Shown here: piece by piece, positions 1 through 64,000 of the stretch
How the letters are laid out: each line of letters opens with the position of its first letter
Position numbering within the stretch: the first letter of the stretch is position 1
Source of the DNA: Minisyncoccota bacterium
Lineage (GTDB): Bacteria > Patescibacteriota > Minisyncoccia > Phycocordibacterales > UBA9973
Length of the DNA stretch: 64,000 nt
NCBI GenBank assembly: GCA_028718635.1
Contig: JAQULK010000001.1
Span: 396,818 to 460,817, forward strand
Reading direction: 5' to 3'
Notes under the pieces: generated by a model
What the model was told of the DNA's origin: nothing
Databases searched by the model: none
What the model saw: only the letters and a program-made list of their open reading frames with translations
Translations under genes and position numbers: made by a program

Positions 1-396
1 TTGAATAATGATAATTGGCTTAAAAAGAAAAAGGGCTTCGCCTTTATGCCCGAACATGAGCGCAAAGAAATTATTGAGGCATTTGACGCCGTTGATAGAG
101 TTATCATAAGCAATCATCCAGAAAATCCTGAAGATATGAGTGTGTGTATGGGTTTAATAGAAATTAAGCCACACATTTTTGCGAATGGGGGCGATAGGGA
201 TACTAAAGATTCTCTTGATCCAAAATCTTCTTTATATAGAGAAAGAGAAATACATAAAAAACTTGGTATTGATATGATATACAATGTAGGACATGGGGGA
301 AAAGTCCAAAGCTCATCAGATTTAGTAAAGAAAGCCAAAGTAAATAAAAAGAATCCCAGTAGTAAAGCAAAGCTTACTACGGGACGAAGAAAATAA
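1..396 (+). CDS. C-terminal fragment of a cytidylyl/adenylyltransferase-like nucleotidyltransferase (HldE domain II / TagD-like). The N-terminus lies outside the window
   Basis: The ORF is open at position 1. The C-terminal 'ANGGDRD' segment resembles the KGGDY region of the cytidylyltransferase superfamily. Stop at 394-396. Confidence 0.5.
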   Translation: MNNDNWLKKKKGFAFMPEHERKEIIEAFDAVDRVIISNHPENPEDMSVCMGLIEIKPHIFANGGDRDTKDSLDPKSSLYREREIHKKLGIDMIYNVGHGGKVQSSSDLVKKAKVNKKNPSSKAKLTTGRRK

Positions 397-397
397 A

Positions 398-1150
398 ATG
401 AAACCTTTAAACGAAATGTCAAAAAAAGATATCAGTAAAATCAAGTTAGTAGTTTTTGATGTTGACGGAGTAATAGTGCCAAGAGGCACAAAAATAAAAC
501 AGATTGGAAACACAACCACCTTAGAAACAAAAGTCATTGCGCCTAGGCAAATAGAGCAAATTAAAAAATTACACAAAAAAGGATTTCTAATAAATATTAG
601 TTCTGGAAGGGGGTTATATATGCTTCAAGAAATGTTTCGAGACATTTTGCCTTTTATCAGTCTTACTTATGAATGCGGCAGCGCCACTTGGTACAAAGGG
701 AAAATCTACCAGCATATCAACAGCTTTGAACGTTTAAAAGATATTTTGCCAAAATTAAAAAAAGTGGCAATTAAAAAGAAAGATTTCAAAGGATTTGAAC
801 CTAAAGAATTCATCATAACGATTCATTGCAAAAAACAAATAAAAGAAATCGAAGACGTGGTAAAAAGTGATAAAAATCTTGTCACTCTCTGGAATGGTGA
901 AGCGTATGATGTTTTGATAAAAAAAGATCAAACAAAGGCTCTCGGTTTGAGACATACGATGAAACTTTTTAAATTAAAGAAAGAAAATGTGATGGCCATA
1001 GGGGATAATTACAATGATCAAGAACTTTTAGAAGAGAGCGGAATGCCTATATCAGCTGATAAAAGCAGAGTTCAAGGAAAGTTCTATGTTCCATTAAAAG
1101 GTAAGTTTCTTCCTGCAGACGAGTTAATGCAGAAGATTTTAAAACTTTAA
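398..1150 (+). CDS. HAD-superfamily (Cof-like, type IIB) sugar-phosphate phosphatase
   Basis: Motif I 'VVFDVDGVIV' near the N-terminus and motif IV 'GDNYNDQELL' near the C-terminus, with cap-domain length (250 aa). The ATG is 1 nt after the upstream stop. Confidence 0.7.
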   Translation: MKPLNEMSKKDISKIKLVVFDVDGVIVPRGTKIKQIGNTTTLETKVIAPRQIEQIKKLHKKGFLINISSGRGLYMLQEMFRDILPFISLTYECGSATWYKGKIYQHINSFERLKDILPKLKKVAIKKKDFKGFEPKEFIITIHCKKQIKEIEDVVKSDKNLVTLWNGEAYDVLIKKDQTKALGLRHTMKLFKLKKENVMAIGDNYNDQELLEESGMPISADKSRVQGKFYVPLKGKFLPADELMQKILKL

Positions 1151-1161
1151 AATTAAAACAA

Positions 1162-1524
1162 ATGGAAAGATTTGAAACATATCAAGAGGAACGTCCATGG
1201 GGAAATTTTAGGCAATTTACTCACAACGAAGTAACTACCGTAAAAATTATTTCAATTAAAAAAGGTTGTTCTTTAAGTCTACAATATCACAATCATCGGA
1301 TAGAGTTTTGGAAAGTTCTTTCGGGTCATCCACTTGTTACGATTGGCGAAGAGAAAATCAACGCAGAGCCTGAAAATGAGTTTAGGGTAAATAATTTGCA
1401 GATACATCAGTTGGAGGCTCCAATTGATGATGTAAAAGTTTTAGAAATAGCTTATGGGAATTTTGATGAAAATGATATTATAAGGATAAAAGATAAATAT
1501 GGCCGCGTTAAAAAAGAAAATTAA
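1162..1524 (+). CDS. Cupin-domain protein, type II phosphomannose isomerase / GDP-mannose pyrophosphorylase C-terminal domain-like
   Basis: 'EERPWGNF' matches the cupin_2 signature of mannose-6-phosphate isomerase. 120 aa. Confidence 0.6.
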   Translation: MERFETYQEERPWGNFRQFTHNEVTTVKIISIKKGCSLSLQYHNHRIEFWKVLSGHPLVTIGEEKINAEPENEFRVNNLQIHQLEAPIDDVKVLEIAYGNFDENDIIRIKDKYGRVKKEN

Positions 1525-2677
1525 AAAGATAGCTGAAAAGAAAACAGTAAAAAAAACTTCTGTAAAAAAGAAAGTCCATCTTAACTCAGCAAATCGAGCC
1601 AGAATTATAAAACGAAAAACTATATTTAAAAAAATAGTAGTAAAAAAAACTACTAAAAAATTTACTGCTCTTAATTTAGAAAGGTCAAAAAAGAATCCAA
1701 TCATTGAACCAGAAAATCATTCATACTGGGAATCAAAAGCGACGTTTAATCCCAGTGCTATCCATCATGATGGGAAGATTCATGTTATTTATCGAGCGAT
1801 TGGAGATAGTGATATTTCCGTAATGGGCTACGCAAAAAGTTCTGATGGTTATTTTTTTGATAAAAATTCAAAAGAACTGGCTTATTACCACAAAGGAAAA
1901 GTGGCAGTAAAAAAAGATCCAAAAACTAAATTATCAAATTATTCTTCGGGGGGTGGATGGGGCGGTGGTTGTGAAGATCCTCGCTTAACACTTTTAGGCA
2001 ACACTGTGTATATGATATATACAGCTTTTGATGGTTGGGGATCATTGCGAATGGCTTTGACTTCTATTAGCTTGGATGATTTTATAGCTAAACGTTGGAA
2101 CTGGAAAGAACCTGTTTTGATTTCTCCACCTGGACAAATACATAAAAATTGGGTGCTTTTTCCAGAAAAAGTAAATGGAAAATTCGCAATATTACACAGT
2201 TTTGCTCCGAAAATTCTTATTGATTATTTTGATAGTCTAGATGGGCTTGATGGTGAAAAATTTATAAATAGTAACAATACTAGACCTGTAGATGAGACGA
2301 GAGAGTGGGATAGTTGGTTTCGCGGTGTCGGTCCTTCTCCCATTAAAACAAAATATGGCTGGCTTGTTTTATATCATGCTATGGATCACAAAAATCCGGA
2401 TAAATATAAAATGGGCGCAATGATTTTAGATATGAAAGATCCAACTAAGGTTCTTTATCGTTCCAATCAACCAATTCTTGAACCGGAAGAGTGGTACGAG
2501 AATGAGGGATATAAAAGCGGAGTAATTTATTCCTGTGGAGCTGTTGTAAAGGATGGACAATTGTTTGTATACTATGGAGGAGCAGATAAAGTTTCTTGCG
2601 TAGCTACGGCGAATTTAGACTCATTTTTAAATGAGTTAGTGCATTCGAATGTCACAGTAATGAAAAAAATAAATTAA
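1499..2677 (+). CDS. GH130-family glycoside phosphorylase/hydrolase (beta-mannoside phosphorylase-like, DUF377-like) with a ~60-aa Lys-rich N-terminal tail
   Basis: 'ESKATFNPSAI..G.IHVIYRA', 'GCEDPRLT' and 'YYGGADK' five-bladed beta-propeller motifs. The N-terminus is KKK/KKT-rich. Overlaps the previous ORF by 26 nt. Confidence 0.7.
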   Translation: MAALKKKIKKIAEKKTVKKTSVKKKVHLNSANRARIIKRKTIFKKIVVKKTTKKFTALNLERSKKNPIIEPENHSYWESKATFNPSAIHHDGKIHVIYRAIGDSDISVMGYAKSSDGYFFDKNSKELAYYHKGKVAVKKDPKTKLSNYSSGGGWGGGCEDPRLTLLGNTVYMIYTAFDGWGSLRMALTSISLDDFIAKRWNWKEPVLISPPGQIHKNWVLFPEKVNGKFAILHSFAPKILIDYFDSLDGLDGEKFINSNNTRPVDETREWDSWFRGVGPSPIKTKYGWLVLYHAMDHKNPDKYKMGAMILDMKDPTKVLYRSNQPILEPEEWYENEGYKSGVIYSCGAVVKDGQLFVYYGGADKVSCVATANLDSFLNELVHSNVTVMKKIN

Positions 2678-2694
2678 AAATAAAAATTTAAATA

Positions 2695-4629
2695 ATGTAC
2701 GCAACAAAAAGATCACATCACAATCCGGTTCTTTTTCCCTATAGAGACCATTATTGGGAATCTTTTGCCACTTTTAATATGAGTGTTATTAAAAAAGGCA
2801 AGACTTTTTATGGCGTTTATCGCGCTATTGGAGCTGTCGATAAGCTGCGCGTACCGGAGCAGATTTCCATTATCGGTCTGGGGTCTAGCAAAGACAAAAC
2901 TCATTTTGAAAACTGTGTGCCGTTTATTGAACCTATAGAGGAATGGGAAAAATACGGATGTGAAGATCCTCGCATTACTTTTTTTGAAGGAAATTACTAC
3001 ATATTTTATACTGCTCTTTCCAAATATCCATTCGAGGCAAGCGGTATCAAAGTCGCCTTGGCAATTTCAAAAGATTTAAAGAAAATCGATGAACGCCATT
3101 TAATAACCCCTTTCAACGCTAAAGCCATGACTCTTTTTCCAAAACGCATAAATGGCAAAATTACTGTAATTGTAACTGTAAATACAGACATGCCTCCTTC
3201 TAAAATTGCCATTGTACAGGTTGATAAAATTGAAGATTTATGGAATCAAAAATTTTGGGAAAAATGGTACGCGAATATAGATAAAAACGCTCTTGATTTC
3301 AAAAGATTTCCGACTGATCATACCGAAATAGGCACTGCTCCTATTTATACTTCGCAAGGTTGGTTTCTTTTGTATTCTCATATTCAAAATTATTTTAAAG
3401 GGGGAGAAAATTCCGATAGAATTTTTGGAATTGAAGCGGTGCTTCTCGATTTAAAGAATCCTCTTAAAATTGTCGGGCGGACAAAAGGACCTATTTTGGT
3501 GCCGAGAGAGCCATATGAACTTCTTGGACATGTTCCCAATATAGTTTTTCCTTCCGGAGCAATTCTAGAAAAAGATACCCTTTTTATGTATTATGGAGCA
3601 GCCGATACGACGACCTGTATGGCTCATGTGAACATGACTGATCTAGTGGGTACCATGCTTCCGAAAACATCTGCTAGATGGCATTTCAAACGTTATGCCA
3701 AAAATCCTATTATTACCAAGAATGAAACACATCCCTGGGAATCCAAGGCTACCTTCAATCCAGCCGCTTTGAGGATAAAAGATACAATCCACATATTGTA
3801 TAGAGCGCTTTCGGATGATAATACTTCTTCTCTCGGTTATGCATCGAGCAAAGATGGTTTTTTGATCAATGAGAGACAAGCCCTGCCAGCTTATGTGCCG
3901 AGAGAAGGTTTTGAATTAAAAAAAATTTCGGGAGGAAATTCCGGTTGTGAAGATCCGCGGTTGACGAAAATAGGGAAAAATATTTATATGTGCTACACCG
4001 CTTTTGACGGTGTTGGTCCTGCACGGGTTGCCATTACCTCCATTACAGAAAATAATTTTTTGCAGAAAAACTGGCAATGGGAAAAGCCTGTTTTGATCAC
4101 TCCCAGAGGTTTCGATGATAAAGATACGTGTATTTTTCCTGAAAAGACAAATGGTAAATATTTTGTTTTGCATCGAGTGGGAAATGAAATATGCGGAGAT
4201 TATCTAAAGTCGCTTGATTTTAACCAAGAAACTATCCGAAAATGCATCAGGATAATCGGGCCAAGGATAAACAAATGGGACAATGCCAAAGTGGGGATTT
4301 CTGCCCCGCCTATCAAGACAAAGTATGGCTGGTTGCTCCTTTACCACGGAATTTCAAAAAATCACAATACTTACAGGATTGGAGCTGTTTTGCTTGATCT
4401 TCATGATCCAGCCACTGTTCTCACCCGCACTTCTGATCCTATTTTTGAACCGGAAGAACCATATGAAAAAAACGGCATAGTAAATAACGTTGTTTTTCCT
4501 TGTGGAATGGTAGAGAAGGATGGCTTGCTTTACATTTATTATGGGGGAGCGGATACCGTCGTCGGAGTGGCGACGATAGAACTCAGCGTATTGCTTAGAG
4601 CTCTCACTCGAGATATAATCAAGGGATGA
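2695..4629 (+). CDS. Tandem-duplicated GH130 protein (two complete GH130/DUF377 domains fused)
   Basis: Two repeats of 'W/ESxATFN...YRAxG...CEDPR..YTA...YYGxAD': residues ~20-320 and ~330-640. Confidence 0.7.
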   Translation: MYATKRSHHNPVLFPYRDHYWESFATFNMSVIKKGKTFYGVYRAIGAVDKLRVPEQISIIGLGSSKDKTHFENCVPFIEPIEEWEKYGCEDPRITFFEGNYYIFYTALSKYPFEASGIKVALAISKDLKKIDERHLITPFNAKAMTLFPKRINGKITVIVTVNTDMPPSKIAIVQVDKIEDLWNQKFWEKWYANIDKNALDFKRFPTDHTEIGTAPIYTSQGWFLLYSHIQNYFKGGENSDRIFGIEAVLLDLKNPLKIVGRTKGPILVPREPYELLGHVPNIVFPSGAILEKDTLFMYYGAADTTTCMAHVNMTDLVGTMLPKTSARWHFKRYAKNPIITKNETHPWESKATFNPAALRIKDTIHILYRALSDDNTSSLGYASSKDGFLINERQALPAYVPREGFELKKISGGNSGCEDPRLTKIGKNIYMCYTAFDGVGPARVAITSITENNFLQKNWQWEKPVLITPRGFDDKDTCIFPEKTNGKYFVLHRVGNEICGDYLKSLDFNQETIRKCIRIIGPRINKWDNAKVGISAPPIKTKYGWLLLYHGISKNHNTYRIGAVLLDLHDPATVLTRTSDPIFEPEEPYEKNGIVNNVVFPCGMVEKDGLLYIYYGGADTVVGVATIELSVLLRALTRDIIKG

Positions 4630-4745
4630 ATCCCGAACAAAATCGCGGACGCATAAAATAAACATAATTATGATTATTCAAAAAAATATTATTAACAATA
4701 AAACAAAGGATATCGCGTAAGCGTACGCGTCCTATTTTGTACGGG
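4630..4745 (+). repeat. Family A stop-to-start element, copy 1, with a mini-ORF at 4670..4720
   Basis: Starts 2 nt after the GH130 TGA and ends at the hpf ATG. tcccgaacaaaatcgcggacgc ... cgcgtaagcgtacgcgtcctattttgtacggg. Encodes MIIQKNIINNKTKDIA*. Confidence 0.7.
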
Positions 4746-5144
4746 ATGAAGATAAATTTACAAGGAAAAGGTATTGAGCTGACGGAGTCCATTAAAGACT
4801 ATGTATTAAAAAGAGTTACCAATTTAGAGAAATTGCTCTCTGGTATTGAAGCAGGGAAGGGAGAAGCGATGGTAAATTTTGAAGTGGTAAAGACTACTAA
4901 TCATCATAAGACAGGTGAGATTTTTCATGCTAGTTGTGCGATAAAGGTAGATGGAAAAAAGTTTTATAGTGAAAGTGATAATGAAGATTTATATAGTGCA
5001 GTGGATGAGGTGAAAGAAACTCTCTTTAACGAAATAAGTAAAAACAAAGACAGAAAACAAACTCTCTATAAACGTGGAGCCACCAGCGTGAAAAAAATGT
5101 TCAAAGGTCTTTCTAAAAGAAACCCTTTTACTTCAAAGTATTAG
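4746..5144 (+). CDS. hpf: Ribosome hibernation promoting factor (HPF/RaiA, short form)
   Basis: 'MKINLQGKGIELTESIKDYVLKRV..LEK' is classic HPF. I prefer the ATG at 4746 over the ORF-caller's TTG at 4737. Confidence 0.85.
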   Translation: MKINLQGKGIELTESIKDYVLKRVTNLEKLLSGIEAGKGEAMVNFEVVKTTNHHKTGEIFHASCAIKVDGKKFYSESDNEDLYSAVDEVKETLFNEISKNKDRKQTLYKRGATSVKKMFKGLSKRNPFTSKY

Positions 5145-5193
5145 TCTTCAAGAAATCCTTAAGAAATCCTCGTATTTTATTTCTTTTTTTCCT

Positions 5194-5243
5194 TCAGGAA
5201 GAACCCCATACTAGAGCGAAGCTCAGTACGGGGCATGCTTTTT
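5194..5243. terminator. Bidirectional intrinsic terminator between convergent hpf and fmt
   Basis: Imperfect GC-rich hairpin ccccatact(a)gagc-gaa-gctcagtacgggg followed by catgcttttttt. On the other strand the hairpin is preceded by an A-run. Confidence 0.6.
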
Positions 5244-6095
5244 TTAATTTACATAATCTATTTCTTTTCCATTTTCTGGTATTATTTTTTTTATCACTAA
5301 TTTTTTATTTTCTAATTTAGCTTCGGTTATTTTTATTCTTTTGCCATTTTTTATGAAATATATACCCGGCCAGCCGTAAAGCGCGCAATATTTAGTGTAA
5401 ATTTCTTTTGGCGAATCATTTAACAAATCCACCAAACCATCTTCTTTTTTGATTTTTTCACAATAGGTTGCTTTAGATTCATCTTGAGGTTTTGGAGTTA
5501 TTTTTTCTTTTATATAATCCTCCAGTACTTTTACTAATAATTTTCCGCCTTCTCGAAAAAGTTTTTCTTCTAAAATAGGCAAAAGAGGAGGCCAATCCTT
5601 GTCATCTATTTCGACATTTTTTTGCGCCACGATCGGTCCATGATCCATTTTCTCATCTAAAATTATTACTGTTGCTCCAATATCTCTTTCATTGTTGAGT
5701 ATCGATGATCTTACAGGGGAAGGTCCGCGCAATCGAGGCAACATTGAGGGATGTACATTTAAAATTCCATGCTTCGGCATGTTTAGGATTTTTTGGGGCA
5801 GAATTTTTCCATAAGCAGTTAAGACAAAAACATCATATTCCATAAGCCCTGTCGGGTGTCCAACACCCGACAGGAAGTTTTCATCAATAACTTTAGGCTG
5901 GAGTGTCGGTATCCCATGAGCCTCTGCCCATTTTTTTACTGGCGGAGCTTCAAAATGGTGACCTCGTCCGATTTTTAAGTCTGGGGCAGTTACCACAAGA
6001 GAAGGGAAATATCCATCTTCTGCAAGTTCTTCTAATACATACACAGCCAAGTCTGGTGTTCCAAAGAATACAAATTTTAAGTTTTTGTTTTGCAT
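5244..6095 (-). CDS. fmt: Methionyl-tRNA formyltransferase
   Basis: 'FFGTPDLAV..L..L......VVTAPD...GRG.....PVK..A..HGIP' N-terminal formyltransferase domain plus a C-terminal domain. Start probably at the internal Met (MQNKNLKF). Confidence 0.85.
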   Translation of the reverse strand: MQNKNLKFVFFGTPDLAVYVLEELAEDGYFPSLVVTAPDLKIGRGHHFEAPPVKKWAEAHGIPTLQPKVIDENFLSGVGHPTGLMEYDVFVLTAYGKILPQKILNMPKHGILNVHPSMLPRLRGPSPVRSSILNNERDIGATVIILDEKMDHGPIVAQKNVEIDDKDWPPLLPILEEKLFREGGKLLVKVLEDYIKEKITPKPQDESKATYCEKIKKEDGLVDLLNDSPKEIYTKYCALYGWPGIYFIKNGKRIKITEAKLENKKLVIKKIIPENGKEIDYVN

Positions 6096-6099
6096 AAAT

Positions 6100-6921
6100 T
6101 TATAAGCTATCAAATGGGCTTTTAATATTTTTTATCGCAGGATTGGTTACTTTTGTGTATAATTGTGTGGTTCTGATATTGGCGTGGCCTAAAAGCTCTT
6201 GCACATAACGCACGTCCACACCATTTTCCAAAAGGTGAGTGGCAAAACTATGACGAAGTGAGTGAAAAGTAGCTTCTTTATTAATATTGCATTTTTTTAA
6301 AGCGTTTTCAAAAATCTTTTGTGCGGTTCTTTCTGTTAATTTGCCGCCACGTTCACTAGCAAAAACATAGTCATTTAAATTTCTTCCAGTTATTGATTTT
6401 TCAATTTTTTTACTTAGTTTTTTCGGGAAAATAGTAATTCTATCTTTGTTGCCTTTTGCCCCTTTGATATGAATAGTTAATTCTGCTAAATTTAAGTCTT
6501 TAATTTTTAAATTTGTTGTTTCACTGACCCTGAATCCGGAAGCATATGATAGAGAAATTAATAGTTGATGTTTTTCATTACTTATTGAATCAATAATTTT
6601 TTCAATTTCATTTCTTGACAATACGATTGGCAATTTACTCGGTGTTTTTGCAAATTTAATGTCAATTTTATTATGAAACTTTAGTACATTCCAACAGAAA
6701 AAATTAATAGCTTGTAAGCTTTGATTGATGGTTTGCGAAGACATTTTTTTATCAATTTTTGACAATAAATATCGCTTAATAAAATCAACATCTACCGAAT
6801 CAAAATTGTTTTGCTTAGTACGCAAATATTCAGCTACACAGCCCACGTAACTTTTAATAGTTTTAGGACTATAATTTCTGAGTTTTAGCTCGTCTTCTAG
6901 TTTTTTTAAATATACTTTCAT
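6100..6921 (-). CDS. Tyrosine site-specific recombinase (XerC/XerD / phage-integrase family)
   Basis: 'HSLRHSFATHLLENGVDVRYVQELLGHANIRTTQLYTKV' carries the R-H-R-Y catalytic box. N-terminal SAM-like core-binding domain. Confidence 0.85.
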   Translation of the reverse strand: MKVYLKKLEDELKLRNYSPKTIKSYVGCVAEYLRTKQNNFDSVDVDFIKRYLLSKIDKKMSSQTINQSLQAINFFCWNVLKFHNKIDIKFAKTPSKLPIVLSRNEIEKIIDSISNEKHQLLISLSYASGFRVSETTNLKIKDLNLAELTIHIKGAKGNKDRITIFPKKLSKKIEKSITGRNLNDYVFASERGGKLTERTAQKIFENALKKCNINKEATFHSLRHSFATHLLENGVDVRYVQELLGHANIRTTQLYTKVTNPAIKNIKSPFDSL

Positions 6922-7164
6922 TTATTTATTTGTTATAATTAAACTAATATAAATATACACAATAGTCGTAAAAAGTGCAATATTATACATACTATACGAA
7001 AACACTTCGTATATAAACGAGTTAGGCGAAATAATTTTTTTCTCTCTTTTAGAAATGTTTCCTTCTGGTCTTCTTTTTTTGAATAAGGAATGCAAAATAA
7101 GATTTTCTTTTTATTTTATAGAGGGGAATAAGGTGTTTTCTTCCGCTACGCTACAGAAAACGGA

Positions 7165-7214
7165 TTTTTTATATAAGTAAGAAAAAGCCCCAAATGGTTA
7201 TACCACCGGGGCTT
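7165..7214 (-). terminator. Intrinsic terminator downstream of the GC-rich islet gene 7280..8473
   Basis: Minus-strand hairpin aagcccc-N14-ggggctt followed by a T-run. Confidence 0.6.
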
Positions 7215-7279
7215 GAGTGAACTTGAAAGAACTATTTTACTCCCTGATTCGGCAGAGAGCTTACCGACCGCGATGGTTA

Positions 7280-8473
7280 TTAGGATTTGCCGACTGCATC
7301 CAACGCGTGTTTCAACGTTTTTTGGATGCACATAAATTGGCTAATCCCTTTTTCCCAGCAATCTGGGTTAGGGACCGAAACTTCCCTATTTCCGAATTTG
7401 CCTCTTTTTTCCTCCATTACTTTTTGAATCTCGGGATCCCTTCTCTGCTCAGCAGAGAGGTCTTGATAGTAATGAAGGATGATTTGAGGTTTGTCGCTCG
7501 CTCCGATCGCCTCCACCATTAATCTGGTGTTTTTTTTGAGGTAATCGCACGAGGGACATGCAACGTTGAGCATGTCGGGCTGCTGTCTGACCGCCCTTGA
7601 CATAATGTCAAGGCTGTCAAGCACTTCCTTTGACCCAGCAATAAGCCAATGTGGGCCCTCTTCATGCTCGAACATCGCCTCAATCACATCAGAATCCTTC
7701 TGCAGTTCAGGAGTAATTCCGACGTAATTGTTGGTTGCCAAGCTGATCGCCGCAAGGGCAACATCCTTGTCGCCTTTCAACCGTTCGGAGATAAAGCACA
7801 TGTGAGAATTCAAGGCTTCAACTCTCTTCTCGATCAGCCCGAGAACAAACTCCTTGTCATCCGCCATTTCAGGCAGCAGATGCTCTTCGCAAAATGCCCC
7901 TGGATTCTCAAGGAGGTACTTTTTTATCGCCTCGGCATCCCCGACAATTTCATCAGGAAGACAACTGCCGTGATCTACCTCAGTCGAGAAACCTCCCTCT
8001 TTCAGAAGGTCCACAACCGCGGCGTAACCATCGACTTCACCATGGCCGATGATCTGGAGAAAAACCGGGATAGGGATGCAGTTTTCGTCCTCGGTGCCAC
8101 GATTGACCCAGAGGAGATCATAGTAGGTATCTCCATCACACGATCTCCGTTCGTAGGAAATCTCATTGACACCAAAAAGAGTACCGAAGAAATCTCTGTT
8201 CTTATCTTCGTACTCCGCCTCACAGCCGTCAAAATTCAATCTGTCAAATATCATTTTCTTTTCTCCTTCTTTCAGAATTTTTGCCCGCAACTGCCGGAAT
8301 TGCTTCGCGACAGAAGTCGGGATGAGGTTTTGAGCGACAAGATTCTCAAGCCCGTCTTGAAGCGTCTTGAAAACTTTTTTGGCCTGGCCTTGCTCAAGGG
8401 TCAGGACTCCTCGCACCAACTGCTCAACCGTTAGCTCCGAGGACAAACTCCCGGTGCCGTCCATTTGGTCCAT
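7280..8473 (-). CDS. Hypothetical protein with DUF4116-like repeats, in a GC-rich islet
   Basis: Repeats 'DKEFVLGLIEK', 'DKDVALAAISL', 'DSDVIEAMFE' and 'DPEIQKVMEE'. Strong SD AAGGAGG 7 nt upstream of the ATG at 8473 (the ORF-caller start at 8575 is rejected). GC visibly higher than flanks. Confidence 0.6.
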   Translation of the reverse strand: MDQMDGTGSLSSELTVEQLVRGVLTLEQGQAKKVFKTLQDGLENLVAQNLIPTSVAKQFRQLRAKILKEGEKKMIFDRLNFDGCEAEYEDKNRDFFGTLFGVNEISYERRSCDGDTYYDLLWVNRGTEDENCIPIPVFLQIIGHGEVDGYAAVVDLLKEGGFSTEVDHGSCLPDEIVGDAEAIKKYLLENPGAFCEEHLLPEMADDKEFVLGLIEKRVEALNSHMCFISERLKGDKDVALAAISLATNNYVGITPELQKDSDVIEAMFEHEEGPHWLIAGSKEVLDSLDIMSRAVRQQPDMLNVACPSCDYLKKNTRLMVEAIGASDKPQIILHYYQDLSAEQRRDPEIQKVMEEKRGKFGNREVSVPNPDCWEKGISQFMCIQKTLKHALDAVGKS

Positions 8474-8551
8474 AGCGGATCCTCCTTTTTGGAATTTTAC
8501 TACTGTCCCGCCATCTGGTCGGTAATTCCGCTTATGCGGAAAATAGCTTGC

Positions 8552-8603
8552 TACGAAGTAGCAATAAAATGGCAAAAAATTGCCGTCTTATTGCTACTTC
8601 GTA
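8552..8603. promoter_or_regulatory. Long perfect hairpin/palindrome (16-bp arms, nested 5-bp inner hairpin) ~80 nt upstream of the islet gene
   Basis: tacgaagtagcaataa ... ggcaa-aaaa-ttgcc ... ttattgctacttcgta. No T-tract on either side, so it is not a terminator. Possible operator or 5' leader structure. Confidence 0.4.
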
Positions 8604-8730
8604 ATCCATTATTCAGTTTTCAAAGTGCTGTCAATTTTGATTTTTCAGTATAGCACCTTTTCAATAATCTGTCAATAGTAATATCGTAAAATGGCTTATT
8701 TTGGCTAAATAATCCAAAAAGCAACAAGGA

Positions 8731-8785
8731 GTTTTGGGCTTTGGGCATTCACCTCTTTAATTCCCCTCTGCCCAAAGCCCAAAAC
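8731..8785. repeat. 17-bp perfect inverted repeat (gttttgggctttgggca / tgcccaaagcccaaaac) with a 21-nt loop
   Basis: Seen directly. Lies in the non-coding spacer of the islet. Confidence 0.5.
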
Positions 8786-9007
8786 GGAAAATCTTATTTT
8801 GCTCTATATTATATAAAAGAAGACCAGAAGGAAACGAATAATAAGGATGAGAAAAAATTACATCGCCTAACAAGTTGTATCAGGTTCCAGAAATTCGCCT
8901 CAATTATCTTCCAAAGGAGTGCAAATTTCTTCCACCCAAATTTTTGCCTTCTTCTTTCTTTTATATTACACTAAGGAAAGAAGGCAAAAACTTCTGATAC
9001 AACTAAC

Positions 9008-9033
9008 GTTGTCTGAAATGACGAAAAACAAAA
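9008..9033. repeat. Left 26-bp terminal inverted repeat bracketing the small islet gene
   Basis: gttgtctgaaatgacgaaaaacaaaa. The partner at 9595..9620 matches 24 of 26 in inverted orientation. Confidence 0.55.
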
Positions 9034-9054
9034 AATGCAAAGTTATTTTTGGAA

Positions 9055-9098
9055 ATTTTTAAAAACAAAAAAAGGAGGGCAACAAAATGAAGCCCTCC
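9055..9098 (-). terminator. Intrinsic terminator of gene 9122..9457
   Basis: Minus-strand ggagggc-N11-gccctcc followed by TTTTTTTTGTTTTT. Confidence 0.7.
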
Positions 9099-9121
9099 GA
9101 AGTGTGCGTTAAAAAACGCTG

Positions 9122-9457
9122 TTAAATATCTTTGACATACAACCTGAATCCGCCGCCACCCCACGCCGACCACTGCTCAAGGCTGATTGTCCTTTCGGGG
9201 CTTATTACATCCTTGAGTTCCTCGATGTCGGCCTGGTCAAGCTCGGCACTGAACTCGCCAGGAAAGTCACATTTGGGGTGTTTGAACACGATTTTATTGC
9301 CCTCAAATGCGATGTCGGCGGTTCCGTCCCTAAACAGTGCCTTCGGAAATGACGCGCAAAAATCGATTGACTCCGTGTGTGGTTTTGCGCTCAGCTTAAC
9401 GCCGTTTATTCTTCCTGCATCATTCTTTGTTACCTCAACGTCAATCTCGTAGTTCAT
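9122..9457 (-). CDS. Hypothetical 111-aa protein, GC-rich islet cargo
   Basis: SD AGAGGAGG 6 nt upstream of the ATG at 9457. No recognisable motifs (ends SAWGGGGFRLYVKDI). Confidence 0.5.
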   Translation of the reverse strand: MNYEIDVEVTKNDAGRINGVKLSAKPHTESIDFCASFPKALFRDGTADIAFEGNKIVFKHPKCDFPGEFSAELDQADIEELKDVISPERTISLEQWSAWGGGGFRLYVKDI

Positions 9458-9594
9458 GGCCGCCTCCTCTTTTGGATTGTTTTTAAAAATTTCCAAAAAT
9501 AACTTGGAAATCGATGTGGTTAGATGTCGTTACTACCTTTAAAGAACTTCAAAGTAGTATACAGATTGTAGCGAAAATGTCAATATCGATTTCC

Positions 9595-9620
9595 TTTTGT
9601 TTTTCGTCACATCAGACAAC
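9595..9620. repeat. Right 26-bp terminal inverted repeat (partner of 9008..9033)
   Basis: ttttgtttttcgtcacatcagacaac. Confidence 0.55.
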
Positions 9621-9660
9621 ACAGCACATGCGGTTCAGAAATTTCTCATTTAAAGAGAAA

Positions 9661-9676
9661 GGGGTCAGGTACCTTT
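9661..9676. repeat. REP-like sequence, left flank of the RAYT
   Basis: ggggtcaggtaccttt. Its inverse complement occurs twice at the 3' flank. Confidence 0.6.
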
Positions 9677-9703
9677 AATTTAAAAATATGATATAATAAA
9701 AAA

Positions 9704-10375
9704 ATGCCACGTTCACCACGAGTCGATGTTGGAAATGAGTTATACCATGTGATCAACCGTGCTAATGCTCGTTTACCTATTTTCTTCAAAGAAGAAGATT
9801 TTGAACTTTTTGTTTCTATTTTAGAAGATGCACAAAAAAAATACGACATGAGAATTATTGCATATTGTTTAATGCCAAATCACTTTCATCTTGTTTTATA
9901 TCCAAGACAAGATAATGATTTGCAGAAATTTATGCAATGGGTAACACTTACTCACACTCAAAGATGGCACATCCATAACAAAACAATTGGTAGTGGACAT
10001 CTGTATCAAGGGAGATATAAATCTTTTTTAATAGAAGGGGATAAGCATCTTTTGTCTGTGATTCGTTATGTAGAACGCAATCCATTACGCGCAAAATTAG
10101 TTAAAAAAGCAGAGAATTGGAAATTTAACAGTTTGTCATATAGGCTTTTTAAAAATACTAATAAAAAACTTCTATCCAAATGGCCAATAGAAGAACCGAA
10201 AGATTATCTTTCTTTTGTAAATACACCGCAAACAAATTTTGAAGAGGAAAGTATTAGAATACCAATAATTAAAAGTAACCCATTTGGAAGCATTGATTGG
10301 TCGATTAAAACTATTAAAAAATTTGGTCTTGAATCAACAATTAGACAAAAAGGAAGACCTAGAAAAGGTACCTGA
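9704..10375 (+). CDS. REP-associated tyrosine transposase (RAYT; IS200/IS605-family Y1 transposase-like)
   Basis: 'YHVINRANARLPIF', 'IIAYCLMPNHFHLVLYP' (HUH motif) and 'GHLYQGRYKSFLIEGDKHLLSVIRYVERNPLRAKLV' (catalytic Y). The stop lies inside the 3' REP. Confidence 0.8.
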   Translation: MPRSPRVDVGNELYHVINRANARLPIFFKEEDFELFVSILEDAQKKYDMRIIAYCLMPNHFHLVLYPRQDNDLQKFMQWVTLTHTQRWHIHNKTIGSGHLYQGRYKSFLIEGDKHLLSVIRYVERNPLRAKLVKKAENWKFNSLSYRLFKNTNKKLLSKWPIEEPKDYLSFVNTPQTNFEEESIRIPIIKSNPFGSIDWSIKTIKKFGLESTIRQKGRPRKGT

Positions 10376-10419
10376 CCCCTTTTATTCCTAGAAAAGGTAC
10401 CTGACCCCTTTTATTCCTT
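10364..10419. repeat. Two tandem 28-bp REP copies (aaaaggtacctgaccccttttattcc x2), inverted relative to 9661..9676
   Basis: Direct tandem duplication seen in the sequence. Only two copies and no spacer periodicity, so not CRISPR. Confidence 0.6.
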
Positions 10420-10423
10420 TTAT

Positions 10424-10744
10424 TTGGTTACAAGAGAAAAAGGGGAATTCTCAGGTTGTTGGGAGACGCCTGGGGGACATATAGAACAGGGAGAAACACC
10501 AGAAGAGGCACTCATCAGAGAAGTCAAGGAAGAAGCAGGAGTTGATGTAAGAATTATAAAATTTTTAGGCATTTTTGAAAACAACAATAGTATTTGTAAT
10601 TATTTTGATTGTGAATTAGTGTCACCTAGGCAAATTGAGGGAAATAATCAAATAAGATTAATTTCCGTTAATGATATTTCAAAATATACAATAACACCAT
10701 TTGCCCTTGAGAATTTAATCAAGCTAGGGCTTTATAAAAAGTAA
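10424..10744 (+). CDS. NUDIX hydrolase, apparently N-terminally truncated (TTG start abutting the REP)
   Basis: Nudix box 'GGHIEQGETPEEALIREVKEEAGV'. Only ~15 aa precede the box, where ~35 would be expected. Confidence 0.6.
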   Translation: MVTREKGEFSGCWETPGGHIEQGETPEEALIREVKEEAGVDVRIIKFLGIFENNNSICNYFDCELVSPRQIEGNNQIRLISVNDISKYTITPFALENLIKLGLYKK

Positions 10745-10771
10745 ATGTAAAATATATGACGAATAGTTAGT

Positions 10772-11224
10772 TTATAGTTCCAACCTTAGATAATCTCTCC
10801 CATTTACCTCATCGAGTTCTTCACTAAATCCTTCTTTAAGTAAAAATTCTTCACCTTCTTCAGTGTCAGCAATTGCAGTGATATATTCGCAATTGTTTTT
10901 TGTAGCAATATTCTTGAGTTCCAAAATTAAATTTTTCATTACACCCCCACCTTGTGATTCTTTTTTAGTTAACATTATGCCGATAGAAAGATATTGCATA
11001 CCTTTTTCATCTTTATTAATGACATAGCTAATCATTCCCTCGATTTCATTGTCTTTGTTTCTCTTTTCTATAACATCCATTCCTTCTAACCCACTATTTA
11101 TGAGTTCATCCATTTTATAATTGCTTTTTTTCTGAGGATAGTTTTCTTTAACAAAACGCTCTCTTTCTACAAAAAGAATTTTGTCATCTTTTCTTTCATT
11201 TTTAATTTGATCAAAATTTGTCAT
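10772..11224 (-). CDS. Putative GNAT-family acetyltransferase-like protein
   Basis: 'QGGGVMKNLILELKNIA...YITAIADTEEGEEFLLKEGF' resembles the GNAT acetyl-CoA-binding motif. Weak. Confidence 0.35.
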   Translation of the reverse strand: MTNFDQIKNERKDDKILFVERERFVKENYPQKKSNYKMDELINSGLEGMDVIEKRNKDNEIEGMISYVINKDEKGMQYLSIGIMLTKKESQGGGVMKNLILELKNIATKNNCEYITAIADTEEGEEFLLKEGFSEELDEVNGRDYLRLEL

Positions 11225-11233
11225 AGATTTTAG

Positions 11234-11767
11234 CTATCTAGGTAATTCTTCCCTTATGTCTTTTGCATGGTCGATAAAGAGTATGCCTTTTAGGTGGTCA
11301 GTCTCGTGTTGGAAGATCTGCGCCAAAAGACCCGAGGCGCCGCGAGTGAATTTTTTGCCATTTTCATCATAAGCTGTAACTGTTGCTTTTTTTGATCTAA
11401 AAGTATTCCCATAGAGCCATCTGACGGACAGACATCCTTCTGGCACCCACATTTTCTCACGGGAAAGTTTGGAAATTTTTGGATTGATAAAAATTAAATC
11501 TTTAGGGATTTCTTTTTTGTTAATTTCTTTTAATTCATCTTTTCCTCTTAAAAAATCTTTATGAAAAATTTTTCCAGAAACGACAAAAATTTGTAAATTA
11601 TATCCGATCTGCGGTGCCGCTATGGCCACGCCGTCATCTTGGCTCTTGAGAGCCGCAGACATTTCTTTTAAAACCTTTTTTATTTTAGGAGTTGTAATTT
11701 CTTTTACGGATATTTCTTTTGCTTGTTCGCGTAAAACTTTATTTTCTTTTTGAACTATTTTCTTCAT
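11234..11767 (-). CDS. def: Peptide deformylase
   Basis: 'GVAIAAPQIG', 'EGCLS' and 'QHETDHLKG' are the three Def motifs. Confidence 0.9.
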   Translation of the reverse strand: MKKIVQKENKVLREQAKEISVKEITTPKIKKVLKEMSAALKSQDDGVAIAAPQIGYNLQIFVVSGKIFHKDFLRGKDELKEINKKEIPKDLIFINPKISKLSREKMWVPEGCLSVRWLYGNTFRSKKATVTAYDENGKKFTRGASGLLAQIFQHETDHLKGILFIDHAKDIREELPR

Positions 11768-11804
11768 TGTTTTTTCCGTAGTGAGCTTTGTTCTACTACT
11801 GGGA

Positions 11805-13121
11805 CTATTTAAGTTCTTTAAGATATTCCAGAAGCTTAGTCAACTTAACTGTTTCTTGCGATCTATTTGACATATCTCGAACAATAACAGAATTATCAAG
11901 AGCTTCTTTTAATCCAAAGATTATGGCGTGGGGAATAGAAAGCTTTTCCGCGATAGCTAGTTGAGACCCAAGACTGTCTTTGGAGAGCGATTGGGCTATA
12001 GGAATGCGTGCTTTGCGCAATATTTCAATAATATTCAAGCTTTTTAATTTTGCCTCAGGGCCTAATTGGATGAAATAAATTTTTGGTTTCTTGAGAATGC
12101 GGGGTGAAAGTTTTTTATACCAATCTGATGCGATTATTCTATCTACTCCGATGGATATTCCCACTGCCGGCACATCGCGCTTGTTTCCCATTTGGCGAGC
12201 CAAATAATCATAACGTCCGCCACCAGCCAAAGTGAGCGGAGCGCCTTCTTCACCGCCTGTTTGCTCAATAATTTCAAAAACTGTCCGGGTATAATAGGAA
12301 ATTCCCCGCACTAAATTTTTATTCACATTGTAAGATATGCCCATTTCCTCCAAGTATTCCAGCACTTCTTTGAAATGTTTTTTGCATGAGGCGCAAAGAA
12401 AGGAAACTGAATCGGGGGCATTTTCATTGATTTCTTTTGTTTTTGGATCTTTTGAATCTAAAATCCGAAGCGGATTTGTTTTTAGGCGCTCTCTGTCTAT
12501 TGCTCCTAAATTATTCAGGTGTTTTTTATAATAACTTGTAAGTTCTTTGAGATACACATTTCGACATTCTTTATCGCCGATTGAATTTATGTCAATTGTC
12601 AGGTTCGTTGCTCCCGCTTCTTCTAAAATACTCATACCCACTTTTATTACCAATGCATCCATAATGCTTTTATCATTACCAAGGCAATCTAAATCAAATT
12701 GCCAAAATTGCCGGTAGCGTCCTCTCTGAGGTTTGTCATGTCTAAAAACCGGACCGTATTGATAAAACATTACAGGCTGAGGCAGGGTTTGCATTCCATG
12801 TTCTATATAAGCGCGCATTAGGGGAGCAGTGTGTTCGGGACGCAACGCTAGGTGATCTCCGCCTTTGGTTTTGAGGGTGTACATCTCTTTATCTATAATA
12901 TCTGTCCCCAGGCCGATCGTTCTAGAAAAAATTTCTTCATTTTCCAATATCGGAGTATCTATCGGTTTGAAACCATAATGCACGGCTACTTCTTGCGCTT
13001 TTTCAAAAAAACCTTGGAAAGAATAATATTCTTCATTCATCAAATCCCTCATCCCCTTAGACGAGGATATTTCCATTGTTTTATTCTTAATTGTCTTTTT
13101 CATATTTTTTGTAGAAAGCAC
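11805..13121 (-). CDS. hisS: Histidyl-tRNA synthetase
   Basis: Class II motifs including 'AGGGRYDYLARQMG'. Start uncertain among Met1, Met7 and Met16. Confidence 0.85.
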   Translation of the reverse strand: MLSTKNMKKTIKNKTMEISSSKGMRDLMNEEYYSFQGFFEKAQEVAVHYGFKPIDTPILENEEIFSRTIGLGTDIIDKEMYTLKTKGGDHLALRPEHTAPLMRAYIEHGMQTLPQPVMFYQYGPVFRHDKPQRGRYRQFWQFDLDCLGNDKSIMDALVIKVGMSILEEAGATNLTIDINSIGDKECRNVYLKELTSYYKKHLNNLGAIDRERLKTNPLRILDSKDPKTKEINENAPDSVSFLCASCKKHFKEVLEYLEEMGISYNVNKNLVRGISYYTRTVFEIIEQTGGEEGAPLTLAGGGRYDYLARQMGNKRDVPAVGISIGVDRIIASDWYKKLSPRILKKPKIYFIQLGPEAKLKSLNIIEILRKARIPIAQSLSKDSLGSQLAIAEKLSIPHAIIFGLKEALDNSVIVRDMSNRSQETVKLTKLLEYLKELK

Positions 13122-13691
13122 CTAAGGTACTATTTGTTGGTAATTACCAGGCAACAGGTTTAATTTGCTTATCGGCAACAAACGAAGAAATGCTCTTCCT
13201 GTAAATAAATCTTTTTTTACCGGGCCCCAAGCTCTTGAGTCTGAGCTGGCACTTCTGTTGTCGCCCATAACAAAATATTCATCGCTTTTCAGCACAATGT
13301 GCTCTTCGTTGTTGGAAGTATTTTTTACGAAAGGCTGGTCTATCTTGAAACCCTCCGGATGGGCGCTGTTGGTAATAGTTACGTCGTTACCTTTTATATC
13401 CACTGTTTCGTTTGGCAAGCCGATGACTCTCTTAATGAAAAATTTTGTGGTGTCTCCTGGGTATCGGAAAACTACCACATCGTCCCTTTTTGGATTGCCT
13501 AATTCATAAGATATTTTGTCTATTATAAGATAATCTCCGTTTGTAAATGTCGGGACCATCGAACTTCCCGAGACTATAAAAGGCTCAGCGACAAAGGCTC
13601 TGATAGGGACGACGATAATCAATGCTACAAGGGCAAAACGTACTAGCTCCCAAAATGACTGCCATTTGGTTTTTTTAATTTGTTCTTCCAT
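13122..13691 (-). CDS. lepB: Signal peptidase I
   Basis: 'SGSSMVPT' (catalytic Ser) and 'GDNRSASSDSRAWG' box. Confidence 0.9.
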   Translation of the reverse strand: MEEQIKKTKWQSFWELVRFALVALIIVVPIRAFVAEPFIVSGSSMVPTFTNGDYLIIDKISYELGNPKRDDVVVFRYPGDTTKFFIKRVIGLPNETVDIKGNDVTITNSAHPEGFKIDQPFVKNTSNNEEHIVLKSDEYFVMGDNRSASSDSRAWGPVKKDLFTGRAFLRLLPISKLNLLPGNYQQIVP

Positions 13692-13753
13692 TGCTATAAT
13701 ATAGCATATAATGTCCTTGACAGCTCAGTGTTTTTTGTTGGGTAATATTAAAT

Positions 13754-13800
13754 TCACCTCTCCCCAACCCTCTCCTGTCAGGAGAGGGCGAAGGGTGAGG
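13754..13800. repeat. GC-rich palindromic element (family E, short copy) in the lepB/pth divergent intergenic region
   Basis: cacctctccccaaccctctcc-tgtc-aggagagggcgaagggtgagg. Same consensus as the in-frame insert in lepA at 26480..26551. Confidence 0.5.
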
Positions 13801-13807
13801 TTTTGTG

Positions 13808-13813
13808 TTATAA
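13808..13813 (+). promoter_or_regulatory. -10 box TATAAT 8 nt upstream of the pth ATG (leaderless or near-leaderless)
   Basis: gtgttataatcctaaccATG. Confidence 0.4.
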
Positions 13814-13821
13814 TCCTAACC

Positions 13822-14349
13822 ATGAAATTAGTAGTAGGTTTGGGAAATCCGGGAAAAGAATATGAAAATACTAGACACAATACTGGGCGGATTTTGGTTG
13901 GGATTTTGGAAAAAAAATTGGCGGACAGCAAGATAAAATTTCTTACCCCGGATACTTTTATGAATAATTCTGGAAAAGCTGTTGCGCCTCTGATAAAAAG
14001 TAAAAAAGATTTAAAAGATCTTATAGTGATTTATGATGATATTGATTTGCCAATTGGTAAAATGAAAATTTCCTTTGATAAAAGTTCCGGCGGGCACAAT
14101 GGATTAGAATCGGTTATTAAAAAATTAAAATCACGAGAATTTGTAAGAATCAGGATTGGCATTTCACCTGCCACTCCGAAAGGCGTAGTAAAAAAACCAA
14201 AAGGGGAGAAAGCGGTTTTGAATTTCTTGCTTGGCGAATATAAAAAATCAGAATTGGAAACATTAAAAAAGCTTTCGAAAAAAGTTGCCGAAGCGGTGGA
14301 GATGATTTTTACCGAAAGCAAAGAAAAGGCAATGAGTTTGTATAATTAA
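13822..14349 (+). CDS. pth: Peptidyl-tRNA hydrolase
   Basis: 'MKLVVGLGNPGKEYENTRHNTG'. The ORF-caller's upstream extension (13711) runs through the GC-rich hairpin and is rejected. Confidence 0.9.
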   Translation: MKLVVGLGNPGKEYENTRHNTGRILVGILEKKLADSKIKFLTPDTFMNNSGKAVAPLIKSKKDLKDLIVIYDDIDLPIGKMKISFDKSSGGHNGLESVIKKLKSREFVRIRIGISPATPKGVVKKPKGEKAVLNFLLGEYKKSELETLKKLSKKVAEAVEMIFTESKEKAMSLYN

Positions 14350-14353
14350 ATAT

Positions 14354-17300
14354 TTAGATCTCTTTTACCGCTTCGATAATGATGCTTTTTTCTCCGTTTT
14401 TATTAGAGACTTTTCCAGAGAGAGCGATACATTTTTCGGCGATAAGTATCTCGATAGATTCTTTAAAGAGGGAAGGGAAAGCAACGGCTTCTATAGAATC
14501 AGTCAAATCTGCAATTTTAAGGAAGGCCATGCGTTCATTATTTCTTGTCACTACTTGCCTGGAAGTTTCTATAATTCCAGCGATGGTGATCTGCATTCCG
14601 TTGCCGAATTCCTCTTTTATTTTTTTGATGTTAACAGTTCTTTTTTCAAGTTTTTCACGCAAGCGATCCAGCGGATGTCCTGAAATATAAAGTCCTAATA
14701 GTTCCTTTTCCCAAAGCAATTTTTCTGCTTGGCTGGCAGTTTGGGCGGTCTGTAATTTGAATTCCGGAGCCTTGATAGAATTTTCACCTCCAAAAAGAGA
14801 AATTTGATTTTGGTTTTGTTTAGAATTTTCATGACTATATTTCAACATTGCCTCTAGATTAGCAAGAAGCACTCCGCGATCCTCCCAATCATCCATGCAT
14901 CCAGATTTGATCAATGCTTCCATTGATTTTTTATTTAAATTTTTATGCTTTATTCTATTTAGAAAATCCGTGATGGATTTGAATTTTCCATTCAATTTTC
15001 TTTCCGCAATTATTGCGTCTGAAATATCAGTGCCTAAATTTTTAATAGTATAAAATCCAAACCTAATCCTTCCTACTTTTTTTTGAGTGGTCGACGTGGC
15101 AGGTTGACCATTTTTGTTTTCTCGAATTACAGTAAAACCCCCATAACTTTCATTGATGTTCGGAGGAAGAATATCAATCTTCATTTTTTTACATTCCTCA
15201 ATTATTTCTGAGATTTTTTCTACGTCCCCTGATTCAGCAGTGAGGATCGCAGCCATATATTCGACTGGATAATGCGCTTTCATATAAGCTGTCTGGTAGG
15301 CCACTCTGCCGTATGAAGCCGCGTGCGCTTTATTGAAACCATATGCCTGAAACGGTTCAAAAAGTTTCCATAATTTTTCAGCAAATTCTGGAGTCTGGCC
15401 GTTTGCGATTATGCCTTTGGTAAATTTCTCTCTCTGGGCAGCCATTTCTTTTGGAATTTTTTTACCAACAGCCTTACGGAACTTATCTGCTTCTTCCCAA
15501 TTGTATCCCGCGAGTTCTATCGCCGAGAAAAGCAAGTCGTCTTGATAGACGATGAGCCCGTATGATTCTCCTAAGAATTTTTTCATTCGAGGATCCAAAT
15601 ATTTTACGAGATTAGGATTATGTTTGCGTTTTATGTATTCCGGTATTGATTCCATAGGTCCCGGACGATAAAGCGCGACCATGGCATTAATATCATGAAT
15701 TGAAGTAGGCTTTAATTCTTTTAGATATCTGGTCATACCGCTGCCGTTTAATTGGAACAAGCCTTCTGTCTGACCACTAGCTAAAAGTTCAAAGGTTTTC
15801 CGGTCGTTCAATGGAATGCGATCTATATCTATATCTATATTGTAGAATTTTTTTACAAGATTTACTGCGTCTGAAAGAATGGCTAAGTTCCTTATTCCCA
15901 AAAAGTCGAATTTAAGCAACCCAGCCTCTTCGGCGCTATACATATCATATTGCGTGATTATCTTTCCTCCTTTTGGATCAAACTGAGTCGGCATATATTC
16001 ATAGATTGGTTGCGGGGCGATGACTACTCCAGCCGCATGCACCGAAATATGCCTGACGCAGCCCTCCAATTTTTTAGCTAAATCAATTATCTCTTTCGTG
16101 TCTTTTTCTTTTTGATACGCCTCTTTTAATTCTGGAACTATCTCCATCGCATGGTCTATGGTCATCGGCATACCTTGCGAACCGAGTGGAATCATTTTTG
16201 AAATTCTATCTCCAGTAGCATAAGGATAGGCAAGTGCTCGAGCGACGTCGCGGATGGCGCCTTTGGCCATCATGGTGCCGAAAGTTCCTATCTGGGCAAC
16301 TTTATCTTCCCCGTATTTTCTTTTAACATATTCAATCATTTCATCTCGTCTGTTGTCGGCATAGTCCATATCGATATCAGGAGGTGAAGGACGAAATGGA
16401 TTTAAAAATCTTTCAAAAGGGAGTTTGTATTCAATTGGGTTTATATTAGTAATACCTAACAGATAAGTAACCATTGATCCCGCGACCGAGCCTCGGATAG
16501 CGCTTAAAATACCATTTTCTTTAGCGTAACGTAGCAGATCACCAACCACCAAGAAATATGGCGAATATCCTTTTTTAAAAATAACTTGTAATTCATATTC
16601 TACTCTTTCTTTGATTTCCGGAGTTTCTTTTAAGTTAAGCCTTTCAAATCCAGCATAGGTGAGTTCTCGCAGTTTCTCATCAGGAGTTTTTCCATCGGGT
16701 ATTTTAAAATCTGGAAAAACCCAACGTCCTAATTCCAATTCCAAATTGCACATTTCTACCACTTTCATAGTATTGGTCACAGCCTCCGGTGTTTCTTTGA
16801 AAAGTTCTTTTGCCTGCTCGGTGTTTACAAAAAAATAATCATCCTCGCCAAAAGTAAATTTATTTTCATCCTTGATGTCTGAGTTGGTCTGAATAGCGAG
16901 CAGAGTTTCATGCGCCTTTCGGTCTTCATGACAAGGATAGTGTGAATCAATTGTCCCTACTAAGGGAATGTTAAATTTTTTTCCAAGAGCAATGATTCTT
17001 TTGTGGACTTCCTCATCGTTGGGTGATTTTGGATGTCTTTGAATTTCTAGAAAATAATTTTCTTTTCCAAAAATTTCCTGATATTCTTTTATTATCGATT
17101 CTCCCTTTTCTTCATCTTTATTCATGAGCGCCTGAGCAAGTTCTCCGCCGAGACATCCTGAAAGAGCAATTATTCCTTCTGAATATTGTCTTAATATTTC
17201 TTTATCCATTCGAGGTTTGTAATAGTATCCTTCCAAGTTTGAGATAGTCACCAGCCTCATCAAATTTTTATAGCCTTGGAGGTTTTTTGCTAGGAGAGTG

Positions 17301-17590
17301 AGATGGTAGTAACGCTTAGCTCCATTTTCTAGTGTCTTATCTTTCCGTGAACCTGCGGTCATATAAGCCTCTACTCCGAGAATTGGTTTGATACCAGCTT
17401 TTTTAGCTAATTTATAGAATTCAATTGCACCGTACATATTTCCGTGGTCGGTAATAGCCAGAGCTCCCATTCCGTTTTTTTTAACTAAATCCACCAAATC
17501 CTCAAGCTTTGAAAGCCCATCCAGTAATGAATAATGGGAGTGAGTATGGAGGTGTATAAACTTTATTTCTGTGTCTTTTTCCATTTTCAT
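14354..17590 (-). CDS. dnaE: DNA polymerase III alpha subunit
   Basis: PHP domain 'HLHTHSHYSLLDG', polymerase core, C-terminal OB fold. 1078 aa. Confidence 0.95.
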   Translation of the reverse strand: MKMEKDTEIKFIHLHTHSHYSLLDGLSKLEDLVDLVKKNGMGALAITDHGNMYGAIEFYKLAKKAGIKPILGVEAYMTAGSRKDKTLENGAKRYYHLTLLAKNLQGYKNLMRLVTISNLEGYYYKPRMDKEILRQYSEGIIALSGCLGGELAQALMNKDEEKGESIIKEYQEIFGKENYFLEIQRHPKSPNDEEVHKRIIALGKKFNIPLVGTIDSHYPCHEDRKAHETLLAIQTNSDIKDENKFTFGEDDYFFVNTEQAKELFKETPEAVTNTMKVVEMCNLELELGRWVFPDFKIPDGKTPDEKLRELTYAGFERLNLKETPEIKERVEYELQVIFKKGYSPYFLVVGDLLRYAKENGILSAIRGSVAGSMVTYLLGITNINPIEYKLPFERFLNPFRPSPPDIDMDYADNRRDEMIEYVKRKYGEDKVAQIGTFGTMMAKGAIRDVARALAYPYATGDRISKMIPLGSQGMPMTIDHAMEIVPELKEAYQKEKDTKEIIDLAKKLEGCVRHISVHAAGVVIAPQPIYEYMPTQFDPKGGKIITQYDMYSAEEAGLLKFDFLGIRNLAILSDAVNLVKKFYNIDIDIDRIPLNDRKTFELLASGQTEGLFQLNGSGMTRYLKELKPTSIHDINAMVALYRPGPMESIPEYIKRKHNPNLVKYLDPRMKKFLGESYGLIVYQDDLLFSAIELAGYNWEEADKFRKAVGKKIPKEMAAQREKFTKGIIANGQTPEFAEKLWKLFEPFQAYGFNKAHAASYGRVAYQTAYMKAHYPVEYMAAILTAESGDVEKISEIIEECKKMKIDILPPNINESYGGFTVIRENKNGQPATSTTQKKVGRIRFGFYTIKNLGTDISDAIIAERKLNGKFKSITDFLNRIKHKNLNKKSMEALIKSGCMDDWEDRGVLLANLEAMLKYSHENSKQNQNQISLFGGENSIKAPEFKLQTAQTASQAEKLLWEKELLGLYISGHPLDRLREKLEKRTVNIKKIKEEFGNGMQITIAGIIETSRQVVTRNNERMAFLKIADLTDSIEAVAFPSLFKESIEILIAEKCIALSGKVSNKNGEKSIIIEAVKEI

Positions 17591-17614
17591 GATTATACAC
17601 TTTTTTTATTTTTT

Positions 17615-17623
17615 GGTATAATT
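17615..17623 (+). promoter_or_regulatory. Extended -10 (TGgTATAAT) 5 nt upstream of the gap ATG
   Basis: ttggtataatttaattATG implies a leaderless gap transcript. Confidence 0.4.
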
Positions 17624-17628
17624 TAATT

Positions 17629-18651
17629 ATGAAAAAAATACGAGTAGGTATAAATGGTTTTGGAAGGATTGGTAGAGCTTTTTTAAAGATTGCTTGGGAT
17701 AAGCCGGAGATTGAGATTGTGGCGGTGAATGACCTAGGGTCACTCGAAAGCCTTTCTTATTTATTAAAATATGACACCGTGTACAAGACCTGGTCTCACG
17801 ATGTGAAGCACGATGCCGGTAATATTATTATTGACGGCAAAATGGTTAAATTCTTGTCGTTGAAAGATACCTCGAAACTGCCCTGGAAAGAACTCAACAT
17901 TGATCTAGTCGTAGAGTCTACGGGACTTTTTACTTCTTATGAAAAAGCAAAATTTCATATTGATCAAGGTGCAAAGAAAGTTGTGATTTCAGCACCATCA
18001 AAAGGAGATGTGGGAGGAGCTCACGGCGAGACTATTTTATTGGGTGTGAATGAAGAAAAATTTGGTACATGTGACATTACTTCAAACGCTTCTTGTACGA
18101 CCAATGCAGCCAGTCCTCTTATCGCAATACTCTTTGAAGAGATTGGCATAGAGAAAGCAATCTTAAATACTGTGCATGGATATACTGCATCTCAAGCGCT
18201 TGTCGATGGACCAAGTAAAAAAGATTTGCGTGAAGGACGAGCTGCTGCGCAAAACATTGTGCCTTCTTCTACTGGGGCGGCTGTGGCGGTGACAGAGGCA
18301 TTTCCTGCCTTGACGGGTTTGTTTGACGGTATCTCTATTCGGGTGCCTGTGCCAGCTGGGTCAATCGTAGATATTACATTTATTGCAAATAAAAATACAA
18401 GTGTAGAAGAAGTAAATAAAATATTAAAAAAACAAGCTGGTTCAGATAAGTGGAAAAATATTTTTTCAGTTACAGAAGAGCCCCTTGTGTCCTCGGATAT
18501 TTTAGGGAGCAAATATGCTTCAATCGCAGACCTTGCCATGACGCGCGTCGTCGGAGGCAATTTAGTAAAAGTGATGGCTTGGTATGATAATGAGATGGGG
18601 TATACCCATACGTTGGTGGACCATGTTATTAAGACAGGGAACACTGTATAA
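17629..18651 (+). CDS. gap: Glyceraldehyde-3-phosphate dehydrogenase, type I
   Basis: 'INGFGRIGR' Rossmann and active-site 'SNASCTTNAASP'. Confidence 0.95.
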   Translation: MKKIRVGINGFGRIGRAFLKIAWDKPEIEIVAVNDLGSLESLSYLLKYDTVYKTWSHDVKHDAGNIIIDGKMVKFLSLKDTSKLPWKELNIDLVVESTGLFTSYEKAKFHIDQGAKKVVISAPSKGDVGGAHGETILLGVNEEKFGTCDITSNASCTTNAASPLIAILFEEIGIEKAILNTVHGYTASQALVDGPSKKDLREGRAAAQNIVPSSTGAAVAVTEAFPALTGLFDGISIRVPVPAGSIVDITFIANKNTSVEEVNKILKKQAGSDKWKNIFSVTEEPLVSSDILGSKYASIADLAMTRVVGGNLVKVMAWYDNEMGYTHTLVDHVIKTGNTV

Positions 18652-18731
18652 TAAAAACAATACTTGTCCCGTTATAAATTCAACAAATGGGACACAGTAG
18701 ATAAAAATTATTAATTAAAATTTATAATGGG

Positions 18732-19217
18732 ATGAAAATTTATATTGGAACAGATCATGCAGGGTACGTATTAAAAGAGGCTCTTGTGGTTTTTTTAAAA
18801 ACTCAAGGGCATGAAGTCATAGATGAAGGTGCGTATGATTATGACGAAAATGATGATTATCCGGATTTCATTTCCAAAGTTGCCCGAGCTGTCTCTAAAG
18901 ACGTGCATGATTCAACAAAAGTAAGAGGCATTATTTTAGGAGGTACTGGACAAGGAGAGGCAATAGTCGCCAATAGATTCCCCTATGTAAGAGCTATCGT
19001 TTATTACGGTAGAGCAACAGCAGTGGTGGAAGCTGAGTCAGGAATTCTCGCTAGATCAAGAGCGCACAATGACGCCAATATTCTTTCCTTGGGCGCTCGA
19101 TATTTTACCGAAGCGGATTTGGTAGAAATTGTTAACTTTTGGTTAAATGCCCCGTATAGCGGAGATGAAAGACATATTCGTCGTTTGGCAAAAATAGATG
19201 AGTTAAAAATAGACTAA
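18732..19217 (+). CDS. rpiB: Ribose-5-phosphate isomerase B
   Basis: 'MKIYIGTDHAGYVLKEAL' and 'GILLGGTGQGEAIVANR' (LacAB_rpiB family). Confidence 0.85.
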   Translation: MKIYIGTDHAGYVLKEALVVFLKTQGHEVIDEGAYDYDENDDYPDFISKVARAVSKDVHDSTKVRGIILGGTGQGEAIVANRFPYVRAIVYYGRATAVVEAESGILARSRAHNDANILSLGARYFTEADLVEIVNFWLNAPYSGDERHIRRLAKIDELKID

Positions 19218-19220
19218 ATT

Positions 19221-19916
19221 ATGGCAGAAATAATTCCGGCAATTTTAGAAAAAGATTATGAAAACTTAAAAAATAAAATTGCTTTAGCGCGAGGCGTGGC
19301 GCCTGTGGTGCAAATAGATCTTTGTGATGGAATTTTTGTGCCTACTCGCACTTGGCCGTTTTCTTCCGGTGGTGGAGCAGATCTCCATTTTCAAAGAATT
19401 TTGAATGAACAAGAAGGAATGCCTTTTTGGGAAGACATTGATTTTGAGCTTGATTTAATGGTGGCTGACGCTGTGGAAAATTTCGATATTTATACCAAGC
19501 TCGGTCCAAAGAGAATAATATTTCATATTGAGGCTGTGGGGGAAATTGAAAGTTTCCATCATTTCTTAGAAGGAATAGATATGTATATTAGAGATTGTAT
19601 CGAAATAGGTATCGCTATAAATCCGTCAACACCACTTGAGCAAATTTATCCATTGATTTCTTCTGTAGATTTTGTGCAATGTATGGGAAACGATATCATA
19701 GGACATAAAGGGATTCCCTTAGATGAACAGGTTTATGAAAAAATTAAAATTTTAAGAGAGAAGTACCCTGATCTACCTATTGCAATTGACATCGGTGTCA
19801 ACAAAACAACAGCGCCACTTTTAATCAAAGCAGGAGCGACAAAACTTGTTGCCGGTTCGGCTATTTTTAATGTTGATGATATAATTGGAACGATAGAAGA
19901 ATTTGAAAGCTTATAA
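19221..19916 (+). CDS. rpe: Ribulose-phosphate 3-epimerase-like (TIM barrel)
   Basis: 'IPAILEKDY...VQIDLCDGIFVP' matches the Rpe 'SILSAD...HVDVMDGHFVP' pattern. Divergent. Confidence 0.7.
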   Translation: MAEIIPAILEKDYENLKNKIALARGVAPVVQIDLCDGIFVPTRTWPFSSGGGADLHFQRILNEQEGMPFWEDIDFELDLMVADAVENFDIYTKLGPKRIIFHIEAVGEIESFHHFLEGIDMYIRDCIEIGIAINPSTPLEQIYPLISSVDFVQCMGNDIIGHKGIPLDEQVYEKIKILREKYPDLPIAIDIGVNKTTAPLLIKAGATKLVAGSAIFNVDDIIGTIEEFESL

Positions 19917-20760
19917 AAACATGCTTACTGAAGAAAAAATTTTGGAGTTGGAAAAGAAGGCGAACGAGATTCGCATCTCTATTATTGAAATGCTTATGGA
20001 GGCGGGGAGTGGACATACTGCTGGGCCTCTCGGGATGGCGGATATTTTTACTCTTTTTTATTTTCATATTCTTAAACATGATCCCAAAAATCCTTCTTGG
20101 GAAGAACGGGATAGAGTGGTGCTTTCTAATGGTCATATTTGCCCAGTGTTGTATTCGGTAATGGCGCATGCTGGATATTTCCCAGTTGAAGAATTGAAAA
20201 CCTTAAGAAAATTTGGCACTAGGCTTCAAGGGCATCCTCATAGGGAATATCTGCCATATATGGAAACTTCTTCTGGCCCGCTCGGCTCTGGTCTTTCACA
20301 AGCAGTCGGTATGGCACTTGCTGACAAGATAGATGGTAAAGACAAAGATAGATTTATTTATTGTTTTATGTCTGATGGAGAGATGGACGAAGGAAATACT
20401 TGGGAAGCAATCATGCTTGCAGGGAAAAATAAATTACATAATTTGATTGCAGTTGTCGATAGAAATAACATTCAGATTGAAGGATATACCGAAGATGTAA
20501 TGCCTCTTGAACCTTTTCACGCAAAATGGAAAAGTTTTAATTGGCACGTGATAGAAGTTTCCGGACACGATTTTAGATCATTGAATGAAGTGATAGAAGA
20601 AGCGCAAGCTATCTATGAAAAGCCGACGGTCATAATAGCGCATACCATACCAGGCAAAGGCGTAAAAGAATTTGAAAGAAATTATAAATGGCATGGCAAG
20701 GCTCCAAACAAAGAAGAGGGGGAGATGGCAATAAAAGAATTGCGGGAAGTAAGATTTTAA
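19903..20760 (+). CDS. tkt: Transketolase, N-terminal (TPP-binding) subunit of a split enzyme
   Basis: 'SGHTAGPLGMADIFTLFYFH...NGHICPVLYSVMAHAGY'. Confidence 0.9.
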   Translation: MKAYKNMLTEEKILELEKKANEIRISIIEMLMEAGSGHTAGPLGMADIFTLFYFHILKHDPKNPSWEERDRVVLSNGHICPVLYSVMAHAGYFPVEELKTLRKFGTRLQGHPHREYLPYMETSSGPLGSGLSQAVGMALADKIDGKDKDRFIYCFMSDGEMDEGNTWEAIMLAGKNKLHNLIAVVDRNNIQIEGYTEDVMPLEPFHAKWKSFNWHVIEVSGHDFRSLNEVIEEAQAIYEKPTVIIAHTIPGKGVKEFERNYKWHGKAPNKEEGEMAIKELREVRF

Positions 20761-20775
20761 AATTATTTTATTTTT

Positions 20776-21774
20776 ATGTTGAATCCGAAATTAAAATTGA
20801 ATCCCAAAATTTTCAATGACGATGTCGAACAGGTCCCCATACGTAAAGGTTTCGGGCAGGGGCTGTTGATAGCGGGTGGGGTTAGTGAAAATGTCGTAGG
20901 ACTTTGCGCCGACCTGACAGAAAGCACTCAAATGAATTTATTTGCGGAAAAATTTCCCAATAGATTTATCCAAGTCGGAGTAGCAGAACAAAACCTAGTA
21001 ACAGTGGCTTCGGGTATGGCAGCTATGGGCAAGATTCCTTTTTGTTCTTCTTATGCGATGTTTTCTCCCGGGAGAAATTGGGAACAAATCAGAACAACAA
21101 TAACTTACAATGATAGGCCGGTAAAAATCGTGGGCTCTCATTCGGGTATTTCTGTGGGTCCTGATGGCGGTACGCACCAAGCGCTTGAAGACATAGCTTT
21201 GATGCGGGTGATGCCGAACGTTGACGTCATTTCTCCTTGTGACGCCCTTGAAGCTAAAAAAGCGACAATAGCGCTTGCAAAAACGGGGAAACCAGCATAC
21301 TTGCGTCTTGTTCGTGAAAAAACGCCAATCATTACCACGGAGGAAACTCCTATGCAAATAGGTAAAGCAGAAATTTTTTGGATGCCGGATGTAGGGTTGG
21401 CCCAGGTGGGAATAATCGTTACTGGCGGACTCATGTCGCACGCGCTTTTTGCCGCCAAAGAATTAGAGCAAGAAGGCATAAAAACAAAAGTGATGAATTT
21501 ATCAAGTATAAAACCAATAGATTCTGAAGCAATTGTCGCTTTAGCAAAAGAATGTAAAGCAATAGTGACAGCAGAAGAACATCAAATTGCCGGAGGCATG
21601 GGTTCGGCTGTAGCAGAGGTTTTAGCGGCCAATTATCCAACTGCCATTGAATTCATCGGTGTGCATGACCGATTCGGCCAATCCGGTACTCCAAAAGAAC
21701 TTATCGAACATTATGGTATGGGCAAAAATTCTATCAAAGAAGCGGTGAGGAAAGTTTTAAAAAGAAAAATTTAA
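20776..21774 (+). CDS. tkt: Transketolase, C-terminal (pyrimidine-binding) subunit
   Basis: 'GVAEQNLVTVASGMA', 'GPDGGTHQALEDIALMR'. Confidence 0.9.
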   Translation: MLNPKLKLNPKIFNDDVEQVPIRKGFGQGLLIAGGVSENVVGLCADLTESTQMNLFAEKFPNRFIQVGVAEQNLVTVASGMAAMGKIPFCSSYAMFSPGRNWEQIRTTITYNDRPVKIVGSHSGISVGPDGGTHQALEDIALMRVMPNVDVISPCDALEAKKATIALAKTGKPAYLRLVREKTPIITTEETPMQIGKAEIFWMPDVGLAQVGIIVTGGLMSHALFAAKELEQEGIKTKVMNLSSIKPIDSEAIVALAKECKAIVTAEEHQIAGGMGSAVAEVLAANYPTAIEFIGVHDRFGQSGTPKELIEHYGMGKNSIKEAVRKVLKRKI

Positions 21775-21785
21775 AATAGAACTTT

Positions 21786-21866
21786 TTTCGGTACGGATTT
21801 TTTGAAGCTTAAAAAATCCTGAAGTTTTCGGCTCGACAGCCTCAAAACCCCTTCAAAAGTTTATTT
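21786..21866 (+). repeat. Family C ~80-nt REP-like intergenic element, copy 1
   Basis: aactttttcggtacgg-GGATTTTTT-gaagctta-AAAAAATCC-tgaagtt-GC hairpin (ggct-cgac-agcc)-aaaaccccttcaaaagtt. Confidence 0.7.
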
Positions 21867-22867
21867 TAAATTTTTACAGTTTTATAGCTTTCTGGTATAT
21901 TTTCTAGATATTCTTCCAATTTTTCTTTTGTCAAAAGTCCTCTTTGCGCTCCGACTTCTTGGACCACGGACATAGAGTTTATGCCTGCCCAAGCCAAAGC
22001 TTCAGGCAAAGTTTTACCCAATATGGTTGCAATTACAATAGTGGAGGAAAAAGCATCTCCAGCGCCGGTGCGTTCATGGGGAGGTTTTGGATCAGGGTAA
22101 GGGGGCATAAATAAGTACTCTGCGCCGTCAAAAGTATAAGCGCCTTTTGGTCCGTCTGTAATTATCACAGTCTTTGGCCCGAGAGAATAAATCTTTTGGA
22201 GTAATTCTTTGATTTCTCCGCTATCTAACCCTAATATTTTTTTTGCTTCCTCAACATTGCAGAAAAACATATCAGTATGTTTATAGAGTCTTTGCAATTT
22301 TTCTTTTCCCAATTTTATTTCAAATTTTCCCGGCTCGAAAGCGAATTTTGTTTCTGGATGGGCATCTAAATAGTCGGCTATAGTGTAATGAAAAGGAAAG
22401 GCTGTTTCATTTACAGAACTGAAATAAATCCATTTTGGTTCGTCAAATTCTGGCAAGCTGTATGGATAAATTTCATGTTTTATTAAAATAGTTCTTTCAG
22501 CTTCATACCATAGAACAAAATGTTGATTAGTTTTTATTCCAGAATTTATTTTTATCAACTCGGTGCCGACCCCGTCCTTTTTAAGTGAATCTAAACAATC
22601 TATTCCTGCTTTATCATCCCCAACGTTGGAAACGAGCTTTGTCTCAAGTCCTAGCCGAGCAGCTGCCACCGCAACATTGCCTGCATTACCTACGGCGGGG
22701 AGAGCAAAAACATCTTCGTATGGAACTTTGTCCGCAAAAGGCAGGCATATCTCGTAATCTTTATTGTCAGGAGTCCCCTTGATGCTTGCGTCTTTTAATT
22801 TAATAAAAACATCTATCACAATATCCCCAATTGCTAAAAAATCAATTTTTTTATTGTCTTCACTCAT
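21866..22867 (-). CDS. PfkB-family carbohydrate kinase (ribokinase/fructokinase-like)
   Basis: N-terminal GG motif 'GDIVIDV' and C-terminal 'TGAGDAFSS'. Confidence 0.8.
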   Translation of the reverse strand: MSEDNKKIDFLAIGDIVIDVFIKLKDASIKGTPDNKDYEICLPFADKVPYEDVFALPAVGNAGNVAVAAARLGLETKLVSNVGDDKAGIDCLDSLKKDGVGTELIKINSGIKTNQHFVLWYEAERTILIKHEIYPYSLPEFDEPKWIYFSSVNETAFPFHYTIADYLDAHPETKFAFEPGKFEIKLGKEKLQRLYKHTDMFFCNVEEAKKILGLDSGEIKELLQKIYSLGPKTVIITDGPKGAYTFDGAEYLFMPPYPDPKPPHERTGAGDAFSSTIVIATILGKTLPEALAWAGINSMSVVQEVGAQRGLLTKEKLEEYLENIPESYKTVKI

Positions 22868-22881
22868 GGTATCATTCTACC

Positions 22882-24207
22882 ATGTTTAAAAAACTGATTC
22901 TAGTGGGGTTTGTTTTTTTATTTTTGGGATTTAAGTTGGTATTAGCTACAGAAGTGACACCGATTATTTCTTATACTTTAAATGGAACTTCTTCCAATAT
23001 TGTGGCAAATCCTGTTGTTAATCCTGTAGAAATTAAGTTCTCTGCTAATGAAAACATACCTAATTGGGTTTCAATAAAAATTGAAAAAAACGATGATTCT
23101 AGTATTTATAAAACATTTTCTCCTAATTCTTGTGACGGCACCGCTTATTGTACTGAAACATGGAATGGTGCCATATCTCCTAAAAATAAAGTCTTAGTTG
23201 ATGGTATATATAATATTTCTGTTCATGTGAAGAAAGATGTTGCAAGCCCAGTTACTTACGATTTCATATTGACTTCGCCTTATACAATAACAGTTGATAG
23301 CTCTTTATCTACTCCGTTACCTGTCTCTGATTCACCTAGTAATGATTCAAATTCTTCAACCAACACTTCAACAACTCAGCCAGAACCCAAGCCAAAAGTG
23401 ATTGAAAATCCGACCATGAAAGTAAAAATTTTAGCCAATGCTTTAGCTTTTACCGGGCAACCGCTTGAAATAAAAACTAATGTCTTAGGGTTTTCCAATG
23501 AAAATGTTGTTCTCGGCAGGGCTTCGTGGAATTTTGGCGACGGCGGTTCGTTGGAACAAATAAATAATTTTGAAAAATTTTCTCATACTTATTATTATTC
23601 AGGCGAGTATGTTTTATTTTTGGAATACTACCAAAATAATTTTTCAAAAACCCCCGAAGCGACCAGCAAAATGGTGGTAAAAGTTCTTCCGACTTCTGTT
23701 TTTATTTCTAAAGTAGGGGATGCAAAAGATTTTTTTATTGAACTCTCAAACAATGCCAGCTCGGACATAGATATCTCAAATTGGGTCATTAATGCAAATG
23801 GAAAAATTTTTATTTTTCCCAAAAACAGCGTGATTATGTCTAAAAAACAAGTAATTGTTCCTGGTAAAATAACCGGATTTACCCAGAACGATCAAAACAA
23901 CTTAAAACTTTATTCTGGAACTGGTGAATTGATATCTGATTATAATGCGGAAATACAACCCCCTAAATCTCCCCATCAAAATATGACGAGTAAAGTTTCT
24001 ACAGCGGTTCAACCGCTGGGAAATTCAGGAACTATCAATTTACAAAGCAATGTTATGAATAGTAGCAGTGAAGACAATTACTCTGTGCCCATCATTCCCA
24101 TCGCTTCTTTTGTTTTTATTGGAGCTAGCGCGGGCGCAGTTTATTTTATTCGCCGGAAAAAAGCCGTTGTCCAAGAAGGGGATGATTTTGATATTTTAGA
24201 TGAATAA
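22882..24207 (+). CDS. Membrane-anchored surface protein with a lamin-tail-like domain
   Basis: Signal peptide MFKKLILVGFVFLFLGF, Ser/Thr/Pro linker, LTD-like 'DFFIELSNNASSDIDISNWVINANGKIFIFP', C-terminal TM plus 'RRKK'. Confidence 0.6.
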   Translation: MFKKLILVGFVFLFLGFKLVLATEVTPIISYTLNGTSSNIVANPVVNPVEIKFSANENIPNWVSIKIEKNDDSSIYKTFSPNSCDGTAYCTETWNGAISPKNKVLVDGIYNISVHVKKDVASPVTYDFILTSPYTITVDSSLSTPLPVSDSPSNDSNSSTNTSTTQPEPKPKVIENPTMKVKILANALAFTGQPLEIKTNVLGFSNENVVLGRASWNFGDGGSLEQINNFEKFSHTYYYSGEYVLFLEYYQNNFSKTPEATSKMVVKVLPTSVFISKVGDAKDFFIELSNNASSDIDISNWVINANGKIFIFPKNSVIMSKKQVIVPGKITGFTQNDQNNLKLYSGTGELISDYNAEIQPPKSPHQNMTSKVSTAVQPLGNSGTINLQSNVMNSSSEDNYSVPIIPIASFVFIGASAGAVYFIRRKKAVVQEGDDFDILDE

Positions 24208-24223
24208 AAGTTACGAAACATAA

Positions 24224-24306
24224 ACTTTTCTTTGGTACGGATTTTTCGAAGCTTGAAAAATCCTGAAGTTCTCGCGCCGTCGCGCTCGAAACCCCTTCGA
24301 AAAGTT
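24224..24306 (+). repeat. Family C element, copy 2, itself nested inside a 14-bp outer inverted repeat (gttacgaaacataa / ttatgtttcgtaac)
   Basis: cttttctttggtacggatttttcgaagcttgaaaaatcctgaagttctcgcgccgtcgcgctcgaaaccccttcgaaaag. Confidence 0.7.
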
Positions 24307-24396
24307 ATGTTTCGTAACTCACGATTATAATGCCCTTTGAAATAAGGGTTTTTTCTGCTAGAATAAAAAATAGGGCAAAAATTGTCCTCTTTTTAT

Positions 24397-26166
24397 ATGG
24401 AAAAAGATTTTTCAAATTTAGATGTTGGGTTGGTGCTCAAATATTATTGGCAGGTAATTAAGAATTTTAAATTCTCCTTTTTTTGCGTTCTTGTCTCCAC
24501 AACACTTTTTTCTGCTCTCGATATCTATATACCGCTCCAATTTTTAAAACTTTGGGATATTCTTAATACCAATAATTTTGCCGTCGTTTCGACTGCTAAA
24601 TCGATTATTATTCTGATATTAATATTGGGACTAATTGGCTGGGTGCTTCGCAGGACTTCTGGATTTTTCCTATCATATTTCGAATCAGGAGTGATGGCCG
24701 GCCTCCGAGAACAGGCTTTTTCTTATATGATCGGTCATTCCCATTCTTTTTTTGCAAATAATTTTTCAGGTTCATTAACCAGGAAAATAAATAAATATGC
24801 TAATGCTTTTGAAAAATTAACAGACAGAATGGCTGCCGATGCTTTACCGCTTTTTGTCCGCAGTATCGGCGTATTCATTGCTGTTTATTCTTTGATTCCG
24901 AAATATGCATATATTTTAGGAATATTCTGTTTAGTTTTTTTATTAACTGCCTTTTTTTATATTCGATTTAAAATTAAATATGATGTGATCTCAGCTTTGG
25001 CTGACACCAGAACCACAGGAGTTTTTGCTGATGCCATTGGCAATCATTCCTCAATCCAGATTTTTACTGGTCATAAGTATGAGGAAAATCGAACAAGAAA
25101 AATAATTCAAAAACAACGGAAAGCGACAGTCTTTAATTGGTATTTATGGGAGGGACTTAATGCCATTCAAAGTTTTTATTCGGTCATCGTTCAATTTATT
25201 ATTTTTTGGGTAGCAATTAATGATTGGAGACTATCTCTCGTTACTTTACCCTTTATGGTATTACTTCAAAGTTATCTAGTTCGTTTGATTGATAGTTTAT
25301 GGAGTTTTGGCGGTATTGTGCGTACTTTTTATAACAGCTTTGCTGATGCTCAAGAAATGGCTATAGTTTTAGATTCGCCGTATGAAATAAGTGATAATGT
25401 AGAAAAAGTCGCGGAAAATATTAAAGGAGAAGTTGTTTTTAATAATGTTACTTACACATATAAAAATAATAAAAATAAAGTATTAGATAATTTTTCTTTA
25501 ACCATACCACCAGGACAAAAGATTGCATTGGTCGGTTCGTCTGGCGCCGGCAAGACGACCTTGGTTCGCTTATTGATGAGGTTGTTTAATATTCCTTCAG
25601 GGAAGATTACTATTGATGGAATTGATATCAGTAAAATTTCCCAAGAAAATCTTCGAGAGCAAATAGCTTTTGTTCCGCAAGACCCTGTTCTTTTTCATCG
25701 TACCTTGATGGAAAATATTCGTTATGGTAAAAGAAACGCCACAGACGAAGAAGTCATGAGAGCAGCCAAGCTCGCGCATTGTGATGAGTTTATTGATTCT
25801 TTGCCATTTCGCTATGAGACATACGTGGGAGAACGGGGAATAAAACTCTCGGGTGGGGAGCGTCAGAGGGTGGCTATCGCCCGCGCCATTATCAAAAATG
25901 CGCCGATTCTTATTTTAGATGAAGCTACTTCTTCGCTTGATTCCCATTCTGAATCTTTGATCCAAGATGCCCTTACTAAACTTATTGCCGGGAAAACTAC
26001 TATTGTTATCGCTCATCGACTTTCCACTATTAGGCAGATGGATAGAATAATCGTATTAGAAAAAGGAAAAATTGTCGAAGACGGAATCCACAGCGAACTG
26101 ATAAATAAAAAAGATGGATATTATAAAAAATTATGGGATCTTCAAGCGGGAGGATTTTTAGATTAA
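24397..26166 (+). CDS. ABC transporter, fused permease/ATPase (MsbA-like exporter)
   Basis: 6-TM N-terminus, Walker A 'GSSGAGKTT', signature 'LSGGERQRVAIARA', Walker B 'ILILDEATS'. I prefer the ATG at 24397 over the TTG at 24382. Confidence 0.85.
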   Translation: MEKDFSNLDVGLVLKYYWQVIKNFKFSFFCVLVSTTLFSALDIYIPLQFLKLWDILNTNNFAVVSTAKSIIILILILGLIGWVLRRTSGFFLSYFESGVMAGLREQAFSYMIGHSHSFFANNFSGSLTRKINKYANAFEKLTDRMAADALPLFVRSIGVFIAVYSLIPKYAYILGIFCLVFLLTAFFYIRFKIKYDVISALADTRTTGVFADAIGNHSSIQIFTGHKYEENRTRKIIQKQRKATVFNWYLWEGLNAIQSFYSVIVQFIIFWVAINDWRLSLVTLPFMVLLQSYLVRLIDSLWSFGGIVRTFYNSFADAQEMAIVLDSPYEISDNVEKVAENIKGEVVFNNVTYTYKNNKNKVLDNFSLTIPPGQKIALVGSSGAGKTTLVRLLMRLFNIPSGKITIDGIDISKISQENLREQIAFVPQDPVLFHRTLMENIRYGKRNATDEEVMRAAKLAHCDEFIDSLPFRYETYVGERGIKLSGGERQRVAIARAIIKNAPILILDEATSSLDSHSESLIQDALTKLIAGKTTIVIAHRLSTIRQMDRIIVLEKGKIVEDGIHSELINKKDGYYKKLWDLQAGGFLD

Positions 26167-26286
26167 TCCCGTTAGAAGCCGCGATCGCAATTTAAAAACA
26201 AACAAAAACATGAAATTAGAAATTATAAAAATTAATAATATTAAACATCAGATACGCGAGTTGATCGCGATCTGCTTCTAAACGGG
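26167..26286 (+). repeat. Family B ~120-nt stop-to-start intergenic element, copy 1, with a mini-ORF at 26210..26281
   Basis: Terminal inverted repeats tcccgttagaagccgcgatcgc / gcgatcgcgatctgcttctaaacggga. Starts 1 nt after the ABC-transporter TAA and ends at the lepA ATG. Encodes MKLEIIKINNIKHQIRELIAICF*. Confidence 0.7.
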
Positions 26287-28170
26287 ATGGATTTAAAACA
26301 CATTAGAAACTTTAGCATAATAGCGCACATTGACCACGGTAAAAGTACTTTAGCGGATAGAATGCTTGAAATTACGCATACAATAGAAACACGGAAAATG
26401 CGCAACCAGTTTTTAGACTCTATGGAACTGGAGCGCGAAAGAGGAATTACTATAAAAATGCAACCCGTTCGAATGGAATACACCCCTCCCCAAACCCCTC
26501 CCCAAAAGGGAGGGGCACCTTCTCTTTTGGAGAAGGCGGGGGAAGGGGTGTATATTTTAAATCTTATTGATACGCCCGGTCATATAGATTTTTCTTATGA
26601 AGTTTCTCGAGCATTAAAGGCGGTAGAGGGTTCTATTTTGCTTATTGACTCAACTCAAGGGGTGCAAGCGCAAACGCTTACCACTCTCGCTATGGCGCGA
26701 GAGGGAGGTCTTAAAATAATCCCAGTACTCTCTAAGATTGATTCGCCTTTATCCAGAGTTTCGGAGGTAAAAGATGAAGTAGTGGATCTTTTAAATTGCG
26801 ATCCGGATGAAATTTTATTAGTTTCTGGACGCACAGGAGAAGGAGTTGAAAATCTTCTTAAGGAAGTAATAAAACGAGTACCAGAACCAAAAGAAACCAT
26901 TTCGGACGTTGGACGTCTGGATTCCGGACGTCCAACGTCCGAAATCCTGCGCGCCTTAGTTTTTGATTTTAAATATTCAAATCATAGAGGGGTGATAGTT
27001 TTTGTGCGCGTCTTTGATGGAAAAGTCGCAAAGGGCGACAGTTTGGTTTTTGCAGTTTCTGGCGAGAAATTTACCGCTCTTGAAGTCGGAACTTTTTCTC
27101 CAGAAGAAACCCCGCGCGATTTTCTTTCTCCTGGGGACACGGGTTATATCGTCACTGGCATAAAGAAGCCCGGCATAGCATCCGTTGGAGATACTATTAC
27201 GATGTTTAAAAATCCTTTGCCTGCATTTGAGGGATATATGCAACCATTGCCCGTAGTGTGGGCGAGCGTTTTTCCAGAAGATGCGGATGATTTTGCAGAA
27301 TTAAAACTTGCTTTAGGAAAATTAAAACTTTCTGATTCAGCGTTTTCCTACGAAGAAGAATCTTCTGGGTCCTTGGGCAGGGGATTCAGATGCGGATTCT
27401 TAGGAATGCTTCATTTGGAAATTATCACTGAGAGACTAAAACGCGAATTTAATTTGGAATTAGTCATCACTACGCCTTCCATCACTTATGAAGTTTTGTT
27501 AAAAAATGGAAAAAGAGAAAAAGTTTATTCCCCGTTTCATTTTCCGGACGATGGCCTAATCGAGAAGGTTTTCGAGCCTTGGGTAAGTTTGAAGATTATT
27601 ACTCCAGTCCAATATGTCGGCAGTGTTATCCAACTTCTTTTTGACCATGAGGGAGAAGTAGGTGATACAGAGAATTTTGGAGACAATCGCTCTACTATCT
27701 CCGTGAAAATGCCCTTACGAGAGCTTATGCGGAATTTTTTCGATGAATTAAAAAGTATTTCTTCTGGTTATGCTTCAATTTCTTATTCCATTGGGGAATT
27801 GCGGGAGGCAAATGTCACTAGGCTTGATCTACTAGTAGCAGACGAAGTGGTGCCAGCTTTTTCTCGGGTGGTGGCTAAAAAGAGAGCTGAAGTTGAAGCA
27901 GAAAATGCCGTCTTAAAATTAGATAATTTATTGCCGAGACAAATGTTTACTTTGAAAATTCAAGGCCGAGCGCTTGGACGGATTATTTCTTCCCGCACGA
28001 AATTCGGCATGAAAAAGGATGTGACTCAGCATATGTATGGAGGCGATATTACGCGAAAAATGAAACTTCGAGAGAAACAAAAGAAAGGCAAAAAGAAGAT
28101 GAAGGAAAGGGGACGAGTGAACATTCCGCAAGATGTGTTTTTGAAAATGATGCGAACGGGGGAAAAGTAA
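26287..28170 (+). CDS. lepA: Elongation factor 4 (LepA) carrying two in-frame palindromic insertions
   Basis: 'IIAHIDHGKSTLADR' and 'DTPGHIDF' G-domain motifs. Extra segments 'TPPQTPPQKGGAPSLLEKAGEGV' and 'ISDVGRLDSGRPTSEI' relative to canonical LepA. Confidence 0.9.
   Translation: MDLKHIRNFSIIAHIDHGKSTLADRMLEITHTIETRKMRNQFLDSMELERERGITIKMQPVRMEYTPPQTPPQKGGAPSLLEKAGEGVYILNLIDTPGHIDFSYEVSRALKAVEGSILLIDSTQGVQAQTLTTLAMAREGGLKIIPVLSKIDSPLSRVSEVKDEVVDLLNCDPDEILLVSGRTGEGVENLLKEVIKRVPEPKETISDVGRLDSGRPTSEILRALVFDFKYSNHRGVIVFVRVFDGKVAKGDSLVFAVSGEKFTALEVGTFSPEETPRDFLSPGDTGYIVTGIKKPGIASVGDTITMFKNPLPAFEGYMQPLPVVWASVFPEDADDFAELKLALGKLKLSDSAFSYEEESSGSLGRGFRCGFLGMLHLEIITERLKREFNLELVITTPSITYEVLLKNGKREKVYSPFHFPDDGLIEKVFEPWVSLKIITPVQYVGSVIQLLFDHEGEVGDTENFGDNRSTISVKMPLRELMRNFFDELKSISSGYASISYSIGELREANVTRLDLLVADEVVPAFSRVVAKKRAEVEAENAVLKLDNLLPRQMFTLKIQGRALGRIISSRTKFGMKKDVTQHMYGGDITRKMKLREKQKKGKKKMKERGRVNIPQDVFLKMMRTGEK
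26480..26551 (+). repeat. Family E GC-rich palindromic element inserted in frame in lepA (72 nt, 24 codons)
   Basis: acacccctccccaaacccctcccc-aaaa-gggaggggcaccttctc-tttt-ggagaaggcgggggaaggggtgt. Nested inverted repeats. Confidence 0.65.
26899..26945 (+). repeat. Family F 19-bp-arm perfect palindrome inserted in frame in lepA
   Basis: atttcggacgttggacgtc-tggattccg-gacgtccaacgtccgaaat. Confidence 0.65.
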
Positions 28171-28172
28171 TG

Positions 28173-28300
28173 AAATGCGAAACTCTTTCTTGGCACAAGT
28201 TTTCTGTCAGCACACATAAAAATCTGCTGATTTTTTGCTATGCTCGGCTACCCGCCTGCGCAATGCTTCCATAAAACTATGCCTGCGACGAGTTTCGCAT
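28173..28300 (+). repeat. Family D element, second (rearranged) copy, intergenic after lepA
   Basis: Shares ~60 nt with the tsaD in-frame insert (43672..43800): ctgctgatttttt-gctatgctcggct..cctgcgcaatgcttcc and cacaagttttctg. Confidence 0.55.
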
Positions 28301-28442
28301 TTAAAATTACCTACCTAAAAATCGGCGAGTAGAGCAGGATCATGCTGATGATAATCAGTATACTTACTACTGCCCAAACTATTTGTATTTTCTTTTGATG
28401 TTTTTTATTAAAAAGCATACAATAAGGATAGCATATTATGAG

Positions 28443-28565
28443 TCCCGTTAGAAGCCGCGGTCGCAGTTTAATATAATAAAATAATGTTGTCAAAATAAAT
28501 ATGAAATTTAATCACATAATTGAGCATAGTATCGGTATACAGACCGCGACCTGCTTCTAAACGGG
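28443..28565 (+). repeat. Family B element, copy 2, with a mini-ORF at 28501..28560, ending at the ATG of the ftsB-like gene
   Basis: tcccgttagaagccgcggtcgcag ... cagaccgcgacctgcttctaaacggg ATG. Encodes MKFNHIIEHSIGIQTATCF*. Confidence 0.7.
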
Positions 28566-28940
28566 ATGAGAAATTTTCAAGAAAAAAGAGGCTGGAGAAA
28601 TATAGTCCAATCAAAACCATTTTTGATACTTTTTTGCATTGTAATTTTATTTTTTTCATGGAATGTTTTTGTTTTCTGGAATAAAATGCAAGAGACCGTA
28701 AAAAATAAAAGAATAGTCGAAGACAAAATTGCTTTGCTGGAAAAACAAAAACAAGATATTTCTTCTGAAATAAGTAGTTTAAATACGCCGGAAGGCAAGG
28801 AAAAGTTCTTTAGGGAAAATTTGGGCTTAGCAAAAGAAGGGGAAGACGTGACGGTGGTGATAGAAGACAAAAACCCGCCTGCAGCTTCCAAACCGGCGTC
28901 TTCGGGTTTTTGGTCCTTTTTTACCAATTTGTTTAGATAA
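28566..28940 (+). CDS. Septum formation initiator (FtsB/DivIC-like)
   Basis: N-terminal TM, coiled coil 'IALLEKQKQDISSEISSL', C-terminal 'EKFFRENLGLAKEGEDVTVV' (DivIC signature). Confidence 0.7.
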   Translation: MRNFQEKRGWRNIVQSKPFLILFCIVILFFSWNVFVFWNKMQETVKNKRIVEDKIALLEKQKQDISSEISSLNTPEGKEKFFRENLGLAKEGEDVTVVIEDKNPPAASKPASSGFWSFFTNLFR

Positions 28941-28962
28941 TATCTATGATATAATATAGATT

Positions 28963-29970
28963 ATGAAAATAGCATTTTTTGAGGTGCCTAAAGAAGAACA
29001 ATCCTTTTTCTCCCAAGCTTTTAGCGGAGCGGAGGTTTCTTTTTTTGAGGAAAAATTAACTGAGCATAACGCGGAAAAAGCAAAAGACGCGGAGATTCTT
29101 TCCGTTTTTATTAATTCAATTATTAGTAAAAGTGTTATCGAATTATTGCCGAATTTAAAATTTATCACTACTCGCTCCACAGGCTTCGAACACACAGATC
29201 TCGAGTATTGTGCCACCAAAGGTATCTTGGTTTCCAACGTTCCTTCTTACGGTTCTCACACTGTGGCTGAATTCGCTTTCTCTTTGATATTGAATCTCTC
29301 CCGAAAGATAATAAATGCAAACAATCATCTGCGGGATTCAATGGACTTCAATTTTTACTCTTCTTTACAGGGTTTCGATCTAGATGGCAAGACCTTGGGA
29401 GTCATCGGCACGGGGAAAATTGGTAAAAATTCCATAAAGATAGGGAAGGGTTTCGGAATGAATATTGTCGCTTACGATTTGTTCCCAGATTTAGCTTTTG
29501 CCAAGGAAAATAATTTTACGTATAAGAGTTTATTAGAAGTCTTGGGAGAGTCTGACATTGTGACCATTCACACTCCTTACACTAAAGAAAATCATCACTT
29601 AATAAATAAAGAGAATATTTCCAAAATGAAAAAAGGAATATTGGTCATAAACACCGCGAGGGGAGCCTTGGTAGACACAGAGGCCTTAATTTGGGGAATA
29701 AATGAAGGGATTATCGCAGGCGCTGGGCTGGATGTTTTGGAAGGGGAAAGGGATTTGAAGATCAAAAAAGAGATTATCGGTTTTAATACCACTGAAAAAA
29801 TAGACTATAAAATAGTAGTCGAGGATCAAGTCTTGATTGATATGCCACAAGTCATAGTCACTCCACACATTGCTTTTTATTCTAAAGAAGCCGTAAGAGA
29901 AATTACCAAAACAACCATAGAAAACATCGAAGGATTCATTCAAAATCAGCCAAAGAATCTTGTAAAATAA
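28963..29970 (+). CDS. D-isomer-specific 2-hydroxyacid dehydrogenase (D-lactate/phosphoglycerate dehydrogenase family)
   Basis: NAD-binding 'GVIGTGKIGKN', catalytic R...E..H pattern ('NTARGALVD', 'VTPHIAFYS'). Confidence 0.8.
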   Translation: MKIAFFEVPKEEQSFFSQAFSGAEVSFFEEKLTEHNAEKAKDAEILSVFINSIISKSVIELLPNLKFITTRSTGFEHTDLEYCATKGILVSNVPSYGSHTVAEFAFSLILNLSRKIINANNHLRDSMDFNFYSSLQGFDLDGKTLGVIGTGKIGKNSIKIGKGFGMNIVAYDLFPDLAFAKENNFTYKSLLEVLGESDIVTIHTPYTKENHHLINKENISKMKKGILVINTARGALVDTEALIWGINEGIIAGAGLDVLEGERDLKIKKEIIGFNTTEKIDYKIVVEDQVLIDMPQVIVTPHIAFYSKEAVREITKTTIENIEGFIQNQPKNLVK

Positions 29971-29974
29971 TATT

Positions 29975-31273
29975 ATGACTAAGCATTGGATAAAAAATTT
30001 TGATCAGTTAGCTACGACTGAAAACAGGAAGAATGCGATGGAAATCATGGAAGCTGGGCTCGACGCTATAAATACACAAGAAGTAATTCGAAATAAAATA
30101 AAACTTGAAAATAATATTTTAACTATAAACGGCGAGAGTTTTGACTTAACGAAATTTAAAAATATAAAAGTTGTCGGTTTTGGCAAGTCCTCTTGCGAGG
30201 GTGCTTTAGTATTAGAAGAAATTCTAGGTTCTAGAATTAAAGAAGGCGCAGTCATCGGGCTTTGCAAAGCGAACACTGTGCATATAGAAACTTTTGAAGG
30301 AACTCATCCCAAACCGAGCGAGGTAAATGTTTTAGCCGGAAAAAGAATATATGAAATAGTAAAAGACTCCACTATTGATGATTTAATCATCGTTTTGGTT
30401 TCTGGCGGAGGTTCGGCTCTTTTGTGCTATCCGGAGACCGAGAGCGCCATGGGAGCAAAACTTTATGATGCATTTTTAGGATCAGGCAAAACAATAATTG
30501 AAATAAATACGATCAGAAAGCATTTATCGCTTCTCAAAGGCGGAGGTTTGGCAAAATTAGCTTATCCTGCGACGATTGTCGGGCTTATTTTTTCGGATAT
30601 TCCCGGGGATGATTTTGAAAATGTCGCTTCCGGTCCGACTTGTAAAGATGAAACGACTGTAAGCGATGCAAAGAAAATCATTAAAGAAAGTAATTTAGGG
30701 GAATTTGATCTGATTGAAACACCTAAAGAAGATAAATATTTTGAGAAAGTTCATAATTTCGTTTTGGTTTCAAATAAGATTGCCGTAGAAGCGATGGCGA
30801 AAAAAGCGGAGGAGCTTAATTTTAAAACAAATATTGTTTCGACTAATTTATACGACGAAGAAGAAAAAGCCACTCAAAAAATATTTTCTGCCAAAGAAGA
30901 AAACACAGTAGTGCTTGTTGCGGGTGAACCAGAGATTGTAATAACAAAAAAAGGAGGAAAGGGCGGGAGAAATTTGCATATGGGATTAGAAGTAATAAAA
31001 AATGAAATGATAAATAAAAAAAATACAAAAGAAAATTACAGTGATTTTGTTTTTATATCGTTTGCAAGTGACGGTATGGACAATAGCGATGTGGCTGGAG
31101 CGGTGGTGGACAAAAACACGCTAGAAAAAGCTGAGAAGCTTAGCTTATCAATTGATGATTATCTGGAAAGATTTGACTCTTATAATTTTTTCCAAAAGAC
31201 TGGCGATATGATTATTACCGGTCCGACTGGGGCAAATGTTTCGGATCTGATGATTTTATTGAAAAAAAAATAA
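29975..31273 (+). CDS. Glycerate kinase (MOFRL family, glycerate 2-kinase)
   Basis: DUF4147 N-terminal domain 'LVSGGGSALL' and C-terminal MOFRL 'ITGPTGANVSDLMILL'. Confidence 0.8.
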   Translation: MTKHWIKNFDQLATTENRKNAMEIMEAGLDAINTQEVIRNKIKLENNILTINGESFDLTKFKNIKVVGFGKSSCEGALVLEEILGSRIKEGAVIGLCKANTVHIETFEGTHPKPSEVNVLAGKRIYEIVKDSTIDDLIIVLVSGGGSALLCYPETESAMGAKLYDAFLGSGKTIIEINTIRKHLSLLKGGGLAKLAYPATIVGLIFSDIPGDDFENVASGPTCKDETTVSDAKKIIKESNLGEFDLIETPKEDKYFEKVHNFVLVSNKIAVEAMAKKAEELNFKTNIVSTNLYDEEEKATQKIFSAKEENTVVLVAGEPEIVITKKGGKGGRNLHMGLEVIKNEMINKKNTKENYSDFVFISFASDGMDNSDVAGAVVDKNTLEKAEKLSLSIDDYLERFDSYNFFQKTGDMIITGPTGANVSDLMILLKKK

Positions 31274-31275
31274 AA

Positions 31276-31773
31276 ATGAAAGAAAAAGAAAACAACGTTG
31301 CGTATATAGATGGGGCAAACTTACACAAAGGAGTGGAAAACCTAGATTGGGATTTTGACTACGGACGTTTTAGAATTTGGTTGAAAGAAAAATATGGTGT
31401 TCAACAGGCGTATTTATTTTTGGGATTAATTCCAAAGTATAAAGATCTTTATACAAGACTGCAGGAACAAGGTTACACTTTAGTTTTTAAAGAAGTAATT
31501 TTTGACGGTGATGGAAAAGCAAAAGGTAATTGCGACGCAGATATTGTTGTCCATGCTATGAAAAGTGCATATGAAAACAGATTTGAAAAGGCAATTTTAG
31601 TGACTAGCGATGGTGATTATGCTCCTTTAGTAAAATTTTTAAAAGAAAAAAATAAAATCGGATTTATTTTATCGCCATATGAAACAAAAAAATGTTCTAT
31701 TTTATTAAAAAGAACCGGAGTGAAAATATCTTATCTTACTGATCAGAAGAATATTCTTAAAAAAGATATATAA
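31276..31773 (+). CDS. NYN-domain (LabA/PIN-like) putative RNase
   Basis: 'AYIDGANL', 'GNCDADIVV' and 'VTSDGDYAPLV' acidic residues. Confidence 0.7.
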   Translation: MKEKENNVAYIDGANLHKGVENLDWDFDYGRFRIWLKEKYGVQQAYLFLGLIPKYKDLYTRLQEQGYTLVFKEVIFDGDGKAKGNCDADIVVHAMKSAYENRFEKAILVTSDGDYAPLVKFLKEKNKIGFILSPYETKKCSILLKRTGVKISYLTDQKNILKKDI

Positions 31774-31885
31774 AAAGAAAAAGCCCCCGGTGTGGACGAA
31801 CCACACAAGGGTCTTTTTCGTAAGGATGCTTACATTATAACAAGATCTTAAACAAAAAGTCAATAATTATCCACAAGCAGTAAAT

Positions 31886-33127
31886 ATGTTAAAATATAAA
31901 GGTGTTATGGAAACTAAAATTACAAAAATCACAGCAGAAGAAATAAAAGATTCGAGAGGGAATCCAACTCTAAAGGTTAAGGTGTTTGTCGGCAATGTTG
32001 AAGATGATTTTTCTGACCCGTCCGGAGCTTCAACAGGCATTCATGAAGCTCATGAATTGCGTGACCTGGATGGTAGGGGTGTACAGAATGCTATAAAAGA
32101 GGTAGACAGTGTAATTGCTCCAGCATTAATTGGATTGAACGTCTTAAATCAGAATGAAATAGATAAAAGGATGCTTGAATTGGACGGTACTACCAACAAA
32201 GACAGGCTGGGTGGAAATTCTATGATTGGGGTTTCCATTGCTTGCGCCAAAGTGGCAGCGAAAGTCTCTGGAGTAGAAGTTTATGAACACTTACGCACTC
32301 TAGCGGAAATCAAACCTTCTCGTAAAATACCATTTTTATATATGAATTTAATTAATGGTGGGAAACACGCGAAAGATGGGCTTGCTTTTCAGGAATATCA
32401 TATTGTCCCTGATACAGAAAATATCAAGGAAGCCATAGAAATTGGAATAAGTGTAGATAACACATTAAAGGAAATAATCTTGAAGGATTTGGGAGAAGAA
32501 TCTGTGATCATGGGGGATGAGGGAGGTTTTGCTCCGCAAATTTCAGACATCAGAAAACCACTTTTTTATTTGAGAGAAGCGATAAAACAAAATGATTTAG
32601 AGGGAAAAGTGAGACTGGCTTTAGACGTTGCTTCTTCTTCTTTTTATAAAAATTATTTTTATAAAATTGATGGCAGAGATGTATCAAAAGAAGAATTGCT
32701 GGGGATCTATATTTCTCTTATAAAAGAATTTAATTTACTTTCCATTGAAGATCCTTTTAATGAAGAAGATTTTGAAAGTTTTGCAAAATTAAAAGAACAA
32801 AATGATGGTCTTTATGTAGTGGGAGATGATTTAACGGTGACAAATGTTTTACTTCTTAAAAAAGCGATTGAAAATAAAAGCATCAATGCAATGATTATAA
32901 AACCAAATCAAATAGGTACGCTTTCTGAAACGCTAGAAACCATGAAATTAGCTCGAGAAAATGACATAGAGCTTATTGTAAGCCATCGAAGTGGAGAAAC
33001 AGAGGATAGTTTTATCGCGGATCTGGCTTATGCATTTGGTTGTTTCGGATTGAAAGCCGGTGCCCCCACAAAACCAGAAAGAATGGTAAAATACAATAGA
33101 TTGATTAAAATTTCAACAAATTTGTAA
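31886..33127 (+). CDS. eno: Enolase
   Basis: 'SRGNPTLKV' and 'IKPNQIGTLSETLETMKLARENDIELIVSHRSGETEDSFIADLA'. Confidence 0.95.
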   Translation: MLKYKGVMETKITKITAEEIKDSRGNPTLKVKVFVGNVEDDFSDPSGASTGIHEAHELRDLDGRGVQNAIKEVDSVIAPALIGLNVLNQNEIDKRMLELDGTTNKDRLGGNSMIGVSIACAKVAAKVSGVEVYEHLRTLAEIKPSRKIPFLYMNLINGGKHAKDGLAFQEYHIVPDTENIKEAIEIGISVDNTLKEIILKDLGEESVIMGDEGGFAPQISDIRKPLFYLREAIKQNDLEGKVRLALDVASSSFYKNYFYKIDGRDVSKEELLGIYISLIKEFNLLSIEDPFNEEDFESFAKLKEQNDGLYVVGDDLTVTNVLLLKKAIENKSINAMIIKPNQIGTLSETLETMKLARENDIELIVSHRSGETEDSFIADLAYAFGCFGLKAGAPTKPERMVKYNRLIKISTNL

Positions 33128-33147
33128 ATTATGATATTATATATTCT

Positions 33148-33435
33148 ATGAGTATTAAAGATTTACAAAATAAATTATCCCCAATATTTAAGCAATATGG
33201 TGTCAAACATGCTGCAATTTTTGGATCCGTGTCCAGGGGAGAAGATACCCCAGAAAGTGATGTTGACGTGCTTGTAAAATTAGGTAAGCCAATGGGTTTA
33301 GTGGGCTTTTCGGGATTAGTGATAAAGATGGAAGAAATACTAGGACGAAAAGTTGATCTATTAGCTGAAGGTGGTGTAAATAAATTTTTAGAACCTTACA
33401 TTTTACCAGATCTAAAAACCATCTATGAAGAATAA
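33148..33435 (+). CDS. Nucleotidyltransferase (MNT-type antitoxin)
   Basis: 'IFGSVSRGEDTPESDVDVLV' minimal NTase fold. Confidence 0.8.
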   Translation: MSIKDLQNKLSPIFKQYGVKHAAIFGSVSRGEDTPESDVDVLVKLGKPMGLVGFSGLVIKMEEILGRKVDLLAEGGVNKFLEPYILPDLKTIYEE

Positions 33436-33745
33436 TAAAGTTTACATAGATCAAATTCTTGATTCGATTAAAAAAATTGAGTTATTTGTAAATGGAATTG
33501 ATAAAGAAAATTTTCTAACAAATTCTTTAGTTCAAAGTGGAGTGATTATGCAACTCACATTAATTGGAGAAATTTCAAAAAAAATTTCTAATGATTTAAA
33601 ATTAAAAATAAATTTGCCATGGAAAGAAATAGCTGGATTTAGAGATAAAGCTATTCATAATTATTTTGATATTAATTTAGATGTGGTTTGGAATACAATT
33701 ATTATTGATTTACCACCGTTAAAAGAAGAATTGATTAAGCAATAA
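33425..33745 (+). CDS. HepT-like HEPN (DUF86) toxin, overlapping the MNT gene by 11 nt
   Basis: 'WKEIAGFRDKAIHNYFDINLDVVW' is the Rx4-6H HEPN motif. Confidence 0.8.
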   Translation: MKNNKVYIDQILDSIKKIELFVNGIDKENFLTNSLVQSGVIMQLTLIGEISKKISNDLKLKINLPWKEIAGFRDKAIHNYFDINLDVVWNTIIIDLPPLKEELIKQ

Positions 33746-33783
33746 ATTAAAAATTTTATATGACGACAATTTTAACCACGAAT

Positions 33784-33802
33784 CGAGAGAGAGAGAGAGA
33801 GA
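33784..33802 (+). repeat. (GA)9 dinucleotide repeat abutting the GTG start codon of the beta-helix protein
   Basis: cgagagagagagagagagag-tg. Confidence 0.8.
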
Positions 33803-36427
33803 GTGAATGACGCTCGCCAATTTTGTCATCCTGAACTTGTTTCAGGATCTAATGCGTTTGCCAAAATAATAAAACTTTTCCGTTTCATTTTTTTCTTCTC
33901 GATATTTCTGGGAAGCTTTTTTGTTTTGGCAAACGAAGCAAGCGCGGCGACGTATTATGTGGATGCGACTCTTGGAAAGGATACATATAATGGTATAACC
34001 ACAACTATAAATGATGGAGCAAGTGAAGGTCCATGGAAAACACTAACTAAAGTAAATGCCGCGCTGAATGCCGCTTCTATTCATGCTGGTGATAGTGTTT
34101 TATTTAAAGCAGGGGAGACTTTCTTTGGCTATTTGTATGTTAAGGTAACGGGAACGGTAGGAAATATATTAACATTTGATTCCTATGGAAGTGGAAATAA
34201 ACCTATAATCGACGCTACTGGAAATAATAGCGGTATCGATCTTCGTGGAATAAATTATGTTACGTTTAATAATTTGGATGTTAGAAATGCAACATTCCAA
34301 GGATACTTTTTTCTCAATGGAAATGACCACATAACAATAAATAATGGAAGTATATCTTCTTCTGCAAAGGCTATCCATCTCTATAACAATACAATTTCAA
34401 ATCTAACAATTTCAAATCTAAATGCCAGTAATAATACATATGGTATTTATGGATTTGCCGGGGTTACTGTTAACACATTGTCCATATCCAATAGCCATTT
34501 CGACGACAACACATCAGAAGGTTTTTTCACCGATGGCACTGCGAACGGGAGTAATTTTACGATAACAGATACCACCATGTCCCGTAATGGGATCGGATCT
34601 GATAAAAATGGATTTTTACTACAAGGGACCGGCAGTACAGTTATCCTTACCAGGGTAACATCAGCCAACAACGGAGGGGATGGATTTGGTGTCCATAACA
34701 CTTGGATTGGTGTTATTTTTGATTATTGTACGGCGGATACTAACGGAACAGACGGGATAGGATCAGATGGAGACGGATTCAGTTTCCATGAGACTTCTTC
34801 TGGAATAATCAGGTATTCAATCAGCAAAAATAATTTAAAAACTGCGATTGCTCACGTTAATAGCTCCGCTGTTGAAATGTATTATGATCTTTTTTATCAT
34901 GCAACCAATGGCACCTTGCCGCTTGTTTTATTACAAAATACTGGAAATCATAAATTATATAATAATATTATTTACAGTGGAAGTCAGACTGGTGATGCAG
35001 TAAGCGTTGAAGGGACCGTTGATATGCAAAACAATATAATAGATGGTTTCAATCGTGGCCTTATAAAAACTGGAGGAACAATATCCAATGACCATGATAT
35101 TATTTATGGAGTATTAACTTCTAATTATGTTGGTATTTCTGCCGGTGCTTATTCAATTATACAGGATCCAAAATTTTTTAATTCCAGTATTTATAACTTT
35201 TCCCTTCTCCCCACTTCCCCCGCCATCGACTCTGGCACCGATGTCTCATTAACCACCGACTACGCCGGCAATTCCATCTACGGTACGCCCGACATCGGCG
35301 CTTATGAATACCAGCCGCCATATACCATGGGCACGGATGCAGTAAACACTTCCACCAGTGTCAGAATGTACGGAGACGAAAAGTTCAGAAACAAAACCGC
35401 CACCACCACGGAAACCACGGCTGATCTCTCAATTACCATTCCCGACTCGGATAAAACCAAGTGGCTGGACATAGCAGTTTCCACCTGGGACAACTCCGGA
35501 ACTTATCACAAAACCTGGACGGAAAACACTACCAGCACCATTACCAACACCCTCCATACCATCGGAGACCTGGAACCCAACAAATACTACAATGTGTCCG
35601 TGGATTCCGTTCTGGGAAACAACATTACCGGCGATAACTGTTCAAACGGCCTCTGTCTTTCCAACGCGGAAGGTAAAATATCTTTTACCTATACTGGTTC
35701 ATATTCCGAACACACCTTTGACGTGGAAGAAGGAGATAATACCGCCCCCATCCGTTCCGCCGGTTTGCCTTCCGGCAGTCAACCTGCTGGCACAACGCAA
35801 GTAACAATGTCTTTGACCACCGACGAAAACGCCACCTGCAAATACTCCACCTCTGCCGACACCGCTTACGCTTCCATGACCGATACCTTTACCACAACTG
35901 GCACCCAATCCCATTCCACCACCATTTCCGGTCTCTCCAACGGCAATACATACAATTACTATGTCCGCTGCACTGACGGCTCAAATGCTAACAGCAACGA
36001 TTACCCTATTTCTTTTTCCATTACTAACCCTACCGCGCATTCTTCAGGCAACAGTGCTCAGAGTCGAATCAACAATCTGCTCTCCATGGGCAACTACACC
36101 CAAGCGCAACAATTGGCTAATCAATACAATATTTCAATTCCAGTAATTACCACCCCGCCTACAGCACCCCTCCTGAATCAAGGAGGGGAAAGAAGTGTTA
36201 ATGCTTACAACTTTGGTCTCTCTGTTCTCAAAAAAGGAAGCAAGGGTGAGGCTGTGAAAGAATTGCAGAAGTTCTTAAACCAAGATCTGAAACTAAACTT
36301 GAAAATAGACGGCATCTTGGGATCAAAAACAACTATGGCTATCAAACAATACCAAAAAGCGCATAATCTAAAAGTGGATGGGGTAGTGGGGGAGAAGACG
36401 AGGGGGAGGATGAATGGGGAGAAATAG
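33803..36427 (+). CDS. Large secreted right-handed beta-helix protein with a C-terminal peptidoglycan-binding domain
   Basis: Signal/TM 'FRFIFFFSIFLGSFFVLANEASA', repeated 'NNxI.N' beta-helix rungs, C-terminal PG_binding_1-like 'GSKGEAVKELQKFLN...DGILGSKTTMAIKQYQKAHNLKVDGVVG'. GTG start. Confidence 0.7.
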   Translation: MNDARQFCHPELVSGSNAFAKIIKLFRFIFFFSIFLGSFFVLANEASAATYYVDATLGKDTYNGITTTINDGASEGPWKTLTKVNAALNAASIHAGDSVLFKAGETFFGYLYVKVTGTVGNILTFDSYGSGNKPIIDATGNNSGIDLRGINYVTFNNLDVRNATFQGYFFLNGNDHITINNGSISSSAKAIHLYNNTISNLTISNLNASNNTYGIYGFAGVTVNTLSISNSHFDDNTSEGFFTDGTANGSNFTITDTTMSRNGIGSDKNGFLLQGTGSTVILTRVTSANNGGDGFGVHNTWIGVIFDYCTADTNGTDGIGSDGDGFSFHETSSGIIRYSISKNNLKTAIAHVNSSAVEMYYDLFYHATNGTLPLVLLQNTGNHKLYNNIIYSGSQTGDAVSVEGTVDMQNNIIDGFNRGLIKTGGTISNDHDIIYGVLTSNYVGISAGAYSIIQDPKFFNSSIYNFSLLPTSPAIDSGTDVSLTTDYAGNSIYGTPDIGAYEYQPPYTMGTDAVNTSTSVRMYGDEKFRNKTATTTETTADLSITIPDSDKTKWLDIAVSTWDNSGTYHKTWTENTTSTITNTLHTIGDLEPNKYYNVSVDSVLGNNITGDNCSNGLCLSNAEGKISFTYTGSYSEHTFDVEEGDNTAPIRSAGLPSGSQPAGTTQVTMSLTTDENATCKYSTSADTAYASMTDTFTTTGTQSHSTTISGLSNGNTYNYYVRCTDGSNANSNDYPISFSITNPTAHSSGNSAQSRINNLLSMGNYTQAQQLANQYNISIPVITTPPTAPLLNQGGERSVNAYNFGLSVLKKGSKGEAVKELQKFLNQDLKLNLKIDGILGSKTTMAIKQYQKAHNLKVDGVVGEKTRGRMNGEK

Positions 36428-36501
36428 TACTAATTAATTTTATGTTATAATACACTCATATTTAGTGAGGTATATTTATTATTAATTAAAAAAATATTTT
36501 T

Positions 36502-38919
36502 ATGGCAGAACAGGAAGGACAAAGTTTTATAAAATGGTTCAATGAAGTGAATATTGATGATGTCGGAATTGTGGGAGGAAAGAATGCAGCTTTGGGAGAA
36601 ATGTTTTCTAATCTTGTACCGCTTGGTATAAAAATTCCTGACGGATTTGCTCTTACCGCGGATGCATATAGACATTTTTTTAAGGATACTGGGTTAGATG
36701 AAAAAATAAAAGAAATTTTAGCAGATCTTAATACTAAAGACCTTCGTAATCTTCAAAAGAGAGGAGAAAAAGTCCGCTCAGCTATTTTAAAAGCTAAGTT
36801 ACCACAAGACCTAAATGATGTAATTAAAGAGTATTACATAGAATTAGGAAATAAATACGGCAAGGATCCAGATGTGGCTGTGCGTTCCTCTGCTACTGCG
36901 GAGGATCTTCCCGGGGCATCTTTTGCCGGTCAGCAAGAAACTTTTTTAAACGTGCGTGGTATAAACAATGTTTTAGAAGCGACAAAAAAATGTATTGCCT
37001 CTCTTTTTACTGATAGAGCTATATCCTATCGCGCTGACAAAGGATTTTCACATTTTGATGTAGCGCTTTCGGTGGGTATTCAGTGTATGGTACGTTCCGA
37101 TCTCGCAGCTTCAGGCGTAGCTTTTACGATAGACACGGAAACAGGTTTTGATAAAGCAATAGTAATTACTAGTATTTATGGTCTGGGAGAATTTATAGTG
37201 CAAGGGAAAGTTATTCCTGATGAATATATAATTTTCAAACCTGCTCTTGATAATGAAAAAAAGTATCCTATTATTTCAAAAAGCATAGGCAAGAAAAATA
37301 TTAAACTTGTCTATTCCTCTAATGGAACCAAGGAAGAAAAAGTTTCCAAAGATGATCAACAAAAATTCTGCCTTACAGATGAAGAAGTAGTTAAGCTTGC
37401 AAAATGGTGTTATGAGATAGAAAAATATTTTTCAAAAAGACATGGACATTATCAGCCTATGGATATTGAGTGGGCAAAAGATGGAAAAACAGGAGAGCTT
37501 TACATAGTTCAGGCTCGTCCAGAGACTGTCGCTTCAGCCGTAGATAGAAAAATCTTGAAAGAATACAAACTTGAGAAAACTAGCAATGTTAGATTGAAAG
37601 GTATAGCTGTAGGTTCTAAGATTGGTGCAGGCAAAGTGAGGGTTTTAGATAATGCAAAAGACATTAATGCTTTTAAAGAAGGCGAAGTTTTAGTTACAGA
37701 GATTACGGATCCAGATTGGGAGCCTATTATGAAGATAGCTAGCGCTATTGTGACAGACGAAGGCGGACGCACGTCTCATGCGGCCATAGTCTCACGAGAG
37801 CTTGGGATTCCTTGTATAGTAGGTTCTAATAATGCTACGACATTGTTAAAGACAGGGGAGGAAGTGACTATTGACTGTTCTTCTGGAAATGTCGGCAATG
37901 TTTATGAAGGAATTTTGCCATTCAAAATAAACGAACATCATTTAGACAAAATACCTCAAATAGAGACAAAGATCATGATGAACATTGGTTCTCCCGATGA
38001 AGCATTTAAGAATTACAATCTTCCTGCGCAGGGTGTTGGTCTCGGGAGATTAGAATTTATAATCGCTTCTCACATCGGGGTACACCCAAATGTTTTGATT
38101 GATTATGATAAATTACAAAAAGAAAAGAAAACTCCTGAAATTCAAAAAGTTTTAAATAAGATTGACGAGCTTACGCCTTTATATAAAGACAAAAAACAAT
38201 ACTACGTGGACAATCTCGCTTTGGGTATCGCCAAGATCGGCGCTGCTTTTTATCCAAATAAAGTTATTATTCGTTTTTCTGATTTTAAGACGAATGAATA
38301 TCGCACCTTGCTTGGGGGAGAAATGTATGAACCCCATGAAGAGAACCCTATGATAGGTTGGCGCGGGGCATCTCGTTATTATGATCCAAAGTTTAAAGAA
38401 GCTTTTGGTCTTGAGTGTGTGGCTATGAAGCGGGTGCGGGAAGACATGGGTCTTACAAATGTTCTTCCTATGATTCCATTTTGCAGAACTCCAGAAGAAG
38501 GCAAACAAGTGATTGAAGAAATGAGAGTAAATGGTTTAGATCGAGCTAAAGATGAAACACTCAAAGTGTACGTCATGTGTGAAATTCCTTCAAATATTCT
38601 TTTGGCTGATGATTATCTGGAGATTTTTGATGGCATGTCGATTGGCTCAAACGACCTGACTCAGCTTACTCTTGGGCTCGATCGTGATTCTGGAATAGTC
38701 ACTCACATTGCAAATGAAAATAATGGAGCAGTGAAGAAACTTATTGCTGAAATCATCCATAAATGCAAAGAAAAAGGAAAGTACATAGGCATTTGCGGTC
38801 AAGCGCCTTCAGACTATCCTGATTTTGCTCAATTTCTCGTAGATGAAGGCATAGAGAGCATGTCGCTCAATCCTGATACCGTGATTAAAATAATCATGGC
38901 GCTTGGAGAAAAGAAATAA
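36502..38919 (+). CDS. ppsA: Phosphoenolpyruvate synthase (pyruvate, water dikinase)
   Basis: 'GGRTSHAAIVSRELGIPCIVG' phosphohistidine domain, N-terminal ATP-grasp, C-terminal PEP-utilizing TIM barrel. Confidence 0.9.
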   Translation: MAEQEGQSFIKWFNEVNIDDVGIVGGKNAALGEMFSNLVPLGIKIPDGFALTADAYRHFFKDTGLDEKIKEILADLNTKDLRNLQKRGEKVRSAILKAKLPQDLNDVIKEYYIELGNKYGKDPDVAVRSSATAEDLPGASFAGQQETFLNVRGINNVLEATKKCIASLFTDRAISYRADKGFSHFDVALSVGIQCMVRSDLAASGVAFTIDTETGFDKAIVITSIYGLGEFIVQGKVIPDEYIIFKPALDNEKKYPIISKSIGKKNIKLVYSSNGTKEEKVSKDDQQKFCLTDEEVVKLAKWCYEIEKYFSKRHGHYQPMDIEWAKDGKTGELYIVQARPETVASAVDRKILKEYKLEKTSNVRLKGIAVGSKIGAGKVRVLDNAKDINAFKEGEVLVTEITDPDWEPIMKIASAIVTDEGGRTSHAAIVSRELGIPCIVGSNNATTLLKTGEEVTIDCSSGNVGNVYEGILPFKINEHHLDKIPQIETKIMMNIGSPDEAFKNYNLPAQGVGLGRLEFIIASHIGVHPNVLIDYDKLQKEKKTPEIQKVLNKIDELTPLYKDKKQYYVDNLALGIAKIGAAFYPNKVIIRFSDFKTNEYRTLLGGEMYEPHEENPMIGWRGASRYYDPKFKEAFGLECVAMKRVREDMGLTNVLPMIPFCRTPEEGKQVIEEMRVNGLDRAKDETLKVYVMCEIPSNILLADDYLEIFDGMSIGSNDLTQLTLGLDRDSGIVTHIANENNGAVKKLIAEIIHKCKEKGKYIGICGQAPSDYPDFAQFLVDEGIESMSLNPDTVIKIIMALGEKK

Positions 38920-38922
38920 ATT

Positions 38923-38996
38923 TGGTGCGAGTAGGGGGAATCGAACCCCCGTCTAATCCTTGGGAAGGACTCATTCTACCACTAAACCATACTCGC
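38923..38996 (-). tRNA. tRNA-Gly (CCC), CCA encoded
   Basis: Cloverleaf folded by eye: acceptor gcgagta/tactcgc, anticodon loop ttCCCaa, T-loop ttcgatt. Confidence 0.8.
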
Positions 38997-39041
38997 ATAT
39001 TATGCTATAATAGCTTATTACAAATAATTTACAATATTTTT

Positions 39042-39275
39042 ATGCAAAATGTAACAATTTATTCTACCAATACGTGTCATTTTTGCCACATAGCAAAAGA
39101 TTTTTTTACGGCAAATGGAGTAGTTTTTACAGAATATAATGTAGGAACTGATCAAGAAAAAAGAAAGGAAATGATGGAAAAAAGCGGGCAAATGGGCGTG
39201 CCGGTTATTGTGATCGGGAATGAAATTATCGTGGGTTTTGATCAGTCAAGAATTTCCAAATTACTTGGACTTTAG
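39042..39275 (+). CDS. Glutaredoxin-like (NrdH/Grx)
   Basis: 'CHFC' active site, 77 aa. The ORF-caller's upstream extension is the antisense of tRNA-Gly. Confidence 0.8.
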   Translation: MQNVTIYSTNTCHFCHIAKDFFTANGVVFTEYNVGTDQEKRKEMMEKSGQMGVPVIVIGNEIIVGFDQSRISKLLGL

Positions 39276-39303
39276 TCTATTTCTACTATATGATTGTTCT
39301 GTT

Positions 39304-39375
39304 GCCCTCGTAGTTCAATGGATAGAACAGTTCCGTCCTAAGGAATAGATGCACGTTCGATTCGTACCGAGGGCA
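39304..39375 (+). tRNA. tRNA-Arg (CCU)
   Basis: Acceptor gccctcg/cgagggc, anticodon loop gtCCTaa, T-loop ttcgatt. One C-A mismatch in the T-stem. CCA not encoded. Confidence 0.65.
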
Positions 39376-39433
39376 CAAAAAAGAAAACCTTTTTTAAATT
39401 GGTATTTTTGAATTTTTATGTTAAATTATATCT

Positions 39434-39691
39434 ATGGATCCTGAATCCAAAAAGCTTTTAGAAGATACCCTTGTTCTTGCACAAGAGAACAATAAAATGC
39501 TTCATTCTGTAATGCGTTCCATGCGTCTTGCTCGCATAATGCGCATTATTTATTGGGTTATTATTATCGGTTCTGCTTTGGGTGCTTATTATTTCATCCA
39601 GCCATATATTGATCAATTAATTGGCGTATATAGTGGAGCAAAGAGTGATTTAGATAATGTCGGTTCCTTTTTGAACAAAATACCAAATTAA
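39434..39691 (+). CDS. Small hypothetical membrane protein (1 TM)
   Basis: 'IIYWVIIIGSALGAYYFI' hydrophobic segment. 85 aa. Confidence 0.4.
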   Translation: MDPESKKLLEDTLVLAQENNKMLHSVMRSMRLARIMRIIYWVIIIGSALGAYYFIQPYIDQLIGVYSGAKSDLDNVGSFLNKIPN

Positions 39692-39696
39692 ATATT

Positions 39697-39769
39697 GCCG
39701 AGGTAGCTCAGTGGTAGTAGCGCTTCCCTGAAGAGGAAGATGTCGGCGGTTCGAGCCCGCCCCTCGGCA
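39697..39769 (+). tRNA. tRNA-Phe (GAA)
   Basis: Acceptor gccgagg/cctcggc, anticodon stem cttcc/ggaag with loop ctGAAga, T-arm ggcgg-ttcgagc-ccgcc. Confidence 0.8.
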
Positions 39770-39783
39770 CAAAAAAAGTTTAC

Positions 39784-40269
39784 CTAGATTGATTTCACTT
39801 TGACGGTATTTTTCTTTTCTTTGTCTACTTTTTTAATTTTAATGGTGACTAATCCATGTCTCTCAGTTGCTTCCACTTCTTCTGGCTCCACTTCTAGGGG
39901 AAGCGATATGGTGCGGGAAAACTTTCCCCAATAAAGTTCTTTGGTGAAATAATTTTCATCGTCGATATTTCTATTTTCTTCACGCTTACCGGAAATGGTG
40001 ATAATATCTCGCGCAATTGATAATTCTAGATCTTCCGGCTTAACTCCGGCTATCATTGTTTGCACAACGATATCAGTCGGCGTTTGATAAACGTCGACTG
40101 ACAATTCCGCCTCTTCGTTTTCTTCTTCAATCCAATTGCTGTTTCTTTTGTCTCCGTTGTTTTCTTTTATGTTTTTCAACGAATAATTCTTTCTGTAGGT
40201 TATTTCTTCCTCTTCATTATTTACGCTTCCAGTTAATCTTTCAAAAAAACTTCTTTTTCTATTTTCCAT
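39784..40269 (-). CDS. Hsp20/alpha-crystallin small heat-shock protein
   Basis: 'VDVYQT.TDIVVQTMIAGVKPEDLELSI' ACD core and C-terminal 'GLVTIKI'. Confidence 0.8.
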   Translation of the reverse strand: MENRKRSFFERLTGSVNNEEEEITYRKNYSLKNIKENNGDKRNSNWIEEENEEAELSVDVYQTPTDIVVQTMIAGVKPEDLELSIARDIITISGKREENRNIDDENYFTKELYWGKFSRTISLPLEVEPEEVEATERHGLVTIKIKKVDKEKKNTVKVKSI

Positions 40270-40284
40270 AATTTATTTTGTTAG

Positions 40285-40989
40285 TTAATAATTTTTGCTC
40301 ATTCTTCTTACTTTTTCAAAAAGTAACATTATTATAATTGTGACGACCCACAGAAAAGTTAAAACTTTCAAGGAATCATTTCCATCGTTTCTTATTATAA
40401 AAAAATTAAAGGCGGTATGCAAGGCAATAGCAATCAAAAAACCAACGAAAAGAGAAATATTTTTTTCCCATTTTTTTGCGTAAAAGGAAATTCCTATGGA
40501 AATACCCACAATTCCGCTTGAGATGGCATGAAGCAGATTGGCTCCAAGAAATCTTAAGTTGCCAGTACTCAGGCTCTGGGTGGTGCCGATCGATGCAGGG
40601 AAAATTTTGAGCAAAAATAACATATTTTCAAGAGCGGCAAAGCCCAAAGCTGCGGTAATGATATATATTGGCCAATCGATCGGCTTACTAGCATTGTTTG
40701 TTTTACACAGGATTATCAATACCGCCAAATATTTCAAAATTTCTTCTACACTTGCCCACAATATAAGTTTACCTTCATATGAACCCACATTGTCTTGGAT
40801 AAATTTTTGAATAGGCAAAACCAATATAACCGCTATCATGCCCATAATAAATATTATGGTGACTAATCCTTTAGGTTCAGGATGCTCTTCATCTTCTTTT
40901 AGCCAAAACCAAAGCCATAAAAGAGAGGGGATGATCCCGCCAAAGAATGCTATCAGCAAAGTTTTGGGATCGATTGTTAAGATGGCCAT
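40285..40989 (-). CDS. PrsW-family intramembrane metalloprotease-like membrane protein
   Basis: Multi-TM. 'EEILKY' (EExxK), 'HAISSG' and 'HTAFNF' motifs. Confidence 0.55.
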   Translation of the reverse strand: MAILTIDPKTLLIAFFGGIIPSLLWLWFWLKEDEEHPEPKGLVTIIFIMGMIAVILVLPIQKFIQDNVGSYEGKLILWASVEEILKYLAVLIILCKTNNASKPIDWPIYIITAALGFAALENMLFLLKIFPASIGTTQSLSTGNLRFLGANLLHAISSGIVGISIGISFYAKKWEKNISLFVGFLIAIALHTAFNFFIIRNDGNDSLKVLTFLWVVTIIIMLLFEKVRRMSKNY

Positions 40990-43169
40990 TGTCCAATCAT
41001 TAAAAGTCCCGACCTATGTCGGGATCCCGACTCTGGTCGGGAATTTATAATTTGCCAAATTTCTTCTGTGACGAAAGGCATAAAAGGATGAAGTATTTTT
41101 AAACAATCTTTCCAGATTGAGGCTAAAGCAATTCTTCTTTCATCCGCTTTTTCACCGTTCGTTTTGAGAATCTCTTTTGTTTCCTCAATAATCTGATCAG
41201 CAAACCTGTGCCAAATATATTGGTATATTTTTTCTGACGCCAAATGGAAACGATAATTTTCCATATCAGTCGTTATATCTTCTTTGATTTCTTTAAACTC
41301 TTTTGTTAGTTTATTTTCTATAGTTTTTCCAAAGTTGTTTTCATCCACATTGTCTAAAATAAAACGGGTAATGTTCCAAATTTTATTTGCAAAATTTTTG
41401 TAGCCTTTTATTTTGTCCTCTGAAATTTTACTATCTGTGCCAGGCGCAGTGCCCACGATGAGCGCCATTCGTCCAGCATCGGCTCCGAATTTTTCCGCTA
41501 TATCAATAGGATCAAGCCCGTTATTTAGGGATTTAGACATCTTTCTTCCTTTTGCGTCCCGAACAGTTCCATGAAGGAATATATTTTTGAAAGGGACTTC
41601 ACCCAAAGCATATTCTGACATTAATACCATTCTCGCCACCCAAAAGAAAAGAATATCATAACCAGTTTCTAGGACGTCTGTGGGGTGATAGGTTTTTAGG
41701 TCTCCTGTTTTTTCGGGTTTACCCGCCGTAGTGGAAACGGAGGCGGGCCAGCCTAGAGTGGAAAAAGTCCAAAGTCCGGAAGAAAACCAAGTATCTAAGG
41801 TATCCTCATCTTGTTTCCAATTTTCACCAACAGGAGCTTTTGTGTCGCAATAAACTCCACCTTTACTGTCGTACCAAACTGGAATCCTGTGTCCATACCA
41901 AATTTGCCTTGAAATGCACCAATCGCGTAAATTTTCTATCCAGTGAAAATATGTTTTAGAAAAATAATCCGGAATAATTTTTATTTCTCCCTTGGAGAAT
42001 GGCTCACGCATCAAATCCTTGAGAGTTTTATTACCGCGTTCTTTTATAGGCTTATTTACGTTTATAAACCATTGCAATTTAGGAAGTGGTTCTATTGTTC
42101 CGCCAGTACGTTCAGCGGTAGCGATATTTTGTTTTATTTCTTCTTCTTTTTCTAGTAGATTTTGGGAGCGAAGCCATTCTACAATAATTTTTCTTGCTTC
42201 CGTTGTCTTTTTGCCTAGTAAACTTTCTCCGCCAATAGACATTTTGGCATATTCATTTATGACTTGCGGGCGAGGTAAGTCATGTCTGTCAGCCATTTCC
42301 CAGTCAATCATAGAATGGGCTGGAGTGACTCCAAGTGCTCCGGTGCCAAACTCTGGATCAACTTCTTTGTCAGCTATTATTTTAATATGAATTGGTACTT
42401 CACAAAACTTTAAATCATATTCTTTTCCAATAAATTTCTCATATCTTTTATCGTCAGGATGCACCGCTACAGCGGTGTCGCCGATCTTTGTTTCAGGTCT
42501 GGTGGTTGAAATTGCAATGGGAAATTCGTGGGAATACTTAAAAGTATAAAGCTTCGCTTCGCGTTCCTCATAAACTATTTCATCATCAGAAATTGTGGTT
42601 TGGCCTTTTGGGTCCCAATTTACTATTCTATTACCACGATAGATAAGTTCATCGTCATACATTTTCTTGAATATCGTGTTTACAGCAAGATTTCTTTTAT
42701 CATCTAAAGTAAAAGCTTCACGAGACCAGTCACATGAGGCGCCCATCGTTCTCATCTGCGATGTCATAATATCTCTATTTTTTTCTACAAATTCATCAAT
42801 GCGTTTTAGCAACTTTTCTCTCCCCAAATCATGCCTGGAAAGACCTTCCTTTTTTTGAATTTCTTTTTCAACTTTTGATTGGGTAGCAATGGAGGCATGA
42901 TCTGTTCCGGGCAACCAAAGCGTTTTATATCCTCGCATACGCTTGTAACGAATCATAATGTCTTCGAGCGTTAAAAAAAGGGCATGCCCCATGTGCAAAG
43001 TGCCGGTAGCGTTTGGCGGAGGCATCATGATAGTGAAAGCTTCTTTTTGCTGTCCGTCTTCCTTGCCAGGCAGATTGTCTGGGTTAAAAAAACCGCTTTC
43101 TTCCCAAAGTTTGTAAATTCTTTTTTCTGTATTTTTGGGGTCGTACGGCTTGAGTAACTTTTCGTTCAT
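40977..43169 (-). CDS. valS: Valyl-tRNA synthetase (short form, 730 aa, no C-terminal coiled coil)
   Basis: HIGH 'GTLHMGHA', KMSKS 'RKMSKS'. Two tandem cccgac-N4-gtcggg hairpins lie in the 3' end. Confidence 0.9.
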   Translation of the reverse strand: MNEKLLKPYDPKNTEKRIYKLWEESGFFNPDNLPGKEDGQQKEAFTIMMPPPNATGTLHMGHALFLTLEDIMIRYKRMRGYKTLWLPGTDHASIATQSKVEKEIQKKEGLSRHDLGREKLLKRIDEFVEKNRDIMTSQMRTMGASCDWSREAFTLDDKRNLAVNTIFKKMYDDELIYRGNRIVNWDPKGQTTISDDEIVYEEREAKLYTFKYSHEFPIAISTTRPETKIGDTAVAVHPDDKRYEKFIGKEYDLKFCEVPIHIKIIADKEVDPEFGTGALGVTPAHSMIDWEMADRHDLPRPQVINEYAKMSIGGESLLGKKTTEARKIIVEWLRSQNLLEKEEEIKQNIATAERTGGTIEPLPKLQWFINVNKPIKERGNKTLKDLMREPFSKGEIKIIPDYFSKTYFHWIENLRDWCISRQIWYGHRIPVWYDSKGGVYCDTKAPVGENWKQDEDTLDTWFSSGLWTFSTLGWPASVSTTAGKPEKTGDLKTYHPTDVLETGYDILFFWVARMVLMSEYALGEVPFKNIFLHGTVRDAKGRKMSKSLNNGLDPIDIAEKFGADAGRMALIVGTAPGTDSKISEDKIKGYKNFANKIWNITRFILDNVDENNFGKTIENKLTKEFKEIKEDITTDMENYRFHLASEKIYQYIWHRFADQIIEETKEILKTNGEKADERRIALASIWKDCLKILHPFMPFVTEEIWQIINSRPESGSRHRSGLLMIGQWPS

Positions 43170-43207
43170 AGTTAGATAATATCACATTTATCTTGACTCG
43201 AGAAGGA

Positions 43208-44422
43208 TTAGAGCCTTAAATCACCAATTGCTTTTATGCTATCTAATTTAGGAACTTTCTTTTTATTTTTTATATAATTTAAGTACCCAGCAATCCCGAT
43301 CATTATGGAATTATCTCCAATAAGTCCTTTTGGTGGAAACATAAACTTGATTTTACTTTTAGTAATTTTCTTTATTTCATCTTGCAAATATTTATTTGCT
43401 GCAACCCCTCCGGCAACAATGAGAGTTTTTATATCGTATTTTTCTAAAGCTTTTTTTGTTTTATAGGTTAGACATTCGATGGCGGCGTTCTCAAATTCCA
43501 AAGCAATTTGTTTTTTTGTATTCTGATCGATTTTCTCAATTCCGCCTAGGTCTCTTATTAAATATAAAACTGCCGTTTTAAGACCAGAAAAAGAAAAATT
43601 AAAATCTTTTGTATGCAGCATCGGGCGGGGGAGGGAGAAAGAAAGAGAATCAATCTTTATAGTGTCGCGCGAGAGAGAGAAGCGAGAAACTTGTGCGGAC
43701 TCAGCACGCATAATTTTCTGCTGAAAATTTGCTATGCTCGGCTCGACAGCCTGCGCAATGCTTCCCTCGCACAAGTTTCTCGCTTCTCCAGCTAATTTTG
43801 AAATTTGTGGCCCTCCAGGGTAAGGCAGATCAAGCATTCTGGCTACTTTATCAAAAGCTTCTCCGACTGCATCATCAAGCGTTTTGCCAATGATTTCATA
43901 ATCCATCCACTTTTTCGAAAGTACTAATTGCGTATGTCCGCCAGACACTAGAAGCGTTAGGATTGGTGTTTCCACTTTTTTTATTTTAAAAGTTCCTTTT
44001 TCTTTTCCAAAAACGGAAAGAACATGTCCTTCCATATGATTGACCGGTATCAAGGGCACTTTCCATTTTTGGGCGAGTTCTTTGGCAAAGGCGATTCCGG
44101 TCCAAAGAGACATCTCAAGACCTGGACCATAAGTTATCATTATCGCGTCTATTGGCTTTTTCTTTTTATCTAATTTGGCTTGTTTAAGACAAAGCTCAAG
44201 TAAAATAGGTAGATTCTTGATATGTTCTTGTTTAGCGAGTTTTGGGAAAACACCTCCAAAAGGAATGTGAATATTTATTTGAGAATTTGAATTATTCGCC
44301 AACACTTTAAAGGAAGCATTTGTAATGCCTCCTTTCTTGCCCGCCTTCGGCGGGTGAACTTCCATAATACTTATTGCTGTATCATCGCAAGATGTTTCGA
44401 TGCTTAAGATTTTCATTGTCAT
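43208..44422 (-). CDS. tsaD: tRNA t6A37 threonylcarbamoyladenosine synthase TsaD (Kae1/Gcp), with a ~43-aa in-frame insertion
   Basis: 'HMEGH' metal site, 'GGPQISKLA' and 'DFNFSFSGLKTAV'. Extra ~43 aa between GGP and PRPM. Confidence 0.85.
   Translation of the reverse strand: MTMKILSIETSCDDTAISIMEVHPPKAGKKGGITNASFKVLANNSNSQINIHIPFGGVFPKLAKQEHIKNLPILLELCLKQAKLDKKKKPIDAIMITYGPGLEMSLWTGIAFAKELAQKWKVPLIPVNHMEGHVLSVFGKEKGTFKIKKVETPILTLLVSGGHTQLVLSKKWMDYEIIGKTLDDAVGEAFDKVARMLDLPYPGGPQISKLAGEARNLCEGSIAQAVEPSIANFQQKIMRAESAQVSRFSLSRDTIKIDSLSFSLPRPMLHTKDFNFSFSGLKTAVLYLIRDLGGIEKIDQNTKKQIALEFENAAIECLTYKTKKALEKYDIKTLIVAGGVAANKYLQDEIKKITKSKIKFMFPPKGLIGDNSIMIGIAGYLNYIKNKKKVPKLDSIKAIGDLRL
43672..43800. repeat. 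Family D palindromic element inserted in frame in tsaD (19-bp TIRs gaagcgagaaacttgtgcg / cgcacaagtttctcgcttc)
   Basis: TIRs seen directly. The core shares gctatgctcggctcgacagcctgcgcaatgcttcc with 28173..28300. Confidence 0.65.
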
Positions 44423-44429
44423 ATTCTTG

Positions 44430-44501
44430 TGCGCGATGAGGGGATTGAACCCCCGGCCTACCCCACGTCAAGGGGTCGCTCTACCACTGAGCTAATCGCG
44501 C
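44430..44501 (-). tRNA. tRNA-Val (GAC)
   Basis: Acceptor gcgcgat/atcgcgc, D-arm gctcagtggtagagc, anticodon loop ttGACgt. Confidence 0.8.
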
Positions 44502-44510
44502 ATTTAGACA

Positions 44511-45266
44511 CTATACTACCAATTTCTCTAATGTTTCAAGTTCTTCTTTTGAATTTACACCTAAAGCTTCACGTGGATCTATGTTTATAGATTGTATTTG
44601 ATTTTTTTCTTTCATGGCTATTTTTACTAAATCAGTCAAATAATATTCTTTTTGAGCGTTGTTGGTATTTAATTTTTTAAGATTCTCCCAAAGCCATTTT
44701 GCTTCAAAACAAAAATAACAAGGATTTAACTCCTTTATATTTTTTTCTTCGTCATTAGTATCTTTGAATTGTACATCTTTTACAATGTATCCATTTAGAT
44801 CTCGAATTATGCGAGAAAAATTTTTATAAAATACAGTCCTCCAATCATTAAAATCTTGAACGATAAAAGTGGCCATGGTTATTTTTTTATTAGAAGCTAA
44901 GTGTGTATCTTTTAATTTCTTTATTGTTTCAGGGCTAACAAGTGGGTGATCTCCATAAAGAACCATTATGTGGTCTGCATTATTTTCAAGTATTTTTTGG
45001 GTATTTATTACTGCATGTCCTGTGCCGAGTTGTTCTTCCTGAACCACATAATCATAATTTTTACCAAGGGCTTCCATTACTTTTTCTTTGCCATAGCCGA
45101 CGACAATGATAGGTTTGTCGCTTATTCCAGATTTTTCAATAGATTCGAGCAAATACTCGATCATTATTTTACCCCTTATGGTTTCTAGAACCTTGGGCAA
45201 ATCACTCTGCATCCTTTTACCTTTACCGGCAGCCAAGATTATTATTTTTATTTTATTTTCGCTCAT
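44511..45266 (-). CDS. GlmU-like sugar-1-phosphate nucleotidyltransferase (N-terminal uridyltransferase domain only)
   Basis: 'ILAAGKGKRM' and 'QEEQLGTGHAV' match the GlmU N-domain. No LbH acetyltransferase domain. Confidence 0.7.
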   Translation of the reverse strand: MSENKIKIIILAAGKGKRMQSDLPKVLETIRGKIMIEYLLESIEKSGISDKPIIVVGYGKEKVMEALGKNYDYVVQEEQLGTGHAVINTQKILENNADHIMVLYGDHPLVSPETIKKLKDTHLASNKKITMATFIVQDFNDWRTVFYKNFSRIIRDLNGYIVKDVQFKDTNDEEKNIKELNPCYFCFEAKWLWENLKKLNTNNAQKEYYLTDLVKIAMKEKNQIQSINIDPREALGVNSKEELETLEKLVV

Positions 45267-45270
45267 ACTG

Positions 45271-45342
45271 TGACCCTACCGGGAGTCGGACCCGGATTTA
45301 GTGCTTGAAAAGCACTCGTCCTAACCGTTAGACGATAGGGCC
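45271..45342 (-). tRNA. tRNA-Glu (UUC)
   Basis: Acceptor ggcccta/tagggtc, anticodon stem agtgc/gcact with loop ttTTCaa, T-arm ccggg-tccgact-cccgg. Confidence 0.75.
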
Positions 45343-45416
45343 TTCTTGTTGCTTAAAAACATTAGTATCATAACATTTTTTGAAAAAACTGCAAAAAATG
45401 CTAGATTATCAAACGA

Positions 45417-45498
45417 GGAGGGTTCGCCTAATGGTATGGCACTGGTTTCGAAAACCAGCGGGAGCAATCCCTTACAGGTTCAAGTCCTGTACCCTCCG
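45417..45498 (+). tRNA. tRNA-Ser (CGA), long variable arm
   Basis: Acceptor ggagggt/accctcc, anticodon stem ctggt/accag with loop ttCGAaa, 15-nt variable arm, T-arm acagg-ttcaagt-cctgt. Confidence 0.75.
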
Positions 45499-45511
45499 CA
45501 AATACTTTTCT

Positions 45512-45553
45512 ACTTGTGCAACATCCGATGTTGCACAAGTTTATTTTGCTTTT
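45512..45553. terminator. Intrinsic terminator (13-bp stem acttgtgcaacat/atgttgcacaagt) after tRNA-Ser, overlapping the trxB stop
   Basis: Hairpin followed by ttattttgctttt. Confidence 0.6.
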
Positions 45554-46545
45554 AGAGTAATATAGATATCTTCTATGGCGCGGACGGCATCGCCGGCTGC
45601 GATGAGGTTTTGATGATAGTGAATATTAGTGCAGTCCCCAGCAGCCCAAATTCCAAGGACTTCTGTTTTTTGGGACCAAGCATCTATTTTTACTTTACCT
45701 ATTTCATCTAAAGGAACCAAATCTTTTACAAAGTCAGTATTTGGAATCTGTCCGATTTCTACGAAAATGCCTGCTACTTTTAATTCTTTTTGTTCTCCGG
45801 AAATTTTATCCTTATAAATTATTCCTTCTACAAATTTATCGCCCTGTATTTCTAAAATATCAGCATTTTTTATTATTTTTATTTTTGGATTTTTTAAAAT
45901 TTTATCAATTGTAGTTTGGTCAGCGCGAAAAGAGTCGCTTCTGATTATAAGCGTGACAGATTTACAATATGCTAAAAGCTGGGAGGCTGATCCGAAAGCG
46001 GCATTACCTCCGCCGATCACAGCCACATCCATGTCTGCAAAAAGTGGACCATCACAACTGGCGCAGTAGGTAAGGCCTTTGTGCTCTAAAGTATCTGCAT
46101 TCTTAGCGGTGAGTTTTCTGTGTCCACTGCCGCTCCCTATTAAAATTGTTTTAGTTTCAAATTCCTTTCCAGATTCTGTTTTTACAGAAAAAAAGGAAGC
46201 AAGGCTTCCTTCAGCTCTTCCTTCAGCTGAAGGAAGCCTTGCTTCCTTTTTTTTAATTGCTGTTACTTTTTCGCCTTCTTTTACTTCTAGACTTTCTCCC
46301 ACATTTTCTAAAACATGTTTTTTAAAATTTTCTGCAAGTTGTGCTCCGGAGATAGCAGGGGATCCTATCCAATTTTTAATTTCTTCTGAAGCTATGCTCT
46401 GCCCACCCCACTCTGAAATAACAAAAAGTGTCTTCAGTTTCTTTCGAGCTGCGTAAACAGCCGCTGCGCTCCCAGCCGGCCCACCTCCAATAATTATTAG
46501 ATCGTAAATCATTTGCATATTATACATCATGAATAGGAATTTCAA
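45541..46545 (-). CDS. trxB: Thioredoxin-disulfide reductase with an in-frame palindromic insertion
   Basis: 'IIGGGPAGSAAAVYAAR' FAD site, 'CASCDG' redox centre. Extra 'KKEARLPSAEGRAEGSLASFF' segment. Confidence 0.85.
   Translation of the reverse strand: MKFLFMMYNMQMIYDLIIIGGGPAGSAAAVYAARKKLKTLFVISEWGGQSIASEEIKNWIGSPAISGAQLAENFKKHVLENVGESLEVKEGEKVTAIKKKEARLPSAEGRAEGSLASFFSVKTESGKEFETKTILIGSGSGHRKLTAKNADTLEHKGLTYCASCDGPLFADMDVAVIGGGNAAFGSASQLLAYCKSVTLIIRSDSFRADQTTIDKILKNPKIKIIKNADILEIQGDKFVEGIIYKDKISGEQKELKVAGIFVEIGQIPNTDFVKDLVPLDEIGKVKIDAWSQKTEVLGIWAAGDCTNIHYHQNLIAAGDAVRAIEDIYITLKAK
46187..46253. repeat. Family G 21-bp-arm perfect palindrome flanked by A7/T9, inserted in frame in trxB
   Basis: aaaaaaa-ggaagcaaggcttccttcagc-tcttccttca-gctgaaggaagccttgcttcc-ttttttttt. 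Confidence 0.7.
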
Positions 46546-46550
46546 AATAA

Positions 46551-46633
46551 ACTTTTGCAGGGGTTTTCCGAGCGACGGCGAGGAAACTTCAGGAATTTTT
46601 AAGCTTAAAAAATTCCGTACCGGAAAAAGTTTA
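46551..46633 (-). repeat. Family C element, copy 4 (minus orientation), between ftsZ and trxB
   Basis: Reverse complement reads aactttttccggtacgg-GGAATTTTTT-aagctt-AAAAATTCC-tgaagtt...aaaacccctgcaaaagtt. Confidence 0.7.
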
Positions 46634-46645
46634 ATTTTGGAATTC

Positions 46646-47851
46646 CTATTTCTTGTTGCGTCTCAAGAATGCTGGAACAGCGCTCCAGTCATCGCCATCA
46701 TCTTCTATGATATCTTCTTTGGTTTCTTTTTTTTCTATCTTTTTTATAAAATCATTATTGTGGATATTTGTACTGTGGGTATTGTGCAGATTGCTTTGGA
46801 TAGTATTGTGAATTTCTTTTTTTACTACTGCTGGAGTTTCATCTTTTAAAAGCTGGCCTGCTGTTGTTCCACTAAAAAGATTCTTGCGAGGCATATCGGC
46901 AGGGAACGAAGTGGCGATAACAGTGACTTTGATTTCTCCTTTTTTTAATTTTTCATCTCGGATTGTTCCAAAGATTACTTTAGCATCTTTATCGATTGAC
47001 TCTGTGATAATTTTTGCAGCTTCCTGAATTTCATTGATAGTCAAATCATCACCGCCAGAAATAGCAAACAATACTCCCTTGGCGCCGTGGATGGAGACCT
47101 CAAGAAGAGGTGAATTGATAGCGGCCAAAGCTGCTTTTTCAGCACGTTTCTCGCCAGAAGATGCGCCGATACCCATAAGTGCCGAGCCGGCGTTTGACAT
47201 TACAGCTCTAATGTCTGCAAAATCAACATTGATAATACCTGGAGTGGTAATCAAATCGGAAATTCCTTCTACGGCTTGGCGCAAGATATCATCGCATTTT
47301 GCAAAAGCGTCTTTGAAGTTAGTGTTTTTATCAGTCAATTGAAGTAATTTGTCGTTCGGAATAATAATGATCGCATCCACTTCTTTAGCCAAATCCTCAA
47401 TTCCTTTTTCCGCTATTTTCATACGGTGATTTCCTTCAAAAAAGAAAGGCTTGGTAGTGACTGCTACGGTCAAGATTCCTTGTTCTCTCGCTGCGCGAGC
47501 GACGATAGGAGCAGCTCCTGTGCCGGTGCCTCCACCCATTCCACAAGCAAGAAAAATCATGTCCGCCCCTTTGATGACGTCTTGGATTTCAGATTTTGTT
47601 TCTTCGGCTGCCTTTTTCCCAACTTCTGGATCCATGCCTGCGCCAAGACCCTTGGTAAGATTTTTTCCGATATGAATTTTTTTCTCAGCGAGGGAGTGGT
47701 GCAAGTCTTGAGTGTCAGTATTCATACAGATAAAAGAGACACCTTTGACTTTAGAATTTATCATATGGTTCACCGCGTTCTTGCCTGATCCACCGATTCC
47801 GATGACCATAATGCGAGCAAAACTTTGTATTTCTTGGTTTATTTTTGGCAT
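46646..47851 (-). CDS. ftsZ: Cell division GTPase FtsZ
   Basis: 'GGGTGTGAAPIVA' tubulin signature. Confidence 0.95.
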   Translation of the reverse strand: MPKINQEIQSFARIMVIGIGGSGKNAVNHMINSKVKGVSFICMNTDTQDLHHSLAEKKIHIGKNLTKGLGAGMDPEVGKKAAEETKSEIQDVIKGADMIFLACGMGGGTGTGAAPIVARAAREQGILTVAVTTKPFFFEGNHRMKIAEKGIEDLAKEVDAIIIIPNDKLLQLTDKNTNFKDAFAKCDDILRQAVEGISDLITTPGIINVDFADIRAVMSNAGSALMGIGASSGEKRAEKAALAAINSPLLEVSIHGAKGVLFAISGGDDLTINEIQEAAKIITESIDKDAKVIFGTIRDEKLKKGEIKVTVIATSFPADMPRKNLFSGTTAGQLLKDETPAVVKKEIHNTIQSNLHNTHSTNIHNNDFIKKIEKKETKEDIIEDDGDDWSAVPAFLRRNKK

Positions 47852-47950
47852 ATTTTATACTTAAAAATGATTAGGTTTATATAGAATCATACTAGCACTA
47901 GCGCAAAAAAAAGCAAACCCCCACAACTTATGAAATAAGTGTGGGGCAAC

Positions 47951-49114
47951 CTACGGCATCAATTGCTTGAGGTTTGATTTTAAAAGGTTTTTGAAATCTT
48001 TGAAAAGATTACCCAAAGAGCTGTCGGAATAACTGTCGCCGTCCTTGCCGGAAGAGAGAAGGCCAATAGCGGTGAAATAAGACGGGTCGCGAAGTTTTGT
48101 CTTGGCATTGCCGAAGATTTCTATAGCGCCAATATTCGATGGAAGCTTGAGAATCGATTTTGATAATTCTGTCAAACGAGGAGTATTTGCTCCGCCGCCT
48201 ACGAATACTATGCCCGCCGGCAAGAGTTCTGATCTTTTTATTTTTCTTAAATTATTTTCTATTGATTCAAAAATATCGCACAATCGCGCTTCGATAATCT
48301 CATCGAGTTTTTTCTTAGAAAATTCTCCCGTATCGTTTCCGAGTTTTAAAGCTTCCGCTTTCTCTAGTGGGATTTTAAAACCAAGAGCGATGTCGTTGGT
48401 TATTTTATTCGAGCCTATAAGAAAGGTGCTCATTGATACCAATAATCCATTTTCAAAAACAGAAAGGGAAGTCGTCTGGTCTCCGATGTCTACCAATGCC
48501 ACTCCCACGATTTTTTGTTTTTCTGACAAGGCTATGTCCGCAATGGCGACCGGCGATGCTATGACATCCAAGGTATCGACTCCGGCTTCTGCAATAGCTT
48601 TTACCAAATCTTCTAAATATACGATAGAATAAGTGACAAAAAGAGTTTTAACTTCAAGCTTCGTTCCAAACATTCCCTCTAATCTTCCCAGCACTTCTTT
48701 TCCATCAAGCCTGAAAGTTTGCGGATAAATATGAATGATTTTTTTATTGCTTAGGTTTAAATTGTTTTCACAATCTTGAACGGCTTTATTGATGTCGAGA
48801 GCAGTTACTTCGCCGTTTGCTTTTGAAATAATTGTTTCCCCTGAACTTGCGATGCTCTGCAAAGTGGCGCCAGAGATCGAAACAAAGCATCGTTTGATTT
48901 TTAGGCCGGAAGTTTTTTCAGCCATCTTCACGGCAGAACTTACCGAAGCGGTTACGAGAGAAGAGTTTACGACATAACCATTCCGCATGCCGAGCGTCAC
49001 ACTTTCACCCATACCAATAATTTTAGGATTTTTTTCTCCCTTGATGAATTCTCCGACTACGACTCGCGTCATGGACGATCCCACGTCTATGCCTACCGAA
49101 ATATTTCTTATCAT
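47951..49114 (-). CDS. ftsA: Cell division protein FtsA
   Basis: Actin-like ATPase fold, 'VGIDVGSSMTRVVV', 'VFVGGGANTPRL'. Confidence 0.9.
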   Translation of the reverse strand: MIRNISVGIDVGSSMTRVVVGEFIKGEKNPKIIGMGESVTLGMRNGYVVNSSLVTASVSSAVKMAEKTSGLKIKRCFVSISGATLQSIASSGETIISKANGEVTALDINKAVQDCENNLNLSNKKIIHIYPQTFRLDGKEVLGRLEGMFGTKLEVKTLFVTYSIVYLEDLVKAIAEAGVDTLDVIASPVAIADIALSEKQKIVGVALVDIGDQTTSLSVFENGLLVSMSTFLIGSNKITNDIALGFKIPLEKAEALKLGNDTGEFSKKKLDEIIEARLCDIFESIENNLRKIKRSELLPAGIVFVGGGANTPRLTELSKSILKLPSNIGAIEIFGNAKTKLRDPSYFTAIGLLSSGKDGDSYSDSSLGNLFKDFKNLLKSNLKQLMP

Positions 49115-49175
49115 CCCGATACTAAAATTTTAACTTTTAATACCCTTATTATATCACTTTCTCAAAAATTAGGCG

Positions 49176-49556
49176 CTAGCCGTTACGGGATAAATATTTT
49201 TCTTCCATTTCTTCCATTTTCGAGCCGTGTTCATATCCTTTTAGATGCAGCATTCCGTGGATAACTAAAAAGCCCAAAAAGTCGCTGAAAGTTTTGTTAA
49301 AATTTTTAGCCTCCTTTTTTATAACAGCGGGGCACAATATTATTTCTCCTTCATTTTTACTTAACAAAAAAGATAAAATGTTTGTGGGTTTATTTTTGTT
49401 CCTATATTTTTTATTTATTTCTTTAGAAGTTTTTTCATCGACGCAAGCGATGGACAAGGAATATTTCTTACCTAAAATATCTTCTTTTAAAAGTACAAAA
49501 GGCAAGCGAGGAAGCTTGCCTTTTGTTTTGTTTATTAAAGAAAAATTCTCCTCCAT
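49176..49556 (-). CDS. ybeY: Endoribonuclease YbeY (rRNA maturation)
   Basis: 'HGMLHLKGYEH' zinc-binding H3xH5xH motif. Confidence 0.85.
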   Translation of the reverse strand: MEENFSLINKTKGKLPRLPFVLLKEDILGKKYSLSIACVDEKTSKEINKKYRNKNKPTNILSFLLSKNEGEIILCPAVIKKEAKNFNKTFSDFLGFLVIHGMLHLKGYEHGSKMEEMEEKYLSRNG

Positions 49557-49560
49557 GTTT

Positions 49561-49794
49561 TTACTTAGATATCATTTTGCCCAGTTTGCGAAGCTTCTCT
49601 ATTTCTTTTCTTCTGCTGATTTTCTTTAGAGCGCCTTTTTTTAATTTAAGTTTTGATTCTTTTCTCAAATTATAGCGAGAACCTTTGACTTTGCGAATGA
49701 TGCCGGATTCTTGAATCTTGCGCGAAAAACGGCGCAAGACGCTCGAATTGTTTTCGTTCGGATTTTTTCTCACTTCAATTACTGTTTTTGCCAT
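49561..49794 (-). CDS. rpsU: 30S ribosomal protein S21
   Basis: 'VLRRFSRKIQESGIIRKVKGSRYNLRKESK' S21-like basic pattern. Confidence 0.75.
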   Translation of the reverse strand: MAKTVIEVRKNPNENNSSVLRRFSRKIQESGIIRKVKGSRYNLRKESKLKLKKGALKKISRRKEIEKLRKLGKMISK

Positions 49795-49851
49795 AACCTA
49801 CACTATCATATAATTGACTCTTTTGTCAAAAAAAGATAAGATATTCAAATA

Positions 49852-50319
49852 ATGCAACAAACAGCGGATTATATAACCGAAGAAAAAAAGCAAATGCTTT
49901 TAGCGGAGTTGAAAGATTTAAAAGGTCCTAAAAGGAAAGAAATTTTGCAAAATTTGGAGTACGCAAAATCACTTGGGGATTTATCAGAAAATGCAGAATA
50001 TCATCAATCTCGCGAAGATCAAGGCAAACTAGAAGCGCGTATCGCTAAAATAGAGCAGATTTTACAATCCTCCCAAGTCGTCAAAGGTGGAGGAGGAGAT
50101 GTGGTTAGTATTGGCTCTAATGTAATAGTCCAAAAAGTTGGTACCAAAGAAGAGAAAAACTATATCATAGTCGGGTCAGAAGAAGCAGATATGGCATCGG
50201 GGAAAATTTCTAATCGTTCCCCTGTAGGGACTGCGCTTTTTGGAAAAAAGAAAGGCGACAATGTTTCTTTTCAAACTCCGAACGGCTTGGTTAATTATAA
50301 AATCATTAATGTATCTTAA
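49852..50319 (+). CDS. greA: Transcription elongation factor GreA
   Basis: N-terminal coiled coil and 'SLGDLSENAEYH' acidic tip, C-terminal FKBP-like domain. Confidence 0.85.
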   Translation: MQQTADYITEEKKQMLLAELKDLKGPKRKEILQNLEYAKSLGDLSENAEYHQSREDQGKLEARIAKIEQILQSSQVVKGGGGDVVSIGSNVIVQKVGTKEEKNYIIVGSEEADMASGKISNRSPVGTALFGKKKGDNVSFQTPNGLVNYKIINVS

Positions 50320-51779
50320 TGTCTTCAATTGATGAAATTAGGGACGCTCGAATAAAAAAACTCGAACTTTTAAAAAAGAAAGGGCATGAGGCGTATCCCG
50401 CAAATTCAAAAAGAGAAATTTCTTTGAAGGATGCAGTTGATGATTTTGAAAATCTTGAGAAAGAAAAACAAGCAAAATGGATTGCCGGTAGAATAATGTC
50501 TATTCGTGGACAGGGGGCAATTATTTTTATTACCTTGAATGATGGTACTGGACTCTTCCAAGGACTTTTGAAAAAAGATGTTCTTGGCGATGAGAAATTC
50601 GATTTTTGGAATGAAGTGGTTGATATTGGAGATTTTGTAGAAATCCAAGGAACTTTTTTTACGACTAAAAGAGGAGAGAAAACATTAGAAGCAAAAGATT
50701 GGCGGATGCTCTCAAAGAGTTTGCGCCCGCTTCCCGAAAAATGGCATGGATTAGTGGATGTGGAAGAAAGATTCCGCAAAAGATATTTGGATATTTTAAT
50801 GAATCCTGAGATAAAGGATCTTTTTGAAAAAAAAGCAAAATTTTGGGATGTTGTGCGTAATTTTATGAAAGAAAAAGGTTTTTTAGAAGTTGAAACTCCA
50901 ACTTTAGAAACTACGACCGGTGGAGCAGAGGCCACTCCTTTTAAAACCCACCATAATGATTATGATTTAGATGTTTATTTGCGTATTTCTGTTGGTGAAT
51001 TATGGCAAAAGAGATTGATGGCAGCTGGTTTTCCTAAAACTTTTGAAATTGGCAGAGTTTATAGAAACGAAGGCACTAGTCCAGAACATGCTCAAGAATT
51101 TACCAATATGGAGTTTTACTGGGCCTTTGCTAATTATAATGATGGCATGAAACTGGTTCGAGAAATGTATATTAAAATTGCTAAAGAAGTTTTCGGTACG
51201 ACAAAATTTACTGTGCACAAACATACTTTTGATTTAGCTGATGAATGGGAGAAGATTGACTATGTTTCTAAAATAAAAGAAATGACAGGAATTGATATTT
51301 TTAAAGCCAGTGAAAAAGATATAAAGGAAAAACTTAACAAGCTTGGTGTAAAATATGATGGAGACAATAAGGAACGTTTGATCGATTCACTTTGGAAATA
51401 TTGTCGTAAACAGATTTCTGGTCCAGCTTTTCTTGTTCATCATCCTGTGTTGGTTGCACCGCTTGCAAAAATAAATCGAGAGGATTCTCTTACCACTGAA
51501 CGATTTATGCCTATTATTGCTGGTAGTGAAGTAGGGAATGGATATTCAGAATTAAATGATCCGATTGATCAAAGGGAGAGATTTGAATCTCAGCAGAAGA
51601 TGTTGGATAAAGGGGATACTGAAGCCATGATGCCAGACGATGAATTTGTAGAAATGCTTGAGTATGGTATGCCTCCAACTTGCGGGTTTGGTTTTGGTGA
51701 AAGACTTTTTTCTATTCTATTAAACAAGCCTCTTCGCGAAACTCAAATGTTTCCACTAATGAAACCAATTAAAGAATAA
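50319..51779 (+). CDS. lysS: Lysyl-tRNA synthetase, class II
   Basis: OB anticodon-binding domain plus class II motifs 'RVYRNEGTSPEHAQEFTNMEFYWA' and 'GFGFGERL'. Confidence 0.9.
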   Translation: MSSIDEIRDARIKKLELLKKKGHEAYPANSKREISLKDAVDDFENLEKEKQAKWIAGRIMSIRGQGAIIFITLNDGTGLFQGLLKKDVLGDEKFDFWNEVVDIGDFVEIQGTFFTTKRGEKTLEAKDWRMLSKSLRPLPEKWHGLVDVEERFRKRYLDILMNPEIKDLFEKKAKFWDVVRNFMKEKGFLEVETPTLETTTGGAEATPFKTHHNDYDLDVYLRISVGELWQKRLMAAGFPKTFEIGRVYRNEGTSPEHAQEFTNMEFYWAFANYNDGMKLVREMYIKIAKEVFGTTKFTVHKHTFDLADEWEKIDYVSKIKEMTGIDIFKASEKDIKEKLNKLGVKYDGDNKERLIDSLWKYCRKQISGPAFLVHHPVLVAPLAKINREDSLTTERFMPIIAGSEVGNGYSELNDPIDQRERFESQQKMLDKGDTEAMMPDDEFVEMLEYGMPPTCGFGFGERLFSILLNKPLRETQMFPLMKPIKE

Positions 51780-51795
51780 ATTAAAAATTATTATA

Positions 51796-51828
51796 AAAAA
51801 CCATCAATAAATTGATGGTTTTTTATTG
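51796..51828 (+). terminator. Intrinsic terminator after lysS
   Basis: aaccatcaa-taaa-ttgatggtt followed by ttttatt. Confidence 0.7.
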
Positions 51829-51887
51829 TTATTAAGAACTACAAAGTTATCCACAGGGGAGGGGTTGGAGGTATTTTTTTAGTGGTT

Positions 51888-51925
51888 TATAATGTATATC
51901 AGGTGGGAAAAAGTGGGAAATTTTA
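51888..51925 (+). promoter_or_regulatory. dcw-cluster promoter -10 (TATAAT, 51888..51893) followed by MraZ-box direct repeats GTGGG-N5-GTGGG (51903..51917)
   Basis: ggtttataatgtatatcaGGTGGGaaaaaGTGGGaaatttt. MraZ is known to bind GTGGG-like repeats at 10-bp phasing near its own promoter. Confidence 0.55.
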
Positions 51926-52048
51926 AGAAGCGACAGCGACTGTAAAATTTCACCACCCTGTTAAATAATTTTTACAAAGCAAAAATTGCCAAAAGGCATT
52001 TAACAGGGTAAAGATTTTTATGTTCACTTTCCTCTCTAAAAATCATTT

Positions 52049-52492
52049 ATGTTAATTGGCGAATACATACACACAATAGATGAAAAGAATAGAATGTCTT
52101 TGCCAGCAAAGTTTCGCAAAGAGCTCGGCAAGAAAATAATTATCACCCCAGGACTCGGACAATGCTTGTTCATTTTTACAAGTAAAGAATGGGAAAAAGT
52201 AAGCAAGAAACTTTCTGATTCAGACAACGACCTTTCATTTTTAAAAGCAGATCAAAGAAATTTTAATAGATATATGTTTGGACGGGCGGCAGAAATAGAG
52301 ATAGATTCGATCGGCAGAATTTTGATTCCAGATTTTCTGAAAGAAAGAATCGGACTCAAAAATACGGCAGCGATCGTGGGAGTCAAAGACAGAGTAGAAG
52401 TTTGGAGCGAGAAGAAGTGGTCAGAGGAAAAAGCGTTAGTAGAGAAGCAAGCAGAAGCATTAGCAGAGAAGCTCGGAAACGACGGAAAATAA
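52049..52492 (+). CDS. mraZ: Transcriptional regulator MraZ
   Basis: Duplicated SpoVT/AbrB-like halves: 'MLIGEYIHTIDEKNRMSLP' and 'VGVKDRVEVWS'. Confidence 0.9.
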   Translation: MLIGEYIHTIDEKNRMSLPAKFRKELGKKIIITPGLGQCLFIFTSKEWEKVSKKLSDSDNDLSFLKADQRNFNRYMFGRAAEIEIDSIGRILIPDFLKERIGLKNTAAIVGVKDRVEVWSEKKWSEEKALVEKQAEALAEKLGNDGK

Positions 52493-52493
52493 G

Positions 52494-53390
52494 ATGGCCT
52501 CGCCTATAGGACAACGGCCGAAGGAGAGTATACACCAGACAGTTCTTTTAAATGAAACAATAGAAGGTTTGAACTTGAAAATAGATTCTGTCGTTTTGGA
52601 TTGCACTTTTGGGGGAGGCGGACATAGCCTCGAGATCTTAAAAAGATTTCCAAAAGTGAAAATTATTGCGCTTGATCAAGACAAAGGTGTGTGGAGAAAT
52701 AATGATAAGAGAATTTCTTTTCATAATGAAAATTTTTCCAATCTAGATAAAGTATTGAAGGAAGAAAAAGTGGATGGCATTATCTTTGATTTAGGTTTGA
52801 GTTCTGACCAATTGGAAAATTCTGGACGAGGATTTTCTTTTATGAAAAATGAGCCTTTGCTTATGACCATGAAAGAAAATCCTCAGGCAGAAGATCTCAC
52901 TGCGATGGATATCGTAAACACATGGAATGAGAAAAGTTTGGCTGACATTATTTATGGTTACGGAGAAGAAAGATACAGCAGAAGGATAGCCAAAGGAATC
53001 GTGGAAGCAAGAAAGAAAGGAAAGATAGAGACGACCTTCGATTTAGTAAAGATAATCAGCGAGTCAGTTCCAGCATCATATAAAAGAGGGAGATTGCATC
53101 CAGCCACCAAAACATTTCAAGCATTACGAATCGCAGTCAATGATGAGTTAGGAGTTTTAAAAGATGGTTTGGAAAAAGGATTTGGCAAATTAAAGACGGG
53201 TGGAAGGATGGCAGTAATTTCTTTCCATAGCCTAGAAGACAGGATAGTAAAAAGATTTTATAAAGAATTAGAAAAAGAAGGAAAAGTAAAATTAATAAAT
53301 AAGAAAATCATTTTAGCAAGCGATGAAGAGTTAAAAAATAATCCCCGATCAAGAAGCGCAAAATTAAGAGTTATGGAAAAAATAAAATAA
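52494..53390 (+). CDS. rsmH: 16S rRNA (cytosine1402-N4)-methyltransferase RsmH
   Basis: 'LDCTFGGGGHS' SAM motif, 'FDLGLSSDQL'. Confidence 0.9.
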   Translation: MASPIGQRPKESIHQTVLLNETIEGLNLKIDSVVLDCTFGGGGHSLEILKRFPKVKIIALDQDKGVWRNNDKRISFHNENFSNLDKVLKEEKVDGIIFDLGLSSDQLENSGRGFSFMKNEPLLMTMKENPQAEDLTAMDIVNTWNEKSLADIIYGYGEERYSRRIAKGIVEARKKGKIETTFDLVKIISESVPASYKRGRLHPATKTFQALRIAVNDELGVLKDGLEKGFGKLKTGGRMAVISFHSLEDRIVKRFYKELEKEGKVKLINKKIILASDEELKNNPRSRSAKLRVMEKIK

Positions 53391-53800
53391 TGAGACAAGC
53401 AACCTTACAATTAAAAACACGAATATCCAATGTAAATATTATGAACAATAATATTGAAATTAAAAAAAATATTTTGTATACAATGATCTTTATTTTTGCG
53501 GGTTTGGCGCTTTTTTATGTATTTATTTTGGGAAACATGGTTTTCAACATTGTGGAAAGAAGAAATTTAGAAAAAGAAATGCTTTCTTTGTCCAATGAGG
53601 TGGGCAACTTACAAGTTTCTTATTTAGCTGTTTCAAATAGTGTTGATATGAATCTTTCATCTTCTATGGGATTTAAGGAAACCAAGGCAACTTTTGCCAC
53701 TCGAAAAACCCTCGGCCGTAGCCCTACGGGCGAGGCTCTCGGATTCAATGCAAGCAGTGATCATCTTGGAAACGTAAAATTTGCCAATAATGAAATCTAG
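53390..53800 (+). CDS. FtsL-like cell-division protein (TM plus coiled coil). True start probably internal (MNNNIEI, ~53438)
   Basis: In the ftsL position between rsmH and ftsI. TM 'ILYTMIFIFAGLALFYVFIL' then coiled coil. Confidence 0.5.
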   Translation: MRQATLQLKTRISNVNIMNNNIEIKKNILYTMIFIFAGLALFYVFILGNMVFNIVERRNLEKEMLSLSNEVGNLQVSYLAVSNSVDMNLSSSMGFKETKATFATRKTLGRSPTGEALGFNASSDHLGNVKFANNEI

Positions 53801-55508
53801 TTTTGTTTTTAGATCCAGAATAATTCTTCTTTTTGTTTTGATTTTTGCCGGTGTGCTCGTAACAAAACTTTTTTTTGTGCAATTAGTACATAGCAATACT
53901 TATTCAGAAACCGCAGATCGCCAATATTCCACGCCTTCATCCAATATTTTTGAACGCGGAACTATTTATTTTGTACGCAAAGATGGAGCGCTTGTTCCGG
54001 CTGCGATCCAAACTGCCGGTTTTAAAATGGCTATCAATCCAAATAAAATTACCAATGGAGAAGCTGTCTATAAAAAATTATCAAAAATAGCAACTTTTGA
54101 TTACACGAATTTTATATTAAGAGCAGGACAAAAGAATGATCCATATGAAGAGATAGCGAACCATCTTTCTAAAGAACAAGCTGATGCCATCTCAGCATTA
54201 AAAATTCCCGGAGTAAATATTTTTAAAGAAAAATGGCGTTTTTACCCTGGAGGCAATTTGGCTGCGCACGCGCTCGGCTTTGTGGGGTATAAAGGTGATG
54301 AATTGGGAGGGCGTTATGGGCTTGAAAGGCAATATGATTCCATCCTTGCCCGAAACGTGGACAATCCTTATGTTAATTTTTTTGCTGAAGTTTTCTCCAA
54401 TATTAATGAAACTTTGTTTGAAAAAAATAAAGTGGCAGAGGGGGACATCGTGACGACAATCGAGCCTCAAGTTCAAAGTTTTTTAGAAAAAAAATTGGCT
54501 GAAGTAAAGAATAAATATCAGATTGATTCTGTCGGTGGAATAATTATGAATCCTATGGACGGATCCATCTATGCGCTCGGAGCGCTACCTTCTTTTGATC
54601 CGAATAATTTTGCTCAAAATAAAACTGTCTTAGTTTTCTCGGATCCATTAGTAGAAAATGTTTTAGAGTTTGGTTCCGTGGTTAAACCTTTAGTTATGGC
54701 ATCTGCTCTGGACGCAAAAGTAGTCACTGCCAACACGACGTACAACGATAAAGGCGAAGTTACTGTCGAAAAACACCAAATATTTAATTTCGATAAAAAA
54801 GGCAGAGGCCTAGGCACTACTATGCAGGATGTTCTTAATCAATCTCTCAACACCGGTATGGTTTTTGTAGAACAGAAATTAGGTAAAGTAAAATTACGCG
54901 ATTATTTATTGAGTTTTGGCATTAAAGATAAAACTGGGATAGATCTGCCGAATGAAACCTCGGGACTTGTTTCTGGGATACTGACTAGTCCTCGCGAGAT
55001 CGAGTATGCCAATGCGGCTTTTGGACAAGGAATTGCTTTTACCCCATTTGAATTAATTCGAGCTTTAGCCTCTCTTAGTAATGGCGGTAATTTAGTTACT
55101 CCTCATCTTGTTTCTGAAATAAAATATACTGATGGGACTTCTAAGAAAATTACTTATTCGGCAATTCCTACAAAAATTACCAAAGCCTCCTCGGAAGAGA
55201 TAACCAGAATGCTGGTGCAAGTTATGGATAAAGGAATAGCTGGAGATTCGAAAAAACTTGAGCATTTTAGCGTAGCAGCCAAGACAGGTACGGCGCAAGT
55301 TGCGGATAATCTAAATGGAGGATATTATAAAGATAGGCATAACCATTCTTTTGTAGGTTATTTCCCCGCTTACGATCCTAAATTTATAGTTTTTCTTTAT
55401 GCCATAAATCCTAAAGGGGTGCTTTATTCTGCTACGACTTGGACGGATCCTTTTTTGGAAATTGCGAAATTTTTATTAAATTATTACAATGTTCCGCCGG
55501 ATAGGTAA
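53781..55508 (+). CDS. ftsI: Penicillin-binding protein 2/3 (FtsI-like transpeptidase)
   Basis: N-terminal TM, 'GSVVKP' (SxxK), 'NQSLNTG' (SxN) and 'KTGTAQ' (KTG). Confidence 0.9.
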   Translation: MPIMKSSFVFRSRIILLFVLIFAGVLVTKLFFVQLVHSNTYSETADRQYSTPSSNIFERGTIYFVRKDGALVPAAIQTAGFKMAINPNKITNGEAVYKKLSKIATFDYTNFILRAGQKNDPYEEIANHLSKEQADAISALKIPGVNIFKEKWRFYPGGNLAAHALGFVGYKGDELGGRYGLERQYDSILARNVDNPYVNFFAEVFSNINETLFEKNKVAEGDIVTTIEPQVQSFLEKKLAEVKNKYQIDSVGGIIMNPMDGSIYALGALPSFDPNNFAQNKTVLVFSDPLVENVLEFGSVVKPLVMASALDAKVVTANTTYNDKGEVTVEKHQIFNFDKKGRGLGTTMQDVLNQSLNTGMVFVEQKLGKVKLRDYLLSFGIKDKTGIDLPNETSGLVSGILTSPREIEYANAAFGQGIAFTPFELIRALASLSNGGNLVTPHLVSEIKYTDGTSKKITYSAIPTKITKASSEEITRMLVQVMDKGIAGDSKKLEHFSVAAKTGTAQVADNLNGGYYKDRHNHSFVGYFPAYDPKFIVFLYAINPKGVLYSATTWTDPFLEIAKFLLNYYNVPPDR

Positions 55509-55518
55509 TAGGATATGA

Positions 55519-55634
55519 ATCCCGAACGAAATCGCGGACGCATAAAATAAATAAATTTATGAAATTGATTAAAGATATTTTTAATAGTAAAACAAAGGAA
55601 AAAGCGTAAGCGTACGCGTCCTATTTCGTACGGG
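55519..55634 (+). repeat. Family A ~116-nt stop-to-start element, copy 2, with a mini-ORF at 55559..55609
   Basis: tcccgaacgaaatcgcggacgc ... cgtaagcgtacgcgtcctatttcgtacggg ATG (murF). Encodes MKLIKDIFNSKTKEKA*. Confidence 0.7.
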
Positions 55635-56957
55635 ATGAAAACAACTTTCAAAAAAATAATAGTTTATATTTTAAGAATAGAGTCGGAGCTAGTGCTTTTA
55701 AAATATAAACCTAAGATCATAGCCATCACCGGATCAGTGGGAAAAACTTCCACCAAGGACGCAGTCTTTGCTGTCCTTTCAAAAATATCCCATGTACGAA
55801 AAAGTGAAAAAAGTTTTAATAGTGAGATAGGTTTGCCTCTTACCATTTTGGGTGTTCCGAATGGGTGGAACAATCCGCTTATCTGGCTTTTAAATATATT
55901 AAAAGGGTTGTGGCTTTTTCTCAATCCTTTTAATACTGACAAATATCCCAAATGGCTCGTGCTTGAGGTCGGCATAGGGAAGCCTGACGATATGAAAAAG
56001 ACAGCGTCCTGGCTTAAAACTGATGTCGTGATTATGACAGCGATAGGAGACACGCCTTCACATGTTGAGTTTTTCAATTCACACAAGCACCTCGTGGAAG
56101 AAAAAAGTCTGTTGATAAAAACCTTAAAAAAAGACGGTCTTTTGTTGTTAAACGCAGATGATCCGACGATCTTGGAAATGAAAGAAAAAAGCAAAAATCT
56201 TACTGTCACCTATGGATTTAAAGAAGGCGCTGATGTTTTGGGTTCAGGAGATACTATTTTTTACAACAAAGACAACAAACCCGAAGGAATAATATTCAGA
56301 GTAGATGTAGAAGGCAAGAGTTTGCCTATCGTAATAGAAAAAGTTTTTGGAAGAAATCATGTCTATGCGGCTCTCTCCGCTTTGGCATTATCCTTTGGCT
56401 TGAAATTTAATATGATGACAGCGGTAGATTCGCTCAAAGATTATGACGTGGCGCCTGGGCGAATGAGACTGCACAATGGGATAAACGGTAGTTTGATCAT
56501 TGATGATACTTACAATTCTTCTCCCTTTGCTTGCGAGTTTGCGCTTAGAACTTTGGGACAGATAAAAATAGAAAAAAATAAAAACGAAAAGGGGAGGAGG
56601 GTGGCTGTTTTGGGTGATATGCTCGAACTCGGCAAGCATACCAGTGAAGCTCATAAAAATATTGGGAAAATTGCCAAAGATAACGTAGATATTTTAATTG
56701 TTGTGGGTCCAAGAGCAGAAAAGATAAAAGAAGGGGCGATAGAAGCAAGAATGAATGAAGAAAGTATTATTCAATTTTTAAATTCACGTGAGGCAGGGAA
56801 TTTTATAAAAACTTTTGTAGAGAAAAATGACATTGTGCTGGTAAAAGGTTCGCAAGGGATGCGTATGGAGCGTGTCGTCGAGACTATTCTTTTAGATCAA
56901 GAAAATAAAAGCAAATTATTAGTGCGCCAAGAGAGAGAGTGGCTGGAGAAGAAATAA
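55635..56957 (+). CDS. murF: UDP-N-acetylmuramoyl-tripeptide--D-alanyl-D-alanine ligase
   Basis: 'IIAITGSVGKTSTKD' P-loop, Mur ligase middle and C-terminal domains. Confidence 0.9.
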   Translation: MKTTFKKIIVYILRIESELVLLKYKPKIIAITGSVGKTSTKDAVFAVLSKISHVRKSEKSFNSEIGLPLTILGVPNGWNNPLIWLLNILKGLWLFLNPFNTDKYPKWLVLEVGIGKPDDMKKTASWLKTDVVIMTAIGDTPSHVEFFNSHKHLVEEKSLLIKTLKKDGLLLLNADDPTILEMKEKSKNLTVTYGFKEGADVLGSGDTIFYNKDNKPEGIIFRVDVEGKSLPIVIEKVFGRNHVYAALSALALSFGLKFNMMTAVDSLKDYDVAPGRMRLHNGINGSLIIDDTYNSSPFACEFALRTLGQIKIEKNKNEKGRRVAVLGDMLELGKHTSEAHKNIGKIAKDNVDILIVVGPRAEKIKEGAIEARMNEESIIQFLNSREAGNFIKTFVEKNDIVLVKGSQGMRMERVVETILLDQENKSKLLVRQEREWLEKK

Positions 56958-57023
56958 AAAAGAGGGCCAGCTATACGCTAACCCCCAAAGTGCTCCTCAC
57001 CACTGAGGAGGGGATACTGAAAT

Positions 57024-57323
57024 TCAAGACTTTGGAGTCGAAGGACGATCGGGCTCAGGCAGATTTGCATATCTGCATAGCTGCCTCATTGGATTTTCTG
57101 GAAACAGACTGTACATGTACCTCGTACAGCCCTTATCCTGACCCAGTGCCCGTTTTATCTCTAAAACGAACACTTTAAAAGTGGGTACAATTCCCCACTT
57201 TTCATGATAAACCAAAAGAAAATTAAGTATCTCTAAGTGGTCTATCGTAAGATCTAAACCGTCCGCCTTGGCCAACTTAATGGCCAAATCTAAATCAAAA
57301 TCAGTCGGCATACTCACACTCAC
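57024..57323 (-). CDS. TusE/DsrC-family protein lacking the canonical penultimate cysteine
   Basis: 'LAIKLAKADGLDLTIDHLEILNFLLVYHEKWGIVPTFKVFVLEIKRALGQDKGCTRYMYSLFPENPMRQLCRYANLPEP' aligns with the TusE motifs (HWEV..F.R.YY, KG.SRYLY.LFP.GP..Q..KIAGLPKP). Ends ...DRPSTPKS rather than ...CV. GTG start. Confidence 0.6.
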   Translation of the reverse strand: MSVSMPTDFDLDLAIKLAKADGLDLTIDHLEILNFLLVYHEKWGIVPTFKVFVLEIKRALGQDKGCTRYMYSLFPENPMRQLCRYANLPEPDRPSTPKS

Positions 57324-57420
57324 TCCACCTCCTTTCTTTTCCTTCCTAAGAAGGAAATATTATTTTTTTGCTACATTATTGTCTTTTTTGAGATTACGCC
57401 TAAGTATGAAGAAAGTCAAA

Positions 57421-57672
57421 TCAGATCTCCCCGATAAATTCTTTTATTTTATTCTCGATTTTTTCTATTTTCTCAACCAAATGAGGGTGTTTGTGTAAAT
57501 ATCTTTTTAAAATAGTGTTGGTTTGGGGAAAATAAAAAGACAGTAGTAAAAATCCTATTATCAAAAAAAGAATTCCTTGCAAAAGAGGTACTACTAAACC
57601 AAGCAATCCAAGTAGAATAAAAAATATTCCAAGACCCAAGATTATTATTTTTTTGATTTTCTTTTTCATCAT
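57421..57672 (-). CDS. DUF454 (YbaN-like) small inner-membrane protein
   Basis: 'ILGLGIFFILLGLLGLVVPLLQGILFLIIGFLLLSFYFP' has the typical YbaN architecture. Confidence 0.6.
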   Translation of the reverse strand: MMKKKIKKIIILGLGIFFILLGLLGLVVPLLQGILFLIIGFLLLSFYFPQTNTILKRYLHKHPHLVEKIEKIENKIKEFIGEI

Positions 57673-57725
57673 AAATTTAATATAACATGAAAATATGATA
57701 TTATCATTAAAACTTATTATTCAAA

Positions 57726-58154
57726 ATGAGATTGGATCAGCTTACAAAATTAGCTATACGCCACACCTTGCACTGCCTATTTGGTTGTTCAATAGGGGAA
57801 ATGCTAGGTATGTCCATAACGACCTTGCTTGGCTGGGCAGTATTCGCGAAAGTGATTTTTTCTATACCGCTCGCATTCTTTTTCGGGTACCTTCTTACAT
57901 CTTGGTCGCTTAAAAAGAGTGGTATTTCCTGGCGTCATGCTATCAAGACCGCTTTGTCTATAGACACCGTCTCTATACTTTCCATGGAGGCTGTTGACAG
58001 TACTTTTCTGCTTTTCATTCCGGGTGCAACAAACGCACACCTTGGAGACTCGCTCTATTGGTTTAAATTATTGGCTTCACTCGTAGTCGCCTTTGTTATC
58101 ACTATTCCCGTCAATCGTTATTTCATCTCCCGTAAAAGCGATCATAAACATTAA
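57726..58154 (+). CDS. DUF4396-like membrane protein
   Basis: 'HCLFGCSIGE' signature followed by 3-4 TM segments. Confidence 0.55.
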   Translation: MRLDQLTKLAIRHTLHCLFGCSIGEMLGMSITTLLGWAVFAKVIFSIPLAFFFGYLLTSWSLKKSGISWRHAIKTALSIDTVSILSMEAVDSTFLLFIPGATNAHLGDSLYWFKLLASLVVAFVITIPVNRYFISRKSDHKH

Positions 58155-58163
58155 AAGATTTTT

Positions 58164-58742
58164 TTATCTTATACCTGTATCGCAAGAAATAGTTGTTGTG
58201 GTAAAAGTATTTGCGCTTACAGTGATTTGAGGATGATCGCATCTTGGTAGAGTGCCTTCTCCGGCGACTAAGGTATAGTCTCCGGGCGGTAGGGAAACTG
58301 AGAAAATTCCTTTTGTGTCACTGGTAGTCGTTGCAAATGAATGAGCGAGATCGCTTGCTTGAAATACAACAATGTTAGTTTTAAATGGCTTGTCGGCGCA
58401 ATTTGGATCTGGAGGAATGTGCTCGACTGGGCATGTCGGGCCCAACACGACTTTTCCTTTCACTCCTGATTTATACGGAAGAATATTCTTTGTTCCATTA
58501 TTATTGTTTGCGGGAGCAGCCTCGGGGCAAACAGCAAAGTCGCAATTTAATCCCATACGTCCCACATAAGAACCATCTGGGCAGAGTTTCGCTTCCATCG
58601 TGCATGCGACATGGTTAACTGGAATGGCATTATTTTTTTTATTGCTTTTTGCCAAGATACTGCATACTATAGTACATACAATAAACGCCAAGATTAAGAG
58701 CGAGATTGATATGTATAAAAAACGTTTTTCAAAATTTTTCAT
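58164..58742 (-). CDS. Secreted/membrane-anchored Cys-rich hypothetical protein
   Basis: Signal anchor 'ISISLLILAFIVCTIVCSILA'. 12 Cys in paired spacing, Thr-rich C-terminus. Confidence 0.45.
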   Translation of the reverse strand: MKNFEKRFLYISISLLILAFIVCTIVCSILAKSNKKNNAIPVNHVACTMEAKLCPDGSYVGRMGLNCDFAVCPEAAPANNNNGTKNILPYKSGVKGKVVLGPTCPVEHIPPDPNCADKPFKTNIVVFQASDLAHSFATTTSDTKGIFSVSLPPGDYTLVAGEGTLPRCDHPQITVSANTFTTTTISCDTGIR

Positions 58743-58856
58743 AATTAACTATAATGATGACACTAAAGCCAAAACTTTTCAACTGGCAAAATTTTCAATC
58801 AAAAAAAAAGTGTTTTAATAACAAATTAATGATATTATGCTTAAATAAATAATAAG

Positions 58857-59342
58857 ATGATTAAAAAAATTATATTAGCGGGAGGATGTTTCTGGGGATT
58901 GCAGGATCTGATACGAAAACAAGCAGGTGTCGTGAAAACGCGTGTGGGATATACCGGTGGAAAAGTAGGAAATCCAACTTATCGAAATCATGAGGGTCAT
59001 GCGGAAGCAGTAGAGATAGAATATGACACAGAAAAAACTTCTTATAAAAAATTGCTGGATTTTTTCTTTCAAATTCACAATCCTACGACCTTAAACCAGC
59101 AAGGGAATGACAGAGGGACTTCATATCGCTCCGCGATATTTTATAGCAATGAAGAGGAGAAAAAAGAAGCAGAAAATTTTATAGATATCGTAAATAAATC
59201 AAAACGCTGGAAAGATCCTGTGGTTACAACTCTTGAACCATTGGGTGATTTTTACGAAGCGGAGGAATATCATCAAGATTATTTACAAAAGAACCCTGGC
59301 GGATATTCTTGCCATGCCATTTATTTTGATAGTTATCTGTGA
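58857..59342 (+). CDS. msrA: Peptide methionine sulfoxide reductase MsrA
   Basis: 'LAGGCFWG' active site and '[11 protein letters not shown]'. Confidence 0.9.
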
Positions 59343-59361
59343 CGTATGGTAGAATCACTTT

Positions 59362-59901
59362 ATGAAACTTTTAATACTTTTTGGTCCTCCAGCGGTGGGG
59401 AAAACTACAGTAGGGAAGATAATAGAATCAAAATCAGATTTTAAGCTTTTTCATAACCACATGGCTTTGGATGGCGTTATGCATCTATTTGGAGTTGGAA
59501 CTTCTTCTGAAAATAAACTGAGCAGGATCATTCGAGAGAATATAATAAAAGAAGCTGCAGAAAATAAAATTAATCTTATCTTCACTTATGTTTGGGATTT
59601 TGGACAAGAGAGGGGAAAGAATAATATAGATTTTTACAAAAATATTTATGAATCTGCCGGAGGTAAAGTAATCTTTGTGGAATTAGTTGCGCCGCTTTCA
59701 ATTCGAGCAGAACGCGCAGATAATCCAATGCGTGGTGTAGAAAAAAAGTATGCGCCAAATAAAGAACACGTACTTGCTCTAGAAAATACTCTTAATTTTA
59801 CCAGCCCAACTCCTTTTTTCTATCCCAATTACACAAAAATCGACACAGAAAACAAAACACCAGAAGCTATCGCGGAAGAAATTCTACCTTTGCTTTTATA
59901 G
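59362..59901 (+). CDS. P-loop NTPase / small-molecule kinase-like protein
   Basis: Walker A 'GPPAVGKTT'. 179 aa. Adenylate-kinase / chloramphenicol-phosphotransferase-like size. Confidence 0.5.
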   Translation: MKLLILFGPPAVGKTTVGKIIESKSDFKLFHNHMALDGVMHLFGVGTSSENKLSRIIRENIIKEAAENKINLIFTYVWDFGQERGKNNIDFYKNIYESAGGKVIFVELVAPLSIRAERADNPMRGVEKKYAPNKEHVLALENTLNFTSPTPFFYPNYTKIDTENKTPEAIAEEILPLLL

Positions 59902-59914
59902 CATAAGGAATCTG

Positions 59915-59986
59915 TGACTCTACTGGGAATCGCACCCAGATTTGAAGCTTGAGAAGCTTCCGTCCTGACTATTAGACGATAGAGCC
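59915..59986 (-). tRNA. tRNA-Glu (CUC)
   Basis: Acceptor ggctcta/tagagtc, anticodon stem gaagc/gcttc with loop ttCTCaa, T-arm ctggg-tgcgatt-cccag. Confidence 0.75.
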
Positions 59987-60129
59987 TAAAGAAACTTACT
60001 TGGGAAAATATAGCATTTTTCATCAAAAAACTAAAGAAAATTAAAACTAAAGGCTAAATAATAATTCCGCTAGGAAAGACCTAGCGGTAGAGTAATAACA
60101 GTTTTTACCGCTCATGTTATAATCATCAT

Positions 60130-60597
60130 ATGAAAAAATTTATATCGGTGATAATTATTATCATTATTTTAGTAATTATGGCTTTGGTCTGGCAGATTAA
60201 TGTTAAAAAAGAAACGACCATGGAGCCGAGCCTGGTAAGTAATATGGATACAGGAAACGCTGAACAGAAAAAAGATCTTATTCGCGTATTTTCACCCCAG
60301 CCAAACGATGTGATAAAAAATTCAATCGACATAAAAGGCGAGGCGAGAGGGAATTGGTTTTTTGAAGCTTCTTTTCCTATTAAATTAATTAACACCGAAG
60401 GCAAGGAAGTTCCGCTTTCTCAAGGTTATATTATGACTTCAGCAAATTGGATGACGACCGATTTTGTTCCTTTTGAACAAGTTGTCACTTTCCATACACA
60501 AAAAGCCGGGAAGGGGAAACTAATCCTAATGAAAGACAATCCATCTGGACTTCCTCAAAATGCTGATGAACTCGTCATTCCTATTTCATTTGAGTAA
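60130..60597 (+). CDS. Gmad2 immunoglobulin-like domain protein (GerM-related), N-terminal TM
   Basis: 'IRVFSPQPNDVIKNSIDIKGEARGNWFFEASFPIKLIN' matches the Gmad2 pattern. Confidence 0.55.
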   Translation: MKKFISVIIIIIILVIMALVWQINVKKETTMEPSLVSNMDTGNAEQKKDLIRVFSPQPNDVIKNSIDIKGEARGNWFFEASFPIKLINTEGKEVPLSQGYIMTSANWMTTDFVPFEQVVTFHTQKAGKGKLILMKDNPSGLPQNADELVIPISFE

Positions 60598-60603
60598 TAA
60601 AAT

Positions 60604-61659
60604 TTAGTCTCCTGATTTTGGCTTCTCCACTTCAAGAAGCGCTAGCTCGGGTGAAGCGCCGGCTATGCGAAGCACATCTTTGTCTATCTTTTTTAGTTCT
60701 TTATTTGAAGCGTTGTAGTGGTTCACCACTGTGCCCAGGGCATTGCCGAGCTTGTTGTGATATTCATCATAAGATTTTAAATGTTTGCCGAGGTCTTCTA
60801 CTTTTTTAATTATTTCTTTAGCGGACTCTTCTATTTGCAGAGCCTTGAGTCCTTGCAGGACAGTTTGCAGATAAGCAAGAAATGAAGTGGGGGAGGTGAT
60901 AATGACTTTGTACTTTCCAGCCGCGCGTTGGATTAGGTTCTCATTATCGTCACTTGCGCCGACCTTATTGGTGATCAAATCATAGTAAATGGCTTCGTGG
61001 GGGATAAACATAAATGCAAAGTCAGTAGTGCCTTTGGTGGGCTGGATGTATTTTGATGTTTCAGTAATGCGATTTTTTAAATCATTTACAAAAATTGTTT
61101 CTAGTCTTTTTTTCTCGGTGCCGTCATGTTCCTCGGCCATTTTGTTGTAATTTTCTAAGGAGAATTTTGAATCGATAGGAATGATTTTATCTTTCACAAA
61201 AACAACTGCGTCCACGATGGTTCCATCGGGGAAAGCATACTGCATCTGATAGCTTCCAGGAGGCAATACATTTTTCAAAACTGTTTCTAAATAATATTCG
61301 CCTAAAATTCCGCGTTGTTTTGGATTTTTTAAGATATTTTCCAGGCTTTGGAGCTGGTCAGCGAAGGAGATGACTTGCTTGTTTGTCTCGTCCAGACGGG
61401 TGAGTCTCTCTGTGACGTCCCGAATTATTTTATTTGATTCAGAAGAATGGAACTTCAAACTTTCATTGACCTGTTTGTGGGACTCGCCGATCTTGCTATC
61501 TACAGTTCTAGAAAGTTCATTTATTTGCGTCAAGATAAGATTCAATCCGATGTCGTCTTTTCCATTTATGTTCTTTTTTCTATTATTAAGGTAAAGCAAG
61601 AAAAAAATAATAGTTATACAGACAATTATTATAATTATTAAAAAAATATTTTCTTCCAT
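60604..61659 (-). CDS. rmuC: DNA recombination protein RmuC
   Basis: N-terminal TM plus long coiled coil, C-terminal RmuC nuclease-like region 'FAFMFIPHEAIYYDL'. Confidence 0.75.
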   Translation of the reverse strand: MEENIFLIIIIIVCITIIFFLLYLNNRKKNINGKDDIGLNLILTQINELSRTVDSKIGESHKQVNESLKFHSSESNKIIRDVTERLTRLDETNKQVISFADQLQSLENILKNPKQRGILGEYYLETVLKNVLPPGSYQMQYAFPDGTIVDAVVFVKDKIIPIDSKFSLENYNKMAEEHDGTEKKRLETIFVNDLKNRITETSKYIQPTKGTTDFAFMFIPHEAIYYDLITNKVGASDDNENLIQRAAGKYKVIITSPTSFLAYLQTVLQGLKALQIEESAKEIIKKVEDLGKHLKSYDEYHNKLGNALGTVVNHYNASNKELKKIDKDVLRIAGASPELALLEVEKPKSGD

Positions 61660-61689
61660 ATTAGTAATTTTAGCATTTTTAATTTATAA

Positions 61690-61823
61690 ACAAAAACTCT
61701 GGCCTTATGCCAGAGTTGCGTAGTCTTCTAAAGACTAAAGTTTTTGTAGTGGGTACGTCTTTGAAAGGTCTTTGGTTAAAAGTAGGATCCAACCATTCCT
61801 AAACAGTTGGCAGAAAACCTCAA
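61690..61823 (-). ncRNA. Candidate small RNA (~135 nt) with its own -10 box and intrinsic terminator. Identity unknown
   Basis: Minus-strand TATAAT at 61835..61830. Internal hairpins ccaac..gttgg and agtctt-taga-agact. Terminator ctctggc-ataag-gccagag plus TTTTTGTTT at 61715..61688. No ORF. Confidence 0.35.
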
Positions 61824-61966
61824 ACTCATATTATAAGTATGTAATTACTAATCCCCATACAAGTGAGTTGCCTCACACATTCGCAGTCGTCAGCATAGCT
61901 GGCTTTACTTCAGGGCTATACGCCTGTACAACTACTATTGTAAAATAAGTATGTTTTTTTGTAAAG

Positions 61967-62671
61967 GTGGATAACTTAAATTATTTATATAACCAGTGTG
62001 TTATGATTGCATTTATGGATTTATTTGAATTTAAAGATAAACATTTTCAAGAGGCTTATTTATTTGATCCAAAAGAATACGGGAGAATTTTTTCTTTTGT
62101 AGATTTTGCTAACGTAAGGAATTGGGCGAAAGTTTTTTGGAAAAAAGAAAATAAAGAATATTTAAAAAAAGAAATTGATATAGAAAAAATTCATAAATTA
62201 ATTAATCATATTAAGGCAAGCAAAAAATATTTTTATTATGGGCATTATAAAGAGCATATAGATTTACCTGAGGAACATACTTTAAATTTGAAATATCGCC
62301 AATCAATATTTCGTATAGATAAAGCTAGAAAATGTGGTTTCAGAGTTCGTACTAAAGATATAAAAGAAATAAACAATTTTGATGAAGATGGTAAATTTTT
62401 AGGAAAAATAAATAAATGTAACTTTGATGTAGAAATGACAATGGACATAATACAACAAATGGAAAAATACGATACAATATTTCTTTGGTCTGGAGATAGT
62501 GATTTTCATACCCTTTTACAATATTTAAAATCAAAAAAGAAAAAAGCTATTGTTATTTGTGCTAGGGATTTTGTTAGCGAAGAACTTAAGATGAATTGTG
62601 ATAAATATATTCCAGCTGATTCTTTAAAAGATCATTTAGAGTATGTAAAAACAAACTCGCCCAAGCGGTAA
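61967..62671 (+). CDS. NYN-domain protein (second paralog)
   Basis: 'FVDFANV', 'NFDVEMTMDIIQ' and 'LWSGDSDFHTLLQYLK' acidic residues. Confidence 0.65.
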   Translation: MDNLNYLYNQCVMIAFMDLFEFKDKHFQEAYLFDPKEYGRIFSFVDFANVRNWAKVFWKKENKEYLKKEIDIEKIHKLINHIKASKKYFYYGHYKEHIDLPEEHTLNLKYRQSIFRIDKARKCGFRVRTKDIKEINNFDEDGKFLGKINKCNFDVEMTMDIIQQMEKYDTIFLWSGDSDFHTLLQYLKSKKKKAIVICARDFVSEELKMNCDKYIPADSLKDHLEYVKTNSPKR

Positions 62672-62783
62672 AGCTTGGGCGAGGCATAAATACAATCCTA
62701 ATATCCTATAGGCGAGGGTAATTTTCATTACAAGTTTAGTATAATATATTTGTTGTAAAAAAACAACAATATGTGGATAACTA

Positions 62784-63515
62784 TTATTTTTCTAAATAAT
62801 GCTTCAAAGTGTAAATCCAATCTTCGTCTATGCCGTCGCCGTTTAATTTTTGGTCTAAAAGCCATTGCAAATAGCCTCTATCTACTTTTATTACATCCTC
62901 AATTCTTTTACCATTATGTTTGCCGAATTTGAAAGTGTGCAAAAGGGAAGGATGCGAAGAAATTTCTATCATTTTATTTATAACTTCCTCTTCTGTAAGT
63001 TCTTTTTCTTTCTCTGTTAGCATCTTCGACATTTTATTTTTCAATCTTTCGAAAAGTTTTTCTAACACTAAAACATCCCCCATAGCATCGTGGGCAGTGG
63101 CTTCTACTTCGATATCCAACAAATAGCGCAAATATTGCAGAGTGTACCGGTCAATTTTTTCTTCTTTATCTAAATATCTGGCGAGCCTTAGAGTGCAGAT
63201 GAAATTTTTTGGTTCTATACTTTCTTTTTTAATTATTGCCAAATCGAAGGGGGCATTGTGGGCAACGACAACAGAATCTTTGTCTTCAAAAAGTTTTTTA
63301 ATTATTGCCTGATCAGTGCTTTCTTTAAAAGTAGGTTTATCAGCTACCATTTTATTGGTGATGTGGTGCACAGCTGAAGCCTCCGGAGGAATCTTTATTT
63401 CAGGCTTATAGAGGCCTGTAAAACTTTCGTCTTTGCTTTTATAGGCGATTTGAACCAAAAAATCCTTTTCTGTATTGCCTGTGGTTTCTGTATCAAAAAA
63501 TATCAACTTAGACAT
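62784..63515 (-). CDS. DEDDh 3'-5' exonuclease (ExoX-like) with a C-terminal DUF3820-like domain
   Basis: Exo I 'FFDTETTG', Exo II 'VAHNAPFDLAII', Exo III 'HDAMGDVLVLEKLF'. C-terminal 'FKFGKHNGKRIEDV...DRGYLQWLL'. Confidence 0.75.
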   Translation of the reverse strand: MSKLIFFDTETTGNTEKDFLVQIAYKSKDESFTGLYKPEIKIPPEASAVHHITNKMVADKPTFKESTDQAIIKKLFEDKDSVVVAHNAPFDLAIIKKESIEPKNFICTLRLARYLDKEEKIDRYTLQYLRYLLDIEVEATAHDAMGDVLVLEKLFERLKNKMSKMLTEKEKELTEEEVINKMIEISSHPSLLHTFKFGKHNGKRIEDVIKVDRGYLQWLLDQKLNGDGIDEDWIYTLKHYLEK

Positions 63516-63637
63516 CCCATTAAAAATTTTAATTAATAATCTATATCATTATAACATGTTTTTTGAATTTCTAACGGGACAGGTAGTGCTATTTTAGCAT
63601 ACTTCTGGTATGATTTATATAGATTTATAAAATATCA

Positions 63638-63720
63638 ATTTTTCTTCGGTACGGATTTTTTTCTGTTGAAAAAAATCCTGAAGTTCTCGCGCCGTCGCGC
63701 TCGAAACCCCTTCAAAAATT
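63638..63720 (+). repeat. Family C element, copy 3
   Basis: aatttttcttcggtacgg-GGATTTTTTT-ctgttg-AAAAAAATCC-tgaagttctcgcgccgtcgcgctcgaaaccccttcaaaaatt. Confidence 0.7.
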
Positions 63721-63750
63721 ATATTTTATAAATTTTTGTTATGTTACACG

Positions 63751-64000
63751 AACAAATAAAAAATGGAATAAAAGAAGCGATGATGGCAAAGGATGCTTTA
63801 CGGCTGAAGGCTTTTCGCGCGATGTCCTCGGCCTTTACAAATGAACTGGTAGCGAAGAATAAAAAACCGCAAGACATGCTTTCGGATGAAGAAGCCTTGG
63901 CGGTGATTACCAGGCTGGCAAAACAGAGGAAAGACTCTATCGAGCAATTTAAAAAAGGGAATCGAGAGGATTTAGTAAAAGAAGAACAAGAAGAGCTCTC
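63751..64000 (+). CDS. GatB/YqeY-domain protein (partial, continues beyond the window)
   Basis: 'MLHEQIKNGIKEAMMAKDALRLKAFRAMSSAFTNELVAK' is YqeY-like. Confidence 0.7.

Follow-up and report, generated by a model that had tools for sequence, protein, structure and literature searches.

The window analysed here is a 64,000-nt stretch of DNA from a Minisyncoccota bacterium. A search of its whole length using nhmmer and arm profiles found exactly four full copies of a palindrome-ended repeat, all on the forward strand, each of which ends in ...ACGGG followed by the ATG of a gene. Element A1 (positions 4631 to 4746, 116 nt, TCCCGAACAAAATCGCGGACGC ... GCGTCCTATTTTGTACGGGA) targets the start codon of hpf (4746 to 5144), whose orthologues are labelled Ribosomal_S30AE, and its final base doubles as the A of the hpf start codon. 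Element A2 (55520 to 55635, 116 nt) targets the start codon of a murF-like gene (55635 to 56957) that clusters with the gene behind the element of another locus, L003. Element B1 (26167 to 26287, 121 nt) lies directly behind the TAA of an upstream ABC-transporter gene and precedes lepA (26287 to 28170). Element B2 (28443 to 28566, 124 nt) is a lineage-specific insertion at the start of a divIC/ftsB-like gene (28566 to 28940). Three of the four 5' ends lie 0, 1 and 11 nt past an upstream stop codon. Host genes carry the Pfam labels of their syntenic orthologues, apart from the murF-like label, which comes from an earlier note on this DNA. That note had described the four copies with their terminal helix, the ...ACGGG junction with a housekeeping ATG, the three 5' ends near stops and a set of mini-ORFs; all of these are present, and it had placed the copies correctly to within 1 nt.

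Architecture and folding of the elements

A1 and A2 are identical at 101 of 116 positions, and their stems differ by one compensatory change (ACAAAAT/ATTTTGT in A1, ACGAAAT/ATTTCGT in A2). The A and B elements, which the earlier note had separated into two families, are subfamilies of one superfamily, since one arm consensus and one architecture fit both. The common plan comprises TCCCG, a 13-bp arm, an asymmetric internal loop, a 6-bp arm, a variable AT-rich core, the returning arms and CGGGA, and as a rule the terminal A of the element is the A of the host gene's ATG.

The terminal hairpin is strongly supported. In each window copy a long helix surrounds the AT-rich core; RNA z-scores range from -3.9 to -4.35, and none of 200 shuffles folds as well; the mean MFE of the copies is -37 kcal/mol. 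In the helix alignment 98.6% of cells pair, and 8 of 19 pairs covary through double changes; none of 500 shuffles reached the observed score. The internal loop is invariant and asymmetric. The sense strand has 29 G·U pairs versus 10 A·C mismatches (p = 0.003), and in the predicted fold the first two bases of the real start codon, A and U, are paired.

Three shorter elements in the window, overlooked by the earlier note, resemble decayed relatives. C1 (18667 to 18732, forward strand, TCCCGTTA...TAATGGGA) adjoins an ATG at 18732 and is probably a decayed relative without the distal helix. C2 (63515 to 63579, reverse strand), an element of the C1 type, adjoins an ATG at 63515, holds TGTTATAAT in its core and matches the arm profile weakly in nhmmer. 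D (49114 to 49190, reverse strand, ATCCCGTAACGG...TATCGGGA) adjoins an ATG at 49114, holds TGATATAAT in its core and probably represents another decayed relative.

The host genome is probably leaderless and is essentially free of Shine-Dalgarno (SD) sites. Only one of the 48 ATG genes in the window has an SD-like 4-mer, as expected of the SD-poor genome that had been described, and 21 of the 48 have a -10 box 5 to 8 nt before the ATG.

Insertion at start codons and distribution

A 5'-arm pattern matched at least 120 loci, nearly all from Patescibacteria MAGs; since every copy outside the window was collected with this single pattern, part of the 5' arm's invariance is built into the sample. 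The element, about 120 nt long, is widespread in the ultra-small Patescibacteria (CPR), mainly in Parcubacteria/Paceibacteria lineages. Arms are near-identical across distant lineages and cores are unalignable. Housekeeping genes are hit almost at random, and the same gene, with ssb, topA and murF among the examples, is occupied by different arm subtypes in different lineages. No Rfam family matched the elements, even at E ≤ 1, and no description of such an element was found in the literature searched.

The adjacency to start codons extends to the further copies, as 103 of the 105 clean copies directly precede the ATG of a long ORF; none of the 105 is in reversed orientation. A direct duplication of 3 to 7 nt flanks 85 of them; it is 4 nt long in 69, and lengths of 3, 5 and 7 nt account for 11, 4 and 1 copies, respectively. 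Its usual form is A/TGNR, which gives ATGNR on both sides of the element, so that the original context and the gene keep one each. The A, T, G and R of this motif are matched in the left flank of 87, 84, 73 and 103 of 105 copies, respectively. The ATGNR motif alone cannot account for the location of the elements, because the window contains 48 intergenic ATGNR sites that are not starts and 29 at starts.

The 5'-edge duplication in the window, which the earlier note had overlooked, covers the start codon plus 2 nt. For A1 it is ATGAA (4626 to 4630, second copy 4746 to 4750); the upstream copy overlaps the TGA stop of the upstream gene (4627 to 4629), and a TATAAT box (4614 to 4619) ends 6 nt before it. 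A2 is likewise flanked by ATGAA (55515 to 55519 and 55635 to 55639) and B2 by ATGAG (28438 to 28442 and 28566 to 28570). B1 has no duplication, with ATTAA in place of an upstream ATG copy, and stands where relatives have a 12- to 14-nt spacer. Of 101 duplicated ATGs, 47 lie only a few nt from the stop codon of the gene upstream.

The elements are mobile and MITE-like, since close relatives show empty sites at hpf (TATAAT-N6-ATG in loci L125 and L126) and at divIC, where 12 of the 13 orthologous starts read ...ATGAGaaat versus ATGAG-B2-ATGAG in the window. No elements were found in 52 kb of relatives' loci. Presence and absence vary among relatives with 83-89% identical proteins, and gene order around the elements is unchanged in relatives that lack them. 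Tandem (L024, L085), nested (L009, L049), truncated (L036, L048) and decayed copies also occur. Neither the roughly 900 kb of loci nor the viral, phage and plasmid collections searched yielded a transposase or autonomous partner. The elements are non-autonomous, MITE-like hairpin mobile elements that target start codons. Target-site duplications and empty orthologous sites thus uphold the mobility that the earlier note had thought possible. Its preference for something other than a MITE does not stand: the elements end in inverted repeats, duplicate their target, are missing from orthologous sites in relatives, turn up in tandem, nested and decayed forms and lack the capacity to encode a transposase. 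The filling of stop-to-start gaps is a by-product of start-codon insertion in a compact genome.

Short reading frames within the elements

The uORF that starts at the duplicated ATG had been overlooked. In A1, uORF1 (4626 to 4661, MNPEQNRGRIK) begins there and crosses the 5' arm, and uORF2 (4670 to 4720, MIIQKNIINNKTKDIA), the mini-ORF of the earlier note, has its stop inside a small terminator-like hairpin (4714 to 4729), 25 nt before the hpf ATG. A2 contains uORF1 (55515 to 55550, MNPERNRGRIK), from the duplicated ATGAA, and uORF2 (55559 to 55609, MKLIKDIFNSKTKEKA). The B1 uORF (26210 to 26281, MKLEIIKINNIKHQIRELIAICF) is closed by a TAA that the 3' arm supplies, 5 nt short of the lepA ATG, and its frame is stop-free back to an ATT at 26162. 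B2 has uORF1 (28438 to 28476, MSPVRSRGRSLI), from the duplicated ATGAG, a middle uORF of 4 codons (28484 to 28498) and a last uORF (28501 to 28560, MKFNHIIEHSIGIQTATCF) that likewise stops within the 3' arm, 5 nt short of the divIC ATG. All of these frames are on the forward strand.

In 64 of 101 copies, a uORF of 16 codons or more runs to a stop in the 3' arm, versus 12.7±3.2 with shuffled, 18 with reverse-complemented and 6 with reversed cores; among elements with unrelated cores the count is 49 of 77. Two kinds of arm stop occur: UAA, placed 4-5 nt before the AUG of the gene, and UGA, which overlaps the start as AUGA. Stop-codon density is 4.4% in the arm-terminated frame versus 9.4% and 11% in the other frames. 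A single uORF runs from the duplicated ATG through the whole element in 22 of 82 copies (5.9±2.3 expected). In-frame fusions to the host gene occur in only 2 of 82 copies, and in-frame extensions are depleted (6 versus 12.5 expected). About 36% of all copies carry no long arm-terminated uORF; in the A-type, which is half of the window finding, the last uORF ends 25 nt before the AUG, not 4-5 nt; and a simple simulation of the relay has 12 of 82 copies running past the gene's AUG in another frame. Across about 100 copies, the excess of arm-terminated frames lends strong statistical support to the coupling by termination-reinitiation that the earlier note had suggested, in which the uORF would deliver ribosomes to the gene.

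The peptide sequence of the uORFs is not conserved; just the open frame and the position of the stop are kept. The mini-ORFs of A1 and A2, said to be conserved more as peptide than as DNA, are identical at 37 of 51 nucleotides and 8 of 16 residues, and the B-type shows no codon-position or synonymous signal. Nor is there a conserved peptide more broadly, as length and sequence vary and indels break the A-type frame in loci L069 and L095. Peptides from unrelated cores have nothing in common beyond arm-encoded residues.

Interpretation and relation to known elements

We favour, with fair though far from complete confidence, a selfish start-codon-targeting element that is tolerated through a termination-reinitiation relay from the duplicated AUG to the real AUG. 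The hosts would rely on leaderless mRNAs and tight stop-start junctions in place of SD sites. After insertion, ribosomes would still load at the old position, now the duplicated AUG, either at the 5' end of the transcript or beside the stop of an upstream gene. They would translate one uORF, or a relay of two or three, through the element, thereby melting the hairpin of about -37 kcal/mol that would otherwise bury the A and U of the real start codon, then terminate a few nt before the real AUG and reinitiate there. The uORFs thus probably provide a route by which ribosomes still reach the displaced start, and with ribosomes relayed in this way the insertion would therefore be near neutral for the gene. 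Selection acting on the expression of the host gene would hold the frame open and leave the peptide unconstrained, and the arms would be kept because mobilisation needs them, whether as inverted repeats or in a folded strand. The purpose-built host device of the earlier note is less likely than such a selfish element shaped for tolerance. Several points weigh against this preferred reading: the searches for a transposase or autonomous partner gave none, the last uORF of the A-type ends well short of the AUG, a sizeable share of copies has no long arm-terminated uORF, some copies overrun the AUG in the simulation, B1 has no duplication and took the place of a spacer, the ATGNR motif alone does not explain the location, and leaderless initiation might suffer from a strong hairpin that begins 5 nt past an AUG at the 5' end of the transcript.

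The elements could instead be plain selfish MITEs without a translational role, their hairpin serving only as inverted repeats for a transposase, their uORFs incidental, and the downstream gene expressed by direct internal initiation or from a promoter that the AT-rich core has given rise to. This explanation fits the inverted repeats, the duplicated targets and the empty sites, as well as the fraction of copies that have no long uORF. TATAAT-like strings are common in the AT-rich cores, and those of C2 and D hold TGnTATAAT boxes. Promoter-like matches in the window copies are, however, not above shuffled expectation, and a core promoter cannot yield a leaderless gene because the last 25 nt before the AUG are GC-rich arm; nor is an SD on hand. 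The roughly five-fold enrichment of arm-terminated uORFs over three kinds of control, which extends to elements with unrelated cores, the depletion of stops in that frame alone and the sense-strand excess of G·U over A·C, which argues for folding of one strand, make this account unlikely.

A domesticated cis-regulatory RNA is likewise unlikely, and ranks after the plain MITE. Its helix, with the invariant internal loop, would sequester the start codon until some factor opened, cleaved or bound it, with RNase III, an RNA-binding protein, temperature or ribosome supply as examples, and would place scattered genes under common control; the A-type could be a leader-peptide transcription attenuator. 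Near-identical arms in distant lineages despite unalignable cores, the paired A and U of the start codon and the G·U excess favour it. The A-type adds a terminator-like hairpin and T-tract enclosing the uORF2 stop (2 found versus 0.1 expected) and a hint of synonymous bias in its mini-ORF (0.39 versus 0.04 and 0.11 off-frame). Such regulation sits poorly with near-random housekeeping hosts, different subtypes at the same gene across lineages, presence and absence among close relatives, variable cores, tandem and nested copies and the lack of any Rfam match.

It is quite improbable that the elements are mobile mini-genes acting through their encoded peptides of 16 to 40 residues, which might be small toxins or membrane peptides. 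The strong enrichment of open frames and the A-type synonymous bias would suit such genes, as would an in-frame ...[SN][RK][IV]G[FL]G... motif with third-position variation that is shared within one subfamily. Yet unrelated cores share only arm-encoded residues, different copies read the 3' arm in different frames (ending ...ASYF, ...LFLTG or ...IAICF before the stop), the spacer from the duplicated ATG to the arm varies from 1 to 3 nt, the B-type lacks coding signal and A-type frames are broken.

We give very little credence to translational bypassing, in which a ribosome with initiator tRNA would slide or hop across the hairpin base to the identical AUG and leave the element untranslated. 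Take-off and landing codons are identical, drawn together by a compact hairpin base, and the duplication is kept in about 80% of copies; but the take-off AUG is followed by neither a stop nor a hungry codon, many copies are operon-internal, and selection for long open uORFs ending beside the landing AUG is unexpected for a skipped element. Least probable, and already disfavoured, are attC-like structure-specific recombination sites at gene-cassette boundaries, which are also intergenic imperfect hairpins with a conserved asymmetric bulge and variable loop, since gene order is the same in element-free relatives, the termini are unlike attC core sites and a target duplication including variable bases flanks the element alone.

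Several known systems resemble the present elements in part. Correia elements (CREE/NEMIS) of Neisseria are MITEs of about 100-150 nt with terminal inverted repeats that, once transcribed together with the genes beside them, fold into a long hairpin; they duplicate their target site, reach many copies per small genome, have no transposase coding capacity and affect the expression of adjacent genes. Size, inverted-repeat hairpin, target-site duplication and lack of transposase coding are common to both. Correia elements, however, duplicate TA and lie at varied distances from genes, whereas the present elements insert in A/TGNR at the start codon in fixed orientation, rebuild the ATG and mostly carry a uORF stopping 4-5 nt before it. 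We know of no related full-length IS.

REP/REPIN-RAYT sequences, IS200/IS605-derived palindromes and attC sites are also intergenic imperfect hairpins, conserved more in structure than in loop sequence, and are recognised as folded single strands. They make no target duplication and have termini of GTAG type (REP) or RYYYAAC/GTTRRRY (attC), in contrast to the 3-5-nt duplication and TCCCG/CGGGA termini that are the rule here. Rickettsia palindromic elements (RPE) are selfish palindromic repeats that likewise persist by keeping a gene product functional, but they lie in frame inside essential genes and are translated within the host protein, whereas the present elements precede the coding sequence and contain stops. 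Bypass elements, such as the T4 gene 60 gap and the byp elements of Magnusiomyces mitochondria, which are thought to be mobile, are insertions neutralised at translation, with identical flanking codons and compact structure. There the insert is skipped undecoded inside an ORF; here the evidence points to uORF decoding and termination-reinitiation at an initiation codon.

The proposed relay is reminiscent of termination-reinitiation, 70S scanning and leaders that combine a uORF with a hairpin, such as ORF-11 of integron attI1 and the CaMV shunt leader. In these, too, a short ORF ends a few nt from a main AUG that has no ribosome-binding site of its own, and a stable stem separates the loading and landing sites. 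Such leaders are fixed at one locus, whereas a mobile element would have distributed the present device over many lineages and unrelated genes.

Hairpin elements in the window

Four full-length elements are found in the window, each starting with TCCCG and ending with CGGGA, in which the last A is the A of the ATG of the host gene. The A-type subfamily comprises A1 (4631-4746), which abuts hpf, and A2 (55520-55635), which abuts a murF-like gene; the B-type comprises B1 (26167-26287) and B2 (28443-28566), which abut lepA and a divIC/ftsB-like gene, respectively. Pfam labels for the host genes were taken from syntenic orthologues in relatives. An earlier note on this DNA had located the same four copies to within 1 nt and had quoted their mini-ORFs correctly. 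A1 and A2 are identical at 101 of 116 positions, and B1 and B2 at 97 of 124. The 5' edge lies 1 nt (A1), 11 nt (A2), 0 nt (B1) or ~270 nt (B2) from the upstream stop codon. The start codon and the two bases that follow it are doubled directly to the left of the element in A1 (ATGAA-A1-ATGAA), A2 (ATGAA-A2-ATGAA) and B2 (ATGAG-B2-ATGAG). An additional short ORF runs from this upstream ATG through the 5' arm, encoding MNPEQNRGRIK in A1, MNPERNRGRIK in A2 and MSPVRSRGRSLI in B2, each followed by a stop. The upstream ATG of A1 is located 6 nt past a TATAAT box and overlaps the TGA of the upstream gene. Inside the window copies, matches to a promoter consensus are no more frequent than expected from shuffling.

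Folded as RNA, each window copy forms a single long hairpin whose z-score lies between -3.9 and -4.35; 0 of 200 shuffles fold equally well. All copies, including those from other genomes described below, share a common architecture with a 13-bp proximal helix, an asymmetric internal loop in which three bases at the 5' side, usually CGC, face a single one at the 3' side, usually U, a 6-bp distal helix and a variable AT-rich core of ~70 nt, with a mean MFE of -37 kcal/mol. Among 67 distinct pairs of the ~20-bp arms, standard pairs occupy 98.6% of cells, and both partners have changed in 8 of 19 pairs (126 cells); neither shuffles nor slid registers approach these values. The terminal helix proposed in the earlier note thus displays covariation, which is also expected of two transposon ends bound by one protein. 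Mismatches on the sense strand comprise 29 G·U versus 10 A·C (p=0.003). Such an excess of G·U is unexpected under double-stranded recognition and suggests folding of the sense strand, whether as RNA or single-stranded DNA. Small hairpins are nested at the internal-loop position in one copy from another genome (L009, ~5170-5310, ctgccggcaggcagg) and in two copies of a single locus (L049, 1989-2140 and 2615-2765, CCTCGGGACTGAGTCCTCGGGACGAAC).

A search of the window with an arm profile recovered just the four full copies, plus one partial match at ~63570. Three shorter TCCCG...GGGATG elements, at 18667-18732 on the forward strand and at 63515-63579 and 49114-49190 on the reverse strand, each abut a start codon and look like decayed relatives. 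With 4 copies per 64 kb plus these 3 relics the window is element-rich, and ~10% of its genes carry a copy or a relic. A short hairpin, TCCCAGTAGTA...TACTACGG(GA), occurs twice, at 354-384 (+) and 11774-11803 (-), in each case 8-13 nt ahead of the ATG of a gene, at 398 (+) and 11767 (-), respectively. The first copy terminates in GGGA, as the large elements do, and the second in GGA; both lack a long core. A second repeat family of ~95 nt (...GGTACGGATTTTTTGAAGCTTAAAAAATCCTGAAGTTTTCGGCTCGACAGCCTCAAAACCCC...) is present at 21773-21867, 24217-24311 and 63632-63726 (+) and at 46538-46638 (-). It has two internal hairpins and outer A/T-rich inverted repeats, sits past gene 3' ends, and is conserved in relatives, where it also lies downstream of lepA in five loci (L121, L123, L127, L128 and L132); it has no Rfam match. 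Over the whole window, Rfam 15 returned only tRNAs at gathering score, and nothing at E<=1 over 21700-28650 or at the elements. Full-text literature searches found no description of such an element.

A superfamily at start codons and its insertion history

The 5' arms of the A and B types fit one degenerate pattern, which was scanned over one genome per species and matched at least 120 loci. Save a few obvious chance matches in GC-rich Proteobacteria and Acidobacteria, these belong to Patescibacteria MAGs, including Nomura-, Vogel-, Sungii-, Lipton-, Kaiser-, Terry-, Taylor- and Giovannonibacteria, Paceibacterota, one Levyibacteriota and many generically labelled bins. Part of the invariance of the 5' arm is imposed by the search pattern, and a CAC loop is one of the variants seen in copies reached via the 3' arm. 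Several genomes give multiple loci, with up to four copies in a single 8-kb locus (L085). Excluding the copy that drew in each locus, ~15 extra copies were counted in ~0.8 Mb, or roughly 10-20 per genome. The elements measure 110-124 nt and contain no transposase gene. A full-length partner would be expected between the termini TCCCGTTAGAAG...CTTCTAACGGGA; in ~900 kb of loci no arm pair lies more than ~200 nt apart, the arms being always ~95 nt apart among the 120 loci listed. A scan of viral contigs gave 0 matches, and blastn against phages and plasmids gave nothing.

For 105 cleanly delimited copies, position and duplication were counted. The element is directly followed by the ATG of an ORF in 103 of them, as the earlier note had observed for the window; the ORFs are mostly long, some being cut by locus ends. 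Only ~2 copies (in L112 and L043) are away from an ATG start, and none is reversed relative to the gene. The five positions that precede TCCCG carry, in order, A in 87, T in 84, G in 73, any base, and a purine in 103 of the 105. Left-flank bases are repeated after CGGGA in 85 of 105 copies; the repeat spans 4 nt (TGNR) in 69 of these, 3 nt in 11, 5 nt in 4 and 7 nt in 1. Of the 20 copies that lack it, many are one base off, often at the G of the upstream ATG. Because the variable repeated bases (AA, AG, GA, CG, TA, CAA and others) match the second codon of the host gene itself, the repeat is a target-site duplication that lies outside the element. The ends of the duplication (T...R) are compatible with a symmetric preference for Y...R, of the kind expected from a staggered 4-bp cut, whereas the fixed, one-sided ATG is not. 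The U of the downstream AUG is paired with the purine at -1, which places the A and U of the real start codon inside the helix.

The ATGNR motif, combined with purging of coding insertions, is judged insufficient as a full account of this position. The window holds 981 occurrences of ATGNR, 29 at starts, 48 intergenic and 904 coding, and the intergenic non-start sites thus outnumber the start sites. If such purging were the only factor, many copies should remain in intergenic DNA, but only ~2 of 105 are off ATG starts. Either insertion is specific for genuine sites of initiation, or copies elsewhere disappear much faster. The data do not support targeting of transcription start sites instead of start codons, as the duplicated ATG lies 5-8 nt past a -10 box in only 24 of 101 copies by a strict test and is operon-internal, a few nt from the stop of an upstream gene in the same orientation, in 47 of 101.

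Syntenic contigs were reached via proteins 83-89% identical to the LepA and GH130 proteins of the window. In 12 of the 13 orthologous sites read, divIC begins as ...ATGAGaaat and its start codon carries no insertion. In two relatives (L125 and L126), hpf is preceded by TATAAT-N6-ATG without an element. In the relatives, a spacer of 12-14 nt separates the upstream TAA from the ATG of lepA. B1 occupies the position of this spacer in the window and lacks the duplication, and this copy has therefore been remodelled. No arm matches were found in 52 kb of these relatives' loci. Among the close relatives (homologues P0001-P0120), LepA varies from 595 to 664 aa, the window copy having 627 aa; nearly all share the same N- and C-termini, and the length difference therefore reflects mainly internal insertions.

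Two other inserts were observed near divIC. Two contigs with identical LepA, L123 (~5100-5156) and L124 (~2440-2485), differ by a 42-nt insert and an ATGA duplication exactly at the divIC start codon (ATGA-CCCGTTCGACAAACTCAGGGTCATGGTGAATAAAATTGAACC-ATGAG). The insert begins like the 5' arm minus its T and is either a deleted derivative or another small start-codon element. In L130, ~100 nt upstream of the divIC ATG at 701, the promoter region contains a different hairpin insert, TATA-CCCCCACACCTATTT...AAATAGGTGTGGGGG-TATA, which is another MITE-like family in the same clade.

Across lineages, different arm subtypes have hit the same gene family: ssb four times, and topA, murF, GlyRS, LysRS, trigger factor and rpsH. 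Different subtypes at the same gene point to repeated independent insertion and not to an inherited regulon; vertical inheritance of a regulon is rejected on the basis of these differing subtypes together with the empty sites in close relatives. Tandem copies with one ATGAA in common occur in L024 and L085, truncated copies in L036 and L048, and decayed copies in L068 and L108. The left flanks of three copies from other genomes (L032, L029 and L057) and window positions 4620-4630 carry remnants of an older 3' arm (...TAACGGGATG), one of them directly past a TAGAAT box. These remnants suggest that a given start codon can be hit more than once and that the older copies decay into sequence close to the promoter.

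Reading frames across the elements and a proposed ribosome relay

The 3' arm contains a stop codon in the context ...TTC TAA CGGG ATG, in which the UAA lies 4-5 nt before the gene AUG; a second frame instead ends in a UGA that overlaps AUGA. In 64 of 101 copies, a uORF that starts with ATG and spans at least 16 codons ends at the 3'-arm stop, against 12.7±3.2 for shuffled cores (maximum 23 in 300 trials), 18 for reverse-complemented and 6 for reversed cores. Stop codons are depleted only in the frame of the arm stop, where their density in the cores is 4.4% versus 9.4% and 11% in the others. The arm-terminated uORF persists in 49 of 77 elements whose cores match no other core. Among 82 copies with an intact upstream ATG, a single uORF runs from this ATG through the whole element in 22 (5.9±2.3 expected), and in the remaining copies one or two more uORFs come after a short first one. 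In 42 of 68 successful relays (62%, versus 32% in shuffles), 4-5 nt separate the last stop from the gene AUG. In the A-type copies, a terminator-like hairpin (CGCGTAAGCGTACGCG) at 4714-4729 and 55604-55617, followed by a T-tract, contains the stop of the mini-ORF (2 found per region versus 0.1 expected). The second uORF of A1 and A2 ends within this small hairpin and T-tract, 25 nt upstream of the gene AUG, and this variant could possibly involve reinitiation after a longer scan or an attenuator-like role.

Conservation does not extend to the peptide itself. The earlier note had regarded the mini-ORF peptides as more conserved than the DNA, which we reject for the B-type and retain as a weak hint only for the A-type. 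Seven B-type mini-ORFs vary evenly by codon position (13/13/11), with a synonymous fraction of 0.25 versus 0.23 and 0.22 off-frame. Six A-type mini-ORFs vary as 10/7/12, with a synonymous fraction of 0.39 versus 0.04 and 0.11 off-frame, a weak hint of a coding-like pattern; in two further A-type copies indels of +4 and -2 nt break the frame. The 3' arm is read in different frames among copies, and one GC-richer subfamily has an in-frame ...R-I-G-F-G... motif in common. In-frame N-terminal extensions are depleted (6 versus 12.5 expected), and read-through as an N-terminal extension of the host protein is rejected because of the stops and the variable length.

These frames lie in a genome in which Shine-Dalgarno sites are almost absent. 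In the window, an SD-like 4-mer precedes 1 of 48 ATG-start genes versus a background of 8.5%, and TAnnnT is found 5-8 nt upstream of the ATG in 21 of 48 versus 9.6% of all ATG triplets. Boxes of the extended -10 type (TGnTAnAAT) occur at this spacing from the ATG in 21 of the 48, for example at 9687-9703, 13692-13710, 17591-17628, 28946-28962 and 60113-60129. With Shine-Dalgarno sites nearly absent and -10 boxes so close to the ATG, the organism appears, from its sequence, to translate mostly leaderless mRNAs. The real AUG is now behind a GC-rich arm, without a -10 box or SD, and partly paired.

The simplest account of the features under selection, which we infer, is a relay from start to reinitiation. 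The duplicated ATG would keep the place where ribosomes arrived before the insertion. Ribosomes would start at the duplicated AUG, open the helix by translating through the element, terminate at the arm stop and reinitiate on the AUG a few nt downstream. Selection on host-gene expression would hold the frame open and leave the peptide unconstrained, and would also remove reversed copies, because their cores are not open. The counts of uORFs and SD-like motifs support the earlier note's proposal of a uORF coupling device in an SD-less genome.

Relation to known elements and implications

By its defining features the element is MITE-like: terminal inverted repeats, a target duplication, empty sites, small size and many copies are all found, and the one feature not found, in the loci, viral contigs, phages and plasmids searched, is a full-length partner. 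The duplications and empty sites bear out the mobility suspected in the earlier note; setting it apart from MITEs was mistaken, as was the view of it as a purpose-built host device. The element differs in target, termini and relation to ORFs from the Correia, REP/REPIN, IS200/IS605-derived, attC and Rickettsia palindromic elements. Correia elements of Neisseria have a TA duplication and 26-bp repeats, whereas here the duplication is TGNR and the termini are TCCCG/CGGGA. REP/REPIN and IS200/IS605-type elements insert without target duplication, beside a fixed tetra- or pentanucleotide, whereas here the duplication includes variable bases of the host second codon. Integron attC sites have R''/R' core sites (RYYYAAC...GTTRRRY) and cassette mobility; the termini here are different, and gene order around the elements is conserved in relatives without them. 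Rickettsia palindromic elements are read in frame within the host protein, whereas here stops are present and in-frame fusions amount to only 2 of 82. The likely mode of tolerance resembles termination-reinitiation leaders, with a stop a few nt from the main AUG above chance overall, the gap in A1 and A2 being 25 nt, and in spirit it also resembles translational bypass elements. The take-off and landing codons of programmed bypass have a match here (AUG/AUG), but the next codon, NRU, is a sense codon and the frame is open.

We tentatively propose, at somewhat less than even confidence, a new class of "translation-transparent" selfish elements that would home to start codons by an initiation-site-specific feature beyond the ATGNR string and would be bypassed at the level of the ribosome via a built-in uORF relay across the hairpin. 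If so, these would be the translational counterpart of introns and inteins and a natural read-out of reinitiation in SD-less, leaderless Patescibacteria. Ribosome relay would be a third strategy for selfish DNA inside genes, beside RNA splicing and protein splicing. The elements mislead gene callers on start sites, and they have a potential use in synthetic biology as a compact, portable "insulated translational coupler" for leaderless systems. If the relay is true, they would provide direct, testable evidence for termination-reinitiation as a main translation route in uncultured Patescibacteria without Shine-Dalgarno sites. Given that ~10% of the window genes carry one or its relic, these lineages may owe part of their promoter turnover and gene expression patterns to the elements. 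In that case a mobile element would have its niche at the start codons of essential genes, in bacterial genomes that are among the smallest and most gene-dense, where it would survive by duplicating the initiation codon and passing ribosomes to the displaced start.

What the first reader, a model, noticed from the sequence alone, without database searches (positions are those of the whole stretch)
7150..9620. GC-rich two-gene islet next to a tyrosine recombinase, with the downstream gene flanked by 26-bp inverted repeats
From ~7150 to ~9500 the GC content rises visibly above the AT-rich flanks. Both genes (a 398-aa DUF4116-repeat protein and a 111-aa unknown) are on the minus strand. Each has a canonical AGGAGG-type SD and its own intrinsic terminator, features largely absent from the surrounding genes. 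The small gene plus its promoter and terminator is bracketed by near-identical 26-bp inverted repeats (9008-9033, 9595-9620; 24/26), like a minimal TIR-bounded cassette. A XerC-like integrase (6100-6921) abuts the islet. This looks like horizontally acquired cargo of unknown function, possibly a toxin/immunity or defense-related pair.
Basis: partly seen in the sequence, partly recalled or inferred. Interest (0 to 1): 0.7.

Follow-up and report, generated by a model that had tools for sequence, protein, structure and literature searches.

The report
Integron-like gene cassettes beside a recombinase
The GC-rich islet is two foreign gene cassettes next to a Xer/integron-type recombinase; the conserved DNA hairpin site between them recurs in at least 120 bacterial and archaeal genomes, which points to an integron-like gene-capture system I could not find described.

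Summary
GC and GC3 of both genes are far above the host's, and the 26-bp inverted repeat is real (24/26; no comparable repeat in 40 shuffles).

Both genes are separate cassettes bounded by 5'-GTTRNNNGATGT...ATTTCNNNYAAC-3', which are the integron core and inverse-core consensus. A structured ~130-nt hairpin element, called X here, lies between them. The array ends at a palindromic site just upstream of a 273-aa tyrosine recombinase.

A strict X pattern (about one chance match expected) hit at least 120 genome loci in CPR bacteria, many Archaea and other phyla. Twenty of these carry a homologue of this recombinase. Most share the window's geometry, and all 12 readable junctions examined share its junction. 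X stems covary strongly.

Each window gene recurs elsewhere as the same cassette with different neighbours. A close relative holds a different cassette at the same chromosomal locus. Cargo in other arrays is diverse and includes restriction-modification and defence genes.

The recombinase lacks the integron-integrase-specific domain, and X differs from canonical attC. I therefore read this as an integron-like platform, a new variant rather than a canonical integron. Recombination itself is inferred, not shown. The two genes are not a functional pair, and their functions remain unknown.

The parts
6100..6921 (-). Tyrosine recombinase, 273 aa, Xer/XerA/IntI-like, without the IntI-specific additional domain.
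   Evidence: Pfam Phage_integrase 1.4e-42 plus an N-terminal SAM-like domain. NCBIfam: XerA_Arch 'recombinase/integron integrase' 219.4 bits (cutoff 220); integron integrase TIGR02249 218.4 (cutoff 265); XerC/XerD 184/181 (cutoffs 335/330). PDB: XerA 1e-39, IntI4 3e-37. The query has 17 aa where IntI4 has 60. It is the only tyrosine recombinase in the window.
6993..7020 (-). Recombinase-proximal core site (attI- or dif-like): palindrome TATACGAA-AACAC-TTCGTATA (6993-7013) plus the spacer up to the first cassette boundary.
   Evidence: The architecture 'ATTTCNNNYAAC | 5 nt | TATATRCGAAGT...' is conserved ~90-110 nt upstream of the recombinase start in 12 other loci; a second palindrome arm (TTCGYATA) is clear in about five of them. 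Read outward from the recombinase it ends ...AAACGAG|TTAGGC, which has the form G|TTRRRY.
7021..8871 (-). Cassette 1, carrying the DUF4116 gene. Bounded by GTTAGGCGATGT (8871->8860) and ATTTCGCCTAAC (7032->7021), with ~97-nt complementary end modules at 7021-7112 and 8782-8871.
   Evidence: Inverted repeats I1 and I11. Motif hits. The same cassette with the same end modules occurs in a Moranbacteria array, L142: 86.5% and 80.4% DNA identity.
7181..7213 (-). Intrinsic terminator of the big gene.
   Evidence: Stem AGCCCC...GGGGCT followed by a T run; folds.
7280..8476 (-). Cargo gene 1: 398-aa protein with a conserved ~145-aa N-terminal region plus DUF4116. GC 0.485, GC3 0.551.
   Evidence: The family has only 8 members among 5.8e9 proteins; the C-terminus is swapped in P0005-P0008.
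8552..8675 (-). Promoter of the big gene (-35 at 8675-8670, -10 at 8652-8647) and a 24-nt palindrome in the 5' leader (8552-8603).
   Evidence: The leader palindrome is conserved in L002 and L142.
8872..9007 (-). X element, an attC-like hairpin site. On the minus strand: AAC | GTTA | stem a GTTGTATCAG | AAGTT | hairpin | AAATTTGGG | second hairpin | stem a' CTGATACAAC | TT | GTT.
   Evidence: Folds as ssDNA at -27.7 kcal/mol, z -4.75. Same family in >=120 genome loci. Covariation score 0.432 against 0.123 in shuffles. No Rfam match.
9008..9620 (-). Cassette 2, carrying the 111-aa gene. Outer repeat 9008-9033 / 9595-9620; inner repeat 9040-9068 / 9477-9505; promoter module 9507-9594 with its own 10-nt repeat; terminator 9066-9098.
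   Evidence: A homologous cassette with compensatory changes in all three repeats occurs in L010 and L019; L020 keeps diverged outer and inner repeats and L021 the upstream end. The whole cassette folds as ssDNA at -121.3 kcal/mol, z -9.2.
9122..9457 (-). Cargo gene 2: 111-aa protein of unknown fold and function. GC 0.491, GC3 0.580.
9621..9650 (-). Truncated remnant of the distal X element (ACAGCACATGCGGTTC on the plus strand), cut off by the REP/RAYT unit.
   Evidence: Alignment with L010, L019 and L021, where a full X precedes the cassette. In the relative L133 the distal X is complete and abuts def.

Best explanation
Window 6993-9650 is a small integron-like gene-capture array on the chromosome of a Candidatus Pacebacteria bacterium.

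Layout: the 273-aa tyrosine recombinase gene is preceded by a palindromic core site. Two cassettes abut that site. Each cassette is a unit 5'-GTTRNNNGATGT...cargo...ATTTCNNNYAAC-3' whose ends are complementary to each other. A structured ~130-nt hairpin element (X) separates the cassettes. X begins after AAC and ends before GTT, as an integron attC lies between RYYYAAC and GTTRRRY.

Proposed mechanism (inferred): the recombinase exchanges strands at the conserved AAC|GTT boundaries, between a folded single-stranded X site and the site next to its own gene. Cassettes enter at the recombinase-proximal end, can be excised, and move between genomes.

The two window cassettes came from GC-richer donors. 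They lie in the minority orientation, transcribed towards the recombinase. That fits each carrying its own strong promoter, Shine-Dalgarno and terminator.

Shown: the architecture, its conservation, stem covariation, the link to the recombinase, and the same cassettes in different arrays.
Inferred: the recombination chemistry, the single-stranded substrate and the crossover point.
For: 1. Cassette ends match the integron core and inverse-core consensus. They carry a conserved TG/AA asymmetry that follows array polarity rather than gene polarity.

2. X is a real, widespread family.
- The pattern AACGTTN{4,8}TATCWGAAGTTN{12,42}ATTTGGG has a chance expectation of about 1 (my calculation, assuming even base composition).
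- All hits share features that were not part of the search pattern.
- Stem a/a' has <=1 mismatch in 108 of 191 copies, against 13 of 191 in a swapped control.
- In the formal test, stem a/a' is 97.3% paired, 7 of its 9 pairs show compensatory changes, and the whole-structure score is 0.432 against 0.123 (0 of 500 shuffles reach it).

3. X is linked to the recombinase.
- Homologues at 38-78% identity occur in 20 of the 120 loci, each locus at most 8 kb.
- In 15 loci including the window, the X copies lie on the promoter side of the gene and on the same strand.
- The junction 'YAAC | 5 nt | TATATRCGAAGT...' is conserved in all 12 readable junctions examined.

4. The cassettes move.
- The small-gene cassette occurs in five different contexts; DNA homology starts at GTT and ends at AAC where both ends are on the contig (L010, L019); the repeats covary.
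- The big-gene cassette recurs in a Moranbacteria array.
- The close relative L133 (def 81%, hisS 78% identity) has a different cassette at the same locus.

5. The arrays behave like integrons.
- In 31 of 36 inter-X segments the largest ORF points away from the recombinase.
- Cargo is diverse: a restriction-modification system, TIR and SLATT domains, Cass2, permeases, deaminases.

6. One strand is favoured. The strand antisense to most ORFs folds better in 129 of 135 X copies, as for the attC bottom strand.

7. The cargo is foreign: GC3 is 0.55-0.58 against 0.21-0.34 in neighbours.
Against: - No direct evidence of recombination. No circular-cassette junction, empty site or strain polymorphism was examined.
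- The recombinase lacks the IntI additional domain that binds attC extrahelical bases.
- It sits in a housekeeping def/fmt neighbourhood. It may simply be the cell's Xer, with the palindrome as its dif site.
- X differs from canonical attC. Its spacers are 4-6 nt and 1-2 nt rather than 5 and 5, its L stems are 10-12 bp, and its primary sequence is conserved.
- The X copies flanking the small cassette differ between contexts. One X in L021 has non-complementary stems. The crossover point is therefore uncertain.
- The long complementary cassette ends and the perfect inner repeats are not needed in the integron model and remain unexplained.
- Nearly all the data come from metagenome-assembled genomes. 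Some taxon labels may be binning errors.
Confidence: 0.7

Rival explanations
1. The recombinase is the cell's housekeeping Xer, the palindrome upstream of its gene is the chromosomal dif site, and the cassettes are Xer-exploiting integrative elements (IMEX-like) that pile up at dif. The closest model is CTX phage, whose folded single-stranded hairpin integrates at dif.
For: - The best structural relatives are XerA proteins.
- The XerA family score is 219.4 against a cutoff of 220.
- The gene lies with def and fmt in the window, L060 and L055.
- It is the only tyrosine recombinase in 64 kb.
- The proximal site is a palindrome next to the gene. From my own knowledge, this resembles difSL/xerS and difH/xerH.
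Against: - The palindrome is 8-5-8 and does not resemble the bacterial dif consensus as I recall it.
- The termination region cannot be located from this window.
- The ordered array of co-oriented cassettes with a hairpin site after each one is the integron pattern rather than that of known IMEX elements.
- This reading overlaps with the best explanation more than it excludes it.
Confidence: 0.2
2. It is a canonical integron: the recombinase is an IntI and X is an ordinary attC.
For: - RYYYAAC and GTTRRRY cores are present.
- The array sits next to a recombinase and the junction is G|TTRRRY-like.
- TIGR02249 scores 218 bits.
Against: - The TIGR02249 score is below its cutoff of 265.
- The IntI-specific domain is absent.
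- X geometry and its conserved sequence are unlike aadA7 attC and nine archaeal attCs.
- The cassettes here have their own promoters and reversed orientation.
Confidence: 0.04
3. The inverted repeats are inversion sites: the recombinase flips each gene relative to its promoter, giving phase variation.
For: - A recombinase is adjacent.
- The perfect 29-nt inner repeat brackets the Shine-Dalgarno, coding sequence and terminator while the promoter lies outside it.
- Perfect arms could reflect ongoing exchange.
Against: - The small gene has the same orientation relative to its promoter and to the TG/AA asymmetry in all five contexts.
- In L021 a promoter lies inside the inner repeat.
- Inner repeats share no common sequence that a recombinase could recognise.
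Confidence: 0.03
4. The cassettes are non-autonomous transposons with terminal inverted repeats, moved by a transposase in trans or by the neighbouring REP-associated Y1 transposase.
For: - The cassettes have terminal inverted repeats.
- A Y1 transposase gene (9704-10375) abuts the array.
Against: - There are no target-site duplications. The flanks are always X elements, so placement is site-specific.
- The Y1 gene has its own unrelated 19-nt REP repeats.
- A homologue of it was found in none of the 120 X loci.
Confidence: 0.02
5. The islet is an assembly chimera or contaminant join.
For: - There is an abrupt GC change.
- The source is a metagenome-assembled genome.
Against: - An independent assembly is identical across the right border.
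- Both borders fall at conserved junction motifs seen in many other loci.
- L142 shows the same cassette in another array.
Confidence: 0.01

Closest known systems
Integrons (IntI, attI, attC cassette arrays), including sedentary chromosomal and archaeal integrons (Ghaly et al. 2022, PMC9668308)
   Same: - A tyrosine recombinase gene has a recombination site at its 5' side, followed by an array of mostly single-gene cassettes.
- Cassette boundaries are GTTRRRY / RYYYAAC.
- A 64-165-nt imperfect-palindrome site lies between cassettes, and one strand folds better.
- Most ORFs point away from the recombinase, and cargo is diverse.
- Relatives carry different cassettes at the same locus.
- A minority of arrays have the recombinase gene inverted (6 loci). 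Integrons likewise come in regular and inverted-integrase types (PMC13323075).
   Different: - The recombinase is 273 aa and lacks the IntI additional domain.
- The hairpin site has a conserved primary sequence (GAAGTT, AATTTGGG), a 10-12-bp inner stem and asymmetric spacers.
- Cassette ends are complementary over 17-30 nt or more, not 6-7 nt.
- The cassettes here have nested inner repeats, their own promoters and terminators, and reversed orientation.
Xer/dif systems and the elements that exploit them: CTX phage single-stranded hairpin integration at dif, and single-recombinase XerS/difSL, XerH/difH and XerA (from my own knowledge)
   Same: - A simple Xer-type recombinase.
- A palindromic core site next to the recombinase gene, as for xerS and xerH.
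- A folded single-stranded hairpin as a plausible substrate, as for CTX phage.
- A housekeeping gene neighbourhood.
   Different: - Known IMEX elements are phages or islands, not ordered arrays of single-gene cassettes each followed by a conserved hairpin.
- The core site here is 8-5-8 and unlike dif.
- No FtsK or terminus context could be tested.
pdif modules of Acinetobacter plasmids: genes bracketed by inversely oriented XerC/XerD sites (from my own knowledge)
   Same: Discrete gene modules bracketed by inverted recombinase-type sites, strung together, and carrying accessory genes.
   Different: - pdif sites are 28-bp dif-like duplex sites shared between adjacent modules.
- Here the bracketing repeats are cassette-specific and complementary, and a separate structured element lies between the units.
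- This array is chromosomal and next to the recombinase gene.
'Cand' subgroup of simple tyrosine recombinases (Smyshlyaev et al. 2021, PMC8138268)
   Same: Xer-related short recombinases from candidate phyla. The window protein plausibly belongs to this group.
   Different: That work presumed a Xer-like housekeeping role. It does not describe any association with cassette arrays or hairpin sites.

Membership tests
Integron | Integrase of the IntI clade with the IntI-specific additional domain around patch III | tested here: not met
   Aligned to VchIntIA (2a3v), the query has 17 aa where IntI4 has 60. TIGR02249 scores 218.4, below its cutoff of 265, in two stretches.
Integron | Cassette boundaries with core GTTRRRY and inverse core RYYYAAC | tested here: met
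   GTTAGGC / GCCTAAC for cassette 1; GTTGTCT / AGACAAC (imperfect) for cassette 2. The R' consensus from 108 X copies is GTT-A-[G/T]-N-[C/T].
Integron | attC geometry: R''-5 nt-L''...L'-5 nt-R' with an unpaired central spacer and extrahelical bases, and conservation of structure rather than sequence | tested here: not met
   X has spacers of 4-6 nt and 1-2 nt, a 10-12-bp inner stem, and invariant GAAGTT and ATTTGGG. The ten reference attCs lack these features. IntegronFinder's attC model could not be run.
Integron | Array adjacent to the integrase gene, with an attI ending in G|TTRRRY | tested here: met
   Window 6993-7027. The junction is conserved in 12 other loci, and the geometry in 15 loci.
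Integron | Mostly promoterless, co-oriented cassettes transcribed away from intI | tested here: inconclusive
   In the family, 31 of 36 largest ORFs point away from the recombinase. Both window cassettes point towards it and have their own promoters.
Integron | Integrase-catalysed excision and insertion of cassettes through the folded bottom strand | not testable with these tools
   Only indirect evidence: the same cassettes in different arrays and a folding bias towards one strand.
Xer/dif (chromosome dimer resolution) with IMEX | Recombinase reaches the family threshold for XerC, XerD, XerS, XerH or XerA | tested here: inconclusive
   XerA_Arch 219.4 against a cutoff of 220. XerC 183.8 against 335 and XerD 180.9 against 330, both well below threshold.
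Xer/dif (chromosome dimer resolution) with IMEX | A dif site of 11-6-11 type at the replication terminus | not testable with these tools
   An 8-5-8 palindrome lies next to the gene. The terminus cannot be placed from 64 kb; skew follows gene strand.
Invertible DNA switch (inverton) | Both orientations of the repeat-bounded segment occur | tested here: not met
   Only one orientation was seen in five independent contexts of the small cassette. Read-level data were not available.
Transposon or MITE with terminal inverted repeats | Target-site duplication and insertion at varied sites | tested here: not met
   There are no direct repeats at the ends. In the window, L010 and L019-L021 the flank is an X element or the recombinase-proximal site; more distant small-gene homologues (L015-L018) have neither the repeats nor X.
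REP/RAYT | REP palindromes flanking, or dispersed around, a Y1 transposase | tested here: met
   Met only for the neighbouring unit at 9658-10411. Those REPs are unrelated to the cassette repeats, and no homologue of this gene is found in the X loci.

The most novel reading that the evidence does not exclude
X elements together with these short Xer/IntI-like recombinases form a previously unrecognised family of integron-like gene-capture platforms. The family spans both domains: CPR bacteria, methanogens, ANME, Bathyarchaeia, DPANN and others.

It would be either a sister lineage of classical integrons or a Xer-to-integron intermediate. It uses a sequence-conserved hairpin site in place of attC and works without the IntI additional domain.

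It could account for part of the large excess of 'integron-type' recombinases that have no detectable attC. One study found this for 97.4% of such contigs (PMC13323075).
Probability: 0.5. Interest if true: 0.9.

Novelty: new variant of a known kind. Interest (0 to 1): 0.8.

Why it matters
**Scope of integron-like gene capture.** Integrons are the textbook system for capturing and shuffling genes. They are currently defined by IntI, with its special domain, and by attC. This locus suggests the same logic operates with a simpler Xer-like enzyme and a different, sequence-conserved hairpin. The system appears in the tiny genomes of CPR bacteria and in many Archaea.

**What that would provide:**
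- A concrete candidate for the 'novel attC sites' invoked to explain why most environmental integron-type recombinases have no detectable cassettes.
- A possible evolutionary bridge between Xer/dif and integrons.
- A route for gene flow between domains.
- A searchable motif for cataloguing a large pool of accessory genes, including defence genes, in uncultivated lineages.

**For this window.** It explains why two GC-rich, self-sufficient genes sit between housekeeping genes.

Tried and rejected
- **Third motif hit.** A third GTTRNNNGATGT hit at 34658, near a second GC-rich stretch (35.2-36.1 kb), lies inside an 874-aa Thr/Ser-rich surface protein. It is a chance match with a compositional cause.
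- **Rfam.** A search of 6800-10500 at E<=1 returned only weak chance hits and nothing on X.
- **Defence and phage libraries.** PADLOC gave nothing for either cargo protein. PHROGs gave only one weak match, to an unknown-function family.
- **Viral contigs.** No X match.
- **More distant small-gene homologues** (L015-L018) lack the repeats and X, so the cassette form is not universal for this gene.
- **P0003 homologues of the big gene** (L002-L009) sit next to an HTH_38 protein and are not in an X array.
- **P0002 locus.** No DNA was available.
- **L020 cargo** looked tRNA-like by eye, but ARAGORN finds nothing.
- **RAYT as mobiliser.** Rejected.
- **Literature.** Nine searches found no description of attC-like sites or integrons in CPR groups, and none of this element. 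The library holds open-access papers only, so absence is not proof.


Full report

Yes.
- GC rises to 0.47-0.49 over 7200-8600 and 0.43-0.455 over 9000-9600, with a dip to 0.34 between. The flanks are 0.26-0.34.
- The 1200-nt window on the big gene is the GC maximum of the whole 64 kb (0.485; mean 0.371, sd 0.031).
- Third-codon-position GC is 0.551 and 0.580, against 0.205-0.344 in eight neighbouring genes.
- The genes are 7280-8476(-), 398 aa with one DUF4116 match, and 9122-9457(-), 111 aa with no Pfam match.
- Both have an AGGAGG Shine-Dalgarno, a near-consensus promoter (11 of 12 matches) and an intrinsic terminator that folds.
- The 26-bp inverted repeat 9008-9033 / 9595-9620 is 24/26. 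Repeats of that quality never arose in 40 shuffles.
- The adjacent ORF 6100-6921(-) is a tyrosine recombinase.

**2.

Repeats around the small gene are nested.
- A perfect 29-nt repeat (9040-9068 / 9477-9505) lies inside the 26-nt one.
- The promoter segment has its own 10-nt repeat (9507-9516 / 9585-9594).
- As single-stranded DNA, the whole 613-nt unit folds into one long coaxial stem with the gene in the loop. The energy is -121.3 kcal/mol, z -9.2.

The big gene is also bracketed, by a ~97-nt imperfect repeat at 7016-7112 / 8782-8876.

Both units begin 5'-GTTRNNNGATGT and end ATTTCNNNYAAC-3' on the minus strand. These are the integron core (GTTRRRY) and inverse core (RYYYAAC).

Between the two units lies a 136-nt element, 8872-9007, which I call X. 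It reads: AAC | 4-nt spacer | 10-nt stem a | AAGTT | hairpin | AAATTTGGG | second hairpin | stem a' | TT | GTT. It folds at z -4.75.

**3. Source and independent support**

The big protein is identical to a protein from a Candidatus Pacebacteria metagenome-assembled genome, on a 672-kb contig. A separate Logan assembly contig is 100% identical to 8970-10387.

**4. The two genes are independent cassettes**

Homologues of each gene occur without the other.

The small-gene cassette:
- It recurs in four further contexts: L010-14, L019, L020 (beside a TrwB/TraG coupling protein) and L021.
- Where both ends are on the contig (L010, L019), DNA homology starts at GTT and stops at AAC.
- In L010 and L019 the outer, inner and promoter repeats all carry compensatory changes, and the two central mismatches (TG in one arm, AA in the other) are conserved. 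L020 keeps diverged versions of the outer and inner repeats.

In L021, three of the five small genes in 2.9 kb are bracketed by such repeats and X elements lie between the genes.

The big-gene cassette:
- It recurs in a Moranbacteria array, L142, with the same promoter, leader and ~150-nt 3' end module.
- DNA identity is 86.5% and 80.4%. A full X and a further cassette follow it.

**5. X is a large family spanning both domains**

Distribution:
- The hits include many CPR lineages and many Archaea: Methanosarcinales, ANME-1, Bathyarchaeia, Halobacteria, Thermoplasmatales, Nanoarchaeota and others.
- They also include contigs binned to Gammaproteobacteria, Bacteroidota, Cloacimonadota, Calothrix and Clostridia. 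Some of these labels may be binning errors.
- Viral contigs gave none.

Structure:
- All copies share features that were not in the search pattern: stem a', a terminal GTTRNNYGATGT and a preceding ATTTCNNNYAAC.
- Stem a/a' has <=1 mismatch in 108 of 191 copies, against 13 of 191 in a swapped control, with 52 distinct stems. Length from AAC to GTT is 64-165 nt, median 94.
- On 41 aligned copies, stem a/a' is 97.3% paired and 7 of its 9 pairs show compensatory changes. Hairpin 1 is 85% paired with 5 of 7.
- The covariation score is 0.432, against 0.123 for shuffles (0 of 500 reach it) and 0.045-0.127 for slid controls.
- One strand folds better in 129 of 135 copies.
- Loops are rich in GCGAAGC-type motifs. 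From my own knowledge, these form very stable DNA mini-hairpins.

**6. Link to the recombinase**

- Homologues of the window recombinase (38-78% identity) lie in 20 of the 120 loci, each at most 8 kb.
- In 15 loci including the window, all X copies are on the recombinase gene's strand and on its promoter side, with up to five per locus. Six more distant cases have the gene inverted.
- The junction is conserved in 12 other loci: last cassette end ATTTCNNNYAAC | 5 nt | TATATRCGAAGT..., about 90-110 nt before the start codon; about five also show the second palindrome arm TTCGYATA.
- The left arm of this proximal site resembles the left half of X.
- Read outward from the recombinase, the site ends G|TTAGGC, the form of attI1 as I recall it.

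**7. Array behaviour**

- In 31 of 36 inter-X segments the largest ORF points away from the recombinase, as in classical integrons.
- 14 of the 36 have terminal repeats of at least 17 nt with the same TG/AA asymmetry.
- Cargo is diverse: MjaI endonuclease plus a methylase, a CAP12/Pycsar TIR domain, SLATT/DUF4231, Cass2, GyrI-like, permeases, peptidases, deaminases, NUDIX and transposases.
- The close relative L133 (def 81%, hisS 78% identity) carries an array at the same locus with a different cassette.
- The window's two genes, and all cassette-form copies of the small gene (L010-14, L019, L020, L021), are in the minority orientation. That fits their self-contained promoters and terminators.

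**8. The recombinase**

- Its relation to XerA (1e-39) and to the integron integrase VchIntIA (3e-37) is about equal, and both are much closer than XerD (1e-21).
- NCBIfam places it just under the XerA 'recombinase/integron integrase' cutoff, and below the integron-integrase and XerC/XerD cutoffs.
- Against VchIntIA it has 17 residues where IntI has 60, so the IntI additional domain is absent.
- The catalytic residues R, K, HxxR, H and Y are visible in the alignments.
- It lies with def and fmt in several genomes, so it may double as the cell's Xer.

**9. Comparison with what is known**

- The organisation is that of an integron. However, a defining enzyme feature is missing.
- The site also differs from aadA7 attC and nine archaeal attCs in geometry and in having a conserved sequence. 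I therefore do not file it as a canonical integron.
- Xer/dif exploitation, as with the CTX phage hairpin, is the nearest alternative and is not exclusive of the main reading.
- I found no description of this element.
- A 2026 study reports that 97.4% of contigs with 'integron-type' recombinases lack a detectable attC. It suggests novel attC sites as one reason.
- Smyshlyaev et al. treat candidate-phyla recombinases as presumed Xer substitutes.

**10. Limits**

- Recombination, the single-stranded substrate and the crossover point are all inferred.
- The long complementary ends and perfect inner repeats are unexplained. My guess is that they zip the cassette ends together in single-stranded DNA.
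- The X copies beside the small cassette differ between contexts, and one X in L021 is a hybrid.
- Cargo functions remain unknown.

**Verdict**

The best explanation is an integron-like cassette array, confidence 0.7. Novelty: new variant of a known kind. Interest: 0.8.

Noticed in passing
window 9658-10415: A REP-associated tyrosine transposase gene (9704-10375, NCBIfam 78.4 against a cutoff of 80) is flanked by inverted copies of a 19-nt REP-like sequence, AAAGGGGTCAGGTACCTTT, at 9658-9676, 10364-10382 and 10393-10411. The right side is a perfect 29-nt tandem duplication (10358-10415). The unit appears to have truncated the distal X of the array.
   Followed up: partly
window 33803-36427 (GC-rich part 35200-36100): There is a second GC-rich stretch (0.49-0.54, strong negative GC skew). 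It lies inside an 874-aa secreted, beta-helix-like protein, in a Thr/Ser/Gly/Ala-rich region. The cause is composition, not a cassette.
   Followed up: yes
window 33148-33745: Two overlapping small ORFs of 95 and 106 aa look, by their motifs, like a nucleotidyltransferase / HEPN (DUF86) toxin-antitoxin pair. This rests on reading the translations only.
   Followed up: no
window 7280-8603; P0005-P0008; L002, L142: In the big-protein family the first ~75-145 residues and the 5' leader, with its 24-nt palindrome (8552-8603), are nearly invariant. The C-terminal part is exchanged for unrelated sequence in several members. This looks like domain shuffling behind a conserved head and a possible operator.
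   Followed up: partly
L020 3160-3490: A repeat-bounded cassette (19-nt perfect repeat) has a strong promoter, no convincing ORF, and a highly structured region with a T-arm-like GGTTCGATACC motif. ARAGORN calls no tRNA or tmRNA. It may be a small-RNA cargo.
   Followed up: partly
L063, L127, L043, L113, L042, L111: In six loci, mostly archaeal or with distant homologues (35-45% identity in the four with most of the gene; two are short fragments), the recombinase gene is convergent with the X array rather than co-directional. This resembles the 'inverted integrase' class of integrons.
   Followed up: no
window 6100-6113: The recombinase stop overlaps the start of fmt by 14 nt. In L060 and L055 the order is array-recombinase-def-fmt. 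The recombinase is therefore embedded in a conserved housekeeping operon.
   Followed up: partly
L001 (= window 8970-10387): The independent Logan contig ends at 8970, inside the apical loop of X, and at 10387, in the 29-nt tandem repeat. The first break could reflect population variation at X or simply low coverage.
   Followed up: no
window 7090-7165; L112, L125, L033, L142: A ~150-nt module is conserved next to the recombinase-proximal site, or at a cassette 3' end, in several arrays with different cargo. It contains the hairpin GTTTTC-TGTAGCGTAGCGGAA-GAAAAC, then CCTTATTCCCCTCTATAAAATAAAAA. Its role is unknown; it could be a promoter or leader, or a folding aid.
   Followed up: partly

Follow-up and report, generated by a model that had tools for sequence, protein, structure and literature searches.

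The window, by which we mean the whole 64-kb stretch of Patescibacteria (CPR) DNA that was analysed, contains a variable-looking segment bracketed by two minus-strand genes, def (11234-11767) and fmt (5244-6113). Between them lie a GNAT gene, a Nudix gene remnant, a candidate TIRtron, two inverted-repeat-bracketed cassettes with a higher G+C content and a tyrosine recombinase, surroundings that fit a variable region. The candidate TIRtron can be delimited as a compact, IS-like unit of about 9658-10411, with end duplications that run up to 10424, and it carries one gene, of the TIRYT kind. The element and the adjoining remnant comprise the following features.

9658..9676, plus strand: left terminal inverted repeat, AAAGGGGTCAGGTACCTTT, of the GGGGWSAS class, complementary at 19/19 positions to both right copies

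9689..9697, plus strand: extended -10-like box TGaTATAAT, read from the sequence, 6 nt 5' of the ATG

9704..10375, plus strand: Y1 HUH transposase gene, TIRYT/RAYT-like, 223 aa, with the HUH motif at H60/H62, catalytic Y122 and a basic C-terminal tail, ...KGRPRKGT

10364..10382, minus strand: right terminal inverted repeat, which encodes the last transposase residues, K-G-T, and the TGA stop

10387..10415, plus strand: exact 29-nt tandem duplicate of 10358-10386, which bears the second right repeat copy (10393-10411)

10416..10424, plus strand: 9-nt partial repeat, CCTTTTATT, being the last 5 nt of the inverted repeat and 4 nt of flank once more

10424..10744, plus strand: 5'-truncated Nudix (MutT-like) gene remnant of 106 codons, with a TTG start and an intact Nudix box, GGHIEQGETPEEALIREVKEEAGV

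The transposase is encoded by the only Y1 ORF in the window. Its 223-aa product scores 61 bits against Pfam Y1_Tnp (cutoff 23), and an alignment to E. coli TnpA-REP (PDB 4ER8) places H60-F-H62 on the HUH motif and Y122 on the catalytic Tyr115, in agreement with the HUH and catalytic-tyrosine motifs that an earlier note on this DNA had read in the ORF. None of 47 homologues departs from the HUH motif or from Y122, and the single catalytic tyrosine sits in a Y-x-x-x-N-P helix, as is demanded of a RAYT. An AlphaFold2 model (pLDDT 79.6, pTM 0.82) has 4ER8 as its top PDB match in Foldseek (E 5e-9; TM 0.74, normalised by target length), with the ISDra2 and IS608 TnpA structures ranking below (E 5e-6 to 1e-4). 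Against NCBIfam, the protein marginally misses the equivalog REP_Tyr_transpos (NF047646; 78.4 bits versus a cutoff of 80) and falls well short of transpos_IS200 (NF033573; 17 bits versus 55). Sequence and model thus support a RAYT-related Y1/HUH enzyme. The C-terminal 97 residues (127-223) gave no match in a Pfam scan even at E<=10, neither to an HTH nor to a DnaA_C domain; the full model contains three short helices at 168-206, and the region modelled alone is poor (pLDDT 62.6, pTM 0.28). The protein is 100% identical to P0001, named by NCBI "transposase [Candidatus Pacebacteria bacterium]", and PADLOC found no defence-system match in the transposase or its neighbours.

The gene is framed by a perfect 19-nt inverted repeat, whose left copy lies 28 nt 5' of the ATG and whose right copy runs over the stop codon; the TGA (10373-10375) falls within the first right copy (10364-10382), as the earlier note had said. 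When up to three mismatches are allowed, the 16-mer occurs three times in the window versus 0.22 expected, a count reached in 0 of 100 shuffles, and no further copy of the repeat was found in the 64 kb with two to three mismatches allowed. In DNA folding, each repeat as single-stranded DNA is predicted to form a 5-6 bp AAAGG/CCTTT stem with a 9-nt loop. The left-end fold is worth -3.3 to -4.3 kcal/mol (z -1.0 to -1.8), which falls short of the stable hairpin of a REP, and the GTAG/CGTC head is absent from the flanking repeats. With no such head, a weak fold and no other copy in 64 kb, we rejected the flanking repeats as REPs. The layout described in the earlier note, a 16-nt REP on the left and two inverted tandem copies on the right, is correct as a layout, but the repeat is a perfect 19 nt and is not a REP. 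Likewise, the REP/RAYT label holds for the enzyme, by its score of 78.4 bits and its top fold match, but not for the repeats that flank it.

The repeats are better accommodated by another published class. Di Nocera et al. (2013) described RAYT-like genes with terminal inverted repeats instead of REPs, named these units "TIRtrons" and their enzymes "TIRYTs" (PMC3733652), and the motif GGGGWSAS is common to many TIRtron repeats, which are described as distinct from REPs (PMC3733652, PMC6006769). This motif is matched exactly by GGGGTCAG at 9661-9668. Given the motif and the terminal inverted layout, the repeats at this locus fit TIRtrons better than REPs.

These observations bear on the possibility that the locus is a classical REPtron, that is, a RAYT flanked by true REP hairpins, which would be spread over the genome as REPINs, with a simple insertion splitting the Nudix gene here. 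The near-threshold REP_Tyr_transpos score and the E. coli TnpA-REP fold match are what such a unit should give, whereas the missing head, the weak foldback, the lack of another copy in the window and the published separation of GGGGWSAS repeats from REPs speak against it. The fate of the Nudix gene, considered below, also bears on this reading.

Between the left repeat and the ATG, the box TGaTATAAT may be the transposase's own promoter, in which case the mRNA may be leaderless. A simple -35/-10 promoter scan did not report the TGnTATAAT box, nor was a terminator found, and an Rfam search of 8900-10900 gave only sub-threshold chance matches.

To the right of the element, the Nudix ORF scores 60 bits against Pfam NUDIX over profile positions 20-118 of 134; GGHIEQGETPEEALIREVKEEAGV agrees with the Nudix box consensus GX5EX7REUXEEXGU, and the fold domain is incomplete. 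The earlier note had suggested looking in relatives for an intact orthologue of this ORF, which starts at a TTG and misses its N-terminus, and two were found: P0121 (131 aa), to residues 25-130 of which the remnant is 79-80% identical, and a gene on metagenome contig L134, where 1061-1394 corresponds to 10420-10751 of the window with 83% DNA identity. Both orthologues have 24 N-terminal residues more than the remnant, which bears out the truncation. Thus the remnant resembles MutT-type Nudix hydrolases in its Nudix box and in this level of identity, but differs from them in lacking the first 24 residues. In MutT, these residues would presumably form the first beta-strand and part of the second, and so include a core strand. 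An exact look-up of the remnant returned no record. The reading frame is free of stop codons and frameshifts, with a dN/dS of 0.14 relative to L134; an ATG is missing, and no ribosome-binding site is evident. The remnant is probably a recent pseudogene.

Nudix homology begins at 10420-10424, directly after the 9-nt stub, so that the alignments put the break in the gene about 10 nt or less from where the element ends on the right. The missing part does not lie beyond the left end. The peptide that the remnant lacks, MDYSNKHPKTLASVAIINHGGKLL, had no tblastn match at 9578-9660 or elsewhere in the whole window, and the radical-SAM ORF that lies 5' of the Nudix gene in L134 is absent here. Therefore the joined flanks do not rebuild the Nudix gene, and the expectation that fusing 9578-9660 to 10445 onward would do so was disappointed. 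The short upstream frame ending ...FSFKEKG and the AAGAGAAA(AA)GGGG strings on both sides are present as reported, but the strings are not a duplicated target: the right one consists of the conserved Nudix codons T-R-E-K-G, 22 nt from the repeat, and the left one is AAAGGGG, with which the repeat consensus begins. We know of no target duplications made by Y1 enzymes (IS200/IS605).

The proposal that the transposase unit truncated the Nudix gene is thus upheld in that the break coincides with the element's right end, but a simple insertion is not, with the 5' part of the gene not found across the element. Because the break lies within ~10 nt of the right end, the likeliest course is insertion followed by an adjacent deletion or rearrangement. 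A mutT-like Nudix gene would have received the element, or recombined with it, at codon 22-24, and would afterwards have lost its upstream part through that deletion or rearrangement. With the 5' part of the gene missing, simple insertion is not demonstrated and another cause of the deletion is possible. The absence of the Nudix N-terminus across the element and of a target duplication also counts against the classical REPtron described above.

The adjacency itself could be false if a misjoin at a repeat copy had placed the transposase gene next to a Nudix remnant that is not truly its neighbour. Repeats and a 29-nt duplication do break short-read graphs, and L001, an independent contig from Logan, breaks off within the duplication, at 10387. 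On the other hand, L001 confirms 8970-10387 base for base, the repeat (19-29 nt) is shorter than the usual assembly k-mers, and even with a wrong join the Nudix remnant would still abut a repeat copy. We regard an assembly artefact as very improbable.

The transposase belongs to a large family. A word-indexed protein search, in which 8,000 candidates were scored, gave at least 7,925 family matches at E<=1e-10 among them, and when representatives clustered at 50% identity were searched exhaustively, 543 clusters reached E<=1e-30 and 12,559 reached E<=1e-10. The best 120 matches are 66-100% identical to the window protein (about 70%), are nearly all 220-227 aa long and are named only from Patescibacteria; one full-length homologue cluster is named from Planctomycetota.

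Six homologues (70-86% identical) were picked by protein similarity and occupy six unrelated neighbourhoods. All six have the repeat core GGGTCAGGTACC at both ends, the exception being one mismatch at one end, and, with these six included, the core flanks homologous genes at 16 loci besides the one in the window. The left repeat lies 30-57 nt 5' of the ATG across the loci examined. In 11 loci, representing 10 distinct elements, the left end has a TATAAT-like hexamer, mostly preceded by TG, 6-8 nt 5' of the ATG, and this constant placement suggests that the elements have their own promoter. The right ends are equally regular: 10 of 11 elsewhere (one with one mismatch) read AAAGGTACCTGA, that is, K G T stop, and in L037 the right end is rearranged. 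Across loci the protein tail reads ...RGRP(K/R)KGT, which we take to resemble an AT-hook. Many homologues are found on contigs of 800-1,500 nt that end at repeats (e.g. L215), as would be expected if the repeats were multi-copy in the sample. The genes around the six homologues include type II secretion/LCAT genes, RHS-type toxin loci, recG and an aminotransferase.

The repeat also occurs away from any gene of this family. A scan of a species-representative genome collection for the 18-mer AARGGGTCAGGTACCTTT, with groups assigned by record title, returned at least 120 stretches. Among the matches listed, 44 stretches come from Patescibacteria (Paceibacterota, Saccharibacteria, Nomura-, Moran-, Wolfe-, Taylorbacteria and others), 51 from Planctomycetota and 25 from other groups (Acidobacteriota, Gamma-/Betaproteobacteria, Bdellovibrionales, Clostridia, Ignavibacteria, Bacteroidota, Chloroflexota and Sumerlaeota); none is from the window's own MAG. 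In about 10 of the stretches listed, two inverted copies enclose a complete Y1 gene; the encoded proteins are 51-80% identical to the window protein. Retrieval by pattern demanded one exact repeat copy, and conservation estimates from such loci are biased accordingly. In the four at 51-55% identity, the end not used for retrieval carries the same core as well (L061 has one mismatch). The pairing of gene and repeat is thus conserved across a protein divergence that we put at >50%, with homologues down to 51% identity.

The remaining stretches listed contain either a single copy or an inverted doublet spaced by 20-70 nt. Counted by arrangement among the matches listed, Patescibacteria have 46 single copies, 9 gene-sized pairs, 4 short doublets and 1 mid-sized pair; Planctomycetota have 44 single copies, no gene-sized pair, 24 short doublets and 1 mid-sized pair; and the others have 27, 1, 2 and 2, respectively. 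Several genomes supply many contigs (e.g. CAZLBC01 and CAYFJO01), and a few matches of the 18-mer are clearly chance occurrences inside genes (e.g. L097 and L122). For Patescibacteria, only 6 of the 62 copies among the matches listed lie well inside ORFs of >=120 aa, versus 72% of random positions, and the copies in this group are therefore extragenic. Derivatives of the full unit exist as well. L104 is internally deleted, with its repeat pair 191 nt apart and the promoter, the ATG and the 3' end of the gene kept, and in L030 and L036 fragments of the transposase gene adjoin repeats. The suggestion that the enzyme mobilises a family of repeats is thus sound for the family as a whole, which has dispersed copies elsewhere; for this genome, it would be an extrapolation, as no extra copy was found in the 64-kb window.

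Inverted doublets of the same sequence, frequent in Planctomycetota among the matches listed, are the remaining point in favour of a classical REPtron. Compared with the E. coli TnpA-REP system (4ER8), the locus is alike in its HUH motif, its one catalytic tyrosine in YxxxNP and its having that protein as top match in both sequence and fold among solved structures; it is also alike in the inverted cognate copies that flank the gene and in the short inverted doublets elsewhere. It differs in lacking both the GTAG guide tetranucleotide and a stable imperfect palindrome, in narrowly missing the NCBIfam cutoff, in a protein ~60 residues longer and in a repeat population that is not visible in the 64-kb window. 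Together with the fate of the Nudix gene, these differences make a classical REPtron improbable.

A further possibility is that the gene is a domesticated, immobile, single-copy RAYT-like host gene, with the repeats serving as sites for autoregulation or other host binding and the Nudix truncation being an unrelated deletion. A housekeeping-like behaviour has been described for RAYTs at large (PMC5581495), and several features of the locus are in keeping with this: one gene copy and no extra repeats in 64 kb, a left repeat just 5' of the putative promoter, and a family strongly conserved in sequence (~70% identity over the best 120 matches) and constant in length. Against it stand the close homologues in six unrelated neighbourhoods, the internally deleted copies, doublets and extragenic single copies, and the many homologues on contigs that end at repeats. 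The coincidence of the Nudix break with the element's end also speaks against it. We consider domestication unlikely, though less so than a classical REPtron.

Many repeat copies have truncated direct copies just outside them, each made up of a few flank bases and the start of the repeat, as in L002, which reads gaataaaggggtcag gaataaaggggtcag gaataaaGGGGTCAGGTACC. Of 39 truncated copies, 29 keep 6-8 nt of the core, and so end after GGGTCA to GGGTCAGG. The right end in the window shows the same habit, with a 29-nt full unit and a 9-nt stub. As a sequence pattern, the truncated outer copies may hint at strand breakage or rejoining near GGGGTCAGG/TACC; slippage or assembly error in arrays are alternative sources. 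Some array and duplication differences between strains adjoin scaffold gaps and may be assembly noise. Differences between the end arrays of L002 and L004 were left out as evidence of activity, since L002 has a scaffold gap there.

Among published classes, the locus comes closest to the TIRtron, and probably to subclass 2.1 of Quentin et al. (2018), who tentatively equate TIRtrons/TIRYTs with this subclass of their own (PMC6006769). As in TIRtrons, a RAYT-like Y1 gene lies within GGGGWSAS inverted repeats, the 3' repeat overlaps the end of the gene, and in some genomes the repeats are also single, dimeric or clustered. The locus differs in its host, a Patescibacteria (CPR) genome, and in a C-terminal region with no Pfam match at E<=10 and a basic ...RGRPxKGT tail. 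Subclass 2.1 is characterised by a C-terminal HTH (Bac_DnaA_C/HTH_23/HTH_28-like), to which the three short helices of the full model may or may not correspond. It shares with IS200/IS605 TnpA (IS608, ISDra2) the Y1 HUH fold, the compact one-gene element and the lack of target duplication. In contrast, IS200/IS605 ends are direct-oriented subterminal hairpins, whereas the ends here are perfect terminal inverted repeats.

We conclude, with a probability of about 0.7, that the locus is an autonomous or recently autonomous TIRtron whose enzyme recognises the repeats, nicks and rejoins DNA there, and moves the unit and its derivatives without target duplication. The enzyme would recognise its repeats probably on single-stranded DNA, where pairing could take place between the two inverted copies or within the small AAAGG/CCTTT foldback of each. 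Nicking would then take place in or beside the repeats through Tyr122 and an HUH-bound metal. By analogy with IS200/IS605 and REP/RAYT enzymes, the full unit and short non-autonomous derivatives would be moved without target duplication, and the truncated outer copies may be footprints of nicking near GGGGTCAGG/TACC. For movement at this locus itself, neither an empty site nor a second copy or further repeat was found in the 64-kb window.

A broader reading joins these elements into one. In it, AAAGGGGTCAGGTACCTTT is the cognate site of a single multi-phylum TIRYT clade that is now active and that, even in the streamlined genomes of Patescibacteria, sustains single copies and doublets as populations resembling REPINs, with the outer copies recording a nick site near GGGGTCAGG/TACC. 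We regard this reading as less likely than not. If it is true, the clade would for the first time open a way into the mechanism of TIRYT transposition, and would illustrate how such an element can wear away genes in a minimal genome.

The TIRtron kind of element has already been described, and this locus adds a member to it. TIRYT/TIRtron elements were named in 2013, are not known to have been studied by experiment and are rarely mentioned in the literature searched; in the papers found, RAYTs and REPINs were not linked with Patescibacteria, and a literature search for the repeat sequence gave only unrelated primer or plasmid matches. Beyond Di Nocera et al. (2013) and Quentin et al. (2018), the present analysis contributes the size of the family in Patescibacteria, a near-invariant 18-19-nt repeat across phyla and the truncated outer copies.

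For annotation, the lesson is that CPR "transposase" genes of this type have defined ends, which break assemblies and can truncate neighbouring genes. To a transposon specialist, the family is useful rather than surprising. Because it is large in Patescibacteria, keeps its core constant down to ~50% protein identity and has extragenic copies across phyla, it offers a clean system for studying the use of terminal inverted repeats by a single-strand HUH transposase.

Short units bounded by the element's terminal repeat are found in other genomes. At a Parcubacteria locus (contig L104, 5892-6106), the two repeats lie 191 nt apart, and all that is left of the gene is its promoter/ATG region and its 3' end; this locus derives from the full element by internal deletion. 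In Planctomycetota doublets from several genomes, the two inverted copies flank a conserved spacer of ~35 nt, GTGCNAAGCACCC...GGGCCGTTCCGGCA. Doublets with this common spacer (L029, L042, L094, L101, L102, L114-L117, L119 and L133) are a separate family of miniature elements, whose host genomes include one MAG labelled Anaerolineaceae.

The repeat also forms arrays on one side of the gene in four contigs, with 4-6 direct copies mixed with truncated ones; these copy numbers are uncertain because a scaffold gap falls within the L002 array.

L002, 9600-10000, repeat array
L004, 9760-10000, repeat array
L066, 3227-3396, repeat array
L100, 625-730, repeat array

In the window, the transposase ORF and the 5'-truncated Nudix gene at the element's right end (together 9704-10744) share one frame, with nothing but a TGA (10373-10375) and 16 sense codons between them. 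Readthrough of this TGA would yield a hypothetical transposase-Nudix fusion protein; TGA is a normal stop in other genes of the window. On L134 (1-1000), a metagenome contig with an intact orthologue of the Nudix gene, a radical-SAM ORF containing a CxxxCxxC motif runs in frame with the Nudix ORF with no intervening stop, which may reflect either a fusion or an overlapping start.

The window's Nudix remnant lies between def and fmt, which are spaced ~5 kb apart (5244-11767). Besides the remnant, the interval contains a GNAT gene, the transposase element (TIRtron), two cassettes bounded by inverted repeats and a tyrosine recombinase gene:

11234-11767, minus strand, def
9122-9496, minus strand, ORF of 124 aa with higher G+C, enclosed by nested inverted repeats
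9040-9068/9477-9505, perfect 29-nt inverted repeat around this ORF
9008-9033/9595-9620, 26-nt inverted repeat with 2 mismatches around this ORF
7280-8575, minus strand, DUF4116 protein gene, flanked by two inverted repeats
7092-7112/8782-8802, 21-nt inverted repeat around the DUF4116 gene
7016-7085/8807-8876, 70-nt inverted repeat (74%) around the DUF4116 gene
6100-6921, minus strand, tyrosine recombinase gene (273 aa), overlapping fmt
5244-6113, minus strand, fmt

The cassette at 9008-9620 immediately adjoins the left side of TIRtron. Each of its inverted repeats is unique within the window, and its ORF has no match in Pfam or PADLOC. The DUF4116 unit (7016-8876) is a second such cassette, and its gene has a G+C of 0.42-0.45 versus ~0.36 in the surroundings. 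The 273-aa tyrosine recombinase is a candidate that might act on the inverted repeats of both cassettes, and the def-fmt stretch as a whole looks like a variable island.
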